Positions 1 through 64,000 of a stretch of DNA of 64,000 nucleotides are shown piece by piece. The position numbers were made by a program, and so were the translations under genes. Where the stretch lies: IMG/VR virus record IMGVR_UViG_3300034073_002480, positions 64,001 through 128,000 of that record; one strand, written 5' to 3'. The notes under the pieces were generated by a model. That model did not search any database. It worked only from the letters and a program-made list of their open reading frames with translations, and was not told the origin of the DNA. Position 1 is the first letter of the stretch; every line of letters begins with the position of its first letter. The stretch comes from a virus.

Positions 1-1
1 T

Positions 2-301
2 AGCCTGAGATATAGCTGTTTTTTCTACCTGTTCTTTAGTTTTATCTTGACCAACATAATAAGTACTATTAAATAAAACTTGTGTATGGTCATAACCTAC
101 ACGTTGATAAATAATGCTAGTCTCTTGCCAACTTTGCAGACCTTCAGAAGACTTTTTAACAGTTATAGTTTCATCTTGTGCTAAGTCGTATTTTATAGCA
201 TATTCTATAGCTTTTTGTTCATCCAACCAAATAGCTACTATATGCTCTGAATGGTAGTCATCATAGGTATCTCGAAAATAAACTATATATAGGTTATTCA
301 T
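2..301 (-). CDS. Hypothetical phage protein, truncated by window edge; paralog of 294..668
   Basis: Read by hand: ATG at 301, MNNLYIVYFRDTYDDYHSEHIVAIWLDEQKAIEYA, open to the window start; N-terminus resembles MSNLYLVWIWDGYND...DKKDAVDYA. Confidence 0.7.
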   Translation of the reverse strand, partial: MNNLYIVYFRDTYDDYHSEHIVAIWLDEQKAIEYAIKYDLAQDETITVKKSSEGLQSWQETSIIYQRVGYDHTQVLFNSTYYVGQDKTKEQVEKTAISQA

Positions 302-668
302 AATACTTCACAGCCCTATTATACAACTGATCCCAGTCAACATCTACACACATTGGTGAATAGTTATTGATAACAAGTCTGATGAACTGTTCTTGTTTCA
401 TATTTGGAGAGTAAAACCATCTAGCCTCTTGCCACAAAGCTTCTTGAGGATCATAATGTTCTCTCCTGTAGACATAATCATGTTTAAAATATTTTGGAGT
501 GAAACAAACACCGATCTCTTCTTTAGTTACAAACACAGCACCGTTATGTGGTAAATACGCAAAAGAAGCATAATCCACAGCATCTTTCTTATCTGCAAAA
601 ATGATCTGCAAATGGGGACAAGAATCATTGTAACCATCCCAAATCCATACTAAATACAAGTTACTCAT
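294..668 (-). CDS. Hypothetical phage protein
   Basis: 124 aa ORF in the dominant orientation, overlapping the next gene by a few bases. Confidence 0.75.
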   Translation of the reverse strand: MSNLYLVWIWDGYNDSCPHLQIIFADKKDAVDYASFAYLPHNGAVFVTKEEIGVCFTPKYFKHDYVYRREHYDPQEALWQEARWFYSPNMKQEQFIRLVINNYSPMCVDVDWDQLYNRAVKYYE

Positions 669-821
669 ACACTACTCTCCCTGTCTTACAGCATACAACT
701 TTTGGCTTAGATCGAACACCATTACGAAAAGTATTAAAGAACTCAACTTTTTTAATTAAAAATTCCAGATTGTCACTGTAAAACCAGAAATCATTTGACC
801 TTAGCATCATTTTATATTGTT

Positions 822-1436
822 TCATGATAATATTTTACGCATCATTTTTTTGTACTTAGGATGCTCAAGATAGTAGTCCAAACAACGATCCAGCAACCGT
901 GTCTGTACCTGTGTACCTTTTGTCTTGTATGTTGCTTTGAGCATACGCAGTGCCTCTTTGGTGTTGTAAGCCTCCAACACAGTTATAGGATAACCAGTGA
1001 CAACCTCATAGCCCAAATATAGATGAGTAGGTTTTTTCAAAGCTGGTGGTTCTAGTTGCCATAAGTCACGCTCCTCTACTACATAACCTCGCTTGGCATA
1101 TATCTTGTACCAGTACTTAGCTATCTGCAAAGCCCGTCTGTAAAGAAACACAGGATCATATCGCTTCTGGTCAGTAACGTCGCCTGTTTTAACACACAGA
1201 TACCAGTTATGTGGCGACCAGAACTTCAGACGCTCTCTTTCTAGTGTGACATCATCCTTGGCGAACAACACGAAGCCCCATAGAAAATAAGGTCTTGATG
1301 TTGGTCTATCTTCGTCATAACAAATAAGCTCGATCATATATGCGCCTAATCGCCCTGATGGATACCGTTTGTAGGCATAGGGCAACCGTATATGTTCACC
1401 GTGTGACTTAAGTAGTTGTGGATGTACAAGTTCCAT
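822..1436 (-). CDS. Hypothetical phage protein
   Basis: 204 aa ORF, no recognised motif. Confidence 0.7.
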   Translation of the reverse strand: MELVHPQLLKSHGEHIRLPYAYKRYPSGRLGAYMIELICYDEDRPTSRPYFLWGFVLFAKDDVTLERERLKFWSPHNWYLCVKTGDVTDQKRYDPVFLYRRALQIAKYWYKIYAKRGYVVEERDLWQLEPPALKKPTHLYLGYEVVTGYPITVLEAYNTKEALRMLKATYKTKGTQVQTRLLDRCLDYYLEHPKYKKMMRKILS

Positions 1437-1748
1437 ATCTATCTTTTATTCATTTCTTTGTAAGCATAGTCATAACCGCACATAATAGCGTTGGCAAACC
1501 AAGTTGTCATAAAATCTTCATCAAAAACTAAGGGGATATTATTTGCTTGGATGGTTTTAATGAACTCTTTAGCCCACTCTCTTGCATCAGGATTATCGTT
1601 TAAATGCATTTTTTACCTACTACTTTGTGCTGGAAATTGCCATGTTGTGTATATGGGTTCTTCATTAACAAACATGATGTTATATTTATTATAACCCTCA
1701 CGATCATACCAATTATCGCTATGTTCATCTTTTTTGTGATATAGTACG

Positions 1749-2033
1749 TCATTTTTGCTGATACCCTTGTATAGATTTCAGAGGTAAAGGCGCACGAGGT
1801 GCAGTTGTGTCGATGTGAGACATATTAACCACAAGCTTTGTCATACGGTTGACTACCCAGTTATGACAAGCTGGTTGTTTACTTTCAGACTTAATATGCA
1901 ACACACCTTGGATCTGGTAAATCGCTGGTTGGTCGCCAGTAAACATTATAAAATCGCCTTTGTGAACTTGTAAATCAGTTGCCAGAATTTGATCTACAAT
2001 CTCACCTTGATGGTCATAAAAATAGTGGTTCAT
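1749..2033 (-). CDS. Hypothetical protein
   Basis: 94 aa ORF, ATGA overlap with upstream ORF. Confidence 0.7.
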   Translation of the reverse strand: MNHYFYDHQGEIVDQILATDLQVHKGDFIMFTGDQPAIYQIQGVLHIKSESKQPACHNWVVNRMTKLVVNMSHIDTTAPRAPLPLKSIQGYQQK

Positions 2034-2263
2034 GCCTCTCCTGTCAATAATTTACCAAGCAGTTTATATACTATACCAGCTTCTTCCAGACCGAGACTGA
2101 TACTATCTTTAGCCTCATACTTCTGGGTTTCGGGTGATCTCTCTTGATATGAAATTGTAACACCTTTTCTATCAATGTCAGACATTTCGTTGGTCAATAC
2201 ATATCTGTAATCATCACAACATCCTTCTGGGTATATGTGGTAAACTGTAACAATATCTGTCAT
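2030..2263 (-). CDS. Hypothetical protein
   Basis: 77 aa ORF coupled to 1749..2033. Confidence 0.7.
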   Translation of the reverse strand: MTDIVTVYHIYPEGCCDDYRYVLTNEMSDIDRKGVTISYQERSPETQKYEAKDSISLGLEEAGIVYKLLGKLLTGEA

Positions 2264-2295
2264 ACTATTTATAGCCCTTTCTTTCTACGGTATTT

Positions 2296-2550
2296 ATGGA
2301 AATTGATATTCTCGATTCGTTCACACCTTCTCAGATGCATGACCCTTACACAGCTATAGATATGCTAGTAAAGGTTACAGATTTGTTACATAGAATAAAA
2401 GCAGATCCTCAGAAGGTTGACTCATTGGTTGATGATCTCTACACGTTGTCATCTTTCATTGCTAACATTAATATCCGTGACCTAGAGATCGATGTGGATG
2501 AACGTACACTAGATATGTTGGACGATGAGATAGAAGATCCCTATAAGTAA
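2296..2550 (+). CDS. Small acidic hypothetical protein (one of only two credible plus-strand genes)
   Basis: 84 aa, Asp/Glu-rich, fills a gap between minus-strand genes. Confidence 0.6.
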   Translation: MEIDILDSFTPSQMHDPYTAIDMLVKVTDLLHRIKADPQKVDSLVDDLYTLSSFIANINIRDLEIDVDERTLDMLDDEIEDPYK

Positions 2551-2643
2551 TAAGTCATGCACTAACACCAGCCAGAAGCCTGATTTTGTTACTCTGGCTT
2601 CGTGTTCTGCAATAGCGAGATCGATTTGTTTTTGGTCAATCAT
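2509..2643 (-). CDS. Small membrane protein (44 aa), not in ORF track
   Basis: Read by hand: MIDQKQIDLAIAEHEARVTKSGFWLVLVHDLLLIGIFYLIVQHI, C-terminal hydrophobic helix. Confidence 0.45.
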   Translation of the reverse strand: MIDQKQIDLAIAEHEARVTKSGFWLVLVHDLLLIGIFYLIVQHI

Positions 2644-2669
2644 AAATTTGTGTATATCTTGTGCTGTAA

Positions 2670-3017
2670 TCATAGTGGATATGCCTCTTTATTTATAGTC
2701 CATAAACGACCTTGTTCTTTATGAAAATGCCATAAAGAATCAAGACGTACTTCTGACCAACTTTGTCTCTCCCGTAGATCCAGAGTTTCATGATTATCAA
2801 AAATAACTACAAAATGTTCTGGATCACAATAACCTTCAGAATCACAGTATTCTCGTTCATGGTATTTGTCGATAACGTGGACATTGGTATCTGTTGTTAC
2901 AATATATAACTGGTTATATTGCCCGAAACACCATAGAAAGAAAATAATGATAGTCAACAAAAAAGCGCCAGCCACCAAGTTAAATGTATCTTGGTCTAAA
3001 TCCCAGATTCTACGCAT
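2670..3017 (-). CDS. Membrane-anchored hypothetical protein
   Basis: N-terminal TM segment LVAGAFLLTIIIFFLWCF. Confidence 0.7.
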   Translation of the reverse strand: MRRIWDLDQDTFNLVAGAFLLTIIIFFLWCFGQYNQLYIVTTDTNVHVIDKYHEREYCDSEGYCDPEHFVVIFDNHETLDLRERQSWSEVRLDSLWHFHKEQGRLWTINKEAYPL

Positions 3018-3352
3018 AATTCCTCGTCTATTAAATACTGATCAAATACTGCTTTGTTAATCATAGTAGCTGCTATATCTCTCTGTTCATCAATAATACA
3101 CTGGTGGCAAGCTATAGCATGATTAGTGCAATCTCCAAAGTGTTTTGAGCCATCATTTTCTTTCATATAATTATAAAACCAGTTGAAGTAATGTTTTAAA
3201 TCACTAGCTTTGTTAGCTTCTAATGAGTCAGTAGTTTCTACTACAGCGTATAGGGAAGCTGCCATAAAATCCACAAGCTCAGAGTACATTCGATTGCCAA
3301 TCTGTTGCATATATCTGTTCGGGGTTTCCATAGAATCCTTTGTCATACACAA
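2996..3352 (-). CDS. Hypothetical protein with possible Cys/His metal site
   Basis: HFGDCTNHAIACHQC motif. Confidence 0.6.
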   Translation of the reverse strand: MCMTKDSMETPNRYMQQIGNRMYSELVDFMAASLYAVVETTDSLEANKASDLKHYFNWFYNYMKENDGSKHFGDCTNHAIACHQCIIDEQRDIAATMINKAVFDQYLIDEELCVESGI

Positions 3353-3887
3353 TAAACATGGAGGTCACATTGTCACTACCTTTGCTGTCATAGCGAGGTC
3401 GTGGGTTGTAGATGATTTGGTAACGACAATGTTTTGCATTTTCTTGTAGAAATTGCGCTCTTGTTCGTGTTGGTTCTAGCCATGTTAAGCGTGGTATGAA
3501 AGCGAGTAACTCTACATGTTGCCACACCAAAGGTAGGATAGCGTCTTGCACATTATAGGGGAAATTAGTGATGCAACAATCCCACCACCTATCTCTTACA
3601 AAACCTTCGTAGTCAAAGTACTGGTACAATGCCTTTTGTTGGTTGTTATTAGATTTGTAAGTTGCATCATAATGTGAATCAGCATCTTTCGTAAGGTCAA
3701 TATCGTTGGTTGTATATACTAAATGTGGGTACTTCTGTTGCACCACATCTCGAATATGACCATCACCGACACAAGGTTCCAGCGCTGTTCGGTACTTGGT
3801 GAGATCTAAATACTTCAGCAACTCTAAAGTCAACCCTTGCTCTGTGTAGTAAGCATCATGTTGTCTACGCATCTGTGGTATCCTCAA
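3279..3887 (-). CDS. Orphan amino-DNA methyltransferase (N6-adenine/N4-cytosine type)
   Basis: YYT motif X, SAM-binding EPCVGDG motif I, catalytic TNFPY (NPPY-like) motif IV. Confidence 0.8.
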   Translation of the reverse strand: MRIPQMRRQHDAYYTEQGLTLELLKYLDLTKYRTALEPCVGDGHIRDVVQQKYPHLVYTTNDIDLTKDADSHYDATYKSNNNQQKALYQYFDYEGFVRDRWWDCCITNFPYNVQDAILPLVWQHVELLAFIPRLTWLEPTRTRAQFLQENAKHCRYQIIYNPRPRYDSKGSDNVTSMFIVYDKGFYGNPEQIYATDWQSNVL

Positions 3888-4131
3888 ACTCTACTTGGTC
3901 TGCCAAAATGCTGTAGTCTGTGGTCAACAACGACTTGAACTTCTGCCATACGAGGCGTTGACCAGTTCTGTGTGTAAGTGCCAACATAGGTCTTTTCCTG
4001 AGTCTTTCCAAAACACTGCAACAAGATTGTTCGATCAGATGGTCAGGTAAACCATAATCAACATTCTCGGAGAAAATAATCTTTAGCATAGTAACCAACC
4101 TAAAATAACAACAACAAATATACAGCCCCAA
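3865..4131 (-). CDS. Hypothetical protein (start probably at MLKIIF)
   Basis: ORF between methylase and ThyX-like gene. Confidence 0.5.
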   Translation of the reverse strand: MGLYICCCYFRLVTMLKIIFSENVDYGLPDHLIEQSCCSVLERLRKRPMLALTHRTGQRLVWQKFKSLLTTDYSILADQVEFEDTTDA

Positions 4132-4174
4132 ACATAGAAGAAAAAGTACGTCAGGACTGTATATAACACGGTAA

Positions 4175-5005
4175 TTAGACCGTAACTACCGTTTCATTAT
4201 GTTCAAGCTTATATCGCTTAGATTGCCAACCTTGTAGATTAGCATACATCTGGTCGTCATCCATATTCTGTGCAACGTGTTCAAATGGTGATAAATGAGG
4301 TGGTTGTGCAGTAGCAAGGTAGTCATGTAATGCAACATCTTTCTCAGAATCACGAGTACCATCATGTTGTAAATATGATACTCTTGCACACCGCCCTACA
4401 GATATTGCAATTAGTTTAGCAAAATCATCTAGATGATGCATTATCTCAACTTCAGATACAAAAGGTAAATGCCAACCACACTTGTTAAACTCAGCAGGTA
4501 AGGAGTCATTGTATGCAGCTTGCATGGTTTCAGCCAATACACGAATCTCTGGCTGCGCGGCAGGATGACATCTCTGTGCAAAGAAATTACTGTAATCTGT
4601 TGCTGTCACTAGAGTAGTAATAGTGTTGAAAGGCTCAAGCAAACGATTAACTACTTGCTTATGAACACCAAGCTCTACTAACTTTCTGGCAGAGGCTAGT
4701 GCATTTTCACGAGCATAATCCCATGCTAGTATAGCTTGTTGCTTAGTTATTGCATCGACTTCAGAATAAGCTTGCATCCCTTTTTGGTTAGCACCCCAAT
4801 GTAAAGGATACAAACCCAAATCCTCAACATATTTAATATTCTTTTCTACGGGGATTGCACGACTACTACTAGCATTGCGTGACCACATTCTGTAAGTCAT
4901 CACTTCCGAATGAATGTAACGATGATATGTCAATGCAAATGTAGTTAATCTACAACCATTACTATTTATAGAATCAGCAATGATTTCTGCTTTTGGTTGG
5001 AACAT
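4175..5005 (-). CDS. thyX: Flavin-dependent thymidylate synthase (ThyX/Thy1-like)
   Basis: RYIHSEVMTYRMWSRNASSSRAIP signature, HKQVVNRLLEPF, QRCHPAAQPEI, HLSPFEH; ATG at 5005 preferred over 5026. Confidence 0.85.
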   Translation of the reverse strand: MFQPKAEIIADSINSNGCRLTTFALTYHRYIHSEVMTYRMWSRNASSSRAIPVEKNIKYVEDLGLYPLHWGANQKGMQAYSEVDAITKQQAILAWDYARENALASARKLVELGVHKQVVNRLLEPFNTITTLVTATDYSNFFAQRCHPAAQPEIRVLAETMQAAYNDSLPAEFNKCGWHLPFVSEVEIMHHLDDFAKLIAISVGRCARVSYLQHDGTRDSEKDVALHDYLATAQPPHLSPFEHVAQNMDDDQMYANLQGWQSKRYKLEHNETVVTV

Positions 5006-5155
5006 TATAAAGCACCTAAAAAACAATAAGATGGTAAACCAGCATAGTCCGTGGTAAGCAGATTATTAGCGGCAATCCACTCACGACATTTTTCTTCTAC
5101 GGGAAAGCCCAGATGGATCTCACCTCGTATATTTCCTTTTTTGACAAAACCAACT

Positions 5156-5593
5156 TTAAATAACTGCATATTTTTCTCGTATTAAACCTTGTAATGTACC
5201 AAAAATAAAACAAGCAACATCGTTATTAGCACCAGTTCTTATGTTACCTTTTGAATCCATTGTATTTTGTAATGGTTTACCTTCTTTTAACAACTTCTCT
5301 ACATAATCATCTAATCTAGGATCAAACTCATACTGTAAAATTTGTTTATAAAATAGTGCAATCTCACTATCTAACCAGCCTTCTGTAGGTATAAATACTT
5401 GGTATGGTTTACCTTTTGTTGAGTAATCAGCAGCGCAACCTTCACTTCGTTTAGTAATGTACACACCTTGTTTTTGTAAGATACCAAGCCCCCATAGTGT
5501 TTCATGAATAATCATCTCACACTGTCGTTTTTGTAGAGGTTCTTGTAACCATTGTTTTATGTGCATTTTACAACCTCTTTCTCTGTAAAACAT
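5156..5593 (-). CDS. Hypothetical protein
   Basis: 145 aa ORF. Confidence 0.65.
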   Translation of the reverse strand: MFYRERGCKMHIKQWLQEPLQKRQCEMIIHETLWGLGILQKQGVYITKRSEGCAADYSTKGKPYQVFIPTEGWLDSEIALFYKQILQYEFDPRLDDYVEKLLKEGKPLQNTMDSKGNIRTGANNDVACFIFGTLQGLIREKYAVI

Positions 5594-5781
5594 TCACAAA
5601 AACCGTCAGCGTGATCCATGAATACCGCTACATTATTATCCTCTTGAAACAAAAGACAAGCAAAACCCATATGGTCACGCATACTACCTTTACTGTGTTT
5701 GAGGTTGTTCCAAGGGTGTTTTCTTACTTCCACACAGTATTGGCAATCAGCGCAAGTTCTACCATTTGTCCAGTCTTCCAT
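5557..5781 (-). CDS. Small Cys-rich putative zinc-binding protein
   Basis: CADCQYC ... C ... CECF pattern. Confidence 0.65.
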   Translation of the reverse strand: MEDWTNGRTCADCQYCVEVRKHPWNNLKHSKGSMRDHMGFACLLFQEDNNVAVFMDHADGFCECFTEKEVVKCT

Positions 5782-6556
5782 ATTCTTTATATTCTATGGG
5801 TAAAGATTCATATGTGATATATAGTGAAGGATAAGCTTGTTCTATAGAGTCCAAGTAAGGTAAAAACCATTCGTTAGGTGGTATATAGTCATGAGAGTCA
5901 CGTACACCTCTATTGCTTGAAAGATGAATTTCTCTAGCTCTTGTCGTTGCCAGCAAACACTGTGCTATTGTCTGTTCACGGTTATTGCGAGTCCAAATAT
6001 TCACATGGCTGTAGTCGATACAAAAACCGTGTCGAGCAATATCAGCTTGCAATATAGACTCCAAATTATTATAACATGGTGCATTAGGCAACATATTTTC
6101 TAGTACAATATCGAAGTATCTGTTGTCACATAGTTCCCAATCGGAAGGATCATCTTTAGCTAAAGTATAATCAAGCTCATACCAGTTATCATGTTTAAAA
6201 TTAGTAAAAGAAGCATCTGTCCACATAGCTGTGGGTTTATGGCTCTTGTACGAGTGTATCGACCACAAAGGTACATTTATATCCTCAGCACAGAAAAGCT
6301 TGTGTAAGGCGAAATACTCCGCAATGCACGAAGGGTAAGTTTCTTGTTTACGACCATCAACAAACCAAAATGCATCATGCCAAAGCACTGTGTCAATATT
6401 GTGGTGTTTGATCTTCGGGATGTCATCTGTTGTGAAGTTGATGCCTACCGCCAACTCTAGCCCCGATAGAGACAAGGGTTCTTTCAAGATTTGGTAGATT
6501 TCCAAAAATTCGTCGAAGCTACGACCTGTACAAGCTGTTGCACTTAGAACTCGCAT
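5759..6556 (-). CDS. TIM-barrel metalloenzyme (xylose isomerase/endonuclease IV-like superfamily)
   Basis: LENM, IDYSHV, EIHLSSNRGVRDSH and terminal YE metal-ligand pattern. Confidence 0.6.
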   Translation of the reverse strand: MRVLSATACTGRSFDEFLEIYQILKEPLSLSGLELAVGINFTTDDIPKIKHHNIDTVLWHDAFWFVDGRKQETYPSCIAEYFALHKLFCAEDINVPLWSIHSYKSHKPTAMWTDASFTNFKHDNWYELDYTLAKDDPSDWELCDNRYFDIVLENMLPNAPCYNNLESILQADIARHGFCIDYSHVNIWTRNNREQTIAQCLLATTRAREIHLSSNRGVRDSHDYIPPNEWFLPYLDSIEQAYPSLYITYESLPIEYKEYGRLDKW

Positions 6557-6557
6557 A

Positions 6558-7001
6558 CTAACCTCTTACTAAACCCGCACTATTTTTAGATGTATTTAAC
6601 ACTAATTCTGTTAGTTCTTCTTGTGTTGACAGACTATTAAGAATAGTGTCGATTCGTGCTTGGATTTCAGCATCTGTTGGGTATGGTCTGTAGATACGTT
6701 CATAGTGTGACTCGTTAATGTCTACAGGATAGTAAGTTTTTGTACTGAAATCAGGATGCATACAGTAGTCAAAAAAACTACTATTCATTTCATATTCATC
6801 ATCATGATCGAGGTCACTATTTAAAACATCAGAATCTGTGGTGAGTCGATAGGATCTATTTTCAACCTCCACAAAATAATTACCATTATCGTCACCAGTA
6901 GCTTCAGACCGTAGAAAGAAAGATTTGATAGTAGGGTTCTGTAGCCACCATTCTAACTGACTGACTTCTAATACTTTTTCTTGCAATTCTTTAACCAGCA
7001 T
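6558..7001 (-). CDS. Hypothetical protein, paralog of the upstream gene
   Basis: LQEK...EWW..P.I..F.....D.G..Y shared with 6991..7383. Confidence 0.7.
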   Translation of the reverse strand: MLVKELQEKVLEVSQLEWWLQNPTIKSFFLRSEATGDDNGNYFVEVENRSYRLTTDSDVLNSDLDHDDEYEMNSSFFDYCMHPDFSTKTYYPVDINESHYERIYRPYPTDAEIQARIDTILNSLSTQEELTELVLNTSKNSAGLVRG

Positions 7002-7383
7002 AGTTAGGATTCCTCATTGTTTCGTTGTCGTAGTCAGTAAAGTTAGGGTATTCATAGCACCAATGACTTGCATTGATGTCACGCATATAGTAATCATAGT
7101 CATCATCAACACTACCATCATCATCGGGATACATGTTTATATTATATGAATTACAGAAAGACTCCCATTTTGCAAGGTTAGCATACAACCAATCTTCGTT
7201 CAGTTTAATATGTGAAGGGTAGAAATTGTTATAGTGACCGCCCTCATCATTATAGTTACTACTAACTACACACTTAAACTCCAGAATATGAGGTCTTGCT
7301 GCCCACCATTCTTTCACCTCAATTTCGTGTAACTCCGCCTGTAGTTTGGTGATTTTCTCTTGTAGCTTTTCTTTCTTATTCAT
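6991..7383 (-). CDS. Hypothetical protein (start at MNKKEKLQ)
   Basis: ATG at 7383 lies right after the dUTPase stop; similar to 6558..7001. Confidence 0.7.
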   Translation of the reverse strand: MNKKEKLQEKITKLQAELHEIEVKEWWAARPHILEFKCVVSSNYNDEGGHYNNFYPSHIKLNEDWLYANLAKWESFCNSYNINMYPDDDGSVDDDYDYYMRDINASHWCYEYPNFTDYDNETMRNPNYAG

Positions 7384-7384
7384 A

Positions 7385-7927
7385 TCACACCTTCTTATCT
7401 GTTGAACCAAAAGAACCTGCACCACGTTCTGTAGTGTCATGTGCAGTGACAATAAATGTGCGATCAATCTGTCTGAAAACGGGACAAATTATCTGTACAA
7501 GACGCATACCCTTGGGCAACACAGAGTACTGAAAACCTGTTTCTGGTTCGGTGTACAAAGGTAATGGCTGCTCGACACGTAAATCATGATAGTCCAACGC
7601 TACAGCTAAACTACCCCTATAATTCTTGTCGATAGTGCCTATAGAATTAGACAACCTGACGGCTAGTTTCTTAATAGAGCTACGAGGAACAATTAAAAAG
7701 TCAATAGATTCCTGATCTTCAAAATATTGTCCCATATAATCACAATCAGTTGTCGTTTCCCAAGCTGTAATAATAACTTGTAGGTTCACAGTTGTCTGAG
7801 CTTTGAAATAAACCTTTGTGTCCTCTGGTAAACCTAAATCATAACCACAATCACCTGCGTAATTATAATCGTGGTCGCCATAGAAAGAGAGGGTTTGAGG
7901 GGTTAATGGTTGGATGTTAAGTTGCAT
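7385..7927 (-). CDS. dut: Trimeric dUTPase
   Basis: GDCGYDL, PRSS, GTIDKNYRG, RLVQ, RGAGSFGST motifs 1-5. Confidence 0.93.
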   Translation of the reverse strand: MQLNIQPLTPQTLSFYGDHDYNYAGDCGYDLGLPEDTKVYFKAQTTVNLQVIITAWETTTDCDYMGQYFEDQESIDFLIVPRSSIKKLAVRLSNSIGTIDKNYRGSLAVALDYHDLRVEQPLPLYTEPETGFQYSVLPKGMRLVQIICPVFRQIDRTFIVTAHDTTERGAGSFGSTDKKV

Positions 7928-9022
7928 TATAAATCTCTGATGGTTGTTGTTGTGTGGAAAATGCTGTGTCTGTTGTGATACAGATGTTTGATTGATGTAC
8001 GGATCAATTCTTCGTAACTAACACCTGTTTCTTCACTCATAATCTGCAATAAACCAAGATCAGTGAAGTTAAGCTCTATTGTTTCAGGTAAAGATAGAGG
8101 CTCAAAAGGTCGTGTGTAAGTAATCGGTTCAGGCATCTGGTTCTACCAAATAACGACAAAAATGGTGGTCTTCAATGTGCTGGTCTTCAAGGCGTATAAC
8201 CCAAGTATAGCAGTCAACACGTTTGCCTAACTTAGCAGGAAGATCAAGTTTACGTCTGACAATCTCTATATAATCCCAAGGTTCATAGTTGTTACAGGAC
8301 TGTAAGTCCTCTACTGTTACTTCTACTTCTAAGGTCTGTGACCATTTACCCGATGGTTTGAATAGGTCAACCACAAGCTTACCTACAATTTCAGTCCCAG
8401 TCATTGTACCAAATCTCCGTTTCTTTTTCTTTTGTACCAGACTTTCTTGAAGCAGGTGTTGGTTTTTTGCCAAAACAATAGTATTGTACAGCAACAACTA
8501 TAAGATCAAACACAGCTTTGCAGATAATAAAAGCTATATACACAAGATAGCAGATAAATACAAACCGAAAAAATTGCATTAGAATTTCAAACATAGTACC
8601 TACCAATTGTCATAGTCACTAATGTCAACTTCATACTTGACAATATAGCCTAATCCAGTAGGTGTAACTCTGTAAATTCCATCAGCACTAATACTCAACG
8701 GCTCTGTAAGCCAAATAGGTTTGCTGTCACGATATTGATACTGCACAGCATACTGCCCTGTACCTTTACAGATGTCATGTATAATGTAACGATCTCCACC
8801 ACCAATAGCACCAAGATAAGGTTCATACACATCTTGATCTAAAAGGTCAGCAACATAACCCAAACTCCTATGTTTGTCAGGGTCTCTTCTGTACTTAGCG
8901 GCTTGTTCTTCCGCCAGCGCACGTTTCAGTGGTTGTCGGTATAGCCGTGCCAACTCTTCTTGTTCTGGCGTGGCTAACCAGTCTATAACATGCTCACCAT
9001 TAGTGAACTCAATATGTAGCAT
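7927..9022 (-). other. Run of four small hypothetical CDS (7927..8136, 8129..8497, 8391..8606 membrane, 8600..9022)
   Basis: Abutting or overlapping minus-strand ORFs, no recognised domains. Confidence 0.6.
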
Positions 9023-9249
9023 AGATGAACCCTTTTAGTAATAGTTCTTGTTTTGTGTGTTGTTGTGATTGCAATTCTAGCATAACGTCATCTATTATAG
9101 TTGTCTTGCACGAAAAATCACATTGGTACATAGAACGCATAAGACTGCAATGTAGTTTTACACGTACTGTCTGGTTATCATACAGAAAGACCGTAGAAGA
9201 GAGTAATGATGGTCAACTATAAGTCTTTGTTGTTACCAACGTTCTTTTT

Positions 9250-9810
9250 CTACGGTTTATATTCTCTATAAATGTTTTGCCAAGGTTTACCCACTTTTTT
9301 ACAATACCGCAAAGCATTGTATGTCCCTCCCTTCTGCGATGCAGGGTTTAGATAAAAAACAGTTGCATCACTGTTGTCAATCATATACTGGTTACGCCAT
9401 TGTAGTTTGGAGACATGATACTGACCCACTGGCAACCCATATTTTGTTTTGTAATAAGGTTCAGTGTCTACAACAGTGATATCTGTCGCATAGTCCATAT
9501 GCTGCAACAAAATCTGACGAAACTTATTAGAGTCCCATCGTTCTGTGAATAAATCATAGCTATACGGCAAACAAATATGCAATGGCAAACCTACCTCAAT
9601 AGCAAACTGTTGTGCAGCAAGGTCAAAACCAATCTGACCACCACATACAAAACCAGCGATGTTAGAAAGGTGGTATTTACCAGCAGACTCGGTGCTGAAA
9701 AATATATGCAGTTTCTGTTTCAAGAAAGACAAGAAGCCTAGCATTTCAGACTCGCCTAGCTTCTCTGTAGATGGGAATCTATGACCACTAAACGCTATAA
9801 TTTGTGCCAT
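9250..9810 (-). CDS. SLOG-family protein (YspA/DUF1273-like)
   Basis: AFSGHR, CGGQIGFD, RNQYMIDNSD, GGTYNALRY motifs. Confidence 0.85.
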   Translation of the reverse strand: MAQIIAFSGHRFPSTEKLGESEMLGFLSFLKQKLHIFFSTESAGKYHLSNIAGFVCGGQIGFDLAAQQFAIEVGLPLHICLPYSYDLFTERWDSNKFRQILLQHMDYATDITVVDTEPYYKTKYGLPVGQYHVSKLQWRNQYMIDNSDATVFYLNPASQKGGTYNALRYCKKVGKPWQNIYREYKP

Positions 9811-10254
9811 CAGAAATCAGCCTCGTAGCCAGATAATGCTAACCAAAAACAATCTTGTGCCACAGCTTGCAGGTTTTCACCACACCAATTTGTTTCTTCT
9901 GTTTTGGTTAGCGCACGTTTGTACTCATACCTCAGTGTGTAGAGAAATAAACGCCAGCCTTGTTGCATACTCTGTGTTTTTGTGAACCACCAAGTCTGCT
10001 GTGGATTCTGTATGTTTTCATGCATAATATTGTTGACCCGTTAATTCATCTGTAATCAAACCAAACATTGAGTTATCATCGATAAATCTACGCTCTTGCG
10101 GTGTCATGGAATTATAACAGTCGCGCATATCAGCCTCAGCTTCCTCAACATACTCTATAGCCATCATGTACAATCTATACACAAGAGGATTACAGGATAA
10201 CACTAGGAAAGGTATGTTGATCAATTCTACAGAATGACCTAAACCTAAACTCAT
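9810..10254 (-). other. Two small hypothetical CDS (9810..10025, 10018..10254)
   Basis: Coupled ORFs downstream of nrdB. Confidence 0.6.
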
Positions 10255-11354
10255 AAAGAAAAGTCTCCAAGCTCTACAGTTTTAGTTTTATCGATACCAC
10301 CACCAGTAAGATAGGAAGTTAGCTCCGTTTCTTGTGGTGCTGGTTGACTATCACCAGAATTTAACCATTTAGAAATCCAAGGTATAGGATTGTTTGTAGG
10401 TACATCATATAAAGACTCCAAACCAATAGCTCGTAACCTGTGATTACACAACCACTTAATATATAAGGTAAGAATCTCAGGATTAATACCCAACATATTA
10501 CCTTTCACAAACAAATATCTAGCCCACTCAACTTCTTGGTTTACAGCTTCCTGAAACATAGAAATAACTGTAGGTTGCTGCTCTTGAATAACTTCTTGGA
10601 ACAAACCGTCTTCTTGTTTTAACGAGTTTAGTAAATACTGGCTTACTTGTAAATGGCAGTTCTCATCCTGTGCGATCTTAGATAGGATTTTAGCACTTCC
10701 TAACATCTTGCCAAGTTCACCAAATGCAAATGAACAAGCAAAGGATACGTAAAAGCGTAGTCCTTCCAAAATATTTGTTGAAACTAAGGTCAAATATAAA
10801 GAGGTATAAAGAGCCTTTTTTTCTATGGTATCTGAGATATTTATAAGTTTGTTATATTGTTCACAAACAGTTAATGATCTTGCAAGAATTTCTTTTGTTG
10901 TCAAAATATCATCAAAAACAAGACTGGGGTTGGTATACACATTTTTTATTATGTATGTGTAACTACGACTATGGATGTTCTCAAAAAACTGCCAGATATT
11001 TAAGCAAGATTCAAGTTCAGGTAAAGAGGCATATTGTCCTAATGATTGTAATATAGCTCGTCCTTGCACACTATCCAACAAAATCTGATACTGTAGATTA
11101 GACGTGAAGATATGACGTTCACCTTCAGAAAAATCTGCAAAATCTGATACATCTTTAGTAAGATCAAACTCTTCGGGAATCCAGAAATAACTTAACTGTC
11201 TCTTAGACAACACCTCTAACTTAGGATGTTTTTGAACATCATAACGTTGTAAACCTAGATCAGCCCCGAAAAATAGAGGCTGATTTAGATAATCGTTAGT
11301 GTTCTTGTAATTAATAACACTACGCATATTAGATTGCACAAGCTCCTGAATCAC
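10251..11354 (-). CDS. nrdB: Ribonucleotide reductase class Ia beta subunit
   Basis: FWIPEE, QILLDSVQGR, FENIHSRSY (radical Tyr), LEGLRFYVSF, DENCH, APQETE. Confidence 0.97.
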   Translation of the reverse strand: MIQELVQSNMRSVINYKNTNDYLNQPLFFGADLGLQRYDVQKHPKLEVLSKRQLSYFWIPEEFDLTKDVSDFADFSEGERHIFTSNLQYQILLDSVQGRAILQSLGQYASLPELESCLNIWQFFENIHSRSYTYIIKNVYTNPSLVFDDILTTKEILARSLTVCEQYNKLINISDTIEKKALYTSLYLTLVSTNILEGLRFYVSFACSFAFGELGKMLGSAKILSKIAQDENCHLQVSQYLLNSLKQEDGLFQEVIQEQQPTVISMFQEAVNQEVEWARYLFVKGNMLGINPEILTLYIKWLCNHRLRAIGLESLYDVPTNNPIPWISKWLNSGDSQPAPQETELTSYLTGGGIDKTKTVELGDFSL

Positions 11355-13557
11355 ATCCTGATTCTGTTTGGTCTGAGTTCATGTCATAAGTATTGTGATA
11401 ATACAAAGTTTTGATACCCCACTTGTAAGCATTGAGAATGTCACGCAATACAATTTCCAACGGAATTTGTTGGTTATCATAGAAAAGAGGGTTATAATTA
11501 AGATTAGTAGAAATCGCTTGGTCAAAGAATTTCTGCATAATAGCTACAACTTTAAGATAACCTTCATTATTAGGGATAGACCACAAATACTGATACTCTA
11601 ACGTATTATATTCAGGTGTCAAGATTTTAATAACAGAAGATTTGGAACCTTTGTTCGTAAGAGCCTGTCTTGGTGGTTCAATACCATTAGTAGCATTAGC
11701 GCAAATTGCAGAACTTTCACTGGGCATAATTGCTGTGAGCGTTGAATTACGCAAACCATCCACAGCAATTCTGTGCCTAAGTTCCTCCCAATCATGTTGC
11801 AAATCAAAAGAAGCAAAAGAGTCTACATCTTTTTTGTAAGTATCTATTGGTAGCAATCCATGTGCGTACTTGGTTTCAGCAAATAAATCACAAGCACCTC
11901 TCTCTCTAGCAAGATTATTAGATGCTATTAACAACCAATACTGAGTAGATTCCGCAATTTGATGTACTTTTTCTCTGGTATGATTAGAGTCCCATTTTAA
12001 TCCATTTTTAGCTAACCAGTAAGCAAAATTGATGTACCCAACACCAATATTGCGCCGTAGAAGAGAAGATTTAGCTGCCATTGTAAATGGATACTCTTGG
12101 AGATCCACAATAGAATCAAGAGAACGCACAATAAGATCAGCAAGCTCTGGCATCTCTTTTTCTATGTTTGGATAACCAAGATTAAAAGCTGATAAAATAC
12201 AAGTTGCAATTTCACCGTTTGGATCATCTAGTGATTGGAAAGTCTCTGTTGGTAGCGTAATTTCGAGGCAGAGGTTGGATTGCCAAATCTTTCTAATAAA
12301 AGAACTGTGATAATTAGCATGATCAATGTTGAAAATATACAACCGACCTGTCTCTGATCTCTCCGTTACAATTTGCAGTAACAAGTCATAAGCATTTATA
12401 GTTGTGCGTGGTACAGAGGACTGCTCGTACTTCAAATATAAATCCTCAAATTCTGGCAAACCGAAAGCAGCTAATAAATCCTGTACATCATTAGGGTTAA
12501 ACAGACTTATATCTTGTTTTTTCAACGCACGGTCATAAAACAATCGTGATAATGCAATACCGTAGTCTAATTTCCTAGCACGATTCTCATCATTACCTTT
12601 ATTATTTTTGAGTACAAGGTATTGATCTACATCTGAATGCCAGAAAGGGTAGAAGAGAGTCGCTGACCCTTTTCTTAAACCACCTTGTGAGCATGAACCA
12701 ATAGTTGATTCAAACATCTTTACAAAACCAACAGCACCAGTATGTTTTACTTCACCATTACGAACAGTGGAACCTAAAGCTCTGATAGCACTGAAGTCCA
12801 AACCAATGCCAGCACGTTGAGCTACATATTTACCAAGCACAGTATTTGATGCAAAAATAGAATCTAAAGAATCATCTACACGAATCAACACACAACTTGA
12901 ATACTGCTTTGTTGGTGTTCGTACACCAGCAAGAATAGGAGTTGCAAGACTGATTTTGTGTAGTGAAATAGCGTCATAGTAGCGCCTTACATAGTCCAAT
13001 CTTGTCTCTTTTGGGTACTGTGAAAACAAGACAGCAGCAATCAAAATGTAAGCTACTTGTGGTGTTTCATGATAAGTTTGGTGTACACGATGACGAACCA
13101 AATATTTGTCGTAAACTTGCTTCAAACCAGCGTAGGTAAAATTGAAATCTCGTGTGTGGTCAATAAATGATTCAATTTCCAACCACTCGTCCATAGAATA
13201 AAGGGTTAGTAAGTCATCCTGATATAATTTCTCTTCTACGTTCTTGGTGATTAAACCCACCAAAGATGTTGGTTCAAATTGTTTATAGACTTTCTTACGA
13301 ATAGAGGTTAACAACAACCGTGCTGCTGCCCATTGATAATCAGGAGTACGCGGAGTTATAAGATCAACTGCTGATCTAATTAATAGATCTTGTATGGCAT
13401 CTGTTGTAATACCATCTGTAAACTGTAGACGTGCATTCATTTCGATCTGTGAAATTGATACGTTTTCCACACCAGCACAACATACGGAAAGCATTGAATG
13501 TATCTTTTCTACGTTGAGGTTTTCTGTAGTACCGTCTCGCTTCGTTACAGTTAGCAT
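11329..13557 (-). CDS. nrdA: Ribonucleotide reductase class Ia alpha subunit with ATP cone
   Basis: VTKRDG ATP cone, SSCVLI, SNLCLEI, MPSESS, KTLYY, C-terminal CDSGAC. Confidence 0.97.
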   Translation of the reverse strand: MLTVTKRDGTTENLNVEKIHSMLSVCCAGVENVSISQIEMNARLQFTDGITTDAIQDLLIRSAVDLITPRTPDYQWAAARLLLTSIRKKVYKQFEPTSLVGLITKNVEEKLYQDDLLTLYSMDEWLEIESFIDHTRDFNFTYAGLKQVYDKYLVRHRVHQTYHETPQVAYILIAAVLFSQYPKETRLDYVRRYYDAISLHKISLATPILAGVRTPTKQYSSCVLIRVDDSLDSIFASNTVLGKYVAQRAGIGLDFSAIRALGSTVRNGEVKHTGAVGFVKMFESTIGSCSQGGLRKGSATLFYPFWHSDVDQYLVLKNNKGNDENRARKLDYGIALSRLFYDRALKKQDISLFNPNDVQDLLAAFGLPEFEDLYLKYEQSSVPRTTINAYDLLLQIVTERSETGRLYIFNIDHANYHSSFIRKIWQSNLCLEITLPTETFQSLDDPNGEIATCILSAFNLGYPNIEKEMPELADLIVRSLDSIVDLQEYPFTMAAKSSLLRRNIGVGYINFAYWLAKNGLKWDSNHTREKVHQIAESTQYWLLIASNNLARERGACDLFAETKYAHGLLPIDTYKKDVDSFASFDLQHDWEELRHRIAVDGLRNSTLTAIMPSESSAICANATNGIEPPRQALTNKGSKSSVIKILTPEYNTLEYQYLWSIPNNEGYLKVVAIMQKFFDQAISTNLNYNPLFYDNQQIPLEIVLRDILNAYKWGIKTLYYHNTYDMNSDQTESGCDSGACAI

Positions 13558-14721
13558 TTATACCTCTTGTTCTAGTGTAAGTTCTTGTGGGATATCGGAG
13601 TCAGGTGTAAGTAGCAAAACACGACCACCTTGTGCCAGTACTTGTTTGATTTGAATAGCAATATCAAACTCTTCTCGTGAAAAAGGTAGATTATAGTACA
13701 GAGTTTTATCTGGTGTATAGTCTAAAACCTGATCCAAATTACCTTCTGTGATTAAACGTAAATATTCAAGTTCATCGCCAGTAGGTTGTAATGTAATAGT
13801 TAGATAATCATGTATCATATTTGTTGATTCTTGAGATTAGTTGTTCGATGATAGGCACATACATACAGCCAGCTTTGTAATAACCATCAACATACGCTTT
13901 GGCAAACGCAAGATCTGGTGACGCACGAAAAATAGTTGCATAGTGCTGCAACTGTTCGTGTGATGGGCTTATACCTTTTATTCTGTTATTGAACTCTATC
14001 TCTGGCAACATACTTAGCGGTTGGATATAGTTTCTTTATTATACCATCTATTTTGGTAATATCAACTGTGCTAGGTAGTTTGTCAGTAAGGACTTCAATG
14101 TAGTTATTAGGTATAAACCGTAACCACAAAAACGGTGACTCTTTTCGGGACTCTTGGTGTTTATAGAATCTAGACATGAGAAAAGTATATCACACAAACA
14201 TACACTCTTCAATATACAGAGAATCAAAAGTGTCAAGATAGTCAATCTTAAGCTCTTCTAACCTAACTCGGTCAAAAGAAGTTAATATTGATTGCAATGG
14301 CTGGTCACTACCTATCCTTCTACCAACAAGAATATATAACCGTTCAGTAGATTCAAGCTGAGTCCGAAGTTTATCAAAATATGTAATTTTAAGATTATTT
14401 ATAATGCGAAAAACAGCTTCAGGAGATTGGTAATTGTTAATACTCCTTGCTAATGCCTCATCGTACTCTTTAAATATTTTCATTGCTCTCTACCATTTGT
14501 TATAACATAGGTTCTAACCATTCAACTTTTAGTCTTAGATCATCAAAGTGAGTATATTTTGCAGACTCTAAAGATTTTATAATCAAAAGACCTGTTTGTT
14601 CAGAGAACTCGTCTTCGAGGTCAAACCATTCATACCCATCATCAGAAAACTGAATAACGTAAGCTTCCTGTGTATGTTTACTACCTTTAAAGGGCTGATA
14701 ATCTAGACGGTATTGTATCAT
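13558..14721 (-). other. Run of five small hypothetical CDS (13558..13818, 13808..14011, 13986..14177, 14190..14483, 14500..14721)
   Basis: Tightly packed minus-strand ORFs. Confidence 0.6.
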
Positions 14722-14873
14722 TATTATCCTACCATGTGTTTATCTAGTTTCCACTCAGTGTTCAGCACAACAACCAGATTCTCCAATGTATCTGCAAAGT
14801 ACATATAACCTTCACAGATACAACAGTAGACTGGTTCATCAAAGCTTGTAGAGTCATAAAAGATGTTCATATG

Positions 14874-15692
14874 TCAACTCATTACAAATTTAGTAAAAGA
14901 TACAGTAAGAATAGGAAAATCCTTCTTACTATAGACAGCAACCTTAGCTTGATTACCATTGACAATACGGTAGTCTTTCATAATAGGTTCTTGAGTCATA
15001 GCTTTGTAGGTTTCAGCGACTACTCTACCAAAGCCTTTCATCTTGTTGGAGTCAAGTTTAACACCTTTGAACTCAGCAAGCCACTCAGTTAGCGACCATG
15101 TTTGGATATCTGCTGGTGCAAGAATGTACTCTTCTTCAAGACGATCAGCTTCAGATTTTTCGATCTCTTTAATCAACAAAGTCACACCGTTCATAGATTC
15201 ATCAGCAACACGTTTTACTGTGCGCCACGACTTAACCTCTTGCGTCAAACTATCAACACTGTTAATCAAGGAATTGACTGTAGTTGTGAGAGATCGGATG
15301 TCACTGTCTTCAGCAAAACCAGTAACTTGCTTGATCCAATTGTGTAGACCTATACTTGCAAACTGTCTTGCTGTAAATTTAGCGGTGTCATTAGCAGCAG
15401 ATGACTCGAATGCATAGTAGAAAATGATGTGTGATGCAGCCTCCGTTGTAACAATTCTAGCTTGTTGCTCCGAGGTTAGCCCCAAGTGGAAAAGCTCACC
15501 CTCAAACGTTTTCAGGATTTTTGAGGCTTGTTTTGCCCTATCGCCCGTCAGCATTTTTCTCACAGTGCTTACATCAACACCACACAATCTTGCCAACCCA
15601 GAGATAGATACACCCGTTTGTGCGCCATCTTTTGACACATAAAACTCAATACCATTCTCATCAACTACAGGCTTTACGATTTCAGTTTGCAT
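14874..15692 (-). CDS. Putative DNA-binding, antirepressor-like protein
   Basis: N-terminal HTH-like VSISGLARLCGVDVSTV, central coiled coil. Confidence 0.6.
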   Translation of the reverse strand: MQTEIVKPVVDENGIEFYVSKDGAQTGVSISGLARLCGVDVSTVRKMLTGDRAKQASKILKTFEGELFHLGLTSEQQARIVTTEAASHIIFYYAFESSAANDTAKFTARQFASIGLHNWIKQVTGFAEDSDIRSLTTTVNSLINSVDSLTQEVKSWRTVKRVADESMNGVTLLIKEIEKSEADRLEEEYILAPADIQTWSLTEWLAEFKGVKLDSNKMKGFGRVVAETYKAMTQEPIMKDYRIVNGNQAKVAVYSKKDFPILTVSFTKFVMS

Positions 15693-15722
15693 AATTTTTT
15701 GTCGTTTTTAATTTACTTCTTT

Positions 15723-15731
15723 AGTATAACA
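15723..15731 (-). promoter_or_regulatory. Extended -10 promoter (TGTTATACT) upstream of 14874..15692
   Basis: Plus strand reads agtataaca at 15723-15731, in the intergenic gap. Confidence 0.5.
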
Positions 15732-15758
15732 CACTTTTTGAAGTTAAGTGCATTAAGT

Positions 15759-18491
15759 TTAGTGAACATCTGCCCAAGTCTTGCCAATCATATATTCCGC
15801 AGTTAAAGGTACGTTAAGTTTATAATACTGACCAGCTTTTTCAACAGCTTGAAGTGCTAAATCTCCTGCTATAGAATAATAAATCTCATAACCGTCTTGA
15901 ATCTGATGTGTAGCTGACCAGTTAGGGTTATCAACACGAAACTCACGAATTTCTTGCAAAACCGTAGAAGAGAAAGGTTTACCTTTTTTATTATATTCCC
16001 ATTCAGTTACAGGAAAAAACTTGTGCGTGACTAAATCAACCGTTAGTTCATGCTCGGCTTCATCATGCATAGAGATGGTTTGCTGTGCATAGGATTTGTT
16101 TCTGTAATCTTCACTCCAAAAATCACAAATCAAACCTACTGTTCTCAGCATACGATCATGTATAACCATTGCACGTTTAGCACAGATAACACCTGCTGAT
16201 TGAAACAAAGCATTGATCAGTGAAGATTTAGAACGTGTTGGGATTTTACGACCATCAAGACCTAAAATAAACTTTTGCTGACCAATCTTTTGCCAATATT
16301 CTTCAAGCTTAGTTTTAAGTAAAGCTAAAGGTTTGGCGGATTCCCAGTAGGTTTCATGCACAAGTTTACCTGTATCTACATCTACACCAATAGTCTGCGC
16401 TACTTTTTTAGGACTACCTCCATATGCACAACAGTAGGCAACGGATTTTGCAGGATCTCTTTTAAACTCATAACCAATAACCTCTGATATTTTTCTAGCT
16501 GTAATAGTATGACAATCTTGCCCTAAATCTTTATCACCTAGTAACGAATTGCAGTAAGGTTGTCCCTCAGTGTCATATCTAAATACATAGTGAGCTTGGA
16601 TTCTAGACTCAAGCGCTCCGAAGTCGTATCCCTGTAAATAACAGTTATCCTCTACACCAAATAAAGATCTCATGTTCTCACCATACAAAGATGAAACTCT
16701 TGGGATATTGCATATCACACGATGCTTCATGCGAGAAGTATTACAACCGTTAGAGTCTGCTGGCGAGGGAATCCTACCATCCTCATAGATACGAGAACTA
16801 GCTAGAAAACCTGCATCTGGTTCATCATCATCATTAAAATCATCATCAGGATCATAGGTATCAAACACAAAACCATTAGATGCAATACTGTTTCTTCTAT
16901 GATTGTAGGTCAGATATTCTGACACTTGTTTTGCATACGGAAACTTATCTGCAATCGCAGAAATAGCAGGATCAATTTCTTTTGACATACCAACCGTTAA
17001 AGAAGGGTTAGTATATACTTTCAAAGGTCGGTCTAACCTATGATTGAGTACCTTATTAATAAACTGTGTATTACTACGAACATCCAATTTCTCGAATCTA
17101 AACTTCTTGAATGGTGACACCAATGTCTGATCAATATATCGTTGAGCAGTTTCTTGATATTTTTCAGGTGTTAATTTCTTCTTTTTGGTATCAACTGTAA
17201 GGTCTTTTTCTTTCCACTGTGTAGGTATCCAGCCCATACTACATAACCAACCTTTAAGATGAGTTACGTCTTGGATCGAAGCTGGTTCTTGCTGACGCAA
17301 AGGTTCTGTTGCTATAGGCAAAGCATAATCATTCCCTTCTATGTTGGCGTACCATTGGTCATTATTGTAGTGTAAAAAACCGTTATGCTTTTGTACCCAA
17401 TTCTCAATGTTCACAGATAAAGTTGGTATGCAAGAAAACGGCACTGTATCTTGCTCTAATGGAACCGTAGAAGAAAATGAGTATAATGAGTCATCAATAC
17501 GCAACCACAATACACCACTAGTATCTTCAACAGGTACGTCACTGTAATCCTCTATAATCCCACCAACGGCTTCTGCATACCGCAACATAGCTTGTGATGG
17601 TGAGCCGTCTTTCTTGATTTGTACTTTAGGTACTTGTGGTGCTTTCTCGTAGATTAATTGTCGTGCAGGTGGAGTCCACAGTTTCAGTTTAGCTTGTGTT
17701 AATGGTTTAGCTGGTATTACAGGTTCTACAAGTTCCCTGAGAGTTTGCATTTTACCGTCAAGATCTACAAGAAGTTCCTGCGCTAACTTAATGTCAAACT
17801 TGAAACCTCTATGTGATTGCTTGGTAATAATATCACGTACAGCTTGTTCTAACAACAAAGCAGAGTGCCAATTCCAGCCTTCCATCTCTCTTTCTAAGTG
17901 TAAAAACAATCGTGCAGTAATAGCAACGTCTGTCCTACAATAGACAAGCATCTCAGGATGGTAGACACGGAACTCTGCACCTTTGGGGTCGGACTTTATA
18001 ATCAGCCCTAAGTCTATAGCTTTTTGTCGCCAGTTGATTTTAGGGAAACCAAATTCTTCACCCCAAGATTCCAAACTATGACCACCATATCGTTCAGAGT
18101 TGAGCAGTTTAGACATCACCAATGTGTCACGAAACACAATAGGTTTGCCATTGAACATATCTTGTTCAGATGGATCACCAGCTACAAAATAGTCAATACC
18201 GAAGTAAGCTTTCAAAACTAACCAGTCATAATCTAAACCATTTTGTGCAATAAAAAGTTCAACATCTGCATCTATAAAACAAAGCACATCATATGCAAAG
18301 TCTTCATGTGTTGCATAATCTGTACGAACAAAATTTACTTGCTGACCTGTATCAAGGTCAAGAAAACAGATACAGTGGATAACAAAGTTGTCTTTGATTT
18401 TATAAGGTGATTGTGTATAGTCTACTGATGTGTGATCCAAAAGCCCAGACGCTTCAATATCGAACGCCCATCTACCTTGTGTTTGTATCAT
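15759..18491 (-). CDS. polA: DNA polymerase family A (T7-like) with 3'-5' exonuclease domain
   Basis: ExoI FDIEASGL, ExoII NGLDYD, ExoIII YCRTDV; motif A GYDFGALESR, motif B RDPAKSVAYCCAYG, motif C MHDEAE. Confidence 0.95.
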   Translation of the reverse strand: MIQTQGRWAFDIEASGLLDHTSVDYTQSPYKIKDNFVIHCICFLDLDTGQQVNFVRTDYATHEDFAYDVLCFIDADVELFIAQNGLDYDWLVLKAYFGIDYFVAGDPSEQDMFNGKPIVFRDTLVMSKLLNSERYGGHSLESWGEEFGFPKINWRQKAIDLGLIIKSDPKGAEFRVYHPEMLVYCRTDVAITARLFLHLEREMEGWNWHSALLLEQAVRDIITKQSHRGFKFDIKLAQELLVDLDGKMQTLRELVEPVIPAKPLTQAKLKLWTPPARQLIYEKAPQVPKVQIKKDGSPSQAMLRYAEAVGGIIEDYSDVPVEDTSGVLWLRIDDSLYSFSSTVPLEQDTVPFSCIPTLSVNIENWVQKHNGFLHYNNDQWYANIEGNDYALPIATEPLRQQEPASIQDVTHLKGWLCSMGWIPTQWKEKDLTVDTKKKKLTPEKYQETAQRYIDQTLVSPFKKFRFEKLDVRSNTQFINKVLNHRLDRPLKVYTNPSLTVGMSKEIDPAISAIADKFPYAKQVSEYLTYNHRRNSIASNGFVFDTYDPDDDFNDDDEPDAGFLASSRIYEDGRIPSPADSNGCNTSRMKHRVICNIPRVSSLYGENMRSLFGVEDNCYLQGYDFGALESRIQAHYVFRYDTEGQPYCNSLLGDKDLGQDCHTITARKISEVIGYEFKRDPAKSVAYCCAYGGSPKKVAQTIGVDVDTGKLVHETYWESAKPLALLKTKLEEYWQKIGQQKFILGLDGRKIPTRSKSSLINALFQSAGVICAKRAMVIHDRMLRTVGLICDFWSEDYRNKSYAQQTISMHDEAEHELTVDLVTHKFFPVTEWEYNKKGKPFSSTVLQEIREFRVDNPNWSATHQIQDGYEIYYSIAGDLALQAVEKAGQYYKLNVPLTAEYMIGKTWADVH

Positions 18492-19018
18492 ATTTTTCTC
18501 TTGTACGTGCTAGAAAACATTCAGCATCAAATAGATCAAAATCAAAAAAGATAGCTCTAAAAACTTGACGAACAGATCTACGATCTATAATCTTTTTATC
18601 AGGGTTTTTCTTTTCATGTTCAAAGATTTTAGATTGAAAATACTCACAAACCTCCTCGTAACGATTAACCTTATGCTGCCAAATATCTGCATCTACTTGG
18701 TTGTCAAAGAAACGATCATCTGATGTTTTATAACCAGTAACCACAGATACTTGCTTGTAAACTGGTCTTGCAATGTTACTCATATACTTTTATATCTCTT
18801 TTTCTAGCTTGTTCTGTTCTACTCTTGGTTTTACATACAGGACAGATTTCATTGTCTGAAACTAAACTTGCATCACAAGCATAGCACCAGTATTTTTTAG
18901 AATACCGAGGTTTTTTCTTTTTCTCACGATTTGTGAGTGGTATTTGTAATTCATCATCCATTCTCTTCTTCAGATATAATCTCAAAATCTTCAACATCGT
19001 AGTCATCAATAAAAGCAA
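18472..19018 (-). other. Two small hypothetical CDS (18472..18783; 18776..19018 with a CxxC...CxxC zinc ribbon)
   Basis: CYAC ... CPVC in the second ORF. Confidence 0.6.
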
Positions 19019-19126
19019 CAGAAAAATCAGAAAATATCTGTTTCTTTAAATCTTTTTGGTTCTCGGCTTCATACTCTTTAGTAACTACACCAGTAAATAT
19101 GACACGGACTTTGTATGTTTTCATAG

Positions 19127-20776
19127 TTAAAAAGAATCAGGACTTTGTGGATCGATCTCTTTTTCTTCTACGGTCACAGGTGTTTCCACCACAGGAACAT
19201 AGAAAGAAAGGTTGTCTTCTGATACCCATTCATCACCATTGTCAGCTAGTTGAAAATAGAATAGTTTTTCTTTTTCTTCTAACTTAGTGGCAACAACATC
19301 AACAACTAAACCATTATAAACAACAGAGTCACCTACAGCATAAGGACAAGTTGTAGATAGTGCAACAACAAGATTACGTTCATCTTGTGACAACAAACGC
19401 ATCACATTTTGTTTGAGTTGCAAAGACCAATCTTTTGTAAGGATACGAAGATCCTGTCTAGTTTTACACCGCACTAATGCATCTGCAAGTCGTGATTCAT
19501 TGCTTATATGAACTAACAATGATGATTCGTTGTCAAACCATGCACTGTTTTCAGGTATAGAATACACAAACTCTTTGTTTACACGATCAACCTCAATAAT
19601 ACACATTTCTCGTAGCTTGATTAGTGCATCCTCGTATTCAGAGCATTTGTTTATACCTAATTTAGCGCGTAATTCTTTATTAGTATATTTTTGGTGTGGT
19701 CGTGATGTTAATACACGGATGATTTTATTTGACCATCCTTCGATAACAGGGTCAGCATCTTTTTCAGATTCGATCTCCATATGCCATCTACCACCTTCAC
19801 CACGAACCATAGCTAAAACTAAAGTACGTGGTAAACCGTTACGAGGATAAGACTGCATTTCTGTTCTAGTTTGACCTTGTTCATTTTTAATCTTTGCAAA
19901 CTTAAATAAACCATCATTTGCAGATGCAATAGAAGAGTGTCCTGAAGCACCACCAACATCCTTAGCACTCTTATTAGCATGGTGAATACAGATCCCTGTA
20001 CAAAAGCCAGATTTAATAAACACCTGTTGTAGACGATACATTAGTGGCGCTACTTCTGCACTGTTTTCAGATATACCAGTACCTGATAACATCATACGCA
20101 AACTATCAAAAGTTACAAGAGATGGTTTGAAATCATAAATCATCTGCTCTAGCCTTGGAATATCTTCTAGAATATTAAATGACTTCTCAATCCTATATAC
20201 ATCACTGTATTTAAGGAAGGTAGCATTATCATCATCAAAACCCCGTTCAACCATCTTCATTGCAGCTAAAGACGCACCTTCCTCTAAATTAAAATCAAGT
20301 ACTTTACCCTTTCTAACAGGTATACCTAAAAAACTACCAGAGACAAGAATTGAATACTTTAAGTCTAGAATGTATGTTGACTTGCCACTTTTGCCAGATC
20401 CGAAGAAAAGATAAAAAGCAGCAGGTTGAAAAAATGATGGAACTAACCACTCACCTGCTTCACGACCTGCTTCAAGTATTTCACGAAAACTATAGGAACT
20501 TTTAAAGTTAGCGTCTAAAGTTGACTCTTCAAAGTCTAAATGCTCTTTGATCTGTTTTTCTTTGAATCCAAATTTTTCTACCCAACGCTCATATAATTGC
20601 ACAATAATCTGGTCAGTAACAATCTTACGTTGCAAACCTTTATATTGAGCAATAGTGGCTCTCGCCTTTGCTAAATCCGCAGTATAAGCATCTAGAAAAC
20701 TATGTGTTGGCACAGTCTGTATAATAGGTTCTTCTTCATAAACTTGTTCAGAATAATCAATAAATTCTTCATCCAC
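19127..20776 (-). CDS. RecA-fold AAA_25/RepA-like replicative helicase
   Basis: Walker A GSGKSGKS, LEE, Walker B VTFDSL, IHHANKS, GASGHSSI; adjacent to primase. Confidence 0.85.
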   Translation of the reverse strand: MDEEFIDYSEQVYEEEPIIQTVPTHSFLDAYTADLAKARATIAQYKGLQRKIVTDQIIVQLYERWVEKFGFKEKQIKEHLDFEESTLDANFKSSYSFREILEAGREAGEWLVPSFFQPAAFYLFFGSGKSGKSTYILDLKYSILVSGSFLGIPVRKGKVLDFNLEEGASLAAMKMVERGFDDDNATFLKYSDVYRIEKSFNILEDIPRLEQMIYDFKPSLVTFDSLRMMLSGTGISENSAEVAPLMYRLQQVFIKSGFCTGICIHHANKSAKDVGGASGHSSIASANDGLFKFAKIKNEQGQTRTEMQSYPRNGLPRTLVLAMVRGEGGRWHMEIESEKDADPVIEGWSNKIIRVLTSRPHQKYTNKELRAKLGINKCSEYEDALIKLREMCIIEVDRVNKEFVYSIPENSAWFDNESSLLVHISNESRLADALVRCKTRQDLRILTKDWSLQLKQNVMRLLSQDERNLVVALSTTCPYAVGDSVVYNGLVVDVVATKLEEKEKLFYFQLADNGDEWVSEDNLSFYVPVVETPVTVEEKEIDPQSPDSF

Positions 20777-21659
20777 GATAATCCATCCACAAATACACTA
20801 AATCTTGAATCTCGTACTCACAATCAGCAATATCAAACCCATCATCAGGTGAAGCACCAGACCGTAGAAAAGAAGGATTGATGACTGTACACTCTAGCCC
20901 ATTACGCCAGCAAGCATTAGCAACCATATGTGATTTTTTCCGACCAGCAGTGTCGTTGTCCTCGAAGTATAGCACACCTCGCAAACCGTAGGAAACCAAT
21001 CTCCGAGCTGCATTGTCTAAATACTCTGGTGTAAAACAAAAACCAGCAGGTGTAAGACATTCATATGTCTGGTTGGTTACTGATACACAACATTTTTCAC
21101 CTTCAGCCATCATAATATGGTTGCCTTCTAAGTCAGCTTTAGGCAGTTCACCACTTATTTCTTCGTTGTAGGTAAATAGATGCTGTTCATTAAATAACAA
21201 CCATTGTTGTGAACCCGTACCTGACACATAGTTACTGTTTTTTAGATACTGTGGAGCTACAATCTTCTTACCATCTTTACTGATAAATCTAACTGTCTGG
21301 TGATAAGCAGTATAAACATAGTATTTACGATCAATCTCCTCATCACGCGCACAACGCACGAAATGGCTCTCCAAGGCAAGCAAAACATCACTAGGTATGT
21401 ACAGAGGTTCAGAGTCTAAATAACGTCTAGCGGCGCGTCTAGGTGTACGTAAATTAGTTTTTATATAGGGCGTGTAACGCGCCACAGAATCACGTATCTT
21501 TCTAGTAGAGCAGTCATTAGCGTAGCATTTATAAGCACCTGTAGAAGCATTGATTTTCAGCTTGTGTGTATGACAAACAGGGCAGTCAACCAACAACCAA
21601 CTACCTTTTTCTTCTACGTTCTCTAGTTTTTCTGTGTAGTCAAGGATGTTGAAAGTCAT
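20769..21659 (-). CDS. DNA primase (Zn finger + TOPRIM)
   Basis: CPVC...YKCYANDC zinc site, AEGEKC, FEDNDTAG and DIAD TOPRIM motifs. Confidence 0.85.
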   Translation of the reverse strand: MTFNILDYTEKLENVEEKGSWLLVDCPVCHTHKLKINASTGAYKCYANDCSTRKIRDSVARYTPYIKTNLRTPRRAARRYLDSEPLYIPSDVLLALESHFVRCARDEEIDRKYYVYTAYHQTVRFISKDGKKIVAPQYLKNSNYVSGTGSQQWLLFNEQHLFTYNEEISGELPKADLEGNHIMMAEGEKCCVSVTNQTYECLTPAGFCFTPEYLDNAARRLVSYGLRGVLYFEDNDTAGRKKSHMVANACWRNGLECTVINPSFLRSGASPDDGFDIADCEYEIQDLVYLWMDYRG

Positions 21660-22917
21660 ATATAAGACTCAGTTGTACAGTAAGTGTGATCAGGCATTGC
21701 AAACTTTTCTTCTGTCTCCGAAAAACCATATGTTTGTAGTACAGAATATAGTTTATCTGTGTCTTCCTTTGAAGGATTCAACAACATTATGCCTACAAAA
21801 AAGCGTCTAACAGGTTCTGGTGGTTTTTCAGCAGCAACATATTCTATAGATTCAATACCATCAAAAAAGTAGATATCGTCACCAATGTCAACTCTTTGTG
21901 AGCCAATATAAGCTTTAATGGTAAATAACCAGTATGCAGTACCAATCTTCAAGTATATTTGAAGAGTATCTTGATAGTAACCTTGACCACAATCAAAATA
22001 ACCAGTATCGTACAAGCCATACTTCTTGATATCATTTGCAAATTGTTCTGGTGTTGTTACAGTCTCGTTCTCATAAATGTCAATCATACAGCTACACCTT
22101 CATCTAAATCTTCTAAAGCAGCGTTGTAACCTTCATCAAAACCATCCATCCAACCTATTCTGACACCTGCTAGAAAAGCTTGCTCCATAGTAGTGTGAGG
22201 GTTTCCCAACAGATACAAACGATAGCGAAACTCTGGTGTCCATATATCGTTGTACACAGCATGGTAATCGTCCCACTCTGCAAAACCTAACATCTGATAC
22301 ACTTCTTGTTCAGTAGGACAACCTTGTGCATGGTAGGCTAATAATTTATCTTGTAGTTGTTGTATGTTGTATTCTACCATCTTATACTCTTTGTTGGTAA
22401 ATTTTATAACTGCACAGCATCACATTCTAGAAAGTAGTCAAAATAATCAAGAGCTATATTTTCTTTGAAAAAGTGGTGGTGAATGTAATCAACTTGATCT
22501 CCAGTAAGTTCTGTAAGTCCATACAGAAGAGGGTCGATTTCATCTTGCAAAAAGTCAACCGTAGAAAGGAAGGTTAGTGCATCTGGTGGTAGTTGTATTT
22601 CAAACCCCAAAGCCTCTGTTTGCTTGTAATAAGCACGTATATATCTATCAACTTGCATATATTTTCTCCAATAAAGATTCTACTTTTCCTATTAGTAATA
22701 GTAAAGTAATGTTTTGATAAAGTTCTAGATTTTCAGACTGTTCTTCATACAAACGGTTAGCTTTTGATAACCAAGTTTCATAATGCTTTGAATTAGATGT
22801 TTGAAACAAAATATCATAGAAACAGAGTAGATCTTGTTCTGTAACTAATCTATTGACTTGTAATTGTCGGTAAGCATTGTCAATTTCTTCCTGTGTCCAC
22901 TCTTTTTCTATGGTCAT
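21656..22917 (-). other. Run of four hypothetical CDS (21656..22087, 22084..22380, 22404..22658, 22648..22917)
   Basis: Coupled minus-strand ORFs. Confidence 0.6.
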
Positions 22918-23026
22918 ATATTTCTATTGTTATATCTGGTTTTTTCTTCTCTTCCTTCTTCTTTTCTGGTTTTGATTGAGCATACCATAAACAAGCTGCC
23001 ACTACCAAACCACCTATGATCTCCAC

Positions 23027-23854
23027 TTATTTCTCATTCAAATACACCTGTTTTGGTAAATAATCAGCAATCAAACCGTCCTCTGTAAGGTGACCTATAC
23101 TGTGTGCTTTAAAAGCTTCATAGTCAAATTCTTCTTTATAAGCATAGCAACGCGCAATCTCACGAAAATTCTGCCAATACCACATAATGCAACGTTTATC
23201 TAAATATACAAGTTTTAGAGTACGTGCTGTAGTAAAGACGATAAGAGACTCACAGACTGCATGTTGTTTATTAGTAGCACGGTTGAATCCAGCAGCATAG
23301 GCAGCAGCTTGCAAATAGTAGCCAATATAGAAATCAAGATCATAAAAGGTCTTGACGTTTTTCCAATCGAGAATTACATTTGTAGAACCTGTACCAATCT
23401 GCACATCTTGTTCGTTAGTAAAACGAGAGCGATCCATGACAGCTACTGCATCCAGAGTACCTCCAAATCCAACTCTTTGGTCACTAGGATCTATCCACAA
23501 GATCTTCTTTTCTTGTAGAGGTAGATCAATCTTACATACAACTTTCTGTATATTGTTATAACGTGTGATTTCTTTCTTGTCTAATTTTGTGAGATCACCA
23601 GTCTCAATAGCTTCGTGAATTTTAGTGCCAGACTTCGCACCTTTTCTTCTATGGATCTCCGCTTCTTCAGCACCCATTTTCTCTACGTTTTTCTGATGCC
23701 AAGCACGGATAGCCTCTATGCCCTTCACGTTGTAGTGATCTTTTAATTTTGTCACAGAGGGGTATCGCATATCTGGTTGGCTGTTATGTATATAGAAACG
23801 GGAGTCAGTTGCAGTGTCATTTATCTGCGTGATCTGAGAATCATCTAGGAACAT
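23027..23854 (-). CDS. PD-(D/E)XK exonuclease
   Basis: YPSVT, GTKIHEAIE, GGTLD, ILDWK, YYLQAAAYA motifs. Confidence 0.88.
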   Translation of the reverse strand: MFLDDSQITQINDTATDSRFYIHNSQPDMRYPSVTKLKDHYNVKGIEAIRAWHQKNVEKMGAEEAEIHRRKGAKSGTKIHEAIETGDLTKLDKKEITRYNNIQKVVCKIDLPLQEKKILWIDPSDQRVGFGGTLDAVAVMDRSRFTNEQDVQIGTGSTNVILDWKNVKTFYDLDFYIGYYLQAAAYAAGFNRATNKQHAVCESLIVFTTARTLKLVYLDKRCIMWYWQNFREIARCYAYKEEFDYEAFKAHSIGHLTEDGLIADYLPKQVYLNEK

Positions 23855-23877
23855 AGAAGAAAAGGTGAAGTGTTTAT

Positions 23878-24090
23878 TTATTCTAGCACATCGGGACTTA
23901 TTTCATCTACTAGTTCTTCTTTGGTGGCAAACAAATGATAATCTTCTATAATCTGTGATCCGTATTTGGTCTTGACACGGTATAATGAGTACCAACCTTC
24001 AACCCCATATTCCTCTTCTTGCAGAACAATACCTTTGTGTATTCTGTTGTTGCTTATAAACCAAACTTCATCTTGTGGTTCTATAACCAT
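23878..24090 (-). CDS. Small beta-barrel-like hypothetical protein
   Basis: DEVWFI...LFATKEEL; the same repeat occurs in 24081..24506. Confidence 0.65.
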   Translation of the reverse strand: MVIEPQDEVWFISNNRIHKGIVLQEEEYGVEGWYSLYRVKTKYGSQIIEDYHLFATKEELVDEISPDVLE

Positions 24091-24506
24091 TGCTTTAACT
24101 CCAGAGCTTTTGCTACAGCATCTTGTGGGTTATCGAAAACAATATTGAGATCAACGTTAAAAAGTGGCACAGATGGAAGTGGCACACGAATTTCTACAGT
24201 TTCATTTGTTGTAGAAATTACACAAGCTTTTTCGATACGTAAAGTGTCACGGTTATCTGCTTCTTCTATATACCACACAGTTTGACCAACAACAAAATTA
24301 TGTAGTGGTGGATCAATAGCTGCTAACAAAGCTTCTTTTGTTGGAAAAAGTTTATTTGTGCATATGGATTTTTGACTCTCATATAGTTCAACATCGTCTG
24401 TACTTGCATAACGTACAGTACCTCTTCTGATTTTCGGTGTAGAGTCTATATACCACACGATATCGCCAGTTTTATACTTCATCTTCAACCTCAACAATAA
24501 AATCAA
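24081..24506 (-). CDS. Hypothetical protein with two internal repeats
   Basis: GDIVWYID...LFPTKEAL and GQTVWYIE...VFDNPQDA. Confidence 0.65.
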   Translation of the reverse strand: MILLLRLKMKYKTGDIVWYIDSTPKIRRGTVRYASTDDVELYESQKSICTNKLFPTKEALLAAIDPPLHNFVVGQTVWYIEEADNRDTLRIEKACVISTTNETVEIRVPLPSVPLFNVDLNIVFDNPQDAVAKALELKQWL

Positions 24507-24530
24507 TTACTTTCACAGACAGAATTAATG

Positions 24531-24809
24531 TCATATAGGTAACTCCATTAACGGTTGCCAGTAACAATCAGTCAAATCTTGTTCGTCACAGCAGATATGG
24601 TAGTCATTGAAGTCAGCAGCTAAGAGATGCCAACATTGATAAACTACAACCTCTTGTGGCACTCCATCTATAATACCTTCGTATTTGTAACCATACTTGC
24701 GTTCATAATAAGCTGTGCAGACACAACCACGAAGACCATAGAAAAGAAGGAAATGAGTACCATCCCTTGGTGCTGTGTCTAGTGTTTGCCAGTTATGTGT
24801 TGTTGTCAT
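24531..24809 (-). CDS. DUF551-like protein (start at MTTTHNWQ)
   Basis: WQTLDTAPRDGT...YWQPL; ATGA overlap with upstream gene. Confidence 0.75.
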   Translation of the reverse strand: MTTTHNWQTLDTAPRDGTHFLLFYGLRGCVCTAYYERKYGYKYEGIIDGVPQEVVVYQCWHLLAADFNDYHICCDEQDLTDCYWQPLMELPI

Positions 24810-25204
24810 AGTTGTGGTGGTTGTGGTAAAGGTTGCCAATACAAGGGAGCAGGGTTTAGCATAGGTTGGCAACCAAAGTAATGGTCTGGATAAAAAATCC
24901 ACCATGTAGGTGCATCGTATTTTGCGTGTTGCACACCATAAGTAGGATGGTAGACCAACACATACTTTTTGCTCGGTGCTGTAGTTATTGGTTGCCAAGG
25001 ACTGAATAATTCGGGTAGTTTGTGTTGTATAAGTAGTTTACGTCCCACTGTATCAGGATCATCAACCCAAGCTTTATGTATGTTAGTTATATAACTCAAT
25101 ACATTGTAAGAAGTTCTCAACCTTCCTATCAATCTTGTAATACCATGTTCACCAACATCATCATAGTCAACAACTACAACTTCAATTTTATATACGTTTG
25201 TCAT
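24806..25204 (-). CDS. Protein with C-terminal DUF551-like domain
   Basis: WQPITTAP...PLYWQPLPQPP. Confidence 0.75.
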   Translation of the reverse strand: MTNVYKIEVVVVDYDDVGEHGITRLIGRLRTSYNVLSYITNIHKAWVDDPDTVGRKLLIQHKLPELFSPWQPITTAPSKKYVLVYHPTYGVQHAKYDAPTWWIFYPDHYFGCQPMLNPAPLYWQPLPQPPQL

Positions 25205-25272
25205 TATTTTCTTCCATATGTTTGATTAGTTTTTGACAGTGAGTTCGCTATCACAGCAGTAAGTAACGTCTG

Positions 25273-25905
25273 TTAAGACATCGATATCAAGTTACGCACA
25301 ACCTGTTTTTGTTTCCAATGCTTTGCAGTGTCTTGTATATGCCCTTGCCTTACAAACTTACCTATGTTCAAACGAAAGTCCTCATAACCAAAAGAACCAG
25401 CATTGCGTATGACATAACCTTCAGTCACAGAGAAATCCAACTTTCTTTCTATGTCTCGTATCTTCTGGCGATCATACAACCCATAGTATAAAACAGGTAC
25501 AGGGGTAACGCCTAACAACGCAAACCAGTCTAAAGTGTCAGACCATGATAAACATTGATTAGAATCGTTCCATATAGAAAAACCGTAGAAATAAGTGGTG
25601 AGGTTATTATAAAAAATACTGTGTTTAGCATATACGTTTTCACCGCAAAGTCGCCAATTTACAGGGATATCATGTTGGAAGCCAGTGAATAACTGTTTAA
25701 CCCAATCTCTACTTTCATGACTAGCAGAGTCTATACTCCTAGCATGAGAATAGTTAGAGTAAACTGTTGTATTTTCACCATCTAGTTTCTCAGTAACAAC
25801 TACTGTCATACTTTCAAACTGTGTATCTGTTTGTAATGTTTTGTCATCACTAGTTGCACTTTGTGACCAAGGTAGATGATAAGTGCGTGGGTATTTAGTA
25901 TACAT
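25273..25905 (-). CDS. ATP-dependent RNA ligase (Rnl2-like nucleotidyltransferase domain)
   Basis: KYPRTYHLPWS, motif I TEKLDGEN, GENVYA, EGYVIR, KFVR. Confidence 0.9.
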   Translation of the reverse strand: MYTKYPRTYHLPWSQSATSDDKTLQTDTQFESMTVVVTEKLDGENTTVYSNYSHARSIDSASHESRDWVKQLFTGFQHDIPVNWRLCGENVYAKHSIFYNNLTTYFYGFSIWNDSNQCLSWSDTLDWFALLGVTPVPVLYYGLYDRQKIRDIERKLDFSVTEGYVIRNAGSFGYEDFRLNIGKFVRQGHIQDTAKHWKQKQVVRNLISMS

Positions 25906-25906
25906 T

Positions 25907-26227
25907 TTATTTACCTAATACACGTAATCTATGTAAAACCACAGGGAATTTAGAATCCCACTCAGCAGATCCGTAGTATAAATCTTTGTATAAGTTGTAA
26001 TAAGCTTCAACTTGCTTCAGTATCTCTTGTGGATCAGTATTATTATGTTTAAGCACAGAAATAAGTTCCAAAAAACCAGCAGTACGTTCTTTATATATAG
26101 ATGATTCTAAGGTAAGTTTAAAATGTAACCCAAACAAAAAACCTACAATTACACGATGAGCAAAAGGTCGTGTACCCCATGTACACCAACCGATTTTGTT
26201 GAGTAAACCCCAAAAGTAATCACACAT
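25907..26227 (-). CDS. Hypothetical protein
   Basis: 106 aa ORF. Confidence 0.6.
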   Translation of the reverse strand: MCDYFWGLLNKIGWCTWGTRPFAHRVIVGFLFGLHFKLTLESSIYKERTAGFLELISVLKHNNTDPQEILKQVEAYYNLYKDLYYGSAEWDSKFPVVLHRLRVLGK

Positions 26228-26228
26228 A

Positions 26229-26561
26229 CTATAAGTCCCATATACGTTCTAAACATTTCAATTGATAACAAGGGTACATAGGAGGATAAGGATCTAAATG
26301 ACCATCAGAATCAAGAGTACATTCAAAATCCTCAACATAGAAAAGAACATAAGGCAGTAGATGCCTGTACTCACTACATAACAATGATTGCATGGTGGAT
26401 AATACTAATTCTTGTGCTGTGTGGAACACAAAAATAAAACCAGTATCTTTGCACTCTACAAGTTTTTCTAACCAACTACGGCATTCTGCTTCTATGTCAC
26501 AATCGCGATATAGTTGTACAGATTTATCTTGCTCTGTATATAGAATTTCTAGTTTAGCCAT
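26229..26561 (-). CDS. Hypothetical protein, paralog of 54672..54992; DUF3696-like tail
   Basis: TAQELVL...EYRHLLPYV.F.V... shared with 54672..54992; LDSDGHLDPYP tail. Confidence 0.6.
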   Translation of the reverse strand: MAKLEILYTEQDKSVQLYRDCDIEAECRSWLEKLVECKDTGFIFVFHTAQELVLSTMQSLLCSEYRHLLPYVLFYVEDFECTLDSDGHLDPYPPMYPCYQLKCLERIWDL

Positions 26562-26682
26562 GTATAATCCACACTAGTAAAGATAAAACTACAAATTTTT
26601 CAAACATATCGGCTCTGGTGCAGGTGGCATATCATCAATAGGTGGTAGAGAAGGAATAGTATCATCGTCATCGCCCATATTA

Positions 26683-28120
26683 TTATAACCTCACAGTTTT
26701 TGTTTTTAAATAGTCGTATATATCAAAACCATCTGGTGATACCCATTGAACCCAGTATGCTTCGCCATCATCTTCAGTCGGGTATACCCAATTATTTAAT
26801 GCAGCATATACAGCAAGTTCTTCTTGTGGTCTTGCTTTGTATAAATAACCTCTACATATTTCTCTTGCCAGTAGAAAGTCTCTATGTTCCAACAAAGCAT
26901 GAAAGACACGTATAGCTTCTTGTTCATTTCCAAGATCATAAATAAAAGGTTGTGGTGTCCAATTATCATACCAAAATACAATGCGGTATTTACCCATAGT
27001 CATATTCTGTAGCTCCTAATTCCTTGGTTATCTGTAAAAAGTATCTATGTGTGAAGCACAACCAACAATCAAAATCATTTGTAGCTCTTGGTGTCAGCAA
27101 CTCATGTATTGAAGACCATAGAAGAGAAAGCGTTTGCTCTGTAATAGGTAGTATAGCTCTCCACCAACCATCATCTATACTGTACAATGAAAGACATTGC
27201 CAAGGTTCTTTATGACGACCACCACCCAAATGATGTCGTGTCAGCGCTAGTTCATTGTATTGTCTGTTATATAAATGCAAAGCATCAGATGGTGTAACTT
27301 TTACCACACAAGCATATGTTTCACTGTACACATCACCAGAATTACCTATTCTTTTTCTATGGTATGTTTGTCCTAACAAAGGATCTAATTCTTCAGGAGA
27401 CATTGTGTATAAGTTGTACATATTCTCTTCAATGAGTTGTAGGTTACTCATACAACTACCTCTTTCTGCCAATAACAAACACCAATTACACCTATATATG
27501 ATTCCTGTTGTTTAGAGTCTACGCCTAGAGTGTCATCAAACAAACGGCATCTCTTATGCCCACCATCGTTGTAGAAATAAGGGCAGATATGCATCTTGTA
27601 ATCCCAACACACGGACTCAGGTGGTACTTGCGTTAGTTTTATAATCATACTCAGGCTCCATCAAGTTTATCAACCATCTTACACGAAATGAACACTGCCA
27701 ACGATCAGAAATATAGGACAGATCACCTTTGATAGATTCTTCGTCAGTCATCTCTAACAAACCCAAACCATCACCATGATCTACAGGTGGAGAAGCTGTG
27801 TAACCATAAGTCTCGAAACCCGACCTATAATCAGGATCTCTAGCCAACAATACAAGCTCGTAATGTCGCTTGAGCCATAGAAGAAAAGGTTGGAGCTTCT
27901 GTTTGATTTGTTGTAGAGACAGTGGTTCCAGTACAGCATTATAACCAAAAGAATCCATCAACACACAGAAGTCTTTGTGTTTCTTACAACTATATCTAGG
28001 TCTGCGGTTACGTCTTTTGTAGCGTATAGACAACTGGTTGTATTCGTCACTTCTTTTTCTTCTACGGTTCTTGCACTTACGTTTGTAAAAGTAAGTAAAC
28101 CAAGGATCGTTACAGGACAT
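26683..28120 (-). other. Run of four hypothetical CDS (26683..27003, 26990..27478, 27448..27648, 27617..28120)
   Basis: Overlapping minus-strand ORFs. Confidence 0.6.
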
Positions 28121-28121
28121 A

Positions 28122-28772
28122 TTACCGACCTCTGTATAATTTATTTATAATAGGTACACACGATAAGAAGTAGTGGTTAGCTCTTACAACAGAATTATCT
28201 ACATCGTATAATTCTTTATGTAGATCCAACAACTGCTCATGGTTTAAACCAGCTTCTATATCTAAATGTCTAATAAAGTCTCTGTCATAAGATCTGATAG
28301 CATCACCAAAATACATCTCTAGCAACACTGCATCAGCTAGGCTTTGAAAATACATAGCTATACCTTTTTCTCTGCACATTGTTGTTTCATAGGAACCTCG
28401 GATCGGTGCATCTTTCGTAAGATCCTTGAAGTAAACAGAATATTGTGTAAGACGAGTAACTAGATCCTTACCTTTGTTACTGACAGGATCATCTTGATTT
28501 ACTATAGCTATATTGTTTAAGGCAGGTGATTTCAGATTGTATTTGTCTGTATTTCTTTCTATGTATAGTTTTACAAGAACAGAAGATAGTATACCGACAA
28601 GAAAATAATCATCTGTGATCTCATGGATCTCCAAACGTCCTTTTCTCCAACCATAGTGTTTCTTTAGCTCCAGTATGAACCCTTTTGGTTTGTTACCTTT
28701 TATATACTGCTCTAGAGTTATTACAGGTGTGGTAAAATCCATACCTTGCTTAAGTAACCAATCATACATCAT
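28122..28772 (-). CDS. Protein resembling the C-terminal specificity region of Eco57I/TaqI-type restriction-modification enzymes, without a catalytic domain
   Basis: YFLVGILSSVLVKLY and YFQSLADAVLLEMYF...LHKELYD...VPII resemble such C-termini as recalled; no NPPY or FxGxG motif. Confidence 0.5.
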   Translation of the reverse strand: MMYDWLLKQGMDFTTPVITLEQYIKGNKPKGFILELKKHYGWRKGRLEIHEITDDYFLVGILSSVLVKLYIERNTDKYNLKSPALNNIAIVNQDDPVSNKGKDLVTRLTQYSVYFKDLTKDAPIRGSYETTMCREKGIAMYFQSLADAVLLEMYFGDAIRSYDRDFIRHLDIEAGLNHEQLLDLHKELYDVDNSVVRANHYFLSCVPIINKLYRGR

Positions 28773-28774
28773 AA

Positions 28775-29532
28775 TTAATTCACAGGTACTAATATTAAAT
28801 GTGTATCTTCGTCTTCTATGGTTTCACCAGACCATGTGTTATAAGGTTCATAACCAGCTAAGCCTATACATGCTAGAGGGCTGTAAGCATTACCTTCAGC
28901 ATCTTTTTGTATAATGATTTCTTTGTCGAGATCAGCTTCAGTTGTTTCTGCTAATAAATCACGTAGTGTCATATTACACCTCTATATCTGGTTCATGGTT
29001 AGCAACCCATTGTGCGTACCACTCTGGGTTTGTTTTTAATTCTTGATGTATAATCTGCCAACACTGGTATATACGATCTCTTACGTCTGTACCATTGCTA
29101 TCGGTGTCAAAGTCTTCGTAATCAAAACAAGCGCCCCAAATAGCGTTCTGTATATCTTTCGGCGGTACATTGCCATACTTCATGGGTTGATCCATAACAC
29201 TTGTGAGATGTTTAGCTTGATTTCTTGACATGTTTATATAACCAATCTATATATTTAAAAGATTCCCCTCCGAAATCAACTAGTCCTTGATGACTAGAGT
29301 GTAGGGCTTCGTGGGCAGGTGCATATAGCGCAGGGTGTCGTTGCAAAAAAGATGACAAATCTTCTTCATATCTCTGACAAAAAGGTATCTCGTAGTTGTA
29401 GGTATAATGCCAATAACCACCAAGAAATCGGTCAGATACACGAGCTACATAGATGTAACCGTTATCTAAAACCCATACAGTTATACGAGGTTTACTTAAC
29501 ATTTTTTCTATGGCTCTAATATATATGACCAA
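28775..29532 (-). other. Three small hypothetical CDS (28775..28972, 28974..29231, 29212..29532)
   Basis: Packed minus-strand ORFs. Confidence 0.6.
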
Positions 29533-29714
29533 TGTGTAGGTTTATTGAACCGTTCTATTTTGCAAGTAACCCAACCTGTTAAATCCCACTTTTCAGGATC
29601 ATTAGAATCAAACCATCTACTCACTTCTACAACAGGTATTGTGTGGTCTAAAAAAGATGCTAATAATATCCATTCACCATCTTTAGGTGCAGTTTCAATA
29701 GGTTGCCAATTCAT
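29508..29714 (-). CDS. DUF551-like protein
   Basis: MNWQPIETAPKDG...PTHW. Confidence 0.8.
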   Translation of the reverse strand: MNWQPIETAPKDGEWILLASFLDHTIPVVEVSRWFDSNDPEKWDLTGWVTCKIERFNKPTHWSYILEP

Positions 29715-29985
29715 GATTTACCTCAAAATAAACTAATATATTATTGTCAATATCATAATCAAGGCTTACAAAATTCTGCGTTATTACAATAATTTGTGTA
29801 ATAGCATGAAGTAATTTATCCTGATTACCAAGACTTATACGACAATAGTTTGGTTCTTCGTACTCGCACGAAAAATCATTTTTGAGAAAACATTTTTTCA
29901 AAGTAGGTAGTAGTGTTTTCTCTAAATACTCTTTTTCTTCTGCTGACTCGAATACAAGTACAATACTTTGATAGTTTAACGGCAT
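29695..29985 (-). CDS. Hypothetical protein
   Basis: 96 aa ORF. Confidence 0.6.
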   Translation of the reverse strand: MPLNYQSIVLVFESAEEKEYLEKTLLPTLKKCFLKNDFSCEYEEPNYCRISLGNQDKLLHAITQIIVITQNFVSLDYDIDNNILVYFEVNHELATY

Positions 29986-30046
29986 AATAACACCATAGAA
30001 AAAACAAAAGACGCTGCCGAAACAACATCTTTCTTTTATTTATAAA

Positions 30047-30118
30047 TAGGCGCGGTTGGATTCTAACCAACATACCATCTGTTATGAGCAGAGTTCCTTG
30101 ACTGTCGGACACGCGCCC
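30047..30118 (-). tRNA. tRNA with CAU anticodon (elongator Met or Ile2); CCA not encoded
   Basis: Hand-folded: GGGCGCG-TG-TCC(GACAGTCAA)GGA-A-CTCTG(CTCATAA)CAGAT-GGTAT-GTTGG(TTAGAAT)CCAAC-CGCGCCT-A, 72 nt; lacks the initiator GGG/CCC anticodon stem. Confidence 0.85.
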
Positions 30119-30124
30119 AAATGA

Positions 30125-30335
30125 AGGTTATACGTTACCTACAAACGTGAAATGTCGAACCGATCCTAGCAAGAGAGGTGTTCTCGTCCACGCCAACTGT
30201 ACCGAGATTATGATCCACAAGGCTATTATTGGCAGCCCTTATGCTACTTCCTGAAGAGTGTTTTTCATACAAGATCGCTTTTTTCATGTCAGCCGACATT
30301 GGTTTTAACAGGGGACTCCTAAGAGCGCGTAGCTG
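30125..30335 (-). ncRNA. Candidate structured RNA between ssb and the tRNA
   Basis: No listed ORF; long-range stem 30289-30300 with 30151-30163 (G-U pairs work on the minus strand); internal hairpins. Confidence 0.4.
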
Positions 30336-30349
30336 TTATTGTGTATAGG

Positions 30350-30790
30350 TTAGAAAGGCACATCTAGGTCTGAAGATGGTGGTGCTGCTGGTGCTGAAGG
30401 ACGTTTGGTTGTTGCTGTAGATTCAACAGCAGACTCATTATCAAACTTACGATCCAATAATACAATATCTGAAGGATTCTTGATTAAGAGTTCAGTTTTA
30501 GTAGAACCATCATTGGCTTGATAGGTACGAGTTACCAGATTGCCAAGCACAAACAAACGGCAAGGATTTTCAGCAGTATGTTTATGGATTTTCTCTGCCA
30601 GAGCTATACCAAGTTTATTCCAGATTTCAACAGTGATCCATTCAGCAGGAGCATATTGTTCACCTTCTGCTTTCTTTTCACCGTTTAAAGCACGAACTTT
30701 AACCTTTAAAACAGCACTACCTGAGTCAAAATACTTAAGCTCAGGATCTTGTGAAACAGTAGCATCAGAAAGTGTAATTTTGATAGACAT
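30350..30790 (-). CDS. ssb: Single-stranded DNA-binding protein
   Basis: OB fold DPELKYFDSG...WITVEIWNK...GNLVTRTY; acidic C-terminal tip DLDVPF. Confidence 0.92.
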   Translation of the reverse strand: MSIKITLSDATVSQDPELKYFDSGSAVLKVKVRALNGEKKAEGEQYAPAEWITVEIWNKLGIALAEKIHKHTAENPCRLFVLGNLVTRTYQANDGSTKTELLIKNPSDIVLLDRKFDNESAVESTATTKRPSAPAAPPSSDLDVPF

Positions 30791-30810
30791 AGTTTTTTGT
30801 TAGTTATTGT

Positions 30811-31131
30811 TTAGATTTGATGTGTACCTTCAACATTACGTTGTTCACGTTGTTGAGTGCGATGATTTAACCAGTGTAATGCTTCTTCAAGCTTGGTGAT
30901 AGCAAGTGCATTTTCACGACAGGCAAACTTAGAAGATTGGTAGTATTGAATCCTTTGCAAAGCGGCAGCAATTACAGTTTCAACAAAAGCACCATTAGGT
31001 TGTTGGCGTTCAGCACCACGACCTAAAGCACCATCTTGCCAATCGATCCGTAATCCAGTTCCAACTACATAACCACCAGCAGGATTTCCATCAGGATCAT
31101 TATAGTTTTTAAATTCAAATGTATCAATCAT
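30811..31131 (-). CDS. tad1: Tad1-family anti-defence signal sponge (anti-Thoeris/anti-CBASS)
   Basis: IDWQDG..., NGAFVETVIAAALQRIQYYQSSKFACRENALAITKLEEALHWLNHRTQQREQRNVEGT matches the Tad1 C-terminal consensus (F.SRENA.ALT..EEALMW...R...R..RNV.GT). Confidence 0.85.
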   Translation of the reverse strand: MIDTFEFKNYNDPDGNPAGGYVVGTGLRIDWQDGALGRGAERQQPNGAFVETVIAAALQRIQYYQSSKFACRENALAITKLEEALHWLNHRTQQREQRNVEGTHQI

Positions 31132-31172
31132 TATAATCTCTTTAGTGGTTTATTTTTCCATAGTGTGTAGTT

Positions 31173-31200
31173 ATTATAGCATACTGATAGTGGTTGTCAA
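31173..31200 (-). promoter_or_regulatory. Consensus sigma70 promoter TTGACA-N16-TATAAT with extended -10 TG
   Basis: Plus strand: tgtcaa at 31195-31200, attata at 31173-31178; about 40 bp upstream of the tad1 start. Confidence 0.85.
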
Positions 31201-31577
31201 GCGTAAGCATCCATTTCTGGGTAAATAGGTTCATCATCTGGTTGTACAGCAATATCTGGTACATAGAAATCAGTACCTAATAACCAATCTAGAATTGGTA
31301 CATTACCAGCTTGAGGTTCAAATTTAGTCATAAACAAATTAATATCTATTTCTGACACTTGATAATCAACCAACCATTCTTGGTAAGAGTAGTAAGATAC
31401 TACCCCAAAAGAAAGTTCAGCATCATCAGTAGGTAAATAATAGAAATAGTTATCTACAGATACACACAAAGATGCCCAATCTTCTTTATTATATAATCGC
31501 CAACCTCTAGATGTAGGCAACTCAGGATTATTGCTAGGATTAGAGTTGTAAATAACAAGGAGCATATTAAGTACCAC
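31197..31577 (-). CDS. Hypothetical protein
   Basis: 126 aa acidic ORF. Confidence 0.6.
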   Translation of the reverse strand: MVLNMLLVIYNSNPSNNPELPTSRGWRLYNKEDWASLCVSVDNYFYYLPTDDAELSFGVVSYYSYQEWLVDYQVSEIDINLFMTKFEPQAGNVPILDWLLGTDFYVPDIAVQPDDEPIYPEMDAYA

Positions 31578-31621
31578 ACAACAACAAGTAGTAATTAGAA
31601 GGGTACTACCAATCCTTGTGA

Positions 31622-32527
31622 TTACACGGTCAAACCAGCTTCTTTAGCTTTAGCACCCAAAGAAACACCCAGAGCTTTAAGGTCATCAGTCGCCATAGAA
31701 AGAAAAATAGTAGGATCTCTCTCTTCTATGGCTTTGATTTCGGTATCAGTTAACAGACCAGCACCTAATAGCGCACCTTCGATCTCACGAATCCTAGCAG
31801 CATACTTTTTCTTAGTCTCTGTTTCAGGGTCTACACCATCAGACAGATATTGTGCCAACACAATACCAGTTTGAGGTGTAATCACAAACAAAGGTTCAGT
31901 GAACAAACCACCTTCTGATTTATCGCAGACGCAGTTATGTGCGCGATCTTGGATATCAAATACAAAATCCATTTCGTAAGGAAAATTACTATTTTGTTGT
32001 GTACCTAAGCCAAGTTTTACGACTTGCTTACGACCATTTACCTCTTGTTGTTCATGTTTGATATCAGATCTAGCTGTGATAATCACATGGACTTTAGCGC
32101 TAATAACTTTCTTGACAAAGCGCAAATGACCTGCTTTTGCTTTACCCCAGTCGGTGTAACGACCACCAAGTTTTTGCTGTAATTCTTTGACGTACTCCCA
32201 CTCGTGGGTTGCTGAGTCTAGAATCACAGCATCATAGCCGTTCTGCTCTGCAAGTTCAATAGCTTTGATATAGTCATCCGATGTTACATCTTGGGAAGAC
32301 ACTTCAATAACATCATATTCAAAACCCTCAAGTTCAGGCATATCAACTTTCAATGATGCACGACCATTTTCTGTATCTAATACAAGAACCTTACCATTGT
32401 TAGTTAAACCTTTAGCTAGTAGTAAGCTACTTCCAGTCTTACCACTTCCCGTTTGTCCTGTAATCAAACAACGTAGTTTTTTACTGACTTTCGTTGCTTT
32501 CTTAATACTAGCTGCTGTAATTGCCAT
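31622..32527 (-). CDS. AAA_24/Sak4-like ATPase (RecA-fold annealing recombinase)
   Basis: GQTGSGKT, LDTENG, ILDSATHEW, HVIITARS, YEMD; near ssb. Confidence 0.85.
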   Translation of the reverse strand: MAITAASIKKATKVSKKLRCLITGQTGSGKTGSSLLLAKGLTNNGKVLVLDTENGRASLKVDMPELEGFEYDVIEVSSQDVTSDDYIKAIELAEQNGYDAVILDSATHEWEYVKELQQKLGGRYTDWGKAKAGHLRFVKKVISAKVHVIITARSDIKHEQQEVNGRKQVVKLGLGTQQNSNFPYEMDFVFDIQDRAHNCVCDKSEGGLFTEPLFVITPQTGIVLAQYLSDGVDPETETKKKYAARIREIEGALLGAGLLTDTEIKAIEERDPTIFLSMATDDLKALGVSLGAKAKEAGLTV

Positions 32528-32531
32528 GTGT

Positions 32532-32840
32532 TTATTGTATCTCTTGTAGTTTGTTGTAGTAAGGTAGCAAAGGATTGGATTGTGCTAGAAAAACATCTAA
32601 CACCACGAACTTTCTCTGCCACCATACAGATTGAGAAGCGAGAGCGCGTGAAAAACCCCAACCTTCAGATATAACCGAGAAATCGATCTCAGATGCATTA
32701 TATAAACGCACAGTATGCTGTAGAGGATCATAAGACTGGATCGTGTACACCGAAGGATACCACAAACCATTACTATATGATCCCATCAGGACAGCATCTT
32801 TAGCGGTGTACATTACGCACTTGGTTTTTGGCTCGAACAT
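32532..32840 (-). CDS. Hypothetical protein
   Basis: 102 aa ORF. Confidence 0.6.
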   Translation of the reverse strand: MFEPKTKCVMYTAKDAVLMGSYSNGLWYPSVYTIQSYDPLQHTVRLYNASEIDFSVISEGWGFSRALASQSVWWQRKFVVLDVFLAQSNPLLPYYNKLQEIQ

Positions 32841-32865
32841 ACTTAGTTGTAGAAACGACTAGTAT

Positions 32866-32874
32866 ATTATAGCA
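32866..32874 (-). promoter_or_regulatory. Extended -10 promoter TGCTATAAT
   Basis: Plus strand attatagca at 32866-32874, in the intergenic gap. Confidence 0.6.
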
Positions 32875-32912
32875 CATCGTCTAAGAAACCTGCATTGTCA
32901 TCAGGTGTAGGT

Positions 32913-33311
32913 TCAACCGTTTGCATTGTCACCCTCCTTTTTGTACACCCGTTGCTTGGCTACTTCTTTCTGTAGCCGAGACACCAAACGTCTGATAGCA
33001 ACCAAAGTAGTTGTGTTTAGATTAAAAGGCTTAAGAAATTTGTCTTCAATCTCTACAATAAATTCTTCAGAGAAAGCTTCAGTAGGTTCCCACAGATAAG
33101 AGCCACCAGTTAATGTGTGGTAGTAATAGTTGTGCAAGAACACAAGATACTTAACCTTCACAGGCTCATCCAACGTAGAAAAGAAGGTGGCAGCTTGGGT
33201 TAAACCTTGTTCTTGGATTTCTGTTGCAAGCGTGTTCAAATTGATTTCCGTGTTCGGTGGTTGTTTTGCAAGATAAGCTTGCAGTACAGATGCGGAAATT
33301 TTAGTTGCCAT
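32913..33311 (-). CDS. Hypothetical protein
   Basis: 132 aa ORF. Confidence 0.65.
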   Translation of the reverse strand: MATKISASVLQAYLAKQPPNTEINLNTLATEIQEQGLTQAATFFSTLDEPVKVKYLVFLHNYYYHTLTGGSYLWEPTEAFSEEFIVEIEDKFLKPFNLNTTTLVAIRRLVSRLQKEVAKQRVYKKEGDNANG

Positions 33312-33319
33312 ATTTGTAG

Positions 33320-33727
33320 TTATTTACTGTTATAAAGTGTAGATGCTAATCTACCATCATATTGGTCAGGATAATTGTCTTTCAAAAATGCCATCCATTC
33401 GCGGATACTTAGGAAGTCATTCTCTACCAACAACTGTTGCAAAGCGTTGGTATCAAGTTGTTCTTGTGGTTGCAAAAAAGACTCTAGTAGATGTATCTTT
33501 TGCTGATATCGCTCAACAGCCCCAGAATCGCGCAGTAACGCCTGTGTTTGTCGATAGGATGTCAACAGACGTTCGATTGTTTTCTGTGCCTTGACGGGTT
33601 GTTTTTGGCTCAATCCATAAGCTATATCTTGCTTGAGAACCACAAGATCGTCCAATCGATTTTTATCACCCGCTAAACGTGCTTCGCGGATACCTACTGT
33701 GATTTGTTCGAGAATGTTAGTCATCAA
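33320..33727 (-). CDS. GatB/YqeY-domain protein
   Basis: I.EARLAGDKNRLD.L, IHLLESFLQP.QL, WMAFLKDNYPDQYDGRLAS. Confidence 0.75.
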   Translation of the reverse strand: MMTNILEQITVGIREARLAGDKNRLDDLVVLKQDIAYGLSQKQPVKAQKTIERLLTSYRQTQALLRDSGAVERYQQKIHLLESFLQPQEQLDTNALQQLLVENDFLSIREWMAFLKDNYPDQYDGRLASTLYNSK

Positions 33728-34562
33728 ATCCTACCTCAACAGCAACAAAAGCTAGATCCTCTCCTTCGGTACGGATAGGTTTGACTACCACACTATAAGT
33801 AGATAGTAGGTCATCAACTAGTTCACCATCTGTTTTATCCACCAATTCCAGAGTATGTTGATACCACACCTTTGTCTTGCGTTCGACAGGCACAATAGCT
33901 GTCGTATCTTGCTGTGTTGTCAGCACATCTTGTAACTGTACAAAGAGATTGTATACATATTGACCTTGTGCAGCATAAGACTCTGGATCTTCTGATTGAT
34001 AGAGATCTACCCATAGTTGGGAAAAAGACTCAGCATCATACTCTTGTGTAAGATCGAGACCTACAGCTTTACTGAGAGCAAGCACTAAGTCTTGTGGAGT
34101 TGGTTGACCACCTTTCTTTCTACGGTTCTTGGATAAAGCTGCCATATTGTTTTCGTTTTATTATTGTGTATAGACTGTAGATTAACGTCTTCAGACAGAC
34201 AAAATAAGTTAAAAACCTAATTCTGACTTCGCTTCTATAGTTTTTTGTGGTAAAGCATAATCGTAAGCAGTTTGCATCTGTAGTACAAAATCATCGGTTA
34301 AACCACGTAATACAGCTTCCAGAATATAAGGCATAAGTGTTTCATGAGCTTTACTGATAATCTGTTGTGGATCAGCTTGTGGTTGGTTCCTATACAATAC
34401 ACCAATAACTGTACTCACAGGTTTATCTTTGTTCTCTAATTGCAGACGAGCATTTTCAATCTGCCGTAAATGCATACGGATAATGTTTACCAAATGTGTA
34501 TTTTCTAGCATGACGATAGGAGTCAACCCATCTTGTGTTTTGTGGTTATAAAAATCAGCCAT
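33717..34562 (-). other. Two hypothetical CDS (33717..34145, 34209..34562)
   Basis: Minus-strand ORFs of 142 and 117 aa. Confidence 0.65.
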
Positions 34563-34905
34563 GTAAATCTATCTCCTGTTTATAAATACCAATAGAAAAA
34601 TCAATAAGAGAGTTATCGGAAAAATGTTTAACTGCGGGACAGTTGTGGCTATCACTATCATATAGTAACACTTTTAACCAATCATTTTTTGTAGCTAATA
34701 AACTAAACATTTTTACTACTAAGTAATCATTAGTACCTAAATAAATATCTTGAGCTTCAAGATCTAACTGTAAAAGATTGTGGATTAATTTCTGTACATA
34801 AGTAGGATGTAATCCAACACCAAAGTTATCAAAAACAATATCACCAGACTCAATTTTCTGACATAGAAAAGAGGTTTTCTTTTTACCTATAACAACTATT
34901 AACAT
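34555..34905 (-). CDS. Small protein resembling the C-terminal half of an ABC/AAA_21-type ATPase
   Basis: IVFDNFGVGLHPTYVQKLIHNL resembles Walker B/D-loop (IDEPE.GLHP..Q..L); IYLGTNDYLVV resembles the H-loop (ITTHSY); no Walker A. Confidence 0.5.
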   Translation of the reverse strand: MLIVVIGKKKTSFLCQKIESGDIVFDNFGVGLHPTYVQKLIHNLLQLDLEAQDIYLGTNDYLVVKMFSLLATKNDWLKVLLYDSDSHNCPAVKHFSDNSLIDFSIGIYKQEIDLHG

Positions 34906-35401
34906 CTCATACCTGTATAAGAGTTACCATTGTGTGCAGTGTTTAATGCTTCTTGTTGATCCGCAGGAAAAGAAGGATCAATCTCGTGGGTAAACACTAA
35001 ATCAAGATGTTTTTCTATCATAGACATAGTTTCAGGGGTTGCACCTTCACGATGATCGATAGTTTGCTTTAGTTCAAAATACCCCTTTAACCAGTAGCAG
35101 AAGTCTCTAGCCGTCATTTGTTTATCTCCAATAGTTCTATTAAATCTTGTTGGTCGGATATATGAAAATCAATATAATCTTCATATACGTCTAGATTGTC
35201 AGCATTAAAAGTTATAAAGGTTAATCTTACTAATTTTCTGTATGGTTCTCCTATATTTGTTTCCTGTAAAGAGACTACTTTAATATGTTTAATAATACCA
35301 TCTTCAATCAGAAAGACTTTATCATCAATCTTAAATACAAGACGTAGCCCATCATATATTAAAGCTGGATGATCTCGATAGTTCTCAAATACTTTATTCA
35401 T
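34899..35401 (-). other. Two small hypothetical CDS (34899..35117, 35114..35401)
   Basis: Coupled ORFs; the first starts MTARDFCYWLKGYFEL, a common phage N-terminus. Confidence 0.65.
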
Positions 35402-35604
35402 AAATGCCCTAGCGGTTGTAATAAATCAGAGATAGGTAGCCAGTGTGTAGGTTCGTGAAACAAACATGAAACAACTTTTTGACAAGATTCAAGCCATAAA
35501 CCAGACTCTACTTCATAAAAAGCTTTCCACACATCATAACCATCATATATTAACACATCTGTACCATTTAAAGGTGCAGTAGAAATAGGTTGCCAGTTAA
35601 TCAT
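35398..35604 (-). CDS. DUF551-like protein
   Basis: NWQPISTAPLNGT...PTHWLP. Confidence 0.8.
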   Translation of the reverse strand: MINWQPISTAPLNGTDVLIYDGYDVWKAFYEVESGLWLESCQKVVSCLFHEPTHWLPISDLLQPLGHL

Positions 35605-35864
35605 AGTTCACATCTGTGAGGATAAATTATAGGTTGCCAGAGAGAATTAACAGGATTAGGATCACAAATATCATACCAACAATTATTACAAGGGGAGTCT
35701 ATATGCCAATAACTATATCTCGAATGTCTTTCACCTTTATTATCTACAAAAGAAAACTCTTCTGATTCTTCATACCAAGCCGTATAAACAGAACCTTCAT
35801 AGTAAAATAAAATATGAGTACCATCTTTTGGAGCAGTATCTAGTGTTTGCCAGTTATTTGTCAT
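35601..35864 (-). CDS. DUF551-like protein
   Basis: NWQTLDTAPKDGTH...LWQPI. Confidence 0.8.
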   Translation of the reverse strand: MTNNWQTLDTAPKDGTHILFYYEGSVYTAWYEESEEFSFVDNKGERHSRYSYWHIDSPCNNCWYDICDPNPVNSLWQPIIYPHRCEL

Positions 35865-36955
35865 AACAAGTAGTCCTTTATCATCGAAACAACTTCTTCT
35901 TCTATGGTTTGACGGTCTGGTGTACGTGGTAGCTTTGTGTTGTTTTTTGCTGTTTCGAGGTCTAACATCAAACCATCTACCTGTACCATCAAAGCACCGT
36001 ATTCGACTTCACCATTCCGTATAGATCTGATATAATCAGCATCACCAGCTACACGACGATCTGGTATTACACCCTGACCGTTCAAAATCTCGATACCAGA
36101 TTTTAACAAACGATAAGCATGACCAGCATGTTTCGCGTCCATTCCACATTTTTCTTCTATGGCAGCACGTTTACTATTCCTGTTTGCTTTCCAACTATGA
36201 AACGCATCATATTCTTGCTTAGCTTGCCTATAGCGTTGAGTATTATGTAGTAAAGTCATAAACTCATCTGTACTACGTGTGTAATACTGTACAGCATCTA
36301 ACAATTCAGGTTTGATTTTATACTGCTTTAATACACTCTTGAAATCAATGTGTGCAAATATTTCATCACGGATACTATGGTATTGTGCCGCGTCATCAAT
36401 CAGAATGTAAAGAAACTCCAAGAAAGCGTTTAACTGTTCTTTGCGTAGTGGGTTGTCCTCAAGACCATAATCTTTAGGATTAGGTGGTGTATTAAAGAAG
36501 TCGGTATTAGCATGGTAGGCTTGCAACCAACCTCTGTGTGTTTTTACACGTTTGATTTGTGCATAAGCATAACCTGAGTAGCTATGGTAAACCTTCGTAG
36601 AAAGAAACAACTCACGTAATGCAATAAGACGATCTGCTAGTTGTGTTTTTACAACATAATGTTCAGATGCAACCCACAATAGTTCCAGAATATTCGGGTT
36701 GTTGAGTAAAGCTAAATGCACATATTTCTTGAGATTGTAAATCTGTGAATCTGTGTTGGTTAAAACAGGATATAGACAGTCAGGATCTACAAAAGAGTCA
36801 AGCTGGTCGAAATTAGAATCACCGAAGAAATACTGAACTGGTGGTATACAGATCCCCTTGTAGTCGTAATCAGACTCAGGGTTGTCAATACCGTACAAAC
36901 GAGAACCTGTAAGTGTTAGGAGTATTGTACAGGATTCAACTTCTTTTCTTTTCAT
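35861..36955 (-). CDS. Pol-beta superfamily nucleotidyltransferase (YcgL/RlaP-like)
   Basis: GSRLYGIDNPESDYDYKG, NNPNILELLW, YSGYA..Q, KHAGHAYRLL, IRNGE. Confidence 0.88.
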   Translation of the reverse strand: MKRKEVESCTILLTLTGSRLYGIDNPESDYDYKGICIPPVQYFFGDSNFDQLDSFVDPDCLYPVLTNTDSQIYNLKKYVHLALLNNPNILELLWVASEHYVVKTQLADRLIALRELFLSTKVYHSYSGYAYAQIKRVKTHRGWLQAYHANTDFFNTPPNPKDYGLEDNPLRKEQLNAFLEFLYILIDDAAQYHSIRDEIFAHIDFKSVLKQYKIKPELLDAVQYYTRSTDEFMTLLHNTQRYRQAKQEYDAFHSWKANRNSKRAAIEEKCGMDAKHAGHAYRLLKSGIEILNGQGVIPDRRVAGDADYIRSIRNGEVEYGALMVQVDGLMLDLETAKNNTKLPRTPDRQTIEEEVVSMIKDYLL

Positions 36956-37646
36956 TTTTCTTTTTTCCTTTACCTGATTCAGACCTGAAACTAACTTTCA
37001 CATCGTAACCATGAGCTACTATTTTCTGTTCATCTGTCTGTGTGTTAATACAAACATCAGATACGAAGATATTGCCCAACCAATAATCAATCTGTTGTGC
37101 TGCGGTGTAAGCATCTACAACTTTATAAAACTGGATATCTTTTAAAGAAGGATACAGCACCAAATCACCAGCGATATCAGTTTTTACTAGTTTGTTGAAA
37201 TAACCATATCTATAGTGTAGCTTGAACACAAAGTAACAAACACCAGATGCTAACTGCACATCTTTCACAGGAGGTATGTCAAATGCAGTTTGTATATCTC
37301 TTTCACGGAAATCGAAGTAAAAACTATCATGCTTTTTGAAATAGGCATGAATAGCATCGAAAGACCATAGAAAAGAAGGTGCGGAGTCCATATACTCTAT
37401 TGCTCTACCTTCATAATCATATTTTATGACTTTTTTAGGTTTATCATCAATAAGAAAAGGATAGACGGAACCGCAGAAGAATAGATACTGTAGCTTGTTG
37501 CACAAAGGTAATTTGGCTATACCCTCTGGTAAAGAACCAACCACCACTTTTTTTCTATGGTCTTCATATCTTACGAAATGGTCGAGTGATGATATTTGGT
37601 ATAGTACAGGATCGTAATAATCTTTAATTTTACTGTGAATCTGCAT
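36936..37646 (-). CDS. Hypothetical phage protein
   Basis: KDYYD N-terminus, PSLKDIQFYKVVDAYTAAQQI, HGYD..SFR; overlaps the nucleotidyltransferase start. Confidence 0.75.
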   Translation of the reverse strand: MQIHSKIKDYYDPVLYQISSLDHFVRYEDHRKKVVVGSLPEGIAKLPLCNKLQYLFFCGSVYPFLIDDKPKKVIKYDYEGRAIEYMDSAPSFLWSFDAIHAYFKKHDSFYFDFRERDIQTAFDIPPVKDVQLASGVCYFVFKLHYRYGYFNKLVKTDIAGDLVLYPSLKDIQFYKVVDAYTAAQQIDYWLGNIFVSDVCINTQTDEQKIVAHGYDVKVSFRSESGKGKKKNEKKRS

Positions 37647-37926
37647 TGTTGGTTAGTCTCTTTAAAGAAGCCCACTCAGAGTTCCAGAATTTAACTTTAA
37701 CTCCATTTGTAAACTCAAGAATAAACTCCCTACCAGAATAGTCAAGATCACCTCTACAATTAAATTGTATGTCAAAAGGAGTTTCGTATTTGATATTATC
37801 TTCAGTCTCGTATGTAGCTGTTTTGACTATATCACCAAAGATAGAGCGACACATTTCGGTAAGTTTAGAATCAATAGACATCGTTAACCTCCCACTTATC
37901 TTGTTGTATTTCCAATAATCGTTCAC
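37630..37926 (-). CDS. Hypothetical protein
   Basis: 98 aa ORF. Confidence 0.55.
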   Translation of the reverse strand: MNDYWKYNKISGRLTMSIDSKLTEMCRSIFGDIVKTATYETEDNIKYETPFDIQFNCRGDLDYSGREFILEFTNGVKVKFWNSEWASLKRLTNNADSQ

Positions 37927-38030
37927 ATAGATCTAACTGCATCTGCAAAGCATCTATCTCAAAAGCTTGTTCTGCAACTATGTCAGACAAACCAAACAGA
38001 CGTAGTAAAAAATTTTTAATCATAACCATA

Positions 38031-38063
38031 GAAAAGAAGTGGATAGTTATTAGCCACCCACTT
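38031..38063 (-). terminator. Intrinsic terminator
   Basis: Minus strand AAGTGGGTGG-ctaata-ACTATCCACTT followed by CTTTTCT. Confidence 0.6.
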
Positions 38064-38073
38064 TGTAGTTTAT

Positions 38074-38508
38074 TTAGTCTTCGTCTTCATTAGGATCTGT
38101 GAAATCAGTATCGCAGTAGTTCTCATCCTCATCCTCATCCTCATCCTCATCCTCATCCTCATCCTCAGAGTCAGAGTTAGAGTCAGAGTCAGAGTCAGAG
38201 TTAGAGTCAGAGTCTAACTTATATTTTAAATAGTCGATCAAATCAGTAGCTATTTGTTCTGGAATAGAAGATGCAAGAATGTTGTGTGTTCTGTGATTTA
38301 CAATCTCTCCAACTTTTTCTTCAAAATCAGAGAAGAAATGCACAGGTAGTTTTGATTTTGGTTCTCGAATCTTCAACAAAGTAATCTCTCTTAATAAAGC
38401 CACAACTTCGTCTTGTCGTTGCAGTAACAAACCATGTACAAGATTGTACTGGCGTTGTAGTTGTTCTTTGGCGGTTTCAAGTTCTGCGATTTTTTGTTTG
38501 TTAAACAT
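38074..38508 (-). CDS. Coiled-coil protein with highly acidic C-terminal tail
   Basis: (DS/NS)n(ED)n tail. Confidence 0.75.
   Translation of the reverse strand: MFNKQKIAELETAKEQLQRQYNLVHGLLLQRQDEVVALLREITLLKIREPKSKLPVHFFSDFEEKVGEIVNHRTHNILASSIPEQIATDLIDYLKYKLDSDSNSDSDSDSNSDSEDEDEDEDEDEDEDENYCDTDFTDPNEDED
38122..38214. repeat. Compound hexamer microsatellite (CTCATC)x7 then (AGAGTY)x8
   Basis: Seen directly at 38122-38214; encodes DSDSNSDSDSDSNSDSEDEDEDEDEDEDEDE on the minus strand. Confidence 0.95.
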
Positions 38509-39180
38509 TGGTAAGTACCTTCTTTTGTTGTTGTTTTTGGTTATGAGAGCGAGGTGTGTAATCTACAGGTAGTCCCAAAGGCTGTACCAATCTGACAACC
38601 GAAGCCCAGTCATTGTTGCGGATAGCATGTACAGTTTTTTGCACATCTTCCTTCATGCGGATTGCTTGGACTACAGCTTGTACTCCGACTGCTTTGACTC
38701 GACTACGCGCACCAGAGATTTTGCCTTTATACTGTAGCACAAAACCAGTTGCTTCGATCTGTTGAGCTTCTTGTGGTGTCACGATAGCTGTATCACGTTT
38801 AAGGAAACGCAACCAGTTAGCTGCTTTAGCACGGATATCGTAAGCTACAGCATCTTTCCATCTATTGACTTTACCAATTTGCTTGTTCTGACTTTTACCT
38901 GCTGCCATTTTGTTGTTATGTAGGTTTACTAGATACGAGAGTTTGAAGGGTTTTCTTTCCCCGCAGGTTAATACTCTCTGTCGTAATCTATATCCATATA
39001 TTCTCTAGATTCGTTATACTCTACTTCTAAAGCACCATATAGTTTCTCAAGTTTAAGACACTCTGAACGCCAAAATTCTGTTGTTTCCCTACTTTCTTTT
39101 AGTAAGAGTTCAAGACGCTCTATTTTCGCTTTTTTACCTCTAACTTTAGCCATAATACACCAACAAAACATACAAACCAA
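38501..39180 (-). other. Two hypothetical CDS (38501..38908 basic; 38968..39180 coiled coil)
   Basis: Minus-strand ORFs. Confidence 0.6.
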
Positions 39181-39216
39181 AACTAACAGTCAAAAGTTGA
39201 TCTGCAATTTTCATAG

Positions 39217-39966
39217 CTAGAACTCCTGATACAAACCATAGGCAGGAACATGAACACACAATGAACCACCAGTGTTTCCGCACCCTGTGTCTATAACTCT
39301 CTGATGTTTGCCACAACTTAGAATATGATAATGCCCTGCAACACGTACAGCAGGAAGACCGTAGAAAGAAAGGGGTTCATCTGATGACCACCAATCTACT
39401 CTTTTGTTATCACGATCTAACAGACCATACAAAGCTTCTTGTTTGTGGTGTTTAGATGGTTGTTCAAGATTAGTTTTTATGTTGAAATAAGCATGACTGC
39501 ACAAGAAACTTACTGTGGTATCATGCTGTAAGTCATAAGATTCGATAACTACATGATAGGGTAATCCCGATAACCAGTTGTGGATCTCCTTCTTTTCTTC
39601 TATGGTCAGGGTGTTTATAAATTGCGAGATAGTATAATCCAACCCATAGTTAACCTTGACTGGGTTTGGTCTTGTACCTACCAGATGATGCTTAAGCCAG
39701 CGCATTAATTTTTCTTGATGATTAGATTGTAAAAGAATATCACCATGTTGTTCTACACAATTTTTGATAATAAGATAAGTTTGTAGAGGATCACTATAAG
39801 GTGGGTAATTCTTTTCGTGGTCGTCTAGCCGTGAATCCCAGCAGTCTGCTAAAAATACTAGCTGTGTAGATTCTGGTGGATATTCACCTTTAATCCAGTC
39901 TAAAGCATCTTGCAGCTTTCTATGTTGACTATGTATATCCGAGACAAAACAGACTACTTTATCCAT
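39217..39966 (-). CDS. Calcineurin-like metallophosphoesterase
   Basis: SDIHS, LADCWD, SNHQE, SHA, GHYH, IDTGC motifs. Confidence 0.88.
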   Translation of the reverse strand: MDKVVCFVSDIHSQHRKLQDALDWIKGEYPPESTQLVFLADCWDSRLDDHEKNYPPYSDPLQTYLIIKNCVEQHGDILLQSNHQEKLMRWLKHHLVGTRPNPVKVNYGLDYTISQFINTLTIEEKKEIHNWLSGLPYHVVIESYDLQHDTTVSFLCSHAYFNIKTNLEQPSKHHKQEALYGLLDRDNKRVDWWSSDEPLSFYGLPAVRVAGHYHILSCGKHQRVIDTGCGNTGGSLCVHVPAYGLYQEF

Positions 39967-39973
39967 GTTTTTG

Positions 39974-39982
39974 TGTTATAAT
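39974..39982 (+). promoter_or_regulatory. Extended -10 promoter TGTTATAAT, probably for the homing endonuclease
   Basis: Seen at 39974-39982, 100 bp upstream of ATG 40082. Confidence 0.55.
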
Positions 39983-40081
39983 AATATTGAGGAACTTAAA
40001 TAGTCTGATCCACTATTGAAATTAGCAACTAACTAGGCTACGTTCCTTTTATTTTTAGTTAGATTAGTTAGTGAGAAAATT

Positions 40082-40879
40082 ATGTATAGTTTGCAAGACT
40101 GCTATAAAACACCGAAAGATTCAGATCTTTGTAAGTTTGGCGTTTATTGTATTGAAAATATTAATAGTGGTAAGCAGTATATAGGAAGTACATCTGGTAG
40201 TTTTTCTAAAAGATTTCGAGAACATTTCAACGCTTTAAAAAATAACAAACATCATTCTCAGATATTGCAAAGAAGTTTCAACAAACATGGTATTGAGTCT
40301 TTCTCTTTAAAAATTTTAGAAGAAGTTGATACGAAAGATTATAAAATACTAAGAGCTAGAGAGCAGTATTATTTAGACACTCTAAAACCTGAGTACAACA
40401 TACTTCCTAATGCTGAATCTTTTTCTGGTTACAAATATTCTGAAGAACGTAAGAAGAAACAGGTTAATGTTCTACGTTCTAAGTTTGCCGCTAAAGATTG
40501 TGGTGTTAAGTACCACCCTACAGATGGTAAATGGAGTGTACATATCTCCGTTACAGATTTTAAAATGAGTAATCTAGGTTATTTTAAAACTAAAGAGGAA
40601 GCACTAACAGCTAGGAAACAAGCAGAGGTTGTATTCTGGACGGAGGAGTTTGATAATCTGCCTACAGAAGAAAAGAAAATAATTGCTAAAAAATACAAGA
40701 AATCTATAGTCCGTGCTGATTGCACATCTGGTTACAGGTACATATCCATAAGTAGTGCCAGAATAGGCGGTAAATGTTGGAAATTTTTCTATAAACGAAA
40801 GCTGATACAGTCTTTCTATACACTTGAAGAGGCTGTTGACTTCAGAGACAAATACCTCGAAGAAAACAACCTCGTCTAA
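40082..40879 (+). CDS. Free-standing GIY-YIG homing endonuclease with AP2-like DNA-binding domains
   Basis: GVYCIENINSGKQYIGST, RFREH, REQYYLD, YNI; AP2-like GVKY...KW...LGYFKTKEEA..AR and SGYRYI...FYTLEEAVDFRD. Confidence 0.92.
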   Translation: MYSLQDCYKTPKDSDLCKFGVYCIENINSGKQYIGSTSGSFSKRFREHFNALKNNKHHSQILQRSFNKHGIESFSLKILEEVDTKDYKILRAREQYYLDTLKPEYNILPNAESFSGYKYSEERKKKQVNVLRSKFAAKDCGVKYHPTDGKWSVHISVTDFKMSNLGYFKTKEEALTARKQAEVVFWTEEFDNLPTEEKKIIAKKYKKSIVRADCTSGYRYISISSARIGGKCWKFFYKRKLIQSFYTLEEAVDFRDKYLEENNLV

Positions 40880-40887
40880 AGTGTAGA

Positions 40888-41682
40888 TCATGGTAGTTGA
40901 AAAGGTGCTAACACATGGGTTTGGTAGTGATCTGTATTAGAAGAATTACCTTGGATATCAGGCATCTGCCAACCTATGATACCATAACCTTTACCATACA
41001 AACAGATATTCCTTAGTTGCTGAGCTAGTAACATCGCGTTCTGCATATTGCCCCAGTATGTCTCTGGTGAACTTGTACTAGCACCACATCCACGTTGATC
41101 TACACCTAATTCTGGAGCTTGATCTACGTTGTCATTTCTCATGTTAATATCGTGTTGACGAAAATCTTCGCCAAATCCAGTGCCATTGTAGATACCCATA
41201 GCAGACGACCATCCATCTAGAATATTGTTTCCTGCATCTAGGTATAGCCAGTTTGTTTGACGTGCATCTGTGAAAGAATCTGGGTCTGGTTTTAAAATAT
41301 TCATAATACGATTACGTGTTCTAATATTATCCACGCATGAGATAATGATCAGGTCTTGTGTACCTACTTTTTTCATCAGTTTCTCTAAGAGTCTCTTGTT
41401 AGCGAAAGAAGCCCAAAAATCAACGTTACCGACATTATAATGTTGTTGTAGTTTACGTTGTAGCACAGCACCTTTTTGTTCACCCAAATCTCTATAGCAG
41501 AAATTTTGGCGCACTGTGTTAGATTGAGAGACTGTATCAGCATCTATCAACACAATTAATGGTGACTGCAACCTTTTAAGTTCACCATAATGACCTACTA
41601 TCCGCCCTAAACTATCGGCAAAATAACTACCTGTACCACCACATCCTACCAGTGCAATCACAGGTTTATTGAATCTTAACAT
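40888..41682 (-). CDS. ThiF/E1-like ubiquitin-activating enzyme
   Basis: VGCGGTGS, DADTVSQSNTVRQNF, K, CVDN..TR, DAGN, candidate catalytic Cys199 in RGCG. Confidence 0.92.
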   Translation of the reverse strand: MLRFNKPVIALVGCGGTGSYFADSLGRIVGHYGELKRLQSPLIVLIDADTVSQSNTVRQNFCYRDLGEQKGAVLQRKLQQHYNVGNVDFWASFANKRLLEKLMKKVGTQDLIIISCVDNIRTRNRIMNILKPDPDSFTDARQTNWLYLDAGNNILDGWSSAMGIYNGTGFGEDFRQHDINMRNDNVDQAPELGVDQRGCGASTSSPETYWGNMQNAMLLAQQLRNICLYGKGYGIIGWQMPDIQGNSSNTDHYQTHVLAPFQLP

Positions 41683-42334
41683 AATAATTAGCTCCCTCTT
41701 GGTAATAATCTGTATCTGGGGAGGACGACCATATAATAGATCTAGGCTTTTCTACTACATTCAACATATCACCCCAATATTTGGGATCTATTTCAGAACC
41801 TGTTTGTATTTTTGTGAAATCCTGTGCAACAGCTTTCAGATATTGTGGATAGGTGGTGGAATCTTGGTTTGTGAGGTCTCGATTGTGAATAGATTGCATG
41901 TAGCCATTGTAAACACTTGATGGACTTTTATTGTTATAAGCAACATCTCCATTACACCAATCACCATAATTACCTATGTTTCCAAGTTTGAGTGGTTTAA
42001 GGCAGTCAACAGTGTCATAACCAAACAAAGGTCTGTTACCATTACTGTATAACACCATAAAATGTCTTGGGATTGGCATTTGCAACGACTCTACTACGTC
42101 CTCGCTTTTCACCTTTCTGCTTAACAGACAGCTGTTATTGATTGCCCCTGCTCTACGACAGGTTTTGTCACGCAAAGAGCAGTCTAAACAGTACTTGAGA
42201 AAAAAATCTTCGGCATCAGATTTAATGCAGCTATAATAAAATGGTACTACAATGGGTTCAAACACGAACATTATAGTGTGTTTAAATATTACAGCAGTCT
42301 GGCAATGCGATGGTATTTCATACTGTTGTGCCAT
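41666..42334 (-). CDS. Prokaryotic E2-like conjugating enzyme (Prok-E2 family D/PRTRC protein B-like)
   Basis: MPIP, LGNIGNYGDWCNG (Cys127) and YMQSIHNRDL match the N...G..C.G / F..S.FN.DL pattern; lies between JAB and E1. Confidence 0.72.
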   Translation of the reverse strand: MAQQYEIPSHCQTAVIFKHTIMFVFEPIVVPFYYSCIKSDAEDFFLKYCLDCSLRDKTCRRAGAINNSCLLSRKVKSEDVVESLQMPIPRHFMVLYSNGNRPLFGYDTVDCLKPLKLGNIGNYGDWCNGDVAYNNKSPSSVYNGYMQSIHNRDLTNQDSTTYPQYLKAVAQDFTKIQTGSEIDPKYWGDMLNVVEKPRSIIWSSSPDTDYYQEGANYYVKIQ

Positions 42335-42336
42335 AA

Positions 42337-43305
42337 CTAATAACCACTACCGTAGAAGAAAGGATCGGCAACGTCCACACTATTATAGCGGTCGTAAGTA
42401 AAAAGATCCGCATATTGCACGTCTGCTGTAAGAAGGTCTGACAATACTGCTGGTAGCTCTTTTTCGATATCAGCTACAGTCACAGAAGGGTTAGCTAACA
42501 TAATGTTTTCCAAAGCAGTCTTTAGTTTTTCAGCTAGACTCTTAGTATAAACAACACCACTTTTCGCTGGTTGTAGCCATTTTGTAGTTGTATTTCCTTT
42601 TTGCCACACAGGTGCTTGATATACAAAGCGTTTTACTTGAGTTTCACATACAGGTGCATACGCGGTATGTGTGTACGTCTGTAGTTCCGAATCTACAGGA
42701 AGGTCAATGAAGTCCCATGCTTGTGGAAAATAACGATAATTTGCGTAGCCGTTATTAGCAACTACTGTAGTACGGATTCGGTAGTCCATATCTGTTTGTC
42801 TGCCTGTAGGTATAGAGACAATACCATACAACAACGGAGTCTTCATTTCGTTGGTATCATCAACACCACTAGGAGATGGCATATCAAAAGGATGTAGATG
42901 AAAATGTGCATACAAAACCCAACCATTAGCAACTAATGACTCCCGTGTATACTGTAGACCATCAAGTCCGTATAAGGGTAATGCATAGTTATAAGTAACA
43001 GATGCACCTGTCACTGTTTGACTACCAACAACACAAATGAAGTCACCATCACGTTTGTAGTAACGACATTCAACTTCCGTTCCCTGTGCTAAATAATGCA
43101 TAAAGAACGTGACCATTTGGTTCCACAGTCTGCGCGGAATCTTATGTTGTGGATTACCAACAAAACACTGCATAATAGCAGGATCAATTTTGTCATCAGT
43201 TGTGTAGTCACTGTACACAAAGTAAGAGCCGAGTTCTGTTACTTTCTCTTCTATGTAGTGACCAGTATTTAGCTGGTGGATTTCCGTTGTTTTTGTGGTT
43301 GTCAT
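42337..43305 (-). CDS. JAB/MPN+ metallo-isopeptidase (PRTRC protein A-like)
   Basis: KIP..L, Glu77, QTVTGASVTY, JAMM motif HLHPFDMPSPSGVDD (H136, H138, S146, D149). Confidence 0.88.
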   Translation of the reverse strand: MTTTKTTEIHQLNTGHYIEEKVTELGSYFVYSDYTTDDKIDPAIMQCFVGNPQHKIPRRLWNQMVTFFMHYLAQGTEVECRYYKRDGDFICVVGSQTVTGASVTYNYALPLYGLDGLQYTRESLVANGWVLYAHFHLHPFDMPSPSGVDDTNEMKTPLLYGIVSIPTGRQTDMDYRIRTTVVANNGYANYRYFPQAWDFIDLPVDSELQTYTHTAYAPVCETQVKRFVYQAPVWQKGNTTTKWLQPAKSGVVYTKSLAEKLKTALENIMLANPSVTVADIEKELPAVLSDLLTADVQYADLFTYDRYNSVDVADPFFYGSGY

Positions 43306-43326
43306 AATTCCTCTTAAAGACTATAG

Positions 43327-43360
43327 AAAAAGAGGGGTGAGCTTTCAAAACCCACCCCTA
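43327..43360 (-). terminator. Intrinsic terminator between the Ubl and JAB genes
   Basis: Minus strand AGGGGTGGGTTT-tga-AAGCTCACCCCT followed by CTTTTT, 5 bp after the Ubl stop. Confidence 0.8.
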
Positions 43361-43365
43361 TAGGA

Positions 43366-43737
43366 TTAACCTAAGCGACCAGCAGGACGCTCAGGATCAG
43401 GGATTGCAACGGTTACAGGTGTTTGAGGAGTAACCGCATACTTAGCACTCAGTTCTGCGAAAGTAAGTGTAGGGTTAATCACAAAGATTTTACCCGCAAC
43501 TATGTATTGCGCTGTGTAATTATCTTGAAGAGTGATACCAGCGATCTTCGCTTGACCTGCTGCGAAATCAGCATAGGTTTGGTTGGGGTCATATTGAAAC
43601 TGACCAGCGGAGGTGAAGCCAAATCGAACTTCAGCACTGTTGTCAGCTTGGACTACAGTGGATACTGCAATAGGGGTAGGAGCAGTTTGTGTAGTAGAGG
43701 TAGAGAACTTAGAAAGGAGGTTGTTTAAGAAAGACAT
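43366..43737 (-). CDS. Ubiquitin-like (beta-grasp) modifier protein, inferred
   Basis: Free C-terminal ...PAGRLG-stop; small domain after a Ser/Thr-rich linker; first gene of the JAB-E2-E1 operon; ATG 43737 preferred over 43782. Confidence 0.7.
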   Translation of the reverse strand: MSFLNNLLSKFSTSTTQTAPTPIAVSTVVQADNSAEVRFGFTSAGQFQYDPNQTYADFAAGQAKIAGITLQDNYTAQYIVAGKIFVINPTLTFAELSAKYAVTPQTPVTVAIPDPERPAGRLG

Positions 43738-43781
43738 AGTTTTGTGTTTGTTGTTGTGCATATGGATTACAGATGCAAACA

Positions 43782-44410
43782 ATTACTTCTGATTACTCAG
43801 TACTCGAACCTCTTTCACTATCTTGTTACTTCAGAGTTGTTTACAGCTTTTGACAGCATTGTATCCTCCTACTTGTTACCCAGTTACTTCGTTGCTGACA
43901 TCTTCATCAGGGCAGGGTATTTGCATCTGCAAGATCTAGATTTACTCTGTGCGCTTGTGTAAAGTATCTAATCTATAAAGTGCTTCACACAAGGAGAAGG
44001 TATAACCCTCTTGACTGTGTAGTCTAAACAACTACACAGTGAGGAGAGCTATACCAACCAACAATTATTGACAATTTGTTAATACAGTACTGGGCAATCT
44101 CTTACTTGTTACTTTCACTATCTTGTTACTTTCACTGCAAGCAGTTACTTTGTTCCCCAGCTACTTTGTTACTTCAGAGTGGTTTTCCCATATAACTCCT
44201 GACAACAGGGTGTTGGTTGTTATAGGTTCGAGATTTACTATGTGCAATCTATGGCGTATCTAATCTCTAAAGTCCAACCATAGAAAGAGAGAATCAGTCC
44301 GTTACATTATATAGTGTGAAGCTACTGCCAACTATACAATATTAATAGGACAACCAACCCTCTTATCTAGACTGTTTTTACACAATCCAGATAGGAGAAT
44401 TGTTGATTAC
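43782..44410. repeat. Non-coding diverged tandem duplication (~300 bp unit) with GTTACT iterations and hairpins
   Basis: CTTTCACTATCTTGTTACTT at 43812 and 44112; TTGTTACTTCAGAGT at 43823 and 44166; AGATTTACT at 43938 and 44231; GTATCTAATCTMTAAAGT at 43964 and 44256. Confidence 0.85.
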
Positions 44411-44569
44411 AACAAACTAGAAATTAAAATATAATAGGGACAGCACTACACCCTCAGGATCGGAAGTATACTATATAACATAGTTCTAGCTGTTGTCTGC
44501 ATTTAGTAGTAATCGCAATAAAACAAAATCAGCTTAAGAAGCATCAAAGTCAAAATATATTTCAAACAT

Positions 44570-44995
44570 TTAATTATTATCCTGCATTGCACTGTTGTTA
44601 AAATAAAAACGTTCTGCTTGCTGTCTTACTTTTTTCTCAGGAACATCATGTACATTCTCAAAGTCACCATCAGCAATCAACACAAAGTATTGTACACCTA
44701 AATCTGTGGCAATCTTAATGTAAGGCTCCAACTCTTTTTTAGTTGTAGTCGTGTTGCTGACTATAGTGATATAACCATCTTGCAGTGACTTCTTAACTTC
44801 TGTCATACACCATTCATGTGCTGTCTGCAAGTAACGTGGATTCCAAGGTTCATCATTGTCAACAAACCACCGATCTGCTTCAAATTTCTTAGCTGCATAA
44901 CCTAAGTCATAACCAGACATATATACTAAAAAATCAGCAAATGTTGACTTTCCTGAACCTGATACACCACGTAAGATTATAAGAACTGGTTGCAT
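44570..44995 (-). CDS. AAA_33 P-loop kinase (polynucleotide kinase-like)
   Basis: LRGVSGSGKST, EAD..F, AHEWC, VSNT, NVHDVP. Confidence 0.85.
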   Translation of the reverse strand: MQPVLIILRGVSGSGKSTFADFLVYMSGYDLGYAAKKFEADRWFVDNDEPWNPRYLQTAHEWCMTEVKKSLQDGYITIVSNTTTTKKELEPYIKIATDLGVQYFVLIADGDFENVHDVPEKKVRQQAERFYFNNSAMQDNN

Positions 44996-44997
44996 AA

Positions 44998-45294
44998 CTA
45001 CCCCTTTGCAAATATTTCTGGTTTGTTTAAAAGTAAACCTAGCATATTACCCATCATAGCTTGCGAATGTTGCATTGAATCTGCACGTAATTTTTTATTG
45101 TCAATATCAAGTTCTTCACAACGCTCTACTAAATGGTCAATACACTCTAGAAGATATTCAACGTGTTCATCATTTAATCTGTGTGGATTAGACCATAAAA
45201 TGTTACGAATTTCTTTAACTGTCATAGCTATACCACTCAGGTTGTTGATTGATTGTCCAAGTAGGACGTTTGTTGTTTTTGAATACCTTGGCAC
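44998..45294 (-). CDS. Hypothetical coiled-coil protein (start probably at MTVKEI)
   Basis: ORF between the kinase and the glycosylase. Confidence 0.55.
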   Translation of the reverse strand: MPRYSKTTNVLLGQSINNLSGIAMTVKEIRNILWSNPHRLNDEHVEYLLECIDHLVERCEELDIDNKKLRADSMQHSQAMMGNMLGLLLNKPEIFAKG

Positions 45295-45763
45295 ACATAT
45301 AGTCCCGATAAGCTTGTACAGCTACAGCCAATGGTTCTTTCGATTTGTACTTGGCTTTGACTTCCTCATACATAGCAAGAGGCACATCTGTCATACCTGA
45401 TGGCAACCGTAGAAGAGAATGGGTTTTGTTGAAACTGGTAATAACTAAGCCTGTCATAGTACCATTGTTACCTTTCTTTTCCCATATAGCTTGCAATGCT
45501 TTGAGGTGTGTTAAAGTCCACATAAAATTATCTTGAGACTGACGAACCCATACACAAGTAGGATGGTTTACAAAAGCTTTTTTGTAGATAAAGTACTTTT
45601 GGACATAACACAGACCATCTTTCTCTTCTACGGTCACATGCGGTGACAAATGATAAGCTGTTGACAACATCTGCGATGCTTCAAGGCGGATTTTACCTAA
45701 ATGCTCATCACAATATAAAGATGCTGCTGTGGCAGGATCAGGGTCAAGGAAGAATAGGTTCAT
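45215..45763 (-). CDS. Pyrimidine-dimer DNA glycosylase/DenV-superfamily protein
   Basis: MNLFFLDPDP..AA...CDEH..K..LEASQMLST, NHPTCVWVRQS..N..W, AYRDY. Confidence 0.75.
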   Translation of the reverse strand: MNLFFLDPDPATAASLYCDEHLGKIRLEASQMLSTAYHLSPHVTVEEKDGLCYVQKYFIYKKAFVNHPTCVWVRQSQDNFMWTLTHLKALQAIWEKKGNNGTMTGLVITSFNKTHSLLRLPSGMTDVPLAMYEEVKAKYKSKEPLAVAVQAYRDYMCAKVFKNNKRPTWTINQQPEWYSYDS

Positions 45764-46000
45764 TTACATTGATCTCCCATTTAAGAAATAATAACTGTAC
45801 TACATACCGTTTCCAATATAGAGTAGAGTGTGGGTCGTCAAACTTACAAACAACCAATATAGGATAATTATTAATCATTATTGACACATAGAAAGTAAGT
45901 CTTATACCAGTGTGATACTCTAGATACCATTGCCAATTCTTAACACATACTGTCAGTTTCATTTCTTCTATGGTAGGGGGCTGTTAACCCCCTTTATTAT

Positions 46001-46390
46001 TTACTTACCAGCGTACTTAGCGTTGTATTCTGCTTCAAGTTCTTCAAGAGACTTAGCTTTTTTAGCTTCTTGACGTTTAGCATGAATCAACTCTCTTAAC
46101 TCACGTTCTTCAGCAGATTCTTGAGCAGCAGTGCGACTTGCATCTTGTTGATCGAGCTTATATTGCAAAACACTGACAATGATATCACGTTCTAATTGCA
46201 AAGTAGTGTTAGCGGCTGTTTTAGTACGCAAATAACCTTGTTGACCAGATTGTGCAATTTGTGCATCTCTTGCCAATGCAGCTTGGTTCAATGTCTCTAC
46301 AGGAAGATCAAACAAATCTTCAGTTGTTAGAACACCTTTACCTAAACCAGAAAAACGAACCTTTTGTGCTAAAGCTTGGATAAAAGACAT
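46001..46390 (-). CDS. Phage coiled-coil protein, downstream neighbour of 46462..48597
   Basis: KVRFS...GVLTTEDLFDLP, C-terminal SLEELEA. Confidence 0.75.
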   Translation of the reverse strand: MSFIQALAQKVRFSGLGKGVLTTEDLFDLPVETLNQAALARDAQIAQSGQQGYLRTKTAANTTLQLERDIIVSVLQYKLDQQDASRTAAQESAEERELRELIHAKRQEAKKAKSLEELEAEYNAKYAGK

Positions 46391-46461
46391 AATTTTGTTG
46401 TTTGTTGTTGTGTGTTTACAAGAAAGACGGTTTTACGGATGACCGACAACCCCGCAAAGCG

Positions 46462-48597
46462 CTATACCTTGACTCGTAGTACACGTTGGCTTGCGCCTGT
46501 AACACGAACCAAGAAGTCATTTCTCAATGTAGAAGAGAAGCCTAAACCTGATAGCTGTTGTTGAGAAGGTTCAACCAACAACCGTCTACCCAAGATTTCA
46601 AATACCTTCCGATGTGGGTACAAAGATTCAACTAAAAACTCATTGTAAAACCCACGAACAACAGGATCATTGTTTAGTGCTTTTTCCAACACAAAGAAGA
46701 AGTGCTTATTACCTTTTTGATCACCATTATGCCAGTAGTTCGGTGACAATAGTGCTACAGATACAGGTTGCCAAGTATTTGTGGTTAAACCCCAAACTTC
46801 TTTGCTTTGTACTGTGCTATTAGATTCTAGAGATTCAATAAACTGAATACCTGTTGTCTTGTTAAAAACAAACTTTGCTACAGTGATATTTTGTTCAGGT
46901 CGAAGGTCAGCACTGTAATGATACTTATATATTACGCCATCATATTCAATCTCTGCTGAAAAACCACCGTTAGAATTTCGTGACTCAAAGTTGTTGACGT
47001 AAAAATGGTAGATCCCTTCTGGCATTTTCGCAAGATCATGGTAGACAATGTTTTCAACAGCAATTTCACCATCAGGATGGATAATATCTACATCTAAGAT
47101 ACCTGAAGCTGGTGATCTATATCTTACATCTCTACCTCTATATGTGCGGAAATAGATGTGTTCACTACTACCACCTTCAATCTCGGCATGAGCATCAAAG
47201 TCTATATTGTTATTGCCAGATTCGTTCCACATTATAGAGAACCGCAACACACCAGTTACCGAACCACCTGCTTTTTCTACGTTGCGTTTGATAATAGAGT
47301 CAGTAACATCTCCTGTATAGTACCAGCTAAAGTTATTAGCCCAACGTGTTAGTGGTTTAGCATCAGGATTTGTAGGTGCGATCAACGAGAAAAGATTATT
47401 GGTGTGTTTGTTTTCCAACAAAATGTCTACAGATGTAGACTTCGGTAGAATGTTATTCAAGAAATCATCAATAGTGACTTCAGCAATCCTTGCCAACTTT
47501 TTGGGATCGGTAGGTGTATCTTGCTTCAACAAACCAAAAACAGACTTGACGTTAGATGTTAGGGATCTATTCAACCACAGAACATCATTAGCCGATATGT
47601 CTTCCTGAACTGCGTATCGTCTTGCAAGAGAGTCAACCAACCCTTCTTCTACGGCTGTTTTTTCAGCTTCAGCGATTTGGCGTTGAGAAACCATAGCTGT
47701 TGTACGTTTGTAGTTTTGAGGAGCTACAACAGATTCGTATTTACGCACTGCAATATCGAGGTCAACATCTTTGCTGATGTCAATAAGTAGAGTACCGATG
47801 GCAGAATTACGGATTTTAGCAACACTGACACCAACTCTTTGAGCAGCAACCCAGTAATAATTCTCTACTTGTTGTGGTGTGAGAACCGTAGAAATAAAGG
47901 TTTGCTGTTCTTGTAAGAAAGTTTCTAGTGTTGCTTTGTACTCTACACCTTTGTATAAACCTTGGTCAATAAGTTCCAACACAGTCTGCACAGTTTGTGT
48001 ATCAAACTCGTCTAATGCACGTTTAAACACATTGCGAGGGTCTCTGTAGTCCTGTGGTGTACGTCCTGTAACATAAGAACGAGGGACTTCCAAATACAAG
48101 TGTTCCCATTCGATTGTGTTTACAAGCTTCTGTGTTGTAGGGTCTAGCACACGCTGAATATTAGACCTTAAACCTAGTTTCTGTGATTCGGGAATAAATA
48201 CATCACGGATCTTACAGCAATATACAAGGTCACGCATGTTGTTGATAACCGACTGCCACATAGGATCGTCAACCGTGAAGTCCCAAATAGACCACAAGTT
48301 ATAATCAACATCAATAGCTACAATGTGACCGTAATTCTTGATAAAAGAACGGCAAGCATTACAGTTGTGCGACTGACGTTCTGCACCAGCAGGGAAAGAT
48401 TCGAGATAAGTGTCCCACAAAGATTGTCGATCCATATCTACAACATACAACTGACGACCTGCTGCGGTAATCTGTGCAAAATTGGACTGGAAAACACGCA
48501 CAAATTGGTTGAAAGTCATTGGTTGTTTTCTACCAGCGAAACGCTCACCCTCTACGGCAATCATTTCTCTGTCAACAGTCTGTTCAATAAAAAGCAT
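46462..48597 (-). CDS. Large phage protein with C-terminal YfaP/DUF2135-like beta-sandwich
   Basis: HNCNACRSF, APQNYKR, WNESGNNNIDFDAH...LDVD...AVENI; ATG 48597 preferred because 48627 lies inside a terminator. Confidence 0.75.
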   Translation of the reverse strand: MLFIEQTVDREMIAVEGERFAGRKQPMTFNQFVRVFQSNFAQITAAGRQLYVVDMDRQSLWDTYLESFPAGAERQSHNCNACRSFIKNYGHIVAIDVDYNLWSIWDFTVDDPMWQSVINNMRDLVYCCKIRDVFIPESQKLGLRSNIQRVLDPTTQKLVNTIEWEHLYLEVPRSYVTGRTPQDYRDPRNVFKRALDEFDTQTVQTVLELIDQGLYKGVEYKATLETFLQEQQTFISTVLTPQQVENYYWVAAQRVGVSVAKIRNSAIGTLLIDISKDVDLDIAVRKYESVVAPQNYKRTTAMVSQRQIAEAEKTAVEEGLVDSLARRYAVQEDISANDVLWLNRSLTSNVKSVFGLLKQDTPTDPKKLARIAEVTIDDFLNNILPKSTSVDILLENKHTNNLFSLIAPTNPDAKPLTRWANNFSWYYTGDVTDSIIKRNVEKAGGSVTGVLRFSIMWNESGNNNIDFDAHAEIEGGSSEHIYFRTYRGRDVRYRSPASGILDVDIIHPDGEIAVENIVYHDLAKMPEGIYHFYVNNFESRNSNGGFSAEIEYDGVIYKYHYSADLRPEQNITVAKFVFNKTTGIQFIESLESNSTVQSKEVWGLTTNTWQPVSVALLSPNYWHNGDQKGNKHFFFVLEKALNNDPVVRGFYNEFLVESLYPHRKVFEILGRRLLVEPSQQQLSGLGFSSTLRNDFLVRVTGASQRVLRVKV

Positions 48598-48614
48598 AGT
48601 TTTTCCTATGAAAT

Positions 48615-48641
48615 AAAAAAGCAGCAAGATACGTTTGCTGC
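48615..48641 (-). terminator. Intrinsic terminator
   Basis: GCAGCAAA-cgtat-CTTGCTGC followed by TTTTTT. Confidence 0.8.
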
Positions 48642-48715
48642 ATATAAATAAACCTTGGAGAACTTTGTGCCTAGCACGACCCTTCCACCGTATCTAATGG
48701 TTGAGTCAACGAAAT

Positions 48716-48994
48716 TTATAGCGAATCTAGAAATGTAGCAAACCTAGCTTCAATAACTGCAATCTGTTGAAGTCTTGTAATAGCTTCTTGAGTAGTTTGA
48801 AAGTATTCACGTTTTTGGAATGACAAAAAGAAATTTTCATCATCAGCCCACACAGAAATATTAGGATCTTGTGTATCAAACGACTTCACCTTCTCTCGCA
48901 TCTCTGGTGTGTAACCATCAAAGACAAAAGATTTGGCGTAGTCGGTTTTCTTGTTAGACTCCCATTTATGGGATGATAGTTTTATGTTAATCAC
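48716..48994 (-). CDS. Hypothetical protein
   Basis: 92 aa; C-terminus RLQQIAVIEARF resembles that of 63295..63621. Confidence 0.65.
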   Translation of the reverse strand: MINIKLSSHKWESNKKTDYAKSFVFDGYTPEMREKVKSFDTQDPNISVWADDENFFLSFQKREYFQTTQEAITRLQQIAVIEARFATFLDSL

Positions 48995-50370
48995 GACTCA
49001 ATCTCCTCTGTGTCAACATAGTCTGGTCGATCTTTCATAAACCCTTCCATAGCAAGAAAGTACCAGTTTTTCTCTTTCAAGAACCAAGTCTTACCTGCAT
49101 GATCAACACGTACAACTACACCTTCAGGGAATTGGTTAGGAAATGTGGATTGCAAAGACAAAGATTCAACATAACTGATTAAATCTTTAGCACCAAAACT
49201 AGATAAAGTTGGATGATAATTATGACTGACATGAAGTTCAGGTACATGATCTACACCTAGTTCAGCACATCTTGCCTTGACAGCATCCCACGATAGATCC
49301 CATTGGTAGCCATCCTCATTGGTGACAGCTATTCTGTACACATACGCTTTAGCTGTACCGTTAGGGACACCGTAGTTGTAAGTGATTTCAGAACCATACT
49401 GCTTAATGAACTTCTTGTCACCTGTTACTGCCGTATTATGAGGTGGCATTATATGCTTATCAGGAGCAACCCAACCTACAATCTCATAATACAGTGTCTC
49501 ACCTTTACGCAAAAACGGTAGCAAACGGTCAGCAATAGCCCAACGAAAGTCATCAGAGCCATAGTAGCCTGTATTACCACTAGCTTTCTTCAAGATGACA
49601 CGGCGAGTACCATTTTGAGGTATATAACCCTTGATGGTATGCTTTGTTTTCTCTTCTATGGTTTGTCTAAACCAATTCCACATTTTATTGACTGGTCGCC
49701 AAGGTGTGTTTACATTTAGATAACGAAAGACCGTAGAAATAAAGGGGTTGTAGACTTCTTGTTCTGTGTAAGCTAAACTAACCCGACCCGATGTTCCGTG
49801 CTGCTTCTCAGTAATAGTAACAGTAGCGCCAACAGGTATTTTGTGTATGTTCCTGCGGAAATTTTCTGTTTCTACATGTTCAGGGAATTGAATCTTAGCT
49901 TTCAACCGAGGTTTGTCTTTTTTGTTTGTGGTTTTTGCTAATCTTGTAGCTGGTGTTTCATACTTCTTACAGATTTCCACACCACCGATCTCTGTGAAAC
50001 CATAACCAGCTTGCAGAACAGAACGATCAAATTCTAGAAAATCAAGAGAAGACAAAGGCATCACTAAACCATTAGACTTGTAGGAACGTAAATTCAACGC
50101 TCTGATTCTACCATTAGGGTCGAGATAACCAGTACCAATTCGCTGACGCACACCATCAATTTCTTCAAAGCGCTCATATAAACCATTGGCTTCACAGTAT
50201 TCCTTTGACAAACAACCATCAGTTTCAAAAAACACAACAAGGTCGTCTGGTTTGTAGTTACCAATACCCACAACTACATGTGTATTGCAAACAACAGCTA
50301 TTTCTAACCGATCTGCGTTAGGGTGTGGGAGAATAGCTTGTACAGGTGTAATAATAGCTTGGTAAGACAT
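48991..50370 (-). CDS. RNA ligase, DRB0094-like, with N-terminal OB-like domain
   Basis: PHPNADRLEIA, LRSYKSNGLVMP, motif I TEKQHGTS, YEIVG, VPEL, EGVVVR, LKEK. Confidence 0.88.
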   Translation of the reverse strand: MSYQAIITPVQAILPHPNADRLEIAVVCNTHVVVGIGNYKPDDLVVFFETDGCLSKEYCEANGLYERFEEIDGVRQRIGTGYLDPNGRIRALNLRSYKSNGLVMPLSSLDFLEFDRSVLQAGYGFTEIGGVEICKKYETPATRLAKTTNKKDKPRLKAKIQFPEHVETENFRRNIHKIPVGATVTITEKQHGTSGRVSLAYTEQEVYNPFISTVFRYLNVNTPWRPVNKMWNWFRQTIEEKTKHTIKGYIPQNGTRRVILKKASGNTGYYGSDDFRWAIADRLLPFLRKGETLYYEIVGWVAPDKHIMPPHNTAVTGDKKFIKQYGSEITYNYGVPNGTAKAYVYRIAVTNEDGYQWDLSWDAVKARCAELGVDHVPELHVSHNYHPTLSSFGAKDLISYVESLSLQSTFPNQFPEGVVVRVDHAGKTWFLKEKNWYFLAMEGFMKDRPDYVDTEEIES

Positions 50371-50473
50371 TATTTATACCAATCCTCTTCAATTTTATTT
50401 ACAACAGCACCTTTGTAGAAGTTGTATATATCTGAAAGCAACATCATAGTGCAAAGGATAAGAAATACTGTCT

Positions 50474-52650
50474 TCATTTCATCTGTCCTCCAATATATAC
50501 AACGATGGCGATCCATAGCAAATGTTTGATCTGCACAAGTTCTCGGTAGTCAGCATTATACAACAGAGAACTACTCATTGTGAAATAACCTGTTAGGTTC
50601 ACCGCTAAAATAATACCCAGTACAATACAAACACCGATTTTAATCATTGAGACCACTTCTCCGTAGGTTAAGTTTAGGTACACGGCACGATGCTGAGTTC
50701 TGTGACCACAAAGAGCCAGAACATTCTAACTGCAATAATTGTTTGCTTGCATCTCTAGCAGTACAAGACACATAGGAGTCACCATCTGTATCCCACTGGC
50801 TACAGTTAACTGCGGTGATCTCGTTCTGTTGTGCGAACAAAGCAAGATTCTGCGTAGCTATATGTTGCTCTTGCATTTTACCATAGATGTGAAAAGGCAG
50901 TGCAATTACAATCACACAAATAACTAAAAGACCATTAACACGCATATTAAACTCCATCAATATTTGTAGGAAAACCTGAAAACTCTTGCTTAGCCATCTT
51001 TGTTACAACAATCTGCATATTACCATACAAAGCTGATAACTGTTTTGTAATCTGTTTTAGCTCTGCGATTTGTGTTGCAGTTAAAGAATCAACATACTCA
51101 CATAACAACATATGATCACGAGCTTGTCTAAATGTAGCTCCAGCTATAAGTTCAGTACCAGAACCACGTAGAAAAGAAGGTTCCTCTGGTCTCTGGTTAT
51201 CATCAAGTATCATTATACAAAGTCCTCTTCTTTAAGATCAAACTTACATACAATTTCTGGTAGACGATGAATAGTATTATAAGTATTTACAGATCCAATA
51301 CCTGTAAACAACAGAAATGCAATAGGTTGCCAAATCCATCCTAAGACAAGCATATTAGCAACGACTAAACATACACCGATAAACGTGTAGAGGTCAGAGA
51401 TTGTTTTATACTTCTCACGAAAATTATAGACCTGCACAAAATCAATCAACGCATTATATTTTTTAAGTCTTATACCCTCTTTTAACACAGGCTCAGAGAT
51501 AGAACCTGCAATAAACAGAATCAAAGACCAGACAAGTTGCAAATACACAAGGAAGAGTTGTAGCGTCAGGAGAAGTGGTGTTGCAGGTAAGAACAAGGTA
51601 GATGCTAAAGCAGTATAAACACTACCAGATACAATATAAGAACTTAGTAAACCGTTCTTTTTAGTGTTAGCGTAGGCGCGAAGATAGGAGAATGTCATTA
51701 TTGTTTACCAATCGTTCTCGAAAGAACCTAAATTTTTACTGAGGATGCGCTCTTTTGTAGCTATTATGGAGATACAATTCTCATTTTCATCGTTGTATTC
51801 TGCAATTTCATCTGCGTAATCTTCAAGGAAAGAGTACACATCAACAACTTCATAACGATTAAAATCTTGAAACTTATAAATCTCCTCAAAAGTGCCATCA
51901 GATCGCACAAGAAAATCCTGTGTAACCCATTCATGATTCCGTAGAAAAGAAGGTAGTGCTTGGTACAAAGCCCAACGTTCATCTAACGGTTTATTGGTAT
52001 CAACAAGATAAGCTTCTACTCTAGATTTAGTCTCTTTTACTTTTTCTTTGCAGAAACAAATAGCAGCTTGGAGTTGCATCGTACTAAAAGAGGTTTCCAT
52101 ATTAACCCCCTAACATAGTGAATGTTAACCAATCCACACCGTAGCCAGACAACGACCCAAACTGTGATAAATCCCGCTTAGCTTCCTCTTCTACAGCATC
52201 CAGTACAGAGTCCATAGTTTCTGCCCATGTTGTGATACGAACAGGGAAGGTCTTGGCAATCCGTAATCTATGGTAATCAGTATACGCATACGCCGACACG
52301 AAAACCGTAGCTTCGATTACAGGTGGTAAAGGTGATAAATGAAAAAGCTCTACTGAAAACAGATAACTACCAAAGTGTTGTTGTAGGTCGTTGCGTAGGC
52401 TATTCTCCGCTATAGACTGGATTTGAGGGTAAGTCAGAGGTCTTAACGATTCCTCTTCTATGTCCACTACCAGAATTGAGGTAGGTTCAAAGTCTGAACC
52501 ATTACGATAACCACGACCAGTTACAGCAAATTGTCTTTTACGAGCAAATGGAGTGCCTATATACTGAGGGTCAAGTGTCAAAGATGTAGTTGTCTGCATT
52601 AGAAGAATATGCTCCTTATGATGATAAACATAATTAAACTGAAAAAGCAC
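50474..52650 (-). other. Run of six hypothetical CDS (50474..50683 membrane, 50640..50960 secreted Cys-rich, 50947..51213, 51213..51698 multi-TM, 51705..52100, 52102..52650)
   Basis: Packed minus-strand ORFs; hydrophobic segments in three of them. Confidence 0.6.
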
Positions 52651-53405
52651 AAAAAGAAAACACCGAGTATATTACCCACAACAGAGTTCTCAGCAACTAC
52701 TGTGTTTGTAGGGTAGTAAGTATTAGGTAATACAATAGGTGCTGTATAGCCAAAAGGCACTACAACAGGTACAGTACGATTACCACCATCTGAGAAAATT
52801 GTGACATACCGAGTTTCTGTACGACCACCGCTTGTATTAGGTAGCCTGTATTCTGGCAGATATGTTGTTGGTGTCGATGGTTTTGTTTTTGTTGTCGCTG
52901 TTACAGGTCTTTCTATAGGGCGACTACTGTACGATGAATTGTATGACGACCCGAACGTAGAAGATGAGTTGCTGGATGAACTACTTGTTGCTGGCTTTGT
53001 CTGGCTTGATGATGAGCTAGATCGCGAGTAACTTGTAGATGACTTCGATGACGATGATGGTGCAGATTTGAAAGATGAACTCGAACTTGAAGATTTACCA
53101 CTAGAACTTGAGCTTGACGATCTTGCTTCCACAGGCATTGGTAAATTACAGAGTAGAAAACCAACAATAGTAAGTTGTGTTAATCTTTTAAGCATACAAT
53201 AAGGCTCTTGGTGTATAGGTTTAGGTTTAGATGTCAAATGAAAAGCAGAACAGTTAGGACATTTGTAAGCTGTTAAACCAAATCTTGCACCCTCTTGTTC
53301 TGCTGTGTACCGACTATTGTACGTTGTCTTCTGGAGACAAGACCGTATGTGTATTTGCGTTGTTCGCAGTAGTTGGTGTTTGTTTTTTGTACGTGCCAAA
53401 ACCAA
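52599..53405 (-). CDS. Ser-rich membrane/exported protein; probable internal start at 53195
   Basis: MLKRLTQLTIVGFLLCNLPMPVEA signal-like segment, poly-Ser tract, C-terminal TM; upstream part carries YKCPNCSAFHLT. Confidence 0.7.
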   Translation of the reverse strand: MVLARTKNKHQLLRTTQIHIRSCLQKTTYNSRYTAEQEGARFGLTAYKCPNCSAFHLTSKPKPIHQEPYCMLKRLTQLTIVGFLLCNLPMPVEARSSSSSSSGKSSSSSSSFKSAPSSSSKSSTSYSRSSSSSSQTKPATSSSSSNSSSTFGSSYNSSYSSRPIERPVTATTKTKPSTPTTYLPEYRLPNTSGGRTETRYVTIFSDGGNRTVPVVVPFGYTAPIVLPNTYYPTNTVVAENSVVGNILGVFFLCFFSLIMFIIIRSIFF

Positions 53406-53638
53406 TACCTCGTCTGTATTTGTTATTAGCTTTTATGTGATTTTTGTTTACGAAATGTTGGTAAATGTGTGTTGTGGAACAAAGGTAGTTGTGGCTGTTG
53501 TCTTGCAAGGGCAAGCATTTTTGCCAAGCATCGATCTGTGTCGGACATATTAGTATCGCACCGTATAACCTATTATTAAGTATAAAAGGACAGAACCTAT
53601 AACGAAAGTAGATAAAATACCGTAGAAAAGAAAGGGCA

Positions 53639-54517
53639 TTAGACAGACCTCAGTGATGGATATAGGTTGATTTTAGTGTCACAAAACAAAGACCGTAGAA
53701 GAGAAGGTGGTATGTAACGGTCAAAAGTTTGCATTACTTGCCAACTCGGTGCTTGCTTGAAGACCTGCACAAGTTCATTGCAACTACGATCAGGGTTAAT
53801 CTTCTGTTCGTATAAGTCACATAAAGTATCTTGATAATCCCACAATGTTTCCTGTATATCTGCTGACAACTGGAAGTCCAAACGCAAAGCAAACTTCAAA
53901 GCTCGGAGGATACGTGTAGGATCAGCGCTAAAACGATCTATAGGACGACCTACAGTGTGGATGAATTTCTCTTCTATGTGTATGCGACCGTGATAAGGAT
54001 CGATAATACCCGATGTCATAGCATTTATAGATTTCCAGTAGTCTTCTGATCCAAAATGATTTCTGAAACGTACAGGATAATCAACCCACCACAAGTCTTC
54101 TAAGGACTCCAGTGGTATAGCCATAGCGTTCATTGTGTTGTCGCGCCTTGCCAGATCCTGTTCAATAGTAACGTCAGGTGTATTCACAACAGTAACAGGA
54201 ACTACATTATCTTGTGTATAGTCAGCATCAGCTTCGCGTCTTGCCAGTACAAAGTCAATTACTTGACCTGCAATCTTCGCTTTGATGACACCCATTTGCC
54301 AAGAAGTAGTGTTACTGTCATCAGGCATTTGATACGCTGACTGGCAGAAAAACAAATGGTGATATTCGGGAGCAGGTAGAATAACTTGTGCGCCGTTGTC
54401 AAGTAAAAACTCCAACAGCGAAGCATAAGTAGTACCTGTCACACAAATGTCAATGTCTTTTGTATGTTCACCAGTAAATAATGACCGAACGAAACCGCCA
54501 ACTAAGTAAAATTGCAT
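53639..54517 (-). CDS. tRNA nucleotidyltransferase (CCA-adding/poly(A) polymerase class II head)
   Basis: YLVGGFVR, DIDI, DLARRDNTMNAMA, DPYHG, RFSADPTRILRA. Confidence 0.9.
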   Translation of the reverse strand: MQFYLVGGFVRSLFTGEHTKDIDICVTGTTYASLLEFLLDNGAQVILPAPEYHHLFFCQSAYQMPDDSNTTSWQMGVIKAKIAGQVIDFVLARREADADYTQDNVVPVTVVNTPDVTIEQDLARRDNTMNAMAIPLESLEDLWWVDYPVRFRNHFGSEDYWKSINAMTSGIIDPYHGRIHIEEKFIHTVGRPIDRFSADPTRILRALKFALRLDFQLSADIQETLWDYQDTLCDLYEQKINPDRSCNELVQVFKQAPSWQVMQTFDRYIPPSLLRSLFCDTKINLYPSLRSV

Positions 54518-54671
54518 ATTAGTAAAAACCACACTACATCTATGTAAACAACAAGTCCAGCTATAATGATAATATCTGGATCAAATAGGTAAGAATCAGG
54601 TTTTGCCATAGCTGTATAGATGCCAACCATAGAAGAGAAGATCAGCATATATAAAATCTGTATTTCTACGT

Positions 54672-54992
54672 TCATACACACCCCAACAATATATCACAGC
54701 AGTCATCATAAACAGATGGTGGATATATACCACTAGAGCGCATATTAGTGTCAAATTTCACTTCAGTCCCGTCAACCAGAAAAGTAACGTAAGGTTGAAG
54801 ATGCTTATACTCTTTATACAGTAAGGCACGGAACATGTACAATACTAACTCTTGACCAGTAACGAGGTAAGGGTTTTCAACACCTTCAGTTATATAGCCC
54901 AAATAAGTTTCACAAACTTCTTTAATTTTGAAGTCCTGAAAGCCATAATCAGATGGTGGTACGGAACGATAGTCTACAGTTAATTTACTCAT
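54672..54992 (-). CDS. Hypothetical protein, paralog of 26229..26561
   Basis: TGQELVL...EYKHLQPYVTFLVDG. Confidence 0.65.
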   Translation of the reverse strand: MSKLTVDYRSVPPSDYGFQDFKIKEVCETYLGYITEGVENPYLVTGQELVLYMFRALLYKEYKHLQPYVTFLVDGTEVKFDTNMRSSGIYPPSVYDDCCDILLGCV

Positions 54993-55671
54993 CAGTTGCT
55001 AACCATTGCTCTATATAGTTTTTGTCTTGTGAAAAAATCGGTATCTGCCGATCTACAAACCAACCGTTTTCACTTTTGATGACACAACGACCACGTTTAT
55101 AATAAGGTTCAAAGTCGTTGAAGTTTATCTTGTGTTCTTGCCACAACATTTCTTGGATCTGAGCGCAAGATTTATTTTGTAGTTGATTGTGAGAAAAATG
55201 TGCTTGACCTAACATCTGGATAGCATTACGTGTAGCATCTTGCTGCCTATGGTAGAAATAGTTATTGACTTCAGCTTCAGGCAGAACAAAAGCACGAGAA
55301 TCAAAATAAACTTGACCACCTAAATAAGAAGAGAAAGCTACAGATGCAATAGCTGCTGAGATCGACACAATCTTTTGGATATTGTTGTCAAACCAAGCTT
55401 CAGAGTTAAGCTTTTTGTAATTGTGTAGTAGCAAAGAGATTTCATCTGACTGCACAAATTGCACAACACTGGTTTGTACTTCTTCAGCTAAAACTAATGC
55501 TGTGTGATCCATAGCTGCCATAAAATCAGTGTCCCAAGGTCGCTGCATATTACGGGTTAATGTGTGAGCTGCTCTGATGTCAAGACGAACTACAAGCGGC
55601 AACCTGCGAGTTAAATACTTTCTTTCTACGTTCTCGTATGTTTTCATACGGTCGCCTAAGCTATTTTTCAT
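54985..55671 (-). CDS. thg1: tRNA(His) guanylyltransferase Thg1-like 3'-5' polymerase
   Basis: RMKTYE, VVRLD..AAH..T, QSDEISL, FDSRAF, RQQDATRN, SH.QL.NK, KRG. Confidence 0.93.
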   Translation of the reverse strand: MKNSLGDRMKTYENVERKYLTRRLPLVVRLDIRAAHTLTRNMQRPWDTDFMAAMDHTALVLAEEVQTSVVQFVQSDEISLLLHNYKKLNSEAWFDNNIQKIVSISAAIASVAFSSYLGGQVYFDSRAFVLPEAEVNNYFYHRQQDATRNAIQMLGQAHFSHNQLQNKSCAQIQEMLWQEHKINFNDFEPYYKRGRCVIKSENGWFVDRQIPIFSQDKNYIEQWLATDE

Positions 55672-55964
55672 AAACCACCACCGATCTCAAATTTAAAAGT
55701 TGGCACACAAGTATAACCTAAACCAACAAGATACTCTCTTGCTTCCTCTACATCATCGTTTTTATAAAACTTTAAAAGATTTGGTTTCTCTAGAAGAGGT
55801 GAGCCGTACCAAACAGAGTCAGTAACAGGCATGTCAAAATCACCATAAACCACAAGTTCTACAATTTGTATGCTAAGCACCATAACCTCCAACAATAAAA
55901 GCTTGTACAGGCAAACGAAAAAAGTGCGATAAAACACGTAAATCATGTATATCAATAATCTCAT
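55668..55964 (-). CDS. Hypothetical protein (start uncertain)
   Basis: ORF coupled to thg1. Confidence 0.5.
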   Translation of the reverse strand: MRLLIYMIYVFYRTFFVCLYKLLLLEVMVLSIQIVELVVYGDFDMPVTDSVWYGSPLLEKPNLLKFYKNDDVEEAREYLVGLGYTCVPTFKFEIGGGL

Positions 55965-56469
55965 TCTCTACATATTCTCTTAGTGCTTCTCCTGAAGAGT
56001 AGATTAAATCTGGTTTACTGCCGTTTAGATCCTCCCAAGTTAGCCCTCTTTCTTCTAGCAAATGATCAATAAAGTCAACCGTAGAAGAAACGGCTGTAGG
56101 GTAATGTTCAGCCTCGTAGTCAGCAATGATAAGCGACAATAAGTAAGCAAATCTACCTTCCTCTGAATCTATAGGTGAGTCAAAATACTGTTCAAACACG
56201 GCAAGTGCTAGTTCATAGTCAGCATCATTTTGTAATTGCCGCAGTTGGTATGTTTCGTAGGTCATCTCTACAAGTAATTCTTTTACTGTTGTTTCCACTA
56301 GATGTCCAGTATCTTTCTGGTACAAAGGTAATTTGTTATAACCATATTGATGTAGATTATCACCTTCATACACAAAAAGTTTGTCAGATTTTGGGAATTT
56401 GACAGTAATACAATCTGCTTTTTCTTTCAATAATCGCAAATCATCAACAGACATTAGTTTGTAGATCAT
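55873..56469 (-). CDS. Orphan HigA-like antitoxin with N-terminal extension
   Basis: LQNDADYELALAVFEQYFD...LLSLIIADYEAEHYP...IDHLLEERGLTWEDL...LSHFFRLPVQAF is the HigA pattern; no HigB nearby. Confidence 0.8.
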   Translation of the reverse strand: MIYKLMSVDDLRLLKEKADCITVKFPKSDKLFVYEGDNLHQYGYNKLPLYQKDTGHLVETTVKELLVEMTYETYQLRQLQNDADYELALAVFEQYFDSPIDSEEGRFAYLLSLIIADYEAEHYPTAVSSTVDFIDHLLEERGLTWEDLNGSKPDLIYSSGEALREYVENEIIDIHDLRVLSHFFRLPVQAFIVGGYGA

Positions 56470-56801
56470 AATAAATCAAACACCTTTTTGAATAAAACTA
56501 ATGAGTCATCGTACCATAAGACCTGATCTTTTAGAGATCTATTATAACTGTATGGTCTATGGTTAAAACATAAAGACTCAAACTGCTTCAGATTTTCTCT
56601 AGTTATTTCTGTCAAATCTTCTTTTCTATGGTCTTCAAAAGGTGTAGGACAAGAGCATCCTGAATCAGTAGCATAGTAAAGTTTGTTTGTTTCAGTGTCT
56701 TTAAAAACAACCAGCATATCAAATTCATAGGAGTCAGCTACGTCTACGTTATCTATGATCTGTAAACCAAAATGTTCTGGATTATAGTATATGTTTTTCA
56801 T
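56466..56801 (-). CDS. Hypothetical phage protein
   Basis: YYNPE.FGL, SYEFD, YYATDSGCSCPTPFE. Confidence 0.75.
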   Translation of the reverse strand: MKNIYYNPEHFGLQIIDNVDVADSYEFDMLVVFKDTETNKLYYATDSGCSCPTPFEDHRKEDLTEITRENLKQFESLCFNHRPYSYNRSLKDQVLWYDDSLVLFKKVFDLL

Positions 56802-56970
56802 CTTATTAACGACCCAAAAGTATAAAACAAAGACATACCCAACAACCCCATAGAAAAGAAAAGCTGCTGTGCTTCATTGTTGCGTAGCAGATGACACAAA
56901 AACAAAGCACAAAAAAACACCAGCGATAAGCCAGTGTTGAAATTGATAGTTGTGATTAATTGTTGCATAG

Positions 56971-57174
56971 CTACTTAACCGTAAAAATATGCAATACTAA
57001 GACAATATTGGATACACCTAACATCACTGCTTGTAATAGAATACCTTCTTCTGATCTTGCTCTACCAGAGAACAAAACCATACTTGTGTACATCATAACA
57101 GCATAATCAACTGAAAAAACAATAGCTTGTTGTATAGACATCTTAATTTTTAGCTCCACATACAGTACATTCAC
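56971..57174 (-). CDS. Small membrane protein
   Basis: Two hydrophobic segments. Confidence 0.45.
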   Translation of the reverse strand: MNVLYVELKIKMSIQQAIVFSVDYAVMMYTSMVLFSGRARSEEGILLQAVMLGVSNIVLVLHIFTVK

Positions 57175-57295
57175 CTGTGGTTTGATCTACTTCACCGCCA
57201 GACTGTTCTTTGTTACCATTAGAATCTTTACGCCCAGTTTCACGTGTGCAATAATAAGTCATAATTTGTTAATCCTCTAATTTAAGTGTACAAAT

Positions 57296-57320
57296 AAAAA
57301 GCAGGGTTGTTAGCCCTGCT
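57296..57320 (-). terminator. Intrinsic terminator
   Basis: AGCAGGGC-taaca-ACCCTGCT followed by TTTT. Confidence 0.8.
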
Positions 57321-57331
57321 GTGTGTATTAT

Positions 57332-59638
57332 TTATGCTTCTGTGTATTTGATCTCAATGTCAAAAGCCTTGTAGAAAGACTCTAATAACCGAAACCAAGT
57401 AGGATGTGGTTGGTTGTCTACCATAAGACCTAACCGAGCAGGGTTGAACAAATCTTGGACTTCCTCTACTTTAAAAGTAGGATTAGTACGTTTCAACATA
57501 TCTTTCTGTTGGTTAGGGGTAAGACACTCCCATGTCTCATCAGATACAAGCTTCTGAGTATACAAACGTAGTAAAACATGGCGGAGTTCCAACCAAGTTT
57601 GTTTTGTTGCGTCACCTAAAGAGCCTATGACTATCCCTTTCAGATATTCATATATGACAGGTAAAGATACAGGTTGGAGATTTTTACTGTCACAGAAAAC
57701 AGGCGACCCGCAACGTACAGTCTGCTTCGCCATAAATTTGATGTGGTCTTCCACCGTGTATTTATTACGATTTTGCTTCACACCAGATTTTTTTGTCTTT
57801 GGTGTTTCGAGTTGCAACCATTCTGCATGATTTTTCTGTAACCACTTATGGCATCGTGTTACAATCTCGTTGTAGTCCTTAAGCAACAGCAAACAGTCAG
57901 GGTTTGTTTGGAGTTCTACTATCGGTGTATAACTGTCAATAATTCTACGGAACATAGGATTGAAGTCACCACGACCATTTACAGACCCTAATACACCATT
58001 CTGGTATCGCAAGTCACAAGCGGAAAAAGCACGACAAGCTGCTTGGATCTCTCTTGTTTTGTCAAGAGGATCAGCCAATAAGCGTAGTATATGTTTGCCT
58101 TTTTGTCTTACGACAGTTTTATAGTTGTCTACGCGAGAATCGTAATCCTCACACTTGTAAACCGCACCCATAGAAGAGAAATGAGCTTTGCCAAGTAGTA
58201 TAGACTCAGACGACCAGCTACCATCTTTGAGGCGAATATCCATCCATACACGGTTAGTTTTATCTACACTGTTGTTGTACTGTGAACCAGTGTCAGCGTG
58301 TGAAAGACCTCTTGCCGTAGATTGCATTGTGTCCTTTGTATGCTGAATCGCAGCAATACGAAACCTACAAACTGTCTCTTGTACAACAGATTTGCCGTTC
58401 TGTGTTAACAACGAACCATCAGGTCGCAGTTTGTGGATTAGTGCTACAAAAGAGTCGCTATACCCACCATTAAACATCTGCGCTTGAAAACCTTCAAAGC
58501 CATTGCGTACTTTGTACTTAGGCTCTTGCTTCTCTACATGTTGTGGCTTCTCTGTCCTTGACAGAAAATGTGTAGTATATTTTGCAGTTGTTGGGTTGTA
58601 GGACTGAATTGAACAGAATGACCATAGATGGTTTGCCACAGGTTTATCTGCAAGAACCATTTCAATGCGAGTTACATCAATATCAACACCATCTTCTGTT
58701 GTGTACTTAGCCGCAGTGTGTTCTGGGACATAAGGTAGATAAAAGAGTTCTTGGTTGAAAACCTCTTGCTTTTCTGTAGCGTTGTATTCCAACGGTGAGG
58801 ATGACTTACGACTATTGGTATTTAACGCTGCTCTGCCACGTATAACCAAAGTCTCTTTCTTGGAAACCCGTAGTTCGTTTTTGTTGTTGAGTGTTGGGTG
58901 GTCAGCAGGGTTGTACACAACCTTTGGCAACCAATCTACTTTGATAAGAAGTGGTGTGTCAAGAGGAATAGGATTTTGTAACTCGAACTCCTTGTTAATA
59001 GACTGCAACCATTCTGTAATAGGTTGTTCTGAGAGCCAATTTGTATAGGCTTCGGGGTCAATGTGATCTGCTTGTCTTACCTTTTGGTCACGTACATCTT
59101 GACCATTGAACACCAACCTATGCTCCACAAGTGTGTTGTCATCTTGGAGAGGTACAATGACATCCTCAACCGTAGAAGATAAAGGTTGTGGTTCATCGAC
59201 AATTTCTACTTGTGGTTTTTTGGACTCCACGAAATACAACCATTGTTGTTTTGCTGCTGTATCATTGGACACATTGACAGTGAAACCCATGTTAGCTTTG
59301 TAGAAATCAAAGAACTCATCTGCAAGTTCTGGGTATTCCTTCAAAGCAGCAAAAATAAGTTTCTTACAACCTTTGTCAGAGTCAACAGGGAAGTCAATAA
59401 TAGGTACAGCAGGTTTTTCTTCTACGGTCTGTACTGTTGCTTCCTGTGTTTGCTCTTGTTCTACAAATAACAACCATTGTTGGTAGCTTGTTTCATTGGA
59501 AGCTCTTGAAAATGGTTGTCCAGTATTCTGTTTGTAAAAATCAAAAAATTGTTGTTTAGTTTCAGGATGATCTGTTAAATGAAACTGCACAAGCTTCTTA
59601 GCACCTTGGATACCGTTAGGGAAGTCAATTGTAGGCAT
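57332..59638 (-). CDS. Large hypothetical protein (768 aa) with duplicated N-terminal domain
   Basis: IDFP...G.KKL....L...PE....FFDFYK.N.G.....SN.T...QQWL.FVE occurs twice. Confidence 0.85.
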   Translation of the reverse strand: MPTIDFPNGIQGAKKLVQFHLTDHPETKQQFFDFYKQNTGQPFSRASNETSYQQWLLFVEQEQTQEATVQTVEEKPAVPIIDFPVDSDKGCKKLIFAALKEYPELADEFFDFYKANMGFTVNVSNDTAAKQQWLYFVESKKPQVEIVDEPQPLSSTVEDVIVPLQDDNTLVEHRLVFNGQDVRDQKVRQADHIDPEAYTNWLSEQPITEWLQSINKEFELQNPIPLDTPLLIKVDWLPKVVYNPADHPTLNNKNELRVSKKETLVIRGRAALNTNSRKSSSPLEYNATEKQEVFNQELFYLPYVPEHTAAKYTTEDGVDIDVTRIEMVLADKPVANHLWSFCSIQSYNPTTAKYTTHFLSRTEKPQHVEKQEPKYKVRNGFEGFQAQMFNGGYSDSFVALIHKLRPDGSLLTQNGKSVVQETVCRFRIAAIQHTKDTMQSTARGLSHADTGSQYNNSVDKTNRVWMDIRLKDGSWSSESILLGKAHFSSMGAVYKCEDYDSRVDNYKTVVRQKGKHILRLLADPLDKTREIQAACRAFSACDLRYQNGVLGSVNGRGDFNPMFRRIIDSYTPIVELQTNPDCLLLLKDYNEIVTRCHKWLQKNHAEWLQLETPKTKKSGVKQNRNKYTVEDHIKFMAKQTVRCGSPVFCDSKNLQPVSLPVIYEYLKGIVIGSLGDATKQTWLELRHVLLRLYTQKLVSDETWECLTPNQQKDMLKRTNPTFKVEEVQDLFNPARLGLMVDNQPHPTWFRLLESFYKAFDIEIKYTEA

Positions 59639-59660
59639 TGGTAATCTCCACTTTGGGGAT

Positions 59661-59687
59661 AAAAAGTGAAGGTGGTCAAACCTTCAC
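59661..59687 (-). terminator. Intrinsic terminator
   Basis: GTGAAGGT-ttgacc-ACCTTCAC followed by TTTTT. Confidence 0.75.
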
Positions 59688-59774
59688 GGAAAAACAGGAC
59701 AAAAACAATAATGTGTTGATGTAGAGGTGACTAAGCTCTTGAGAGTGCAGTGTAACAACTGCACAATCAGGGGT

Positions 59775-60473
59775 CTAGTTCTTTTCTTGACTACGGAGTC
59801 TATTATACTCCGACAGATAAGTGTTACCAAATAAGCGGCGATACTCATCTTTGGTGTTGAGGAACTGCTCCTCAAACCACTCCAAAAATACAGGTGTGTA
59901 GTTAGAGTCACCGATTGCAATCAGATGCAACAGAAGCGAGATAGTAGGGTTGGACAGGAACGAATGTTGCTGGTTGAGTTCTACAATAGCATTGAACACT
60001 GATGCGTAGTCAGTGATGATTATATCCTTAAAAGTCTGTGTCAAGTTGTAGGTAATAGATGTTGGTAATACATAATCCTTGCCAATTCTGATAGCTGACT
60101 CTGCTGTTGTTTCCCAACTGTCTTCTACAATGAAAGTGTCATCTTCAGTGTTGTGTACGATTTTGTACTGCCCGATCAACTTGTAGCCTATGTCAGACAT
60201 CTTTTTTGATGCTGTAGCTTCTACTGTGCGCTTACCGTCTAGTGAACGGATACTGATTTTATCAGGTTGTGTAACAGTATAGTTAGTGTCTACTAGCACT
60301 GCAAAGTTCAAAGTGTGGATTGTTTCACCATCATTTTCTTCTACGGTTGACTCAATGCGAAAAGGTAGTGAACCTGCACTTTTAGCGTTATTAGGATCGT
60401 GGTAATTAACAAGAAAAGCAACAGGCTTTGTGAGTTTTTGCTTGTCGTTGAATGAAAGTTTTGTGACTGCCAT
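59775..60473 (-). CDS. Hypothetical protein
   Basis: 232 aa ORF. Confidence 0.75.
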   Translation of the reverse strand: MAVTKLSFNDKQKLTKPVAFLVNYHDPNNAKSAGSLPFRIESTVEENDGETIHTLNFAVLVDTNYTVTQPDKISIRSLDGKRTVEATASKKMSDIGYKLIGQYKIVHNTEDDTFIVEDSWETTAESAIRIGKDYVLPTSITYNLTQTFKDIIITDYASVFNAIVELNQQHSFLSNPTISLLLHLIAIGDSNYTPVFLEWFEEQFLNTKDEYRRLFGNTYLSEYNRLRSQEKN

Positions 60474-60694
60474 ATTTTTGTTCTGCCCTTAGATGGTTTT
60501 GTACGGTAATCACCACTGAAATTATACTGATTTTAGATTTATTTCTAGTGGTTTGTGTGCTATAATAATGAGCGAAAGTGAGTGAGTGAACCTGATAAGG
60601 CTTGTTTAAAGTTTTATCAGGTGAGTAAATAAACGGTGGTTTGTGTAACAAAGCTTCGGAAATACGAGTGCCATTGGTGTGTCTACTTTTGTTA

Positions 60695-61099
60695 TCAACT
60701 TAAAGTAAGTTTTGCCCAGTTGTCTAGTAAACCATTTTGTTGAGCTTTCACTAAAATAGCTGCTTGTGTAGTTGCAGTGATTGCAATGTTTTTCTGTTTA
60801 AGTTCAGTAATTGTTTCATCTAAATCTCCAAGTGAAACAGATTGTTCCACAAGAAAACCGAAATCAGCGCAATAACTACCTTGAGGTAAATCCAAAGCTT
60901 CGTCAAAACCGTGTTTAGTAGAATCCCAAACTGTAACCTTTTGCTTCACAAAAGGTAGTTCTAAAGATATAAGCTCAGCATCTGTTAAATCAGCCATAGA
61001 ACGTAAAAGAGAAGCAAGGTTGGAGGCAACAGGTGATTTTACGTTAGAAGCTAACTCAGCCCACTCTGTAAGCTCTGCTGACATAATGTTTGGTTTCAT
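60695..61099 (-). CDS. Hypothetical protein
   Basis: 134 aa ORF with AAGGA RBS upstream. Confidence 0.7.
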   Translation of the reverse strand: MKPNIMSAELTEWAELASNVKSPVASNLASLLRSMADLTDAELISLELPFVKQKVTVWDSTKHGFDEALDLPQGSYCADFGFLVEQSVSLGDLDETITELKQKNIAITATTQAAILVKAQQNGLLDNWAKLTLS

Positions 61100-61214
61100 G
61101 TTTACTCATCCTTATTTATATTGCTAAACACTTCAATTGTCTGTCCCAATACTAGAATAATTAAAGGACTACACACAAACAAAGTTACTAAAACGACTAA
61201 AGTTGTCATTACCT

Positions 61215-61531
61215 TGTTTTTGTTTTGCTGGACTACCCCTATCCCTGCTGTTGTTGTAGCAAGTTACCGACTTTGGCACGGTTACAGATAACTCAATTCT
61301 GTAGTTAGGTTACAGCAATCTCTTAGTTCGCAGCTACTTTAGCTTTGACAGGTCGTAAGCAGTGACAAGCGAAGACGCTGTGTGATTTACAACCGTGAGA
61401 TCCGAAAGAACTACTTACCACTCGCTGTATGACAGCCACCTGTAACTCTTTAACAGGTCGGTATTGAGGGTTGGCGCGTTACCGCTACCTTTCACCCGTT
61501 GGGCTTTGCTCTTTGCTTGCCCTCTCTCGAT
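61215..61531 (-). ncRNA. Candidate highly structured ncRNA or 5' leader (~320 nt)
   Basis: No listed ORF, locally GC-richer; nested stems TACCGAC/GTCGGTA (61265/61457) and CACGGTT/AACCGTG (61277/61391); several hairpins including GCG-GTAA-CGC; own promoter. Confidence 0.6.
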
Positions 61532-61537
61532 GTAACT

Positions 61538-61566
61538 AATATAAACTGATGACTAGAGAATAGCAA
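61538..61566 (-). promoter_or_regulatory. sigma70-type promoter TTGCTA-N17-TATATT
   Basis: Plus strand tagcaa at 61561-61566 and aatata at 61538-61543; predicted TSS near 61531. Confidence 0.7.
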
Positions 61567-61728
61567 GCATTTTGTTAATACTGTAATAATTAGAAATGTT
61601 TGGTAATTTTTACTTATGATTGCAAGAAATTTTAGGGATTTTAGTAATGATTTTTGGGCTTTCAGCGCTTTGTAAATTCAAAATGATCTCTTATATATAG
61701 ATATGCAAACAACAGCCTAGCAAGCAAT

Positions 61729-61761
61729 AAAAAAGCGCTTTACATTCAATCGTAAAGCGCT
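61729..61761 (-). terminator. Intrinsic terminator
   Basis: Perfect 10-bp stem AGCGCTTTAC/GTAAAGCGCT followed by a T run. Confidence 0.85.
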
Positions 61762-61785
61762 CGATCATCTATATATAGTGCAAAA

Positions 61786-62175
61786 TCAAACAGGCAAAGA
61801 AACTCGTTTAATTTTCCCTAAAAAGTCAGTTTGTGCCTGAGCAGCTATATTTTGATAAACTGCTTGTTGTTGTTTTTCAATTTCTGCCAGAACTGCATCT
61901 AAACCACGTTCTAGAGCAGCTAATCTTCTCTGTTTTGTTCGTTCTGACTGGTTATGTCGTTCAATGGCAGCAGCTTGTTGTGCTGCTTTTGCAACAGCAA
62001 GGTCAGCATAGAACTTGCAAACACGGTTGTGAAATGTAGCACGACCTCGATCTGCTAGATTGTGAGGGACAGTGTACCACAACAACACACGACCACTACG
62101 TTTTACTACCAAAGCAAACTCTACAACGTTTGCAGACTTTGTTTCGTGTAGAACGTGATACTTAGATACTTGCAT
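61786..62175 (-). CDS. Hypothetical coiled-coil protein (start at MQVSKY)
   Basis: ATG 62175 overlaps the end of the HicB-like gene. Confidence 0.65.
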   Translation of the reverse strand: MQVSKYHVLHETKSANVVEFALVVKRSGRVLLWYTVPHNLADRGRATFHNRVCKFYADLAVAKAAQQAAAIERHNQSERTKQRRLAALERGLDAVLAEIEKQQQAVYQNIAAQAQTDFLGKIKRVSLPV

Positions 62176-62422
62176 TTTTAAACTCCACATAATCATCAAC
62201 AGCGTTTTCAAAATCAACTTGTAGTTGGTCAGGATCATAGCCTTGAAAAGTAATAATGTCAGTAGTATTTAACAACCGACCGTAGTATAAACCTGTTTCA
62301 GGGTAGTATTCATAGTGACCTACCCAACCTTTATAACTACTTGTGACCACGTTCAGCCTCCCTGAAGTAAATGACAAGAAAAACACAAACAAGCAGAAAT
62401 ATAACAGTCTCAAGGGAGACAC
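62162..62422 (-). CDS. Orphan HicB-like antitoxin (N-terminal domain only; start possibly GTG near 62350)
   Basis: YKGWVGHYEY..ETGLYYGRLLNTTDIITFQG.....LQVDFENAVDDYVEF is the HicB pattern; no HicA, no DNA-binding tail. Confidence 0.8.
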   Translation of the reverse strand: MSPLRLLYFCLFVFFLSFTSGRLNVVTSSYKGWVGHYEYYPETGLYYGRLLNTTDIITFQGYDPDQLQVDFENAVDDYVEFKNASI

Positions 62423-62448
62423 AAAATATATGCCGTAGAAAAGAGGTA

Positions 62449-63621
62449 TCAGATAAAATCATAATCTATAGCTTGCACAGTATAAGTAGGATTATCATCA
62501 CAAACACCGAACCATTGCCAGCTAACTGCACGAATCCGAAGGCTTATCTTATGTACAAGAGCGTACATATTTTCTACCTCTTCATGAAAATCATCTGGTG
62601 TCATGTCAATCAGCAAAGCAGGATCTATATTCAGTCTGATTGATGGTACAGCTTTTTTGAATCCACAAACCGCAGACATAATAGTGTCTAGTTCGAGAGG
62701 TAGAGAGAACAAGATATCGTCATTTGGTTGTTGTACAAATGCAGTTGCATATTGACCATCAGGGAACTTTGCTTGATGTACACCTGTGTAGCTAAATTCA
62801 AGCTCTGGGTATTGTTCCTTACCTAACTCTATATCACTGTAGCAGCTACCGTCTTTAGGCACAACAACAGTAAACTGTAGATGAAACAAATGCTTATAGT
62901 TAGGTCGGGGATCTGGTATAAGTGTGAAACGGTTGTCAATCATAGTTTATGTGTTCCATTTGTTTGTTATAGGAGTGTGTTGTGTATTTTGGTCACTCCT
63001 CACGATGTCCTGCTGTAAAAACAAGACACCGTAAGGAAAGATCAAATTTCTGGTAGATACTTTGACTCAATATAATCTGCTGGTATTACACAAGGATAAG
63101 GTACATGGAACTCAATACCTGTTATATCTTTGTATCTTGAACCTCCATATCTTTGCACAATGATTTGAGAATCTTGTAGAAATGGAAAGTCTTTCTTGGC
63201 AACAGTGACCAACTCCTGAATAGCAGATATATTTTTACCATAGTGGTCAGGTAAAATAGCTGCGTTGTTGTTGTAGCATATAAGTTTTTTCATATCAAAA
63301 CTTAGGTTGTTTTATATAATCTAAACGTTCAAAAAAAGAAGCTTCAATTGTAGTCAATTCTTGTAGACGTTCATCTAAAGTTTCTTGTAATAGATAAACT
63401 TCTTTATTAGAATCTCTGAAACCTAACCACCAACCAAGATGACTTTTTGTTAAAACAACATTACTATCTGTGATATTGCGGTCAAACCAAAATTGTAGTA
63501 AAAAAGCTTCAGTAGGATCTAAATCTTGAATAGCGAAATCATCATCTCCAATACGAATTGCTGTGTAGTTACGATTGTCAGCAACAACAACTCGGAAAAA
63601 TTTTAGATTTGGGGTATCCAT
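62449..63621 (-). other. Three hypothetical CDS (62449..62943, 63042..63293, 63295..63621)
   Basis: Minus-strand ORFs of 164, 83 and 108 aa. Confidence 0.65.
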
Positions 63622-64000
63622 ATAAAACCTCTATTGATTAGTAACAGTAAAGCATAATCAACATAGAAAAGAAAGCAAAAGACATAAAAGTTAACAATGT
63701 CCAAACCCGATTATTTCAGGTTTATATCTGTTTAATTTCAGTCTAAAACTCTTCATCGTAGTCAGGCAGGTATAAATCATCCTCTTTATCTACAGATGGC
63801 AACTCATAAGTACCATTAAAAATCTGCGATAGTAAGTTTTTAGCTTCCTCTGCCCATGATAGACCCTCAAGACCTACAGAGTAACCTTCAACAATTAGAT
63901 CAGAGGTTTCCGCTTTTTCAAGTAGTTTGTTGTCAATAAATTTATCTACATCTGTGTGAGAAATCCAGTAGGAAGTTACAGGATTTTTCTGCCCTTGTCT

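Follow-up and report, generated by a model that had tools for sequence, protein, structure and literature searches.

A recurrent asymmetric DNA word in a cyanophage-like genome and its possible use as primase start sites

A short asymmetric DNA word recurs on both strands and inside genes of a freshwater cyanophage-like virus. What is the word for, and which factor reads it? The window analysed here is a whole 64,000-nt stretch, positions 64,001 to 128,000 of IMG/VR record IMGVR_UViG_3300034073_002480, from a phage genome of 138.7 kb.

Composition and abundance of the word

The full word has the 16-letter, non-palindromic consensus a-[C/A]C-R-TAGAA-RARAAR-G. The first letter of the core may be A as well as C, and in the tail it is purine identity (R), not a fixed base, that is kept. 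The window contains 63 copies of the core CCRTAGAA (36 on the plus strand and 27 on the minus strand), and a first-pass annotation was right to put the number at about 60. Its chance estimate of about 4 was likewise sound: dinucleotide-preserving shuffles contain 3.14 ± 1.74 cores (maximum 9), and 0 of 100 reach 63. With two or fewer mismatches, the 15-mer CCRTAGAARAGAAGG is present 44 times in the window vs 0.34 expected. The exact copies reported at 20862, 24736, 37365 and 51939 are all there, 53693 is exact too, and the 14 plus-strand variants listed earlier are all recovered among the CCRTAGAA matches. The reverse copies also exist, at coordinates that had been off by 0–1 nt; the correct 15-mers lie at 2276–2290, 19159–19173, 34111–34125, 59413–59427 and 60332–60346.

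The word family is larger than had been seen. With A-first copies included, a position-weight scan for the full word places 187 sites in the 138.7-kb genome, where 2.7 are expected; the window has 88 of them, 48 on the plus strand and 40 on the minus strand (Table 1).

Table 1. Word copies, replication genes and candidate readers in the window, with position-weight (PWM) scores or the basis of assignment
Feature	Position	Strand	PWM score (bits) or basis
Word copy	1278..1292	+	17.1
Word copy	2276..2290	-	21.3
Word copy	2931..2945	+	19.0
Word copy (A-first)	4132..4146	+	22.0
Word copy	4837..4851	-	17.9
Word copy	5088..5102	-	20.8
Word copy (weak tail)	5785..5799	-	12.3
Word copy	6909..6923	+	21.3
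Word copy	7878..7892	+	19.3
Word copy (variant core)	8320..8334	-	13.3
Word copy	9191..9205	+	17.1
Word copy	9241..9255	-	18.8
Word copy	10814..10828	-	23.4
Word copy (variant core)	11477..11491	+	16.5
Word copy	12055..12069	+	21.7
Word copy (A-first)	12153..12167	-	18.7
Word copy (weak tail)	13191..13205	+	12.6
Word copy (A-first)	13227..13241	-	20.7
Word copy (A-first)	13500..13514	-	14.2
Word copy	15962..15976	+	25.0
Word copy (variant core)	16888..16902	-	14.3
Word copy (A-first)	17330..17344	-	18.6
Word copy	17465..17479	+	21.6
Word copy	19159..19173	-	23.8
Word copy (A-first)	19197..19211	+	21.2
Word copy within primase gene; encodes PSFLR, conserved in homologues	20862..20876	+	23.7
Word copy (A-first)	21605..21619	-	23.0
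Word copy	22559..22573	+	23.5
Word copy	22899..22913	-	20.7
Word copy	23640..23654	-	20.6
Word copy (A-first)	23851..23865	+	23.3
Word copy	24736..24750	+	22.7
Word copy (A-first)	25440..25454	-	17.7
Word copy	25583..25597	+	14.3
Word copy (A-first)	26335..26349	+	16.4
Word copy	27116..27130	+	23.9
Word copy	27348..27362	-	19.2
Word copy	27875..27889	+	23.2
Word copy	28053..28067	-	23.0
Word copy	28807..28821	-	16.1
Word copy	29499..29513	-	16.0
Word copy	29993..30007	+	15.8
Word copy (convergent with next)	31693..31707	+	18.0
Word copy (convergent with previous)	31717..31731	-	19.2
Word copy (A-first)	33173..33187	+	22.9
Word copy	34111..34125	-	23.3
Word copy (A-first)	34861..34875	+	16.4
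Word copy	35893..35907	-	22.7
Word copy	36148..36162	-	21.0
Word copy	37365..37379	+	24.5
Word copy	37546..37560	-	22.6
Word copy	38026..38040	+	22.8
Word copy	39359..39373	+	23.2
Word copy	39591..39605	-	22.1
Word copy	42350..42364	+	18.7
Word copy (A-first)	43242..43256	-	17.8
Word copy (variant core)	43321..43335	+	16.9
Word copy (variant core, weak)	43707..43721	+	13.1
Word copy	44278..44292	+	18.2
Word copy	45407..45421	+	22.8
Word copy	45619..45633	-	24.0
Word copy (A-first, weak)	45886..45900	+	13.3
Word copy	45959..45973	-	17.4
Word copy (variant core, weak)	46527..46541	+	13.9
Word copy (A-first)	47268..47282	-	16.1
Word copy	47640..47654	-	17.1
Word copy	47886..47900	+	19.7
Word copy	49647..49661	-	21.2
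Word copy	49731..49745	+	19.7
Word copy (A-first)	51166..51180	+	20.7
Word copy	51939..51953	+	19.5
Word copy (variant core)	52182..52196	-	14.9
Word copy (A-first)	52449..52463	-	16.7
Word copy (A-first)	52955..52969	+	16.9
Word copy	53620..53634	+	24.2
Word copy (best score)	53693..53707	+	25.5
Word copy (A-first)	53965..53979	-	17.2
Word copy	54627..54641	+	21.5
Word copy (A-first)	55617..55631	-	18.7
Word copy	56079..56093	+	20.1
Word copy	56617..56631	-	22.6
Word copy	56848..56862	+	18.0
Word copy	58168..58182	+	20.1
Word copy	59170..59184	+	21.7
Word copy	59413..59427	-	20.5
Word copy	60332..60346	-	21.6
Word copy	62433..62447	+	17.4
Word copy (A-first)	63661..63675	+	20.5
272-aa protein; possible KilA-N/APSES-like N-terminal domain, coiled coil, C-terminal domain	14874..15692	-	Atlas, fold matches
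Family A DNA polymerase, 910 aa	15759..18491	-	tblastn to annotated phage DNA polymerases, best 46–47% identity
gp4/DnaB-like replicative helicase, 549 aa	19127..20776	-	Pfam AAA_25 7e-18; PHROG primase/helicase families
Candidate reader: T7-gp4/DnaG-type primase, 296 aa, zinc finger + TOPRIM	20769..21659	-	Homologues, AF2, Foldseek

Selection at the DNA level

Genome-wide there are 114 CCRTAGAA cores, 95 in called genes and 19 intergenic. Those in genes fall in 0, 28 and 9 cases in the three sense frames and in 10, 15 and 33 cases in the antisense frames; the empty sense frame is the one in which TAG would be a stop. Five of the six frames are therefore used, and every recurring peptide that had been listed is found at cores (PSFLR, PSFLW, xFYG, FxST, TVEEK/TIEEK and HRKK). 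Codon use does not explain the word. When synonymous codons were shuffled within each gene and intergenic DNA was left unchanged (200 shuffles), 34.7 ± 3.5 cores remained vs 114 observed in the genome, and 20.7 ± 2.2 cores with the tail vs 94 observed. This comparison had been named as the one that could overturn the first-pass proposal of a non-palindromic, genome-wide cis signal under DNA-level selection; counts, frames and codon shuffles all support that proposal.

Spacing and strand use

The sites are evenly spaced along each strand: the CVs are 0.599 and 0.596, whereas random placement gives 0.98 ± 0.10 and none of 5000 simulations fell that low. The mean gaps on the two strands are 1414 and 1576 bp. 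For both strands pooled the CV is 0.757, vs 0.735 ± 0.038 when the sites of one strand are rotated; the two sets are mutually independent, and pooling them reveals no regularity beyond what two independent sets would give. Because the regularity is present on each strand separately, the function of the word is polar. It is also independent of transcription and gene direction. Density is 4–10 sites per 10 kb per strand in both the plus-strand gene block (2–52 kb) and the minus-strand block (52–138 kb), and of the 187 sites 74 are sense and 81 are antisense, with the other 32 in intergenic DNA or at gene edges.

The specific functions suggested earlier fare less well than the cis signal itself. 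A packaging or ejection signal is a poor fit, given that the word points either way with equal frequency throughout the genome. A host chromosome should contain many copies of a Chi-, DUS- or HIP1-type signal. The 13-mer, present in 56 copies in this 139-kb phage, is enriched in 0 of 301 sampled cyanobacterial genomes (at most 13 per genome, like the reversed control), so a host-type signal is unsupported; HIP1 itself has 0 copies in the phage. From these genome comparisons, the word appears to be private to the phage.

A phage primase as the candidate reader

The phage encodes its own replisome, consisting of a primase, a helicase whose gene lies directly downstream of the primase gene, a polymerase and an ATP-dependent DNA ligase. 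The primase motifs CPxC...C...C, EGEKC and DxD are invariant in 19 homologues. For its AF2 model (pLDDT 80), Foldseek gives Twinkle, DnaG cores and a fragment of the T7 gp4 primase as the best matches, with E from 4e-6 to 1e-3, and at the level of this model the T7-gp4-like fold is confirmed. A search of the phage for a further primase, of the Prim-Pol type, found none. Recombination functions are also encoded (RuvC, AAA_24 and an exonuclease).

The reading that we rank first, which the first-pass annotation had not listed, is that the word may provide priming sites for this putative T7-gp4-like primase; we give it a probability of roughly one in three. We infer the identity of the reader, the template strand, the primer start and its nucleotide. 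The phage's own replication machinery would read the word strand-specifically on single-stranded DNA, and each copy would mark a lagging-strand start for the primase, carried by the adjoining hexameric helicase. The strand read would be the pyrimidine-rich one, 5'-C-YTTYTY-TTCTA-Y-G[G/T]-t-3'. At its 3' end, the stretch complementary to the lineage-specific head would be recognised and not copied, much as the cryptic C of the T7 sequence 5'-GTC-3'. Synthesis would begin with a purine at A-GAA and proceed for about 10–11 nt along the pyrimidine tract, and the resulting RNA primer, pppAGAARARAAR, would consist of purines alone. A tail that specifies R rather than a fixed base is as expected if only nucleotide class matters.

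One site per strand every ~1.5 kb would correspond to one Okazaki fragment, and the observed 1.4–1.6 kb spacing matches the 1–2 kb that is usual in bacteria and phages. Equal use of the strands requires forks to pass through every region both ways, which we assume; each strand would then need its own sites because forks cross in both directions, as the recombination genes would permit.

T7 primase is a precedent for this logic. As reported in PMC2910064, it recognises 5'-TGGTC-3' and synthesises pppACCA using just two NTPs. A primase requirement of 16 nt would be unprecedented and seems fragile. We know of no primase that needs more than about 3–5 specified nucleotides.

The word in relatives

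Either the primase or the 272-aa protein led to each of the relatives. In seven of nine genomes with this primase family one asymmetric word stands out, with a z of at least 20 for the top 9-mer. This is so in none of three size- and GC-matched control phages that lack the family, where the top 9-mer has a z of at most 8. Five distinct words are represented: CCRTA-GAA-RARAARG, GTCC-GAA-AYAAWWARG, GGCA-GAA-AARR, GTTA-GAA-AA and GTAA-GAA-A. All are strand-balanced and share a variable head of 4–5 nt, then GAA, then an A or purine tail. PA-SR01 and Pam2, two more distant relatives that are cultured phages of Pseudanabaena, carry a different word of the same build (GGCAGAAAARR). The word thus appears, from these sequences, to change with lineage while its build stays constant.

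Even spacing is less widely shared. The G003 word is regular on each strand (CV 0.73 and 0.61; P = 0.011 and 0 of 3000), and that of PA-SR01 on the minus strand only (CV 0.68, P = 0.002; plus strand 0.84, not significant). No significant regularity was detected on either strand in G002, G005, G006, G007 or Pam2 (CV 0.78–1.9), and the words of G006 and G007 are weak. Among the relatives compared, carrying the primase family is no guide to whether a genome has a long word with even spacing, and the primase alignment contains no feature exclusive to long-word lineages.

Given how the relatives were recruited, and since all these genes travel together, the word is inseparable from the helicase, exonuclease, RuvC and 272-aa families. 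The 272-aa protein is the putative reader in a rival candidate explanation, in which a phage protein binds the word. Its weak likeness to KilA-N/APSES domains (atlas lead KilA-N 0.86; weak fold matches, Z 5.3–5.7) would suit a role of this kind, but the family also occurs in relatives without the long word; Pfam and PHROG searches with the protein gave no match. For the other protein proposed earlier, encoded at 57332..59638, searches that included Pfam and PHROG brought up nothing informative.

G001, a 132-kb relative, keeps the same word. Where G001 has lost a site, no substitute lies close by (median 792 bp to the next G001 site vs 592 bp from random places), so turnover offers no direct indication that coverage is selected. 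In the reverse comparison, 48 of 71 G001 sites are matched in this phage. Codons alignable to G001 contain 98 sites, and 49 of these coincide with a G001 site of like orientation at the homologous position, despite a nucleotide identity of only 64% across aligned codons; individual word sites are under purifying selection.

A polar word dispersed through the phage genome

The source phage, G000, is represented by a contig of 138,722 bp with 38% G+C, of which bases 64001–128000 form the window. It is a tailed-phage genome in which a simple ORF caller predicts ~209 genes, mostly on the plus strand between 2 and 52 kb and mostly on the minus strand between 52 and 138 kb. The genome is marked by a word with the core CCRTAGAA which, in agreement with the first-pass annotation, is not a palindrome. 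The core occurs 63 times in the window, where dinucleotide shuffles give 3.14 ± 1.74, and the 15-mer form occurs 44 times at up to two mismatches, where 0.34 copies are expected. The whole genome contains 114 cores (65 on the plus strand, 49 on the minus strand). Their alignment yields the logo a-CC-R-TAGAA-R-A-R-A-A-R-G, in which nearly every core is followed by a purine tail of ~10–11 nt whose positions keep the purine class, not the identity of the base. An iterated position-weight scan shows that A is allowed in place of the first C and, at a score of at least 12 bits, identifies 187 sites in the genome (88 within the window), compared with 2.7 in shuffles. The information content of the word spans ~16 positions.

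Most copies are embedded in coding sequence. Called genes contain 95 of the 114 cores, in five of the six frames, the sixth being the one in which the word's own TAG would be read as a stop. The other 19 cores (17%) are intergenic, compared with a non-coding share of 9% of the genome. Shuffling of synonymous codons within genes leaves 34.7 ± 3.5 cores, the 19 untouched intergenic copies included, against 114 observed. Selection therefore acts on the DNA, as had been proposed when the recurrence was first noticed. Codon use or composition as a source of the word is ruled out by the dinucleotide shuffles, the codon shuffles and the position-weight scan together.

The word is described here as a polar genome-wide cis signal, a kind that includes primase sites and Chi, with unusual length, regular layout and lineage-specific dialects, directly testable in cultured relatives. 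A literature search that included the letters of the motif, and that covered articles without their supplements, returned no description of the word or of evenly spaced, strand-wise phage words; the papers listed for the motif letters were primer tables without relation to it. In the main text of PMC10286775, the paper on phage PA-SR01, the terms repeat, primase, terminal, nick and promoter have no occurrences, and ‘motif’ appears in the reference list only.

Sites are evenly spaced on each strand

The plus strand carries 99 sites with a mean gap of 1414 bp and a CV of 0.599. The minus strand carries 88 sites with a mean gap of 1576 bp and a CV of 0.596. The largest gaps on the two strands are 4059 and 5505 bp. 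Random placement gives a CV of 0.98 ± 0.10, and none of 5000 simulations was as low as the observed strands. Each 10-kb bin contains 4–10 sites per strand regardless of gene direction. When the strands are combined the CV is 0.757, close to the 0.735 ± 0.038 obtained by rotating one of the sets around the genome; the plus- and minus-strand sets are placed independently. Regularity within each strand and independence between strands together define the constraint as one site per orientation about every 1.5 kb. This layout speaks for a polar process that traverses all regions both ways, and against both transcription and a DNA binder blind to orientation.

Transcription signals (promoters, terminators or stoperator-like repressor sites) would be in keeping with the intergenic enrichment of the cores, 17% of which fall in the 9% of non-coding DNA, and with the few convergent pairs that make hairpins after genes. 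We nevertheless regard this explanation as hardly tenable: 83% of the cores lie within genes, site density is equal in the oppositely transcribed halves of the genome, and orientation is unrelated to gene direction, 74 sites being in sense and 81 in antisense orientation, with a further 32 lying between genes or at their edges. The small sense deficit is explained by the TAG stop frame, and the hairpins are explicable as one site per strand, placed where proteins impose no constraint. The stoperators of cluster A mycobacteriophages are asymmetric 13-bp sites, present in dozens per genome, many of them genic, that are oriented along transcription and are bound by the immunity repressor of these temperate phages. 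The orientation of the phage word, by contrast, ignores transcription, and its copy number is ~5 times higher.

The distribution over both strands also bears on a covalent mark of the virion DNA, either a T5-like single-strand interruption or a modification by, for example, an N6/N4 methyltransferase. The interruptions of phage T5 and of phiKMV-like phages are sequence-specific and dispersed, are confined to one strand and range from a few to tens in number. The sites described here are likewise asymmetric, phage-specific and dispersed, and the phage encodes a DNA methylase and a DNA ligase. They differ in occupying both strands (99 plus, 88 minus), with some only 24–40 bp apart, so that nicks at both would cut through the duplex. 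The methylase is not among the matches listed for two relatives, G002 and G003, that have words of their own, marking alone requires neither even spacing nor this density, and ThyX and dUTPase give no hint of hypermodified bases. A covalent mark is for these reasons very improbable.

Related phages carry their own words

Relatives were fetched as phage contigs via alignments of the phage primase and of a 272-aa protein, and two cultured Pseudanabaena phages, PA-SR01 and Pam2, were added. The relative G001 (132 kb, primase 70% identical) has the same word at 115 sites (56 plus, 59 minus), with per-strand CVs of 0.67 and 0.58. Overall nucleotide identity between the two genomes is 64% across aligned codons. 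Among the 98 G000 sites in codons alignable to G001, 49 coincide with a G001 site in homologous position and of identical orientation, and the reverse comparison gives 48 of 71. No compensating turnover was seen between the two genomes, lost sites being without a replacement nearby.

More distant relatives use other words. G003 (111 kb, primase 28% identical) contains no copies of the G000 word and has its own, w-GTCC-GAA-AYAAWWARg, at 105 sites (52 plus, 53 minus; CV 0.73 and 0.61) that are found in all six frames and in intergenic DNA. PA-SR01, Pam2 and the relative G005 have GGCA-GAA-AARR in common, in ~100 strand-balanced copies, with significantly regular spacing among these three only on the minus strand of PA-SR01. 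The word of G002 is GTTA-GAA-AA and that of the contigs L047 and L048 is GTAA-GAA-A; G006 and G007 have weak words only. Several relatives in the primase family carry short words whose spacing is not significantly regular. A standout word (top 9-mer z 20–85) is present in 7/9 primase-family genomes, compared with 0/3 controls (top 9-mer z ≤8), the controls being three phages of similar size and G+C without a match to the primase family. All five distinct standout words are built alike, with a 4–5-nt head that is specific to the lineage, then GAA, and last an A- or purine-rich tail.

Three weak candidates were set aside. Short enriched words in L008 (GGATTAG) and L046 (GAAGCAA) lack flanking conservation and may reflect protein repeats, and the ‘word’ of L052 is a tandem array with a 66-bp period.

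The helicase, the exonuclease, RuvC and the 272-aa family accompany the word, and their distribution does not separate it from these genes. The 272-aa protein, putatively KilA-N/APSES-like, is a weak candidate if the word consists of binding sites for a sequence-specific DNA-binding protein of the phage, this or an unannotated one, whose role would be to mark, organise, compact or protect the DNA of the phage or to act as a polar roadblock or loader. At 16 bp, with a strict core of 9 bp, the word is of the size typical of a protein operator, and a phage-private word that changes with lineage would suit a co-evolving pair of protein and site. Weak KilA-N/APSES/DdrC-like signals are seen in the protein, which also occurs in G001 and G003, with two paralogues apiece in G003 and G005. 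The family is, however, found in G005, G006, G007, G008 and G009, whose genomes lack long, evenly spaced words, and no member is present in G002 despite its word. Foldseek gives no match for the 272-aa protein at E ≤0.001, and the VIA matches, at only Z 5.3–5.7, fall below that tool's own noise level. Orientation-blind binding also predicts that the combined set should be even, whereas regularity is observed per strand with the strands independent, and a tail that keeps purine class over base identity is unusual for duplex read-out. We consider a DNA binder unlikely. An alignment of the 272-aa family searched against bacterial genome contigs gave only a relative of the N-terminal domain, in a Westiellopsis genome, and the other candidate binder in the window had no family, PHROG or Atlas match.

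The word is private to the phage

Both the named homologues and the labels of the metagenomes suggest freshwater cyanobacteria as hosts. Near-identical DNA occurs in contigs of public runs labelled lake, freshwater, aquatic or wetland; among the 24 runs listed, all as contigs, those of runs X5, X6, X8 and X11 cover 30/30 bins, with 1560 differences. The 13-mer CCRTAGAARARAA is present 56 times in the phage and 0–13 times per genome in 301 cyanobacterial genomes from across the phylum, like its reversed control, and the phage has 0 copies of HIP1. These two results leave a host-wide signal (Chi, DUS or HIP1) unsupported for the genomes sampled, a sample outside which the true host may lie, and the Chi-, DUS- or HIP1-like elements offered as options in the first-pass annotation find no backing as host signals. 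The word resembles HIP1, DUS and USS in being short and in reaching a very high copy number within genes. It differs from HIP1, the palindromic octamer GCGATCGC, in its asymmetry, and from DUS and USS, which are host-chromosome words with hundreds to thousands of copies, in remaining at control level in the genomes sampled.

HIP1 is likewise absent from G002, G005–G007, PA-SR01 and Pam2. Two IMG/VR records that encode relatives of the 272-aa protein are packed with it: G008 (66 kb, classed in IMG/VR as a provirus) has 145 copies and G009 (82 kb) has 49.

A Chi-like polar signal, at which a helicase-nuclease or recombination machine entering from DNA ends would switch from degradation to repair, could protect circularly permuted or concatemeric phage DNA from either direction. 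Known Chi sites, read by RecBCD or AddAB, are G-rich words of 5–8 nt, dictated by the enzyme of the host and frequent in its chromosome. The phage word is similarly polar, over-represented and suited to reading on one strand; both orientations would be needed if ends arise anywhere, in agreement with the spacing data, and the phage has the recombination genes RuvC, AAA_24 and an exonuclease. The word is nonetheless private to the phage, 16 nt long and A-rich, and it is enriched in none of the sampled cyanobacterial genomes (at most 13 copies per genome in 301, a set that may not include the host). A UvrD/RecB-type helicase (PF00580) and a PD-(D/E)xK nuclease (PF12705) were not found in the six frames of the phage, a weak absence given insensitive profiles that also miss the phage's own TOPRIM. 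A Chi-like role appears distinctly unlikely.

A gp4-like primase as candidate reader

Upstream of the helicase gene lies a gene for a 296-aa protein with 31 metagenomic homologues. Their alignment contains an invariant CPxC...C...C zinc finger (Cys4), EGEKC and DxD. The AlphaFold model (pLDDT 80) has Twinkle, the T7 gp4 primase fragment, the T7 replisome and DnaG catalytic cores as its top structural matches (E 4e-6 to 1e-3), and the predicted fold identifies the product as a gp4/DnaG-type primase. Conserved residues and fold matches together place a zinc-finger and TOPRIM primase gene in the word-bearing phage. Pfam profiles miss the TOPRIM domain of this primase, the primase profile had a single, non-significant match among the sequences of solved structures, and the primase alignment had no match in bacterial genome contigs.

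A single-stranded-DNA signal read by the replisome best explains a polar, phage-private and lineage-specific word at approximately Okazaki spacing on both strands. By analogy with T7, we propose that the word marks lagging-strand priming sites for the phage's own gp4-like primase, a reading to which we assign a probability of about 0.35. The primase would read the pyrimidine strand of the word. The complement of the head would be the recognition element and would not be copied, in the manner of the cryptic C of 5'-GTC-3' in T7 priming, and the pyrimidine tract would be copied into a purine-only primer starting at A-GAA. The conserved purine class of the tail and its length of ~10–11 nt fit such a primer. 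Hybrids of purine RNA with pyrimidine DNA are the most stable hybrid type, and the polypurine tracts of retroviruses serve as primers; both points are offered as leads only. The phage encodes its own gp4-like primase-helicase, polymerase and ligase, and the mean gaps of 1414 and 1576 bp per strand are dense enough for lagging-strand fragments of 1–2 kb.

The likeness to the sites of T7 gp4 and DnaG extends to several features. In both cases a zinc-finger and TOPRIM primase adjoins a hexameric helicase, the word is asymmetric and taken as read on one strand, its density matches Okazaki fragments, and a 3' part that would remain uncopied is joined to a part, made of two kinds of nucleotide, that would be copied. 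T7 primase makes primers from only two NTPs, as in pppACCA on 5'-TGGTC-3' (PMC2910064). The difference lies in length and use: the sites of gp4- and DnaG-type primases have 3–5 nt and, like the T7 core 5'-GTC-3', are frequent by chance, whereas the phage word, with ~16 informative positions, is written into genes ~190 times, is evenly spaced and varies among related phages. We know of no primase that needs a word this long, which counts against the priming reading. Its probability is held at this level because of that unprecedented length, the irregular short words of relatives and the inseparability of the word from co-occurring genes, and also because the primase alignment shows no feature confined to the long-word lineages and lost sites are not compensated.

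A broader proposal, which we consider doubtful, is that a freshwater cyanophage clade swapped the trinucleotide priming rule for a private long-word code of ~100–190 copies over both strands, with a co-evolving gp4-like primase as reader, efficient priming only on its own DNA, and per-lineage dialects (CCRTAGAA..., GTCCGAAA..., GGCAGAAAA... and GTTAGAAA...). If true, this would be the first replicative primase whose long recognition sequence shapes the coding sequence of a whole genome, and a way for a virus to confine its replisome to its own DNA. Whatever its reader, the word is a strong, easily scored clade marker that constrains protein evolution at ~190 places, and it offers direct access to the way in which these little-studied cyanophages replicate or protect their DNA. 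The sister word in the cultured PA-SR01 and Pam2 makes the question open to bench testing now.

Gene content and other observations

In addition to the genes listed in the Table, the window encodes ribonucleotide reductase, ThyX and dUTPase for nucleotide metabolism, and a family A DNA polymerase and an AAA_24 ATPase; the helicase of the Table has an AAA_25 domain. RuvC, a dNMP kinase, an ATP-dependent DNA ligase and the N6/N4 DNA methylase are encoded outside it, and an exonuclease gene is also present in the phage. The annotated phage collection contains no close relative of the polymerase, the closest matches (46–47% identity) being in Aeromonas phages.

Coordinates of features in the phage genome and its relatives
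Feature	Reference	Position	Strand	Remarks
272-aa protein	window	14874-15692	-	putative KilA-N/APSES-like
Helicase	window	19127-20776	-	549 aa
Primase	window	20769-21659	-	296 aa
RNA-repair/tRNA kit	window	25273-25905, 35861-36955, 48991-50370, 53639-54532, 54985-55671; tRNA-Met 30046-30119	-	two RNA ligases, RlaP-type nucleotidyltransferase, CCA-adding/poly(A) polymerase-type enzyme, Thg1-like guanylyltransferase, one tRNA-Met
GIY-YIG endonuclease	window	40082-40879	+	possible AP2-like DNA-binding part
Ubiquitin-like operon	window	40888-43305	-	264-aa and 322-aa genes
Other candidate binder	window	57332-59638		
N6/N4 DNA methylase	genome	56620-57363		outside window
Convergent word pairs	genome	818/856, 95693/95731, 134034/134070, 135786/135819		33-38 bp apart, forming inverted repeats; 95693/95731 is window 31693/31731
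Contig-end repeat	genome	138612-138722 and ~117-227		terminal ~110 bases, exact; contains one word copy
Primase homologue	PA-SR01 (MT234670.1)	110061-110975		annotated hypothetical protein; helicase homologue adjoins
Tandem array	L052	450-1700		conserved ~25-nt repeat, variable spacers

The GIY-YIG ORF, larger than any other of the few plus-strand ORFs of an otherwise minus-strand window, probably encodes a homing endonuclease that inserted next to the ubiquitin-like operon. The two genes of that operon, with an RNA ligase, are the only G000 genes that occur in both G001 and G003 and in none of G002 and G005–G009. Their restriction to the long-word genomes, G000, G001 and G003, may be chance, the comparison resting on three genomes, and no link was seen between these genes and a DNA word.

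The sequence preceding the repeat at the contig end differs between its two copies. It may be a true direct repeat, or it may have arisen where the assembly of a circular or terminally redundant genome overlaps itself with an offset.

In Pam2, the counterparts of the adjoining primase and helicase homologues of PA-SR01 are annotated as DNA primase and AAA ATPase. The 272-aa protein of G000 is 74% identical to a PA-SR01 protein, although the primases of the two phages are only 27% identical, a sign of mosaic exchange. The array in L052, a 13-kb metagenome contig that also encodes a distant relative of the primase (20% identity), has a CRISPR-like look. Pelagibacter phage Mosig (MT647606.1), one of the controls, has two enriched 8-mers, AGACGCAG (20 copies vs 1.2 expected) and TGACGCAA (25 vs 2.2).

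Follow-up and report, generated by a model that had tools for sequence, protein, structure and literature searches.

Solved large structured RNAs are mostly ribozymes, the cores of ribonucleoproteins or machines acting on the polymerase or the ribosome, and few RNAs of bacteria or phages are known to combine large size with numerous conserved helices and junctions that do not vary. GOLLD and ROOL, two such RNAs associated with phages, are larger than the RNA considered here, while put, of phage HK022, is about 70 nt long and comprises two stem-loops. This put RNA is presented as a phage nascent RNA that acts alone on early transcripts, countering pausing and termination (PMC9378689). The conAn2 RNAs are described as cis-acting elements of 260-600 bp with which long operons of conjugative plasmids are headed, namely, those of pLS20 and others from Gram-positive hosts (PMC8191782).

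The present report concerns a window of 64,000 nt, spanning positions 64001-128000 within a virus record of 138,722 bp, in which positions 61531-61225 (minus strand) are a conserved, non-coding RNA gene composed of three serial multi-helix domains and lying outside the families of Rfam 15. The product, encoded by a freshwater phage, is very probably a genuine structured RNA, and probably a new kind of phage RNA. As with conAn2, which is described as cis-acting as RNA, independent of terminator sequence and poorly conserved beyond close relatives, a large structured non-coding region heads a long operon of co-directional genes in a mobile element (PMC8191782). Unlike the phage RNA, which precedes the genes of its unit and for which no ConAn1-like protein is known, conAn2 follows the gene of its partner ConAn1 (PMC8191782); the host range also differs, and the likeness is one of description. 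The comparison with put is likewise by description and sets some 15 helices in three domains against that small element. GOLLD and ROOL are also large, elaborately folded RNAs without known function, with the name GOLLD recording a lake origin (PMC12286853). These two are, however, Rfam families to which cmscan gave no match here, and the present RNA has no tRNA neighbor. Finally, phage group I introns (RF00028) offer a similar size, homing endonucleases in the phage and a GNRA loop, yet at this locus the model finds no match, exons are absent and a P3/P7 pseudoknot lacks support.

Results

Genomic Setting of the RNA

The minus strand carries nearly all of the genes from approximately 52 kb to the right end, with the RNA region occupying one of the larger gaps between ORFs. 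At 45-50% (61300-61550), the G+C content of this region stands against 38% for the genome and 25-26% for the spacer found just upstream. Minus-strand ORFs within the stretch are 38 aa or shorter and are disrupted by indels between variants, in agreement with an earlier, sequence-only reading in which no ORF had been noted there. The DNA polymerase of the phage is at most 47% identical to polymerases of Aeromonas, Pseudaeromonas and Pseudomonas phages.

The cumulative G-C skew reaches its minimum at 121-122 kb of the genome (about 57000-58000 in the window), some 3.5 kb from the RNA, and is flat from there to the right end, though the genes stay on the minus strand. The replication genes are found about 40 kb from the RNA. 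The phage also encodes a set of RNA-repair and tRNA enzymes, namely, two RNA ligases, a RlaP-family nucleotidyltransferase, a PolyA_pol head domain of the CCA-adding type and a Thg1-like tRNA-His guanylyltransferase, with the corresponding genes (25273-25905, 35861-36955, 48991-50370, 53639-54532 and 54985-55671) all being on the minus strand. Within the minus-strand gene array, a GIY-YIG nuclease gene is found on the plus strand (40082-40879), which suggests a free-standing homing endonuclease.

Relatives and Conservation of the RNA

An index of public sequencing runs listed 20 rows from 14 studies containing part of the stretch, mostly from freshwater, lake and river samples. Contigs from three of these studies, comprising two DNA runs (X14 and X12) and two RNA runs (X15 and X17), were compared and contain the RNA or close relatives thereof. 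In addition, a metagenome scan with an alignment of homologs of the 134-aa protein encoded downstream yielded a single locus, the 2,032-nt contig L003, which begins inside the RNA at n83 (where n = 61541 minus the window coordinate) and extends past its end. L003 is the sole aligned homolog and covers n83-318, such that the 5' domain of the RNA is represented by close relatives only.

Over the RNA, the window and L003 share 91.8% identity (179 of 195 aligned positions, with 30 gap columns), as compared to 76.4% for the 134-aa gene, 82.3% for the 232-aa gene and 79.5% for a spacer at the DNA level. The X14 and X12 sequences are close relatives, with the listed flank contigs differing by 0-17% (the longest X14 flank contig has 13 differences over its 454 nt); the RNA itself presents 23 differences over 247 nt in these relatives, clustered in two hairpins. 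The similarity to L003 stops near n318 and X15 and X17 diverge at 61219, so that similarity ends near 61219 in all three. The two RNA-run contigs, both from one study, span 61219-61422 (X15; 799 nt, depth 40.5) and 61219-61312 (X17; 418 nt, depth 57.8) and continue from the RNA into downstream sequence unlike that of the window. These contigs reveal no start, end or strand and may be DNA. Neither X15 nor X17 offers cover over n1-110 and most of the flanking genes, regions in which the relatives differ, so that this gap is uninformative; one small X15 contig (166 nt, depth 3.7) lies at 61789-61829. In X12, one contig joins 61543 to 61801 and another joins 60688 to 61219. These joints, with sides of 25 and 29 letters, provide weak hints of a conserved block at 61219-61543 that starts at the -10 box.

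Broader searches returned no further relatives. In the GenBank phage collection, a blastn search with 1.8 kb gave no match at 1e-5, and the RNA alone, at E-values up to 10, gave only short matches inside protein genes, with E-values of at least 1. In IMG/VR, nothing was retrieved via three single neighboring proteins, via the alignment of 134-aa protein homologs or via two exact conserved blocks, while a loop-plus-junction pattern returned 11 loci, none of which could be aligned to the RNA. GTDB genomes contained no homolog of the RNA as sought with the same protein alignment and with a 21-mer.

A Three-Domain Fold With Compensated Changes

The RNA proper is taken as n10-n316, about 307 nt (61225-61531, minus strand), with its start predicted from the -10 box and its 3' end set where the closing region of domain III finishes. 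Folded without constraints, n10-316 has a free-energy minimum of -87.8 kcal/mol, the structure of which is identical to that reached by enforcing the supported hairpins and comprises three serial domains, each with its own closing helix.

Domain I (n12-138; 61403-61529), as delineated by the free-energy fold, gives a mononucleotide-shuffle z of -2.6 and contains the closing helix CGAGAGA/UCUUUCG, a GGGC/GCCC hairpin, a GGGU..ACCC hairpin with a GUAA loop and a three-way junction of UACCG/UGGUA, ACCUGU/ACAGGU and GCUGU/ACAGC. In the predicted closing helix, the change of 61526 from C to T (G15 to A) in X14 and X12 turns a G.U pair into A-U. The last stem of the junction, hairpin Hd (GCUGU-CAU-ACAGC; n105-117, 61424-61436), is CUUGC-AUA-GCAAG in L003, with three of its five pairs doubly changed. 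Domain II (n139-224; 61317-61402) consists of the closing helix GAUCUC/GAGAUU, hairpin He and an AGCUA/UAGCU hairpin. He (GGUUGU/ACGACC; n147-190, 61351-61394) carries a variable tip at n153-184 (61357-61388), replaced by a 6-nt loop in L003 and by other hairpins in X14 (with 11 substitutions), X12 and X15. The base helix GGUUGU/AC(G/A)ACC is kept across the variants, with G187 being A in L003 such that U.G becomes U-A.

In domain III (n225-314; 61227-61316), the end of which coincides with the end of conservation, the closing helices GCUG/CAGC and ACCU/GGGU surround hairpins Hg, Hi and Hh. Hg (UACAGA-AUUGAGUUA-UCUGUA; n238-258, 61283-61303) exists in three stem versions with a conserved loop. 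Its stem is UACAAG/CUUGUA in L003, where two pairs are doubly changed, and UGUAAG/CUUACA in X14 and X12, where ten differences at 61282-61302 leave the loop intact and doubly change four pairs, two of them in common with L003. A GUUACAG/CUGUAAC pairing offered by the free-energy fold of a longer fragment is contradicted by these variants. Hi (ACCG(U)GC-CAAA-GUCGGU; n259-275, 61266-61282), found by RNAalifold, presents two changes in L003, namely, C261-G273 to U-A and G264.U271 to G-C, while in X14 the change of A259 to G gives G.U. Hh (CUUGCU-ACAACAAC-AGCAGG; n278-297, 61244-61263) shows a one-sided change in L003 (U279.G296 to U-A) and two changed loop letters in X15 and X17. The helices that are predicted by the model and found to be invariant are the three closing helices of domains II and III, GGGC/GCCC, GGGU/ACCC with its GUAA loop, ACCUGU/ACAGGU and AGCUA/UAGCU. 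The junctions show 100% conservation along stretches of 28-29 nt, and GAGUU is common to two hairpins, each having a 6-bp stem and a 9-nt loop. The invariant junctions, covarying stems and shared GAGUU loops suggest a conserved partner or tertiary fold.

The covariation data consist of two aligned sequences and of difference tables from close relatives, material that does not permit an R-scape statistic. Where the window and L003 differ, each of the 15 stem positions bearing a substitution still pairs, with nine further substitutions falling in loops or junctions. The portion of the model visible in this alignment comprises 66 pairs, in which all 122 of 122 cells are paired, six pairs are doubly changed, three are changed on one side and none is broken. 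Ten of 500 shuffles did as well, while the slid controls all gave zero doubly changed pairs. When restricted to six hairpins (34 pairs, all cells paired, five doubly changed), 13 of 500 shuffles and none of the slid controls were equal. Counting L003 and X14/X12 together, eight distinct pairs are doubly changed, five show one-sided changes that keep the pair and none is broken.

G.U pairs account for eight of the 94 pairs in the model and fit the minus strand only. The minus (sense) strand folds at -87.8 kcal/mol, as compared to -81.2 kcal/mol for the antisense strand, and the mirror fold on the other strand is weaker by 7.5 kcal/mol. From these G.U pairs and the weaker mirror fold, it follows that selection acts on the minus strand and at the level of RNA. 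The folding energy is itself ordinary, with z-scores of -0.82 (336 nt) and -0.91 (307 nt; 16 of 100 shuffles being equally stable). The sequence-only reading had named an energy typical of shuffled sequence as an outcome that would count against a functional RNA, and such an energy was found; as the covariation outweighs it, the structured RNA reading stands.

With respect to the fold, every stem named in that reading occurs in the sequence, and two of them drew support from the variants, namely, GCTGT/ACAGC, with three doubly changed pairs in L003, and TACAGA/TCTGTA, with two in L003 and four in X14/X12. The nested architecture into which they had been placed fared less well. Its two long-range stems, TACCGAC/GTCGGTA and CACGGTT/AACCGTG, present nine pairs visible in L003, of which none is doubly changed, one is changed on one side and one is broken, and they exclude the local hairpins GGTTGT/AC(G/A)ACC and ACCGTGC/GTCGGT. 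These local hairpins, by contrast, show a replaced tip of variable length, one doubly changed pair and two one-sided changes, with Hi supplanting the long-range stems. AGCG/CGCT, also proposed, lies inside the variable He tip and is absent from L003. The data thus fit three serial domains of local helices instead, while the long-range stems could form in an alternative conformer.

Comparison With Known RNA Classes

The Infernal search against Rfam called for by the earlier reading gave no match on the RNA at E-values up to 10. With the 4,227 models of Rfam 15, no match was obtained at gathering threshold over the whole window and none overlapped the RNA at E-values up to 10, whether in 1,001 or in 361 nt. 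A weak match to DUF2815-RNA (E = 0.28), far below threshold, was seen outside the RNA at the start of the 134-aa gene. The proposal of a structured, non-coding minus-strand RNA of no recognized class is accordingly borne out by the compensated stem changes, the strand-specific G.U pairs, conservation above that of the flanks and the lack of a match in Rfam.

Presumed likenesses to the RNase P S-domain, to a tmRNA tag and to the P7-P3-P8 region of group I introns each failed their own test. A search for bacterial RNase P (RF00010) gave no match at E-values up to 10 in the phage, while the control search matched 11 of 14 genomes. ARAGORN identified only a tRNA-Met gene (30046-30119), the sole tRNA gene in the window, leaving no tRNA or tmRNA at the locus. 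With the group I model (RF00028), 12 candidates were scored in the phage's own genome, none at E-values up to 10. Upstream of the RNA, no ORF of at least 25 aa that could serve as exon reads into it and no tRNA is present, and the flanks differ between relatives. As for a P3/P7 core, the candidate 3' strand of P3 pairs locally, with covariation, and one of the two visible pairs of the long-range version is broken.

A riboswitch or leader specific to one gene was likewise rejected, since the window, L003 and the relative represented by X15 each have a different first ORF downstream; moreover, no terminator before the next ORF and no conserved pairing with either ribosome-binding site is visible. 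Nor does the locus fit the leader of a type I toxin mRNA, given that a 35-aa hydrophobic ORF is found in the window only, while L003 contains an acidic 64-aa ORF. The RNA does have the position sought in an antitermination element, being promoter-proximal and upstream of terminators within its own unit.

Promoter, Terminators and Transcription Unit

The strong upstream terminator of the sequence-only reading is present as an intrinsic terminator (61762-61733, minus strand; 12-bp stem with five G-C pairs, followed by a T run) that closes the preceding unit. The promoter described there is also present, as a sigma-70-like element at 61566-61538 on the minus strand (TTGCTA at 61566-61561, a 17-nt spacer and TATATT at 61543-61538), yet matches the consensus at only nine of 12 positions and is not significant by itself. 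Promoter-like sites number 13 in 3 kb, as compared to 7.7 +/- 3.1 in shuffles, and are thus not significantly enriched; three of them are found in the AT-rich spacer upstream of the RNA. A second TTGCTA..TATATT site (50521-50492) shows no wider likeness. The start predicted from the -10 box, at about 61531, falls two bases ahead of the first helix. Promoter-driven, early expression of the RNA, as had been put forward, is an inference, with the contigs of the two RNA-seq runs of one study as the sole evidence on expression.

Because the RNA comes directly after a terminator and an AT-rich, promoter-bearing spacer, it opens a transcription unit, presumably an early or a middle one. No terminator-like site was found between 61225 and the next ORF, with a ribosome-binding site and ORF beginning some 25 nt or less after the RNA. 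Further into the unit, an intrinsic terminator (59687-59666, minus strand) lies 28 nt before the ATG (59638) of a gene encoding a 768-aa protein and is also kept in L003, where it is found at the end of the contig. The 28-nt gap is too short for a promoter and, therefore, any transcript of the 768-aa gene must read through this terminator.

Neighboring Genes

In the window, the RNA is followed by an ORF encoding a hydrophobic 35-aa product (61102-61209, minus strand) that is not conserved in relatives. At this position, L003 contains a different, acidic ORF of 64 aa and, in X15, the unlike sequence after the RNA contains a third, again different ORF. Next in the unit headed by the RNA comes the gene for the 134-aa protein (60695-61099, minus strand), which has 18 homologs in metagenomes and for which AlphaFold2 gives a model with a pLDDT of 83.9. 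The model has no known fold, as Foldseek returned no PDB match at E-values up to 0.001. In L003, the homologous gene contains an in-frame TGA (L003:729-731) where relatives encode Ser (WD-S-SKH), which could be due to a pseudogene, an assembly error or recoding. The 768-aa orphan protein (57332-59638, minus strand) has 15 homologs among 1.84 billion representative proteins and belongs to no family; its N-terminal segment appears twice, at about residues 1-60 and 80-140.

On the other side of the RNA, a HicB-like antitoxin gene (62162-62422, minus strand; PHROG 9151, E = 1.3e-11) overlaps the start of an ORF of 129-150 aa (61786-62238, minus strand) found just upstream of the 61762-61733 terminator. 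With the exception of this HicB-like gene, no PHROGs or Pfam family was assigned to the neighboring proteins at curated cut-offs, no meaningful sequence match was found for them in the PDB and a protein atlas returned nothing usable.

Discussion

The reading put forward here, to which we assign a probability of roughly 0.4, is that the RNA is a portable, promoter-proximal leader that would act in cis, either on the transcript to which it belongs or on the polymerase producing it, regardless of the genes that follow, possibly as an antiterminator. Processive antitermination or transcript protection would be the likeliest mechanism, with transcription from the RNA's promoter passing the 59687-59666 terminator and then the later terminators of the long co-directional array. 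A promoter and a large RNA that are indifferent to the following genes fit such a cis element. Indeed, a terminator and promoter-like sites precede the RNA and no terminator follows it, three different ORFs begin just after it in the window, L003 and the X15 relative, and the RNA-run contigs pass from the RNA straight into downstream sequence, though they are silent on transcription, strand and ends and may be DNA. The terminator at 59687-59666 is too close to the start of the 768-aa gene for a promoter to fit in between, but read-through there could be mere leakiness. As a large cis-acting antitermination RNA, conAn2 provides a precedent, yet the protein-independent put and EAR are, by the same account, far smaller (PMC8191782). 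Also to be set against a cis-acting leader are the ordinary folding energy (z = -0.9) and the single aligned homolog, which covers n83-318 and leaves the 5' domain to close relatives. Moreover, the fully conserved 28-29-nt junctions and elaborate fold suit a trans-acting ribonucleoprotein or ribozyme equally or better. As such, a processed, stable RNA of 300 nt, cut in the A-rich stretch after domain III and acting in trans as a ribonucleoprotein scaffold, as a decoy for a host factor or defense system or as a ribozyme, is a serious possibility, even if it falls short of an even chance. The invariance of the junctions while the stems covary and one tip is free to change, the self-contained domains, with conservation stopping right after the last helix, and the varying downstream genes, which leave no particular gene to be regulated, all speak for such an RNA; two GAGUU-sharing 9-nt loops on 6-bp stems would suit a repeated binding site, and the phage encodes many RNA-repair and tRNA enzymes. 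At the same time, the RNA has no terminator and no evident processing site, the neighboring proteins are without known family or fold and offered no partner, and the RNA-run contigs are continuous with downstream sequence. On balance, the cis-acting leader is narrowly favored over a trans-acting RNA.

Other explanations are improbable to differing degrees. The RNA could be an antisense regulator of late-region mRNAs that pairs with the mRNA of a homing endonuclease and that of the next ORF, a proposal we consider unlikely. A gene for a 527-aa GIY-YIG/HNH homing endonuclease adjoins the major head gene at positions 18634-20217 of the genome (L004:6635-8218). There, the plus strand at 19128-19144 of the genome (L004:7129-7145) is an exact 17-nt complement of n184-200, a match reached by none of 300 mononucleotide shuffles, and 1.3 kb further on, n229-278 is 80% complementary over 50 nt to 20417-20465 (L004:8418-8466), where the following ORF, of 74 aa, ends. 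Most of the matching RNA sequence is, however, inside helices, the 17-mer differs at three positions in L003 and belongs to a portion of the endonuclease coding sequence that is itself conserved, and the 50-nt patch keeps neither hairpin, resembles a decaying recombination fragment and is hence read as a recombination relic rather than as a target site. Less likely again is a replication-origin transcript, with the RNA priming or activating DNA replication, as RNA II does in ColE1 or as happens at the promoter-dependent origins of T4. While the promoter and structured RNA adjoin a spacer of 25% G+C and the skew minimum at 121-122 kb is only some 3.5 kb away, the change in skew is weak and may be a product of gene content, the AT-rich stretch is upstream and not downstream of the promoter, no iterons were seen and the replication genes are about 40 kb off. 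A group I-like or other mobile ribozyme or intron has a very small probability and is largely refuted. Size, sharp boundaries, the homing endonucleases in the genome and a presumed resemblance of part of the 3' region to the P7-P3-P8 layout point in this direction, but RF00028 found no match at E-values up to 10, the supposed P3 is replaced by a covarying local hairpin, the upstream flank holds stops in all frames and neither tRNA nor exons, and the RNA-run contigs contain no spliced joint. An equally small probability is given to a spacer, decayed gene or set of chance hairpins devoid of RNA function; a folding energy no better than that of shuffles is what these would give, yet the compensated changes, none of which breaks a pair, already contradict them, as do conservation above that of the flanking genes and a G+C island within an AT-rich spacer.

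Returning to the cis-acting leader and to its trans-acting rival, the RNA offers a testable structure and a defined genomic role, and is in either case a candidate for a new Rfam family. It is conceivable, if rather unlikely, that it represents a new class of large (about 300 nt), intricately folded phage RNA, be it a self-sufficient antiterminator several-fold larger than put or the core of a trans-acting ribozyme or ribonucleoprotein, that travels between freshwater phages with its own promoter. Were the RNA to act in trans, it would be a new phage ribonucleoprotein or decoy; were it an antitermination RNA, it would extend control of the polymerase by RNA alone beyond HK022.
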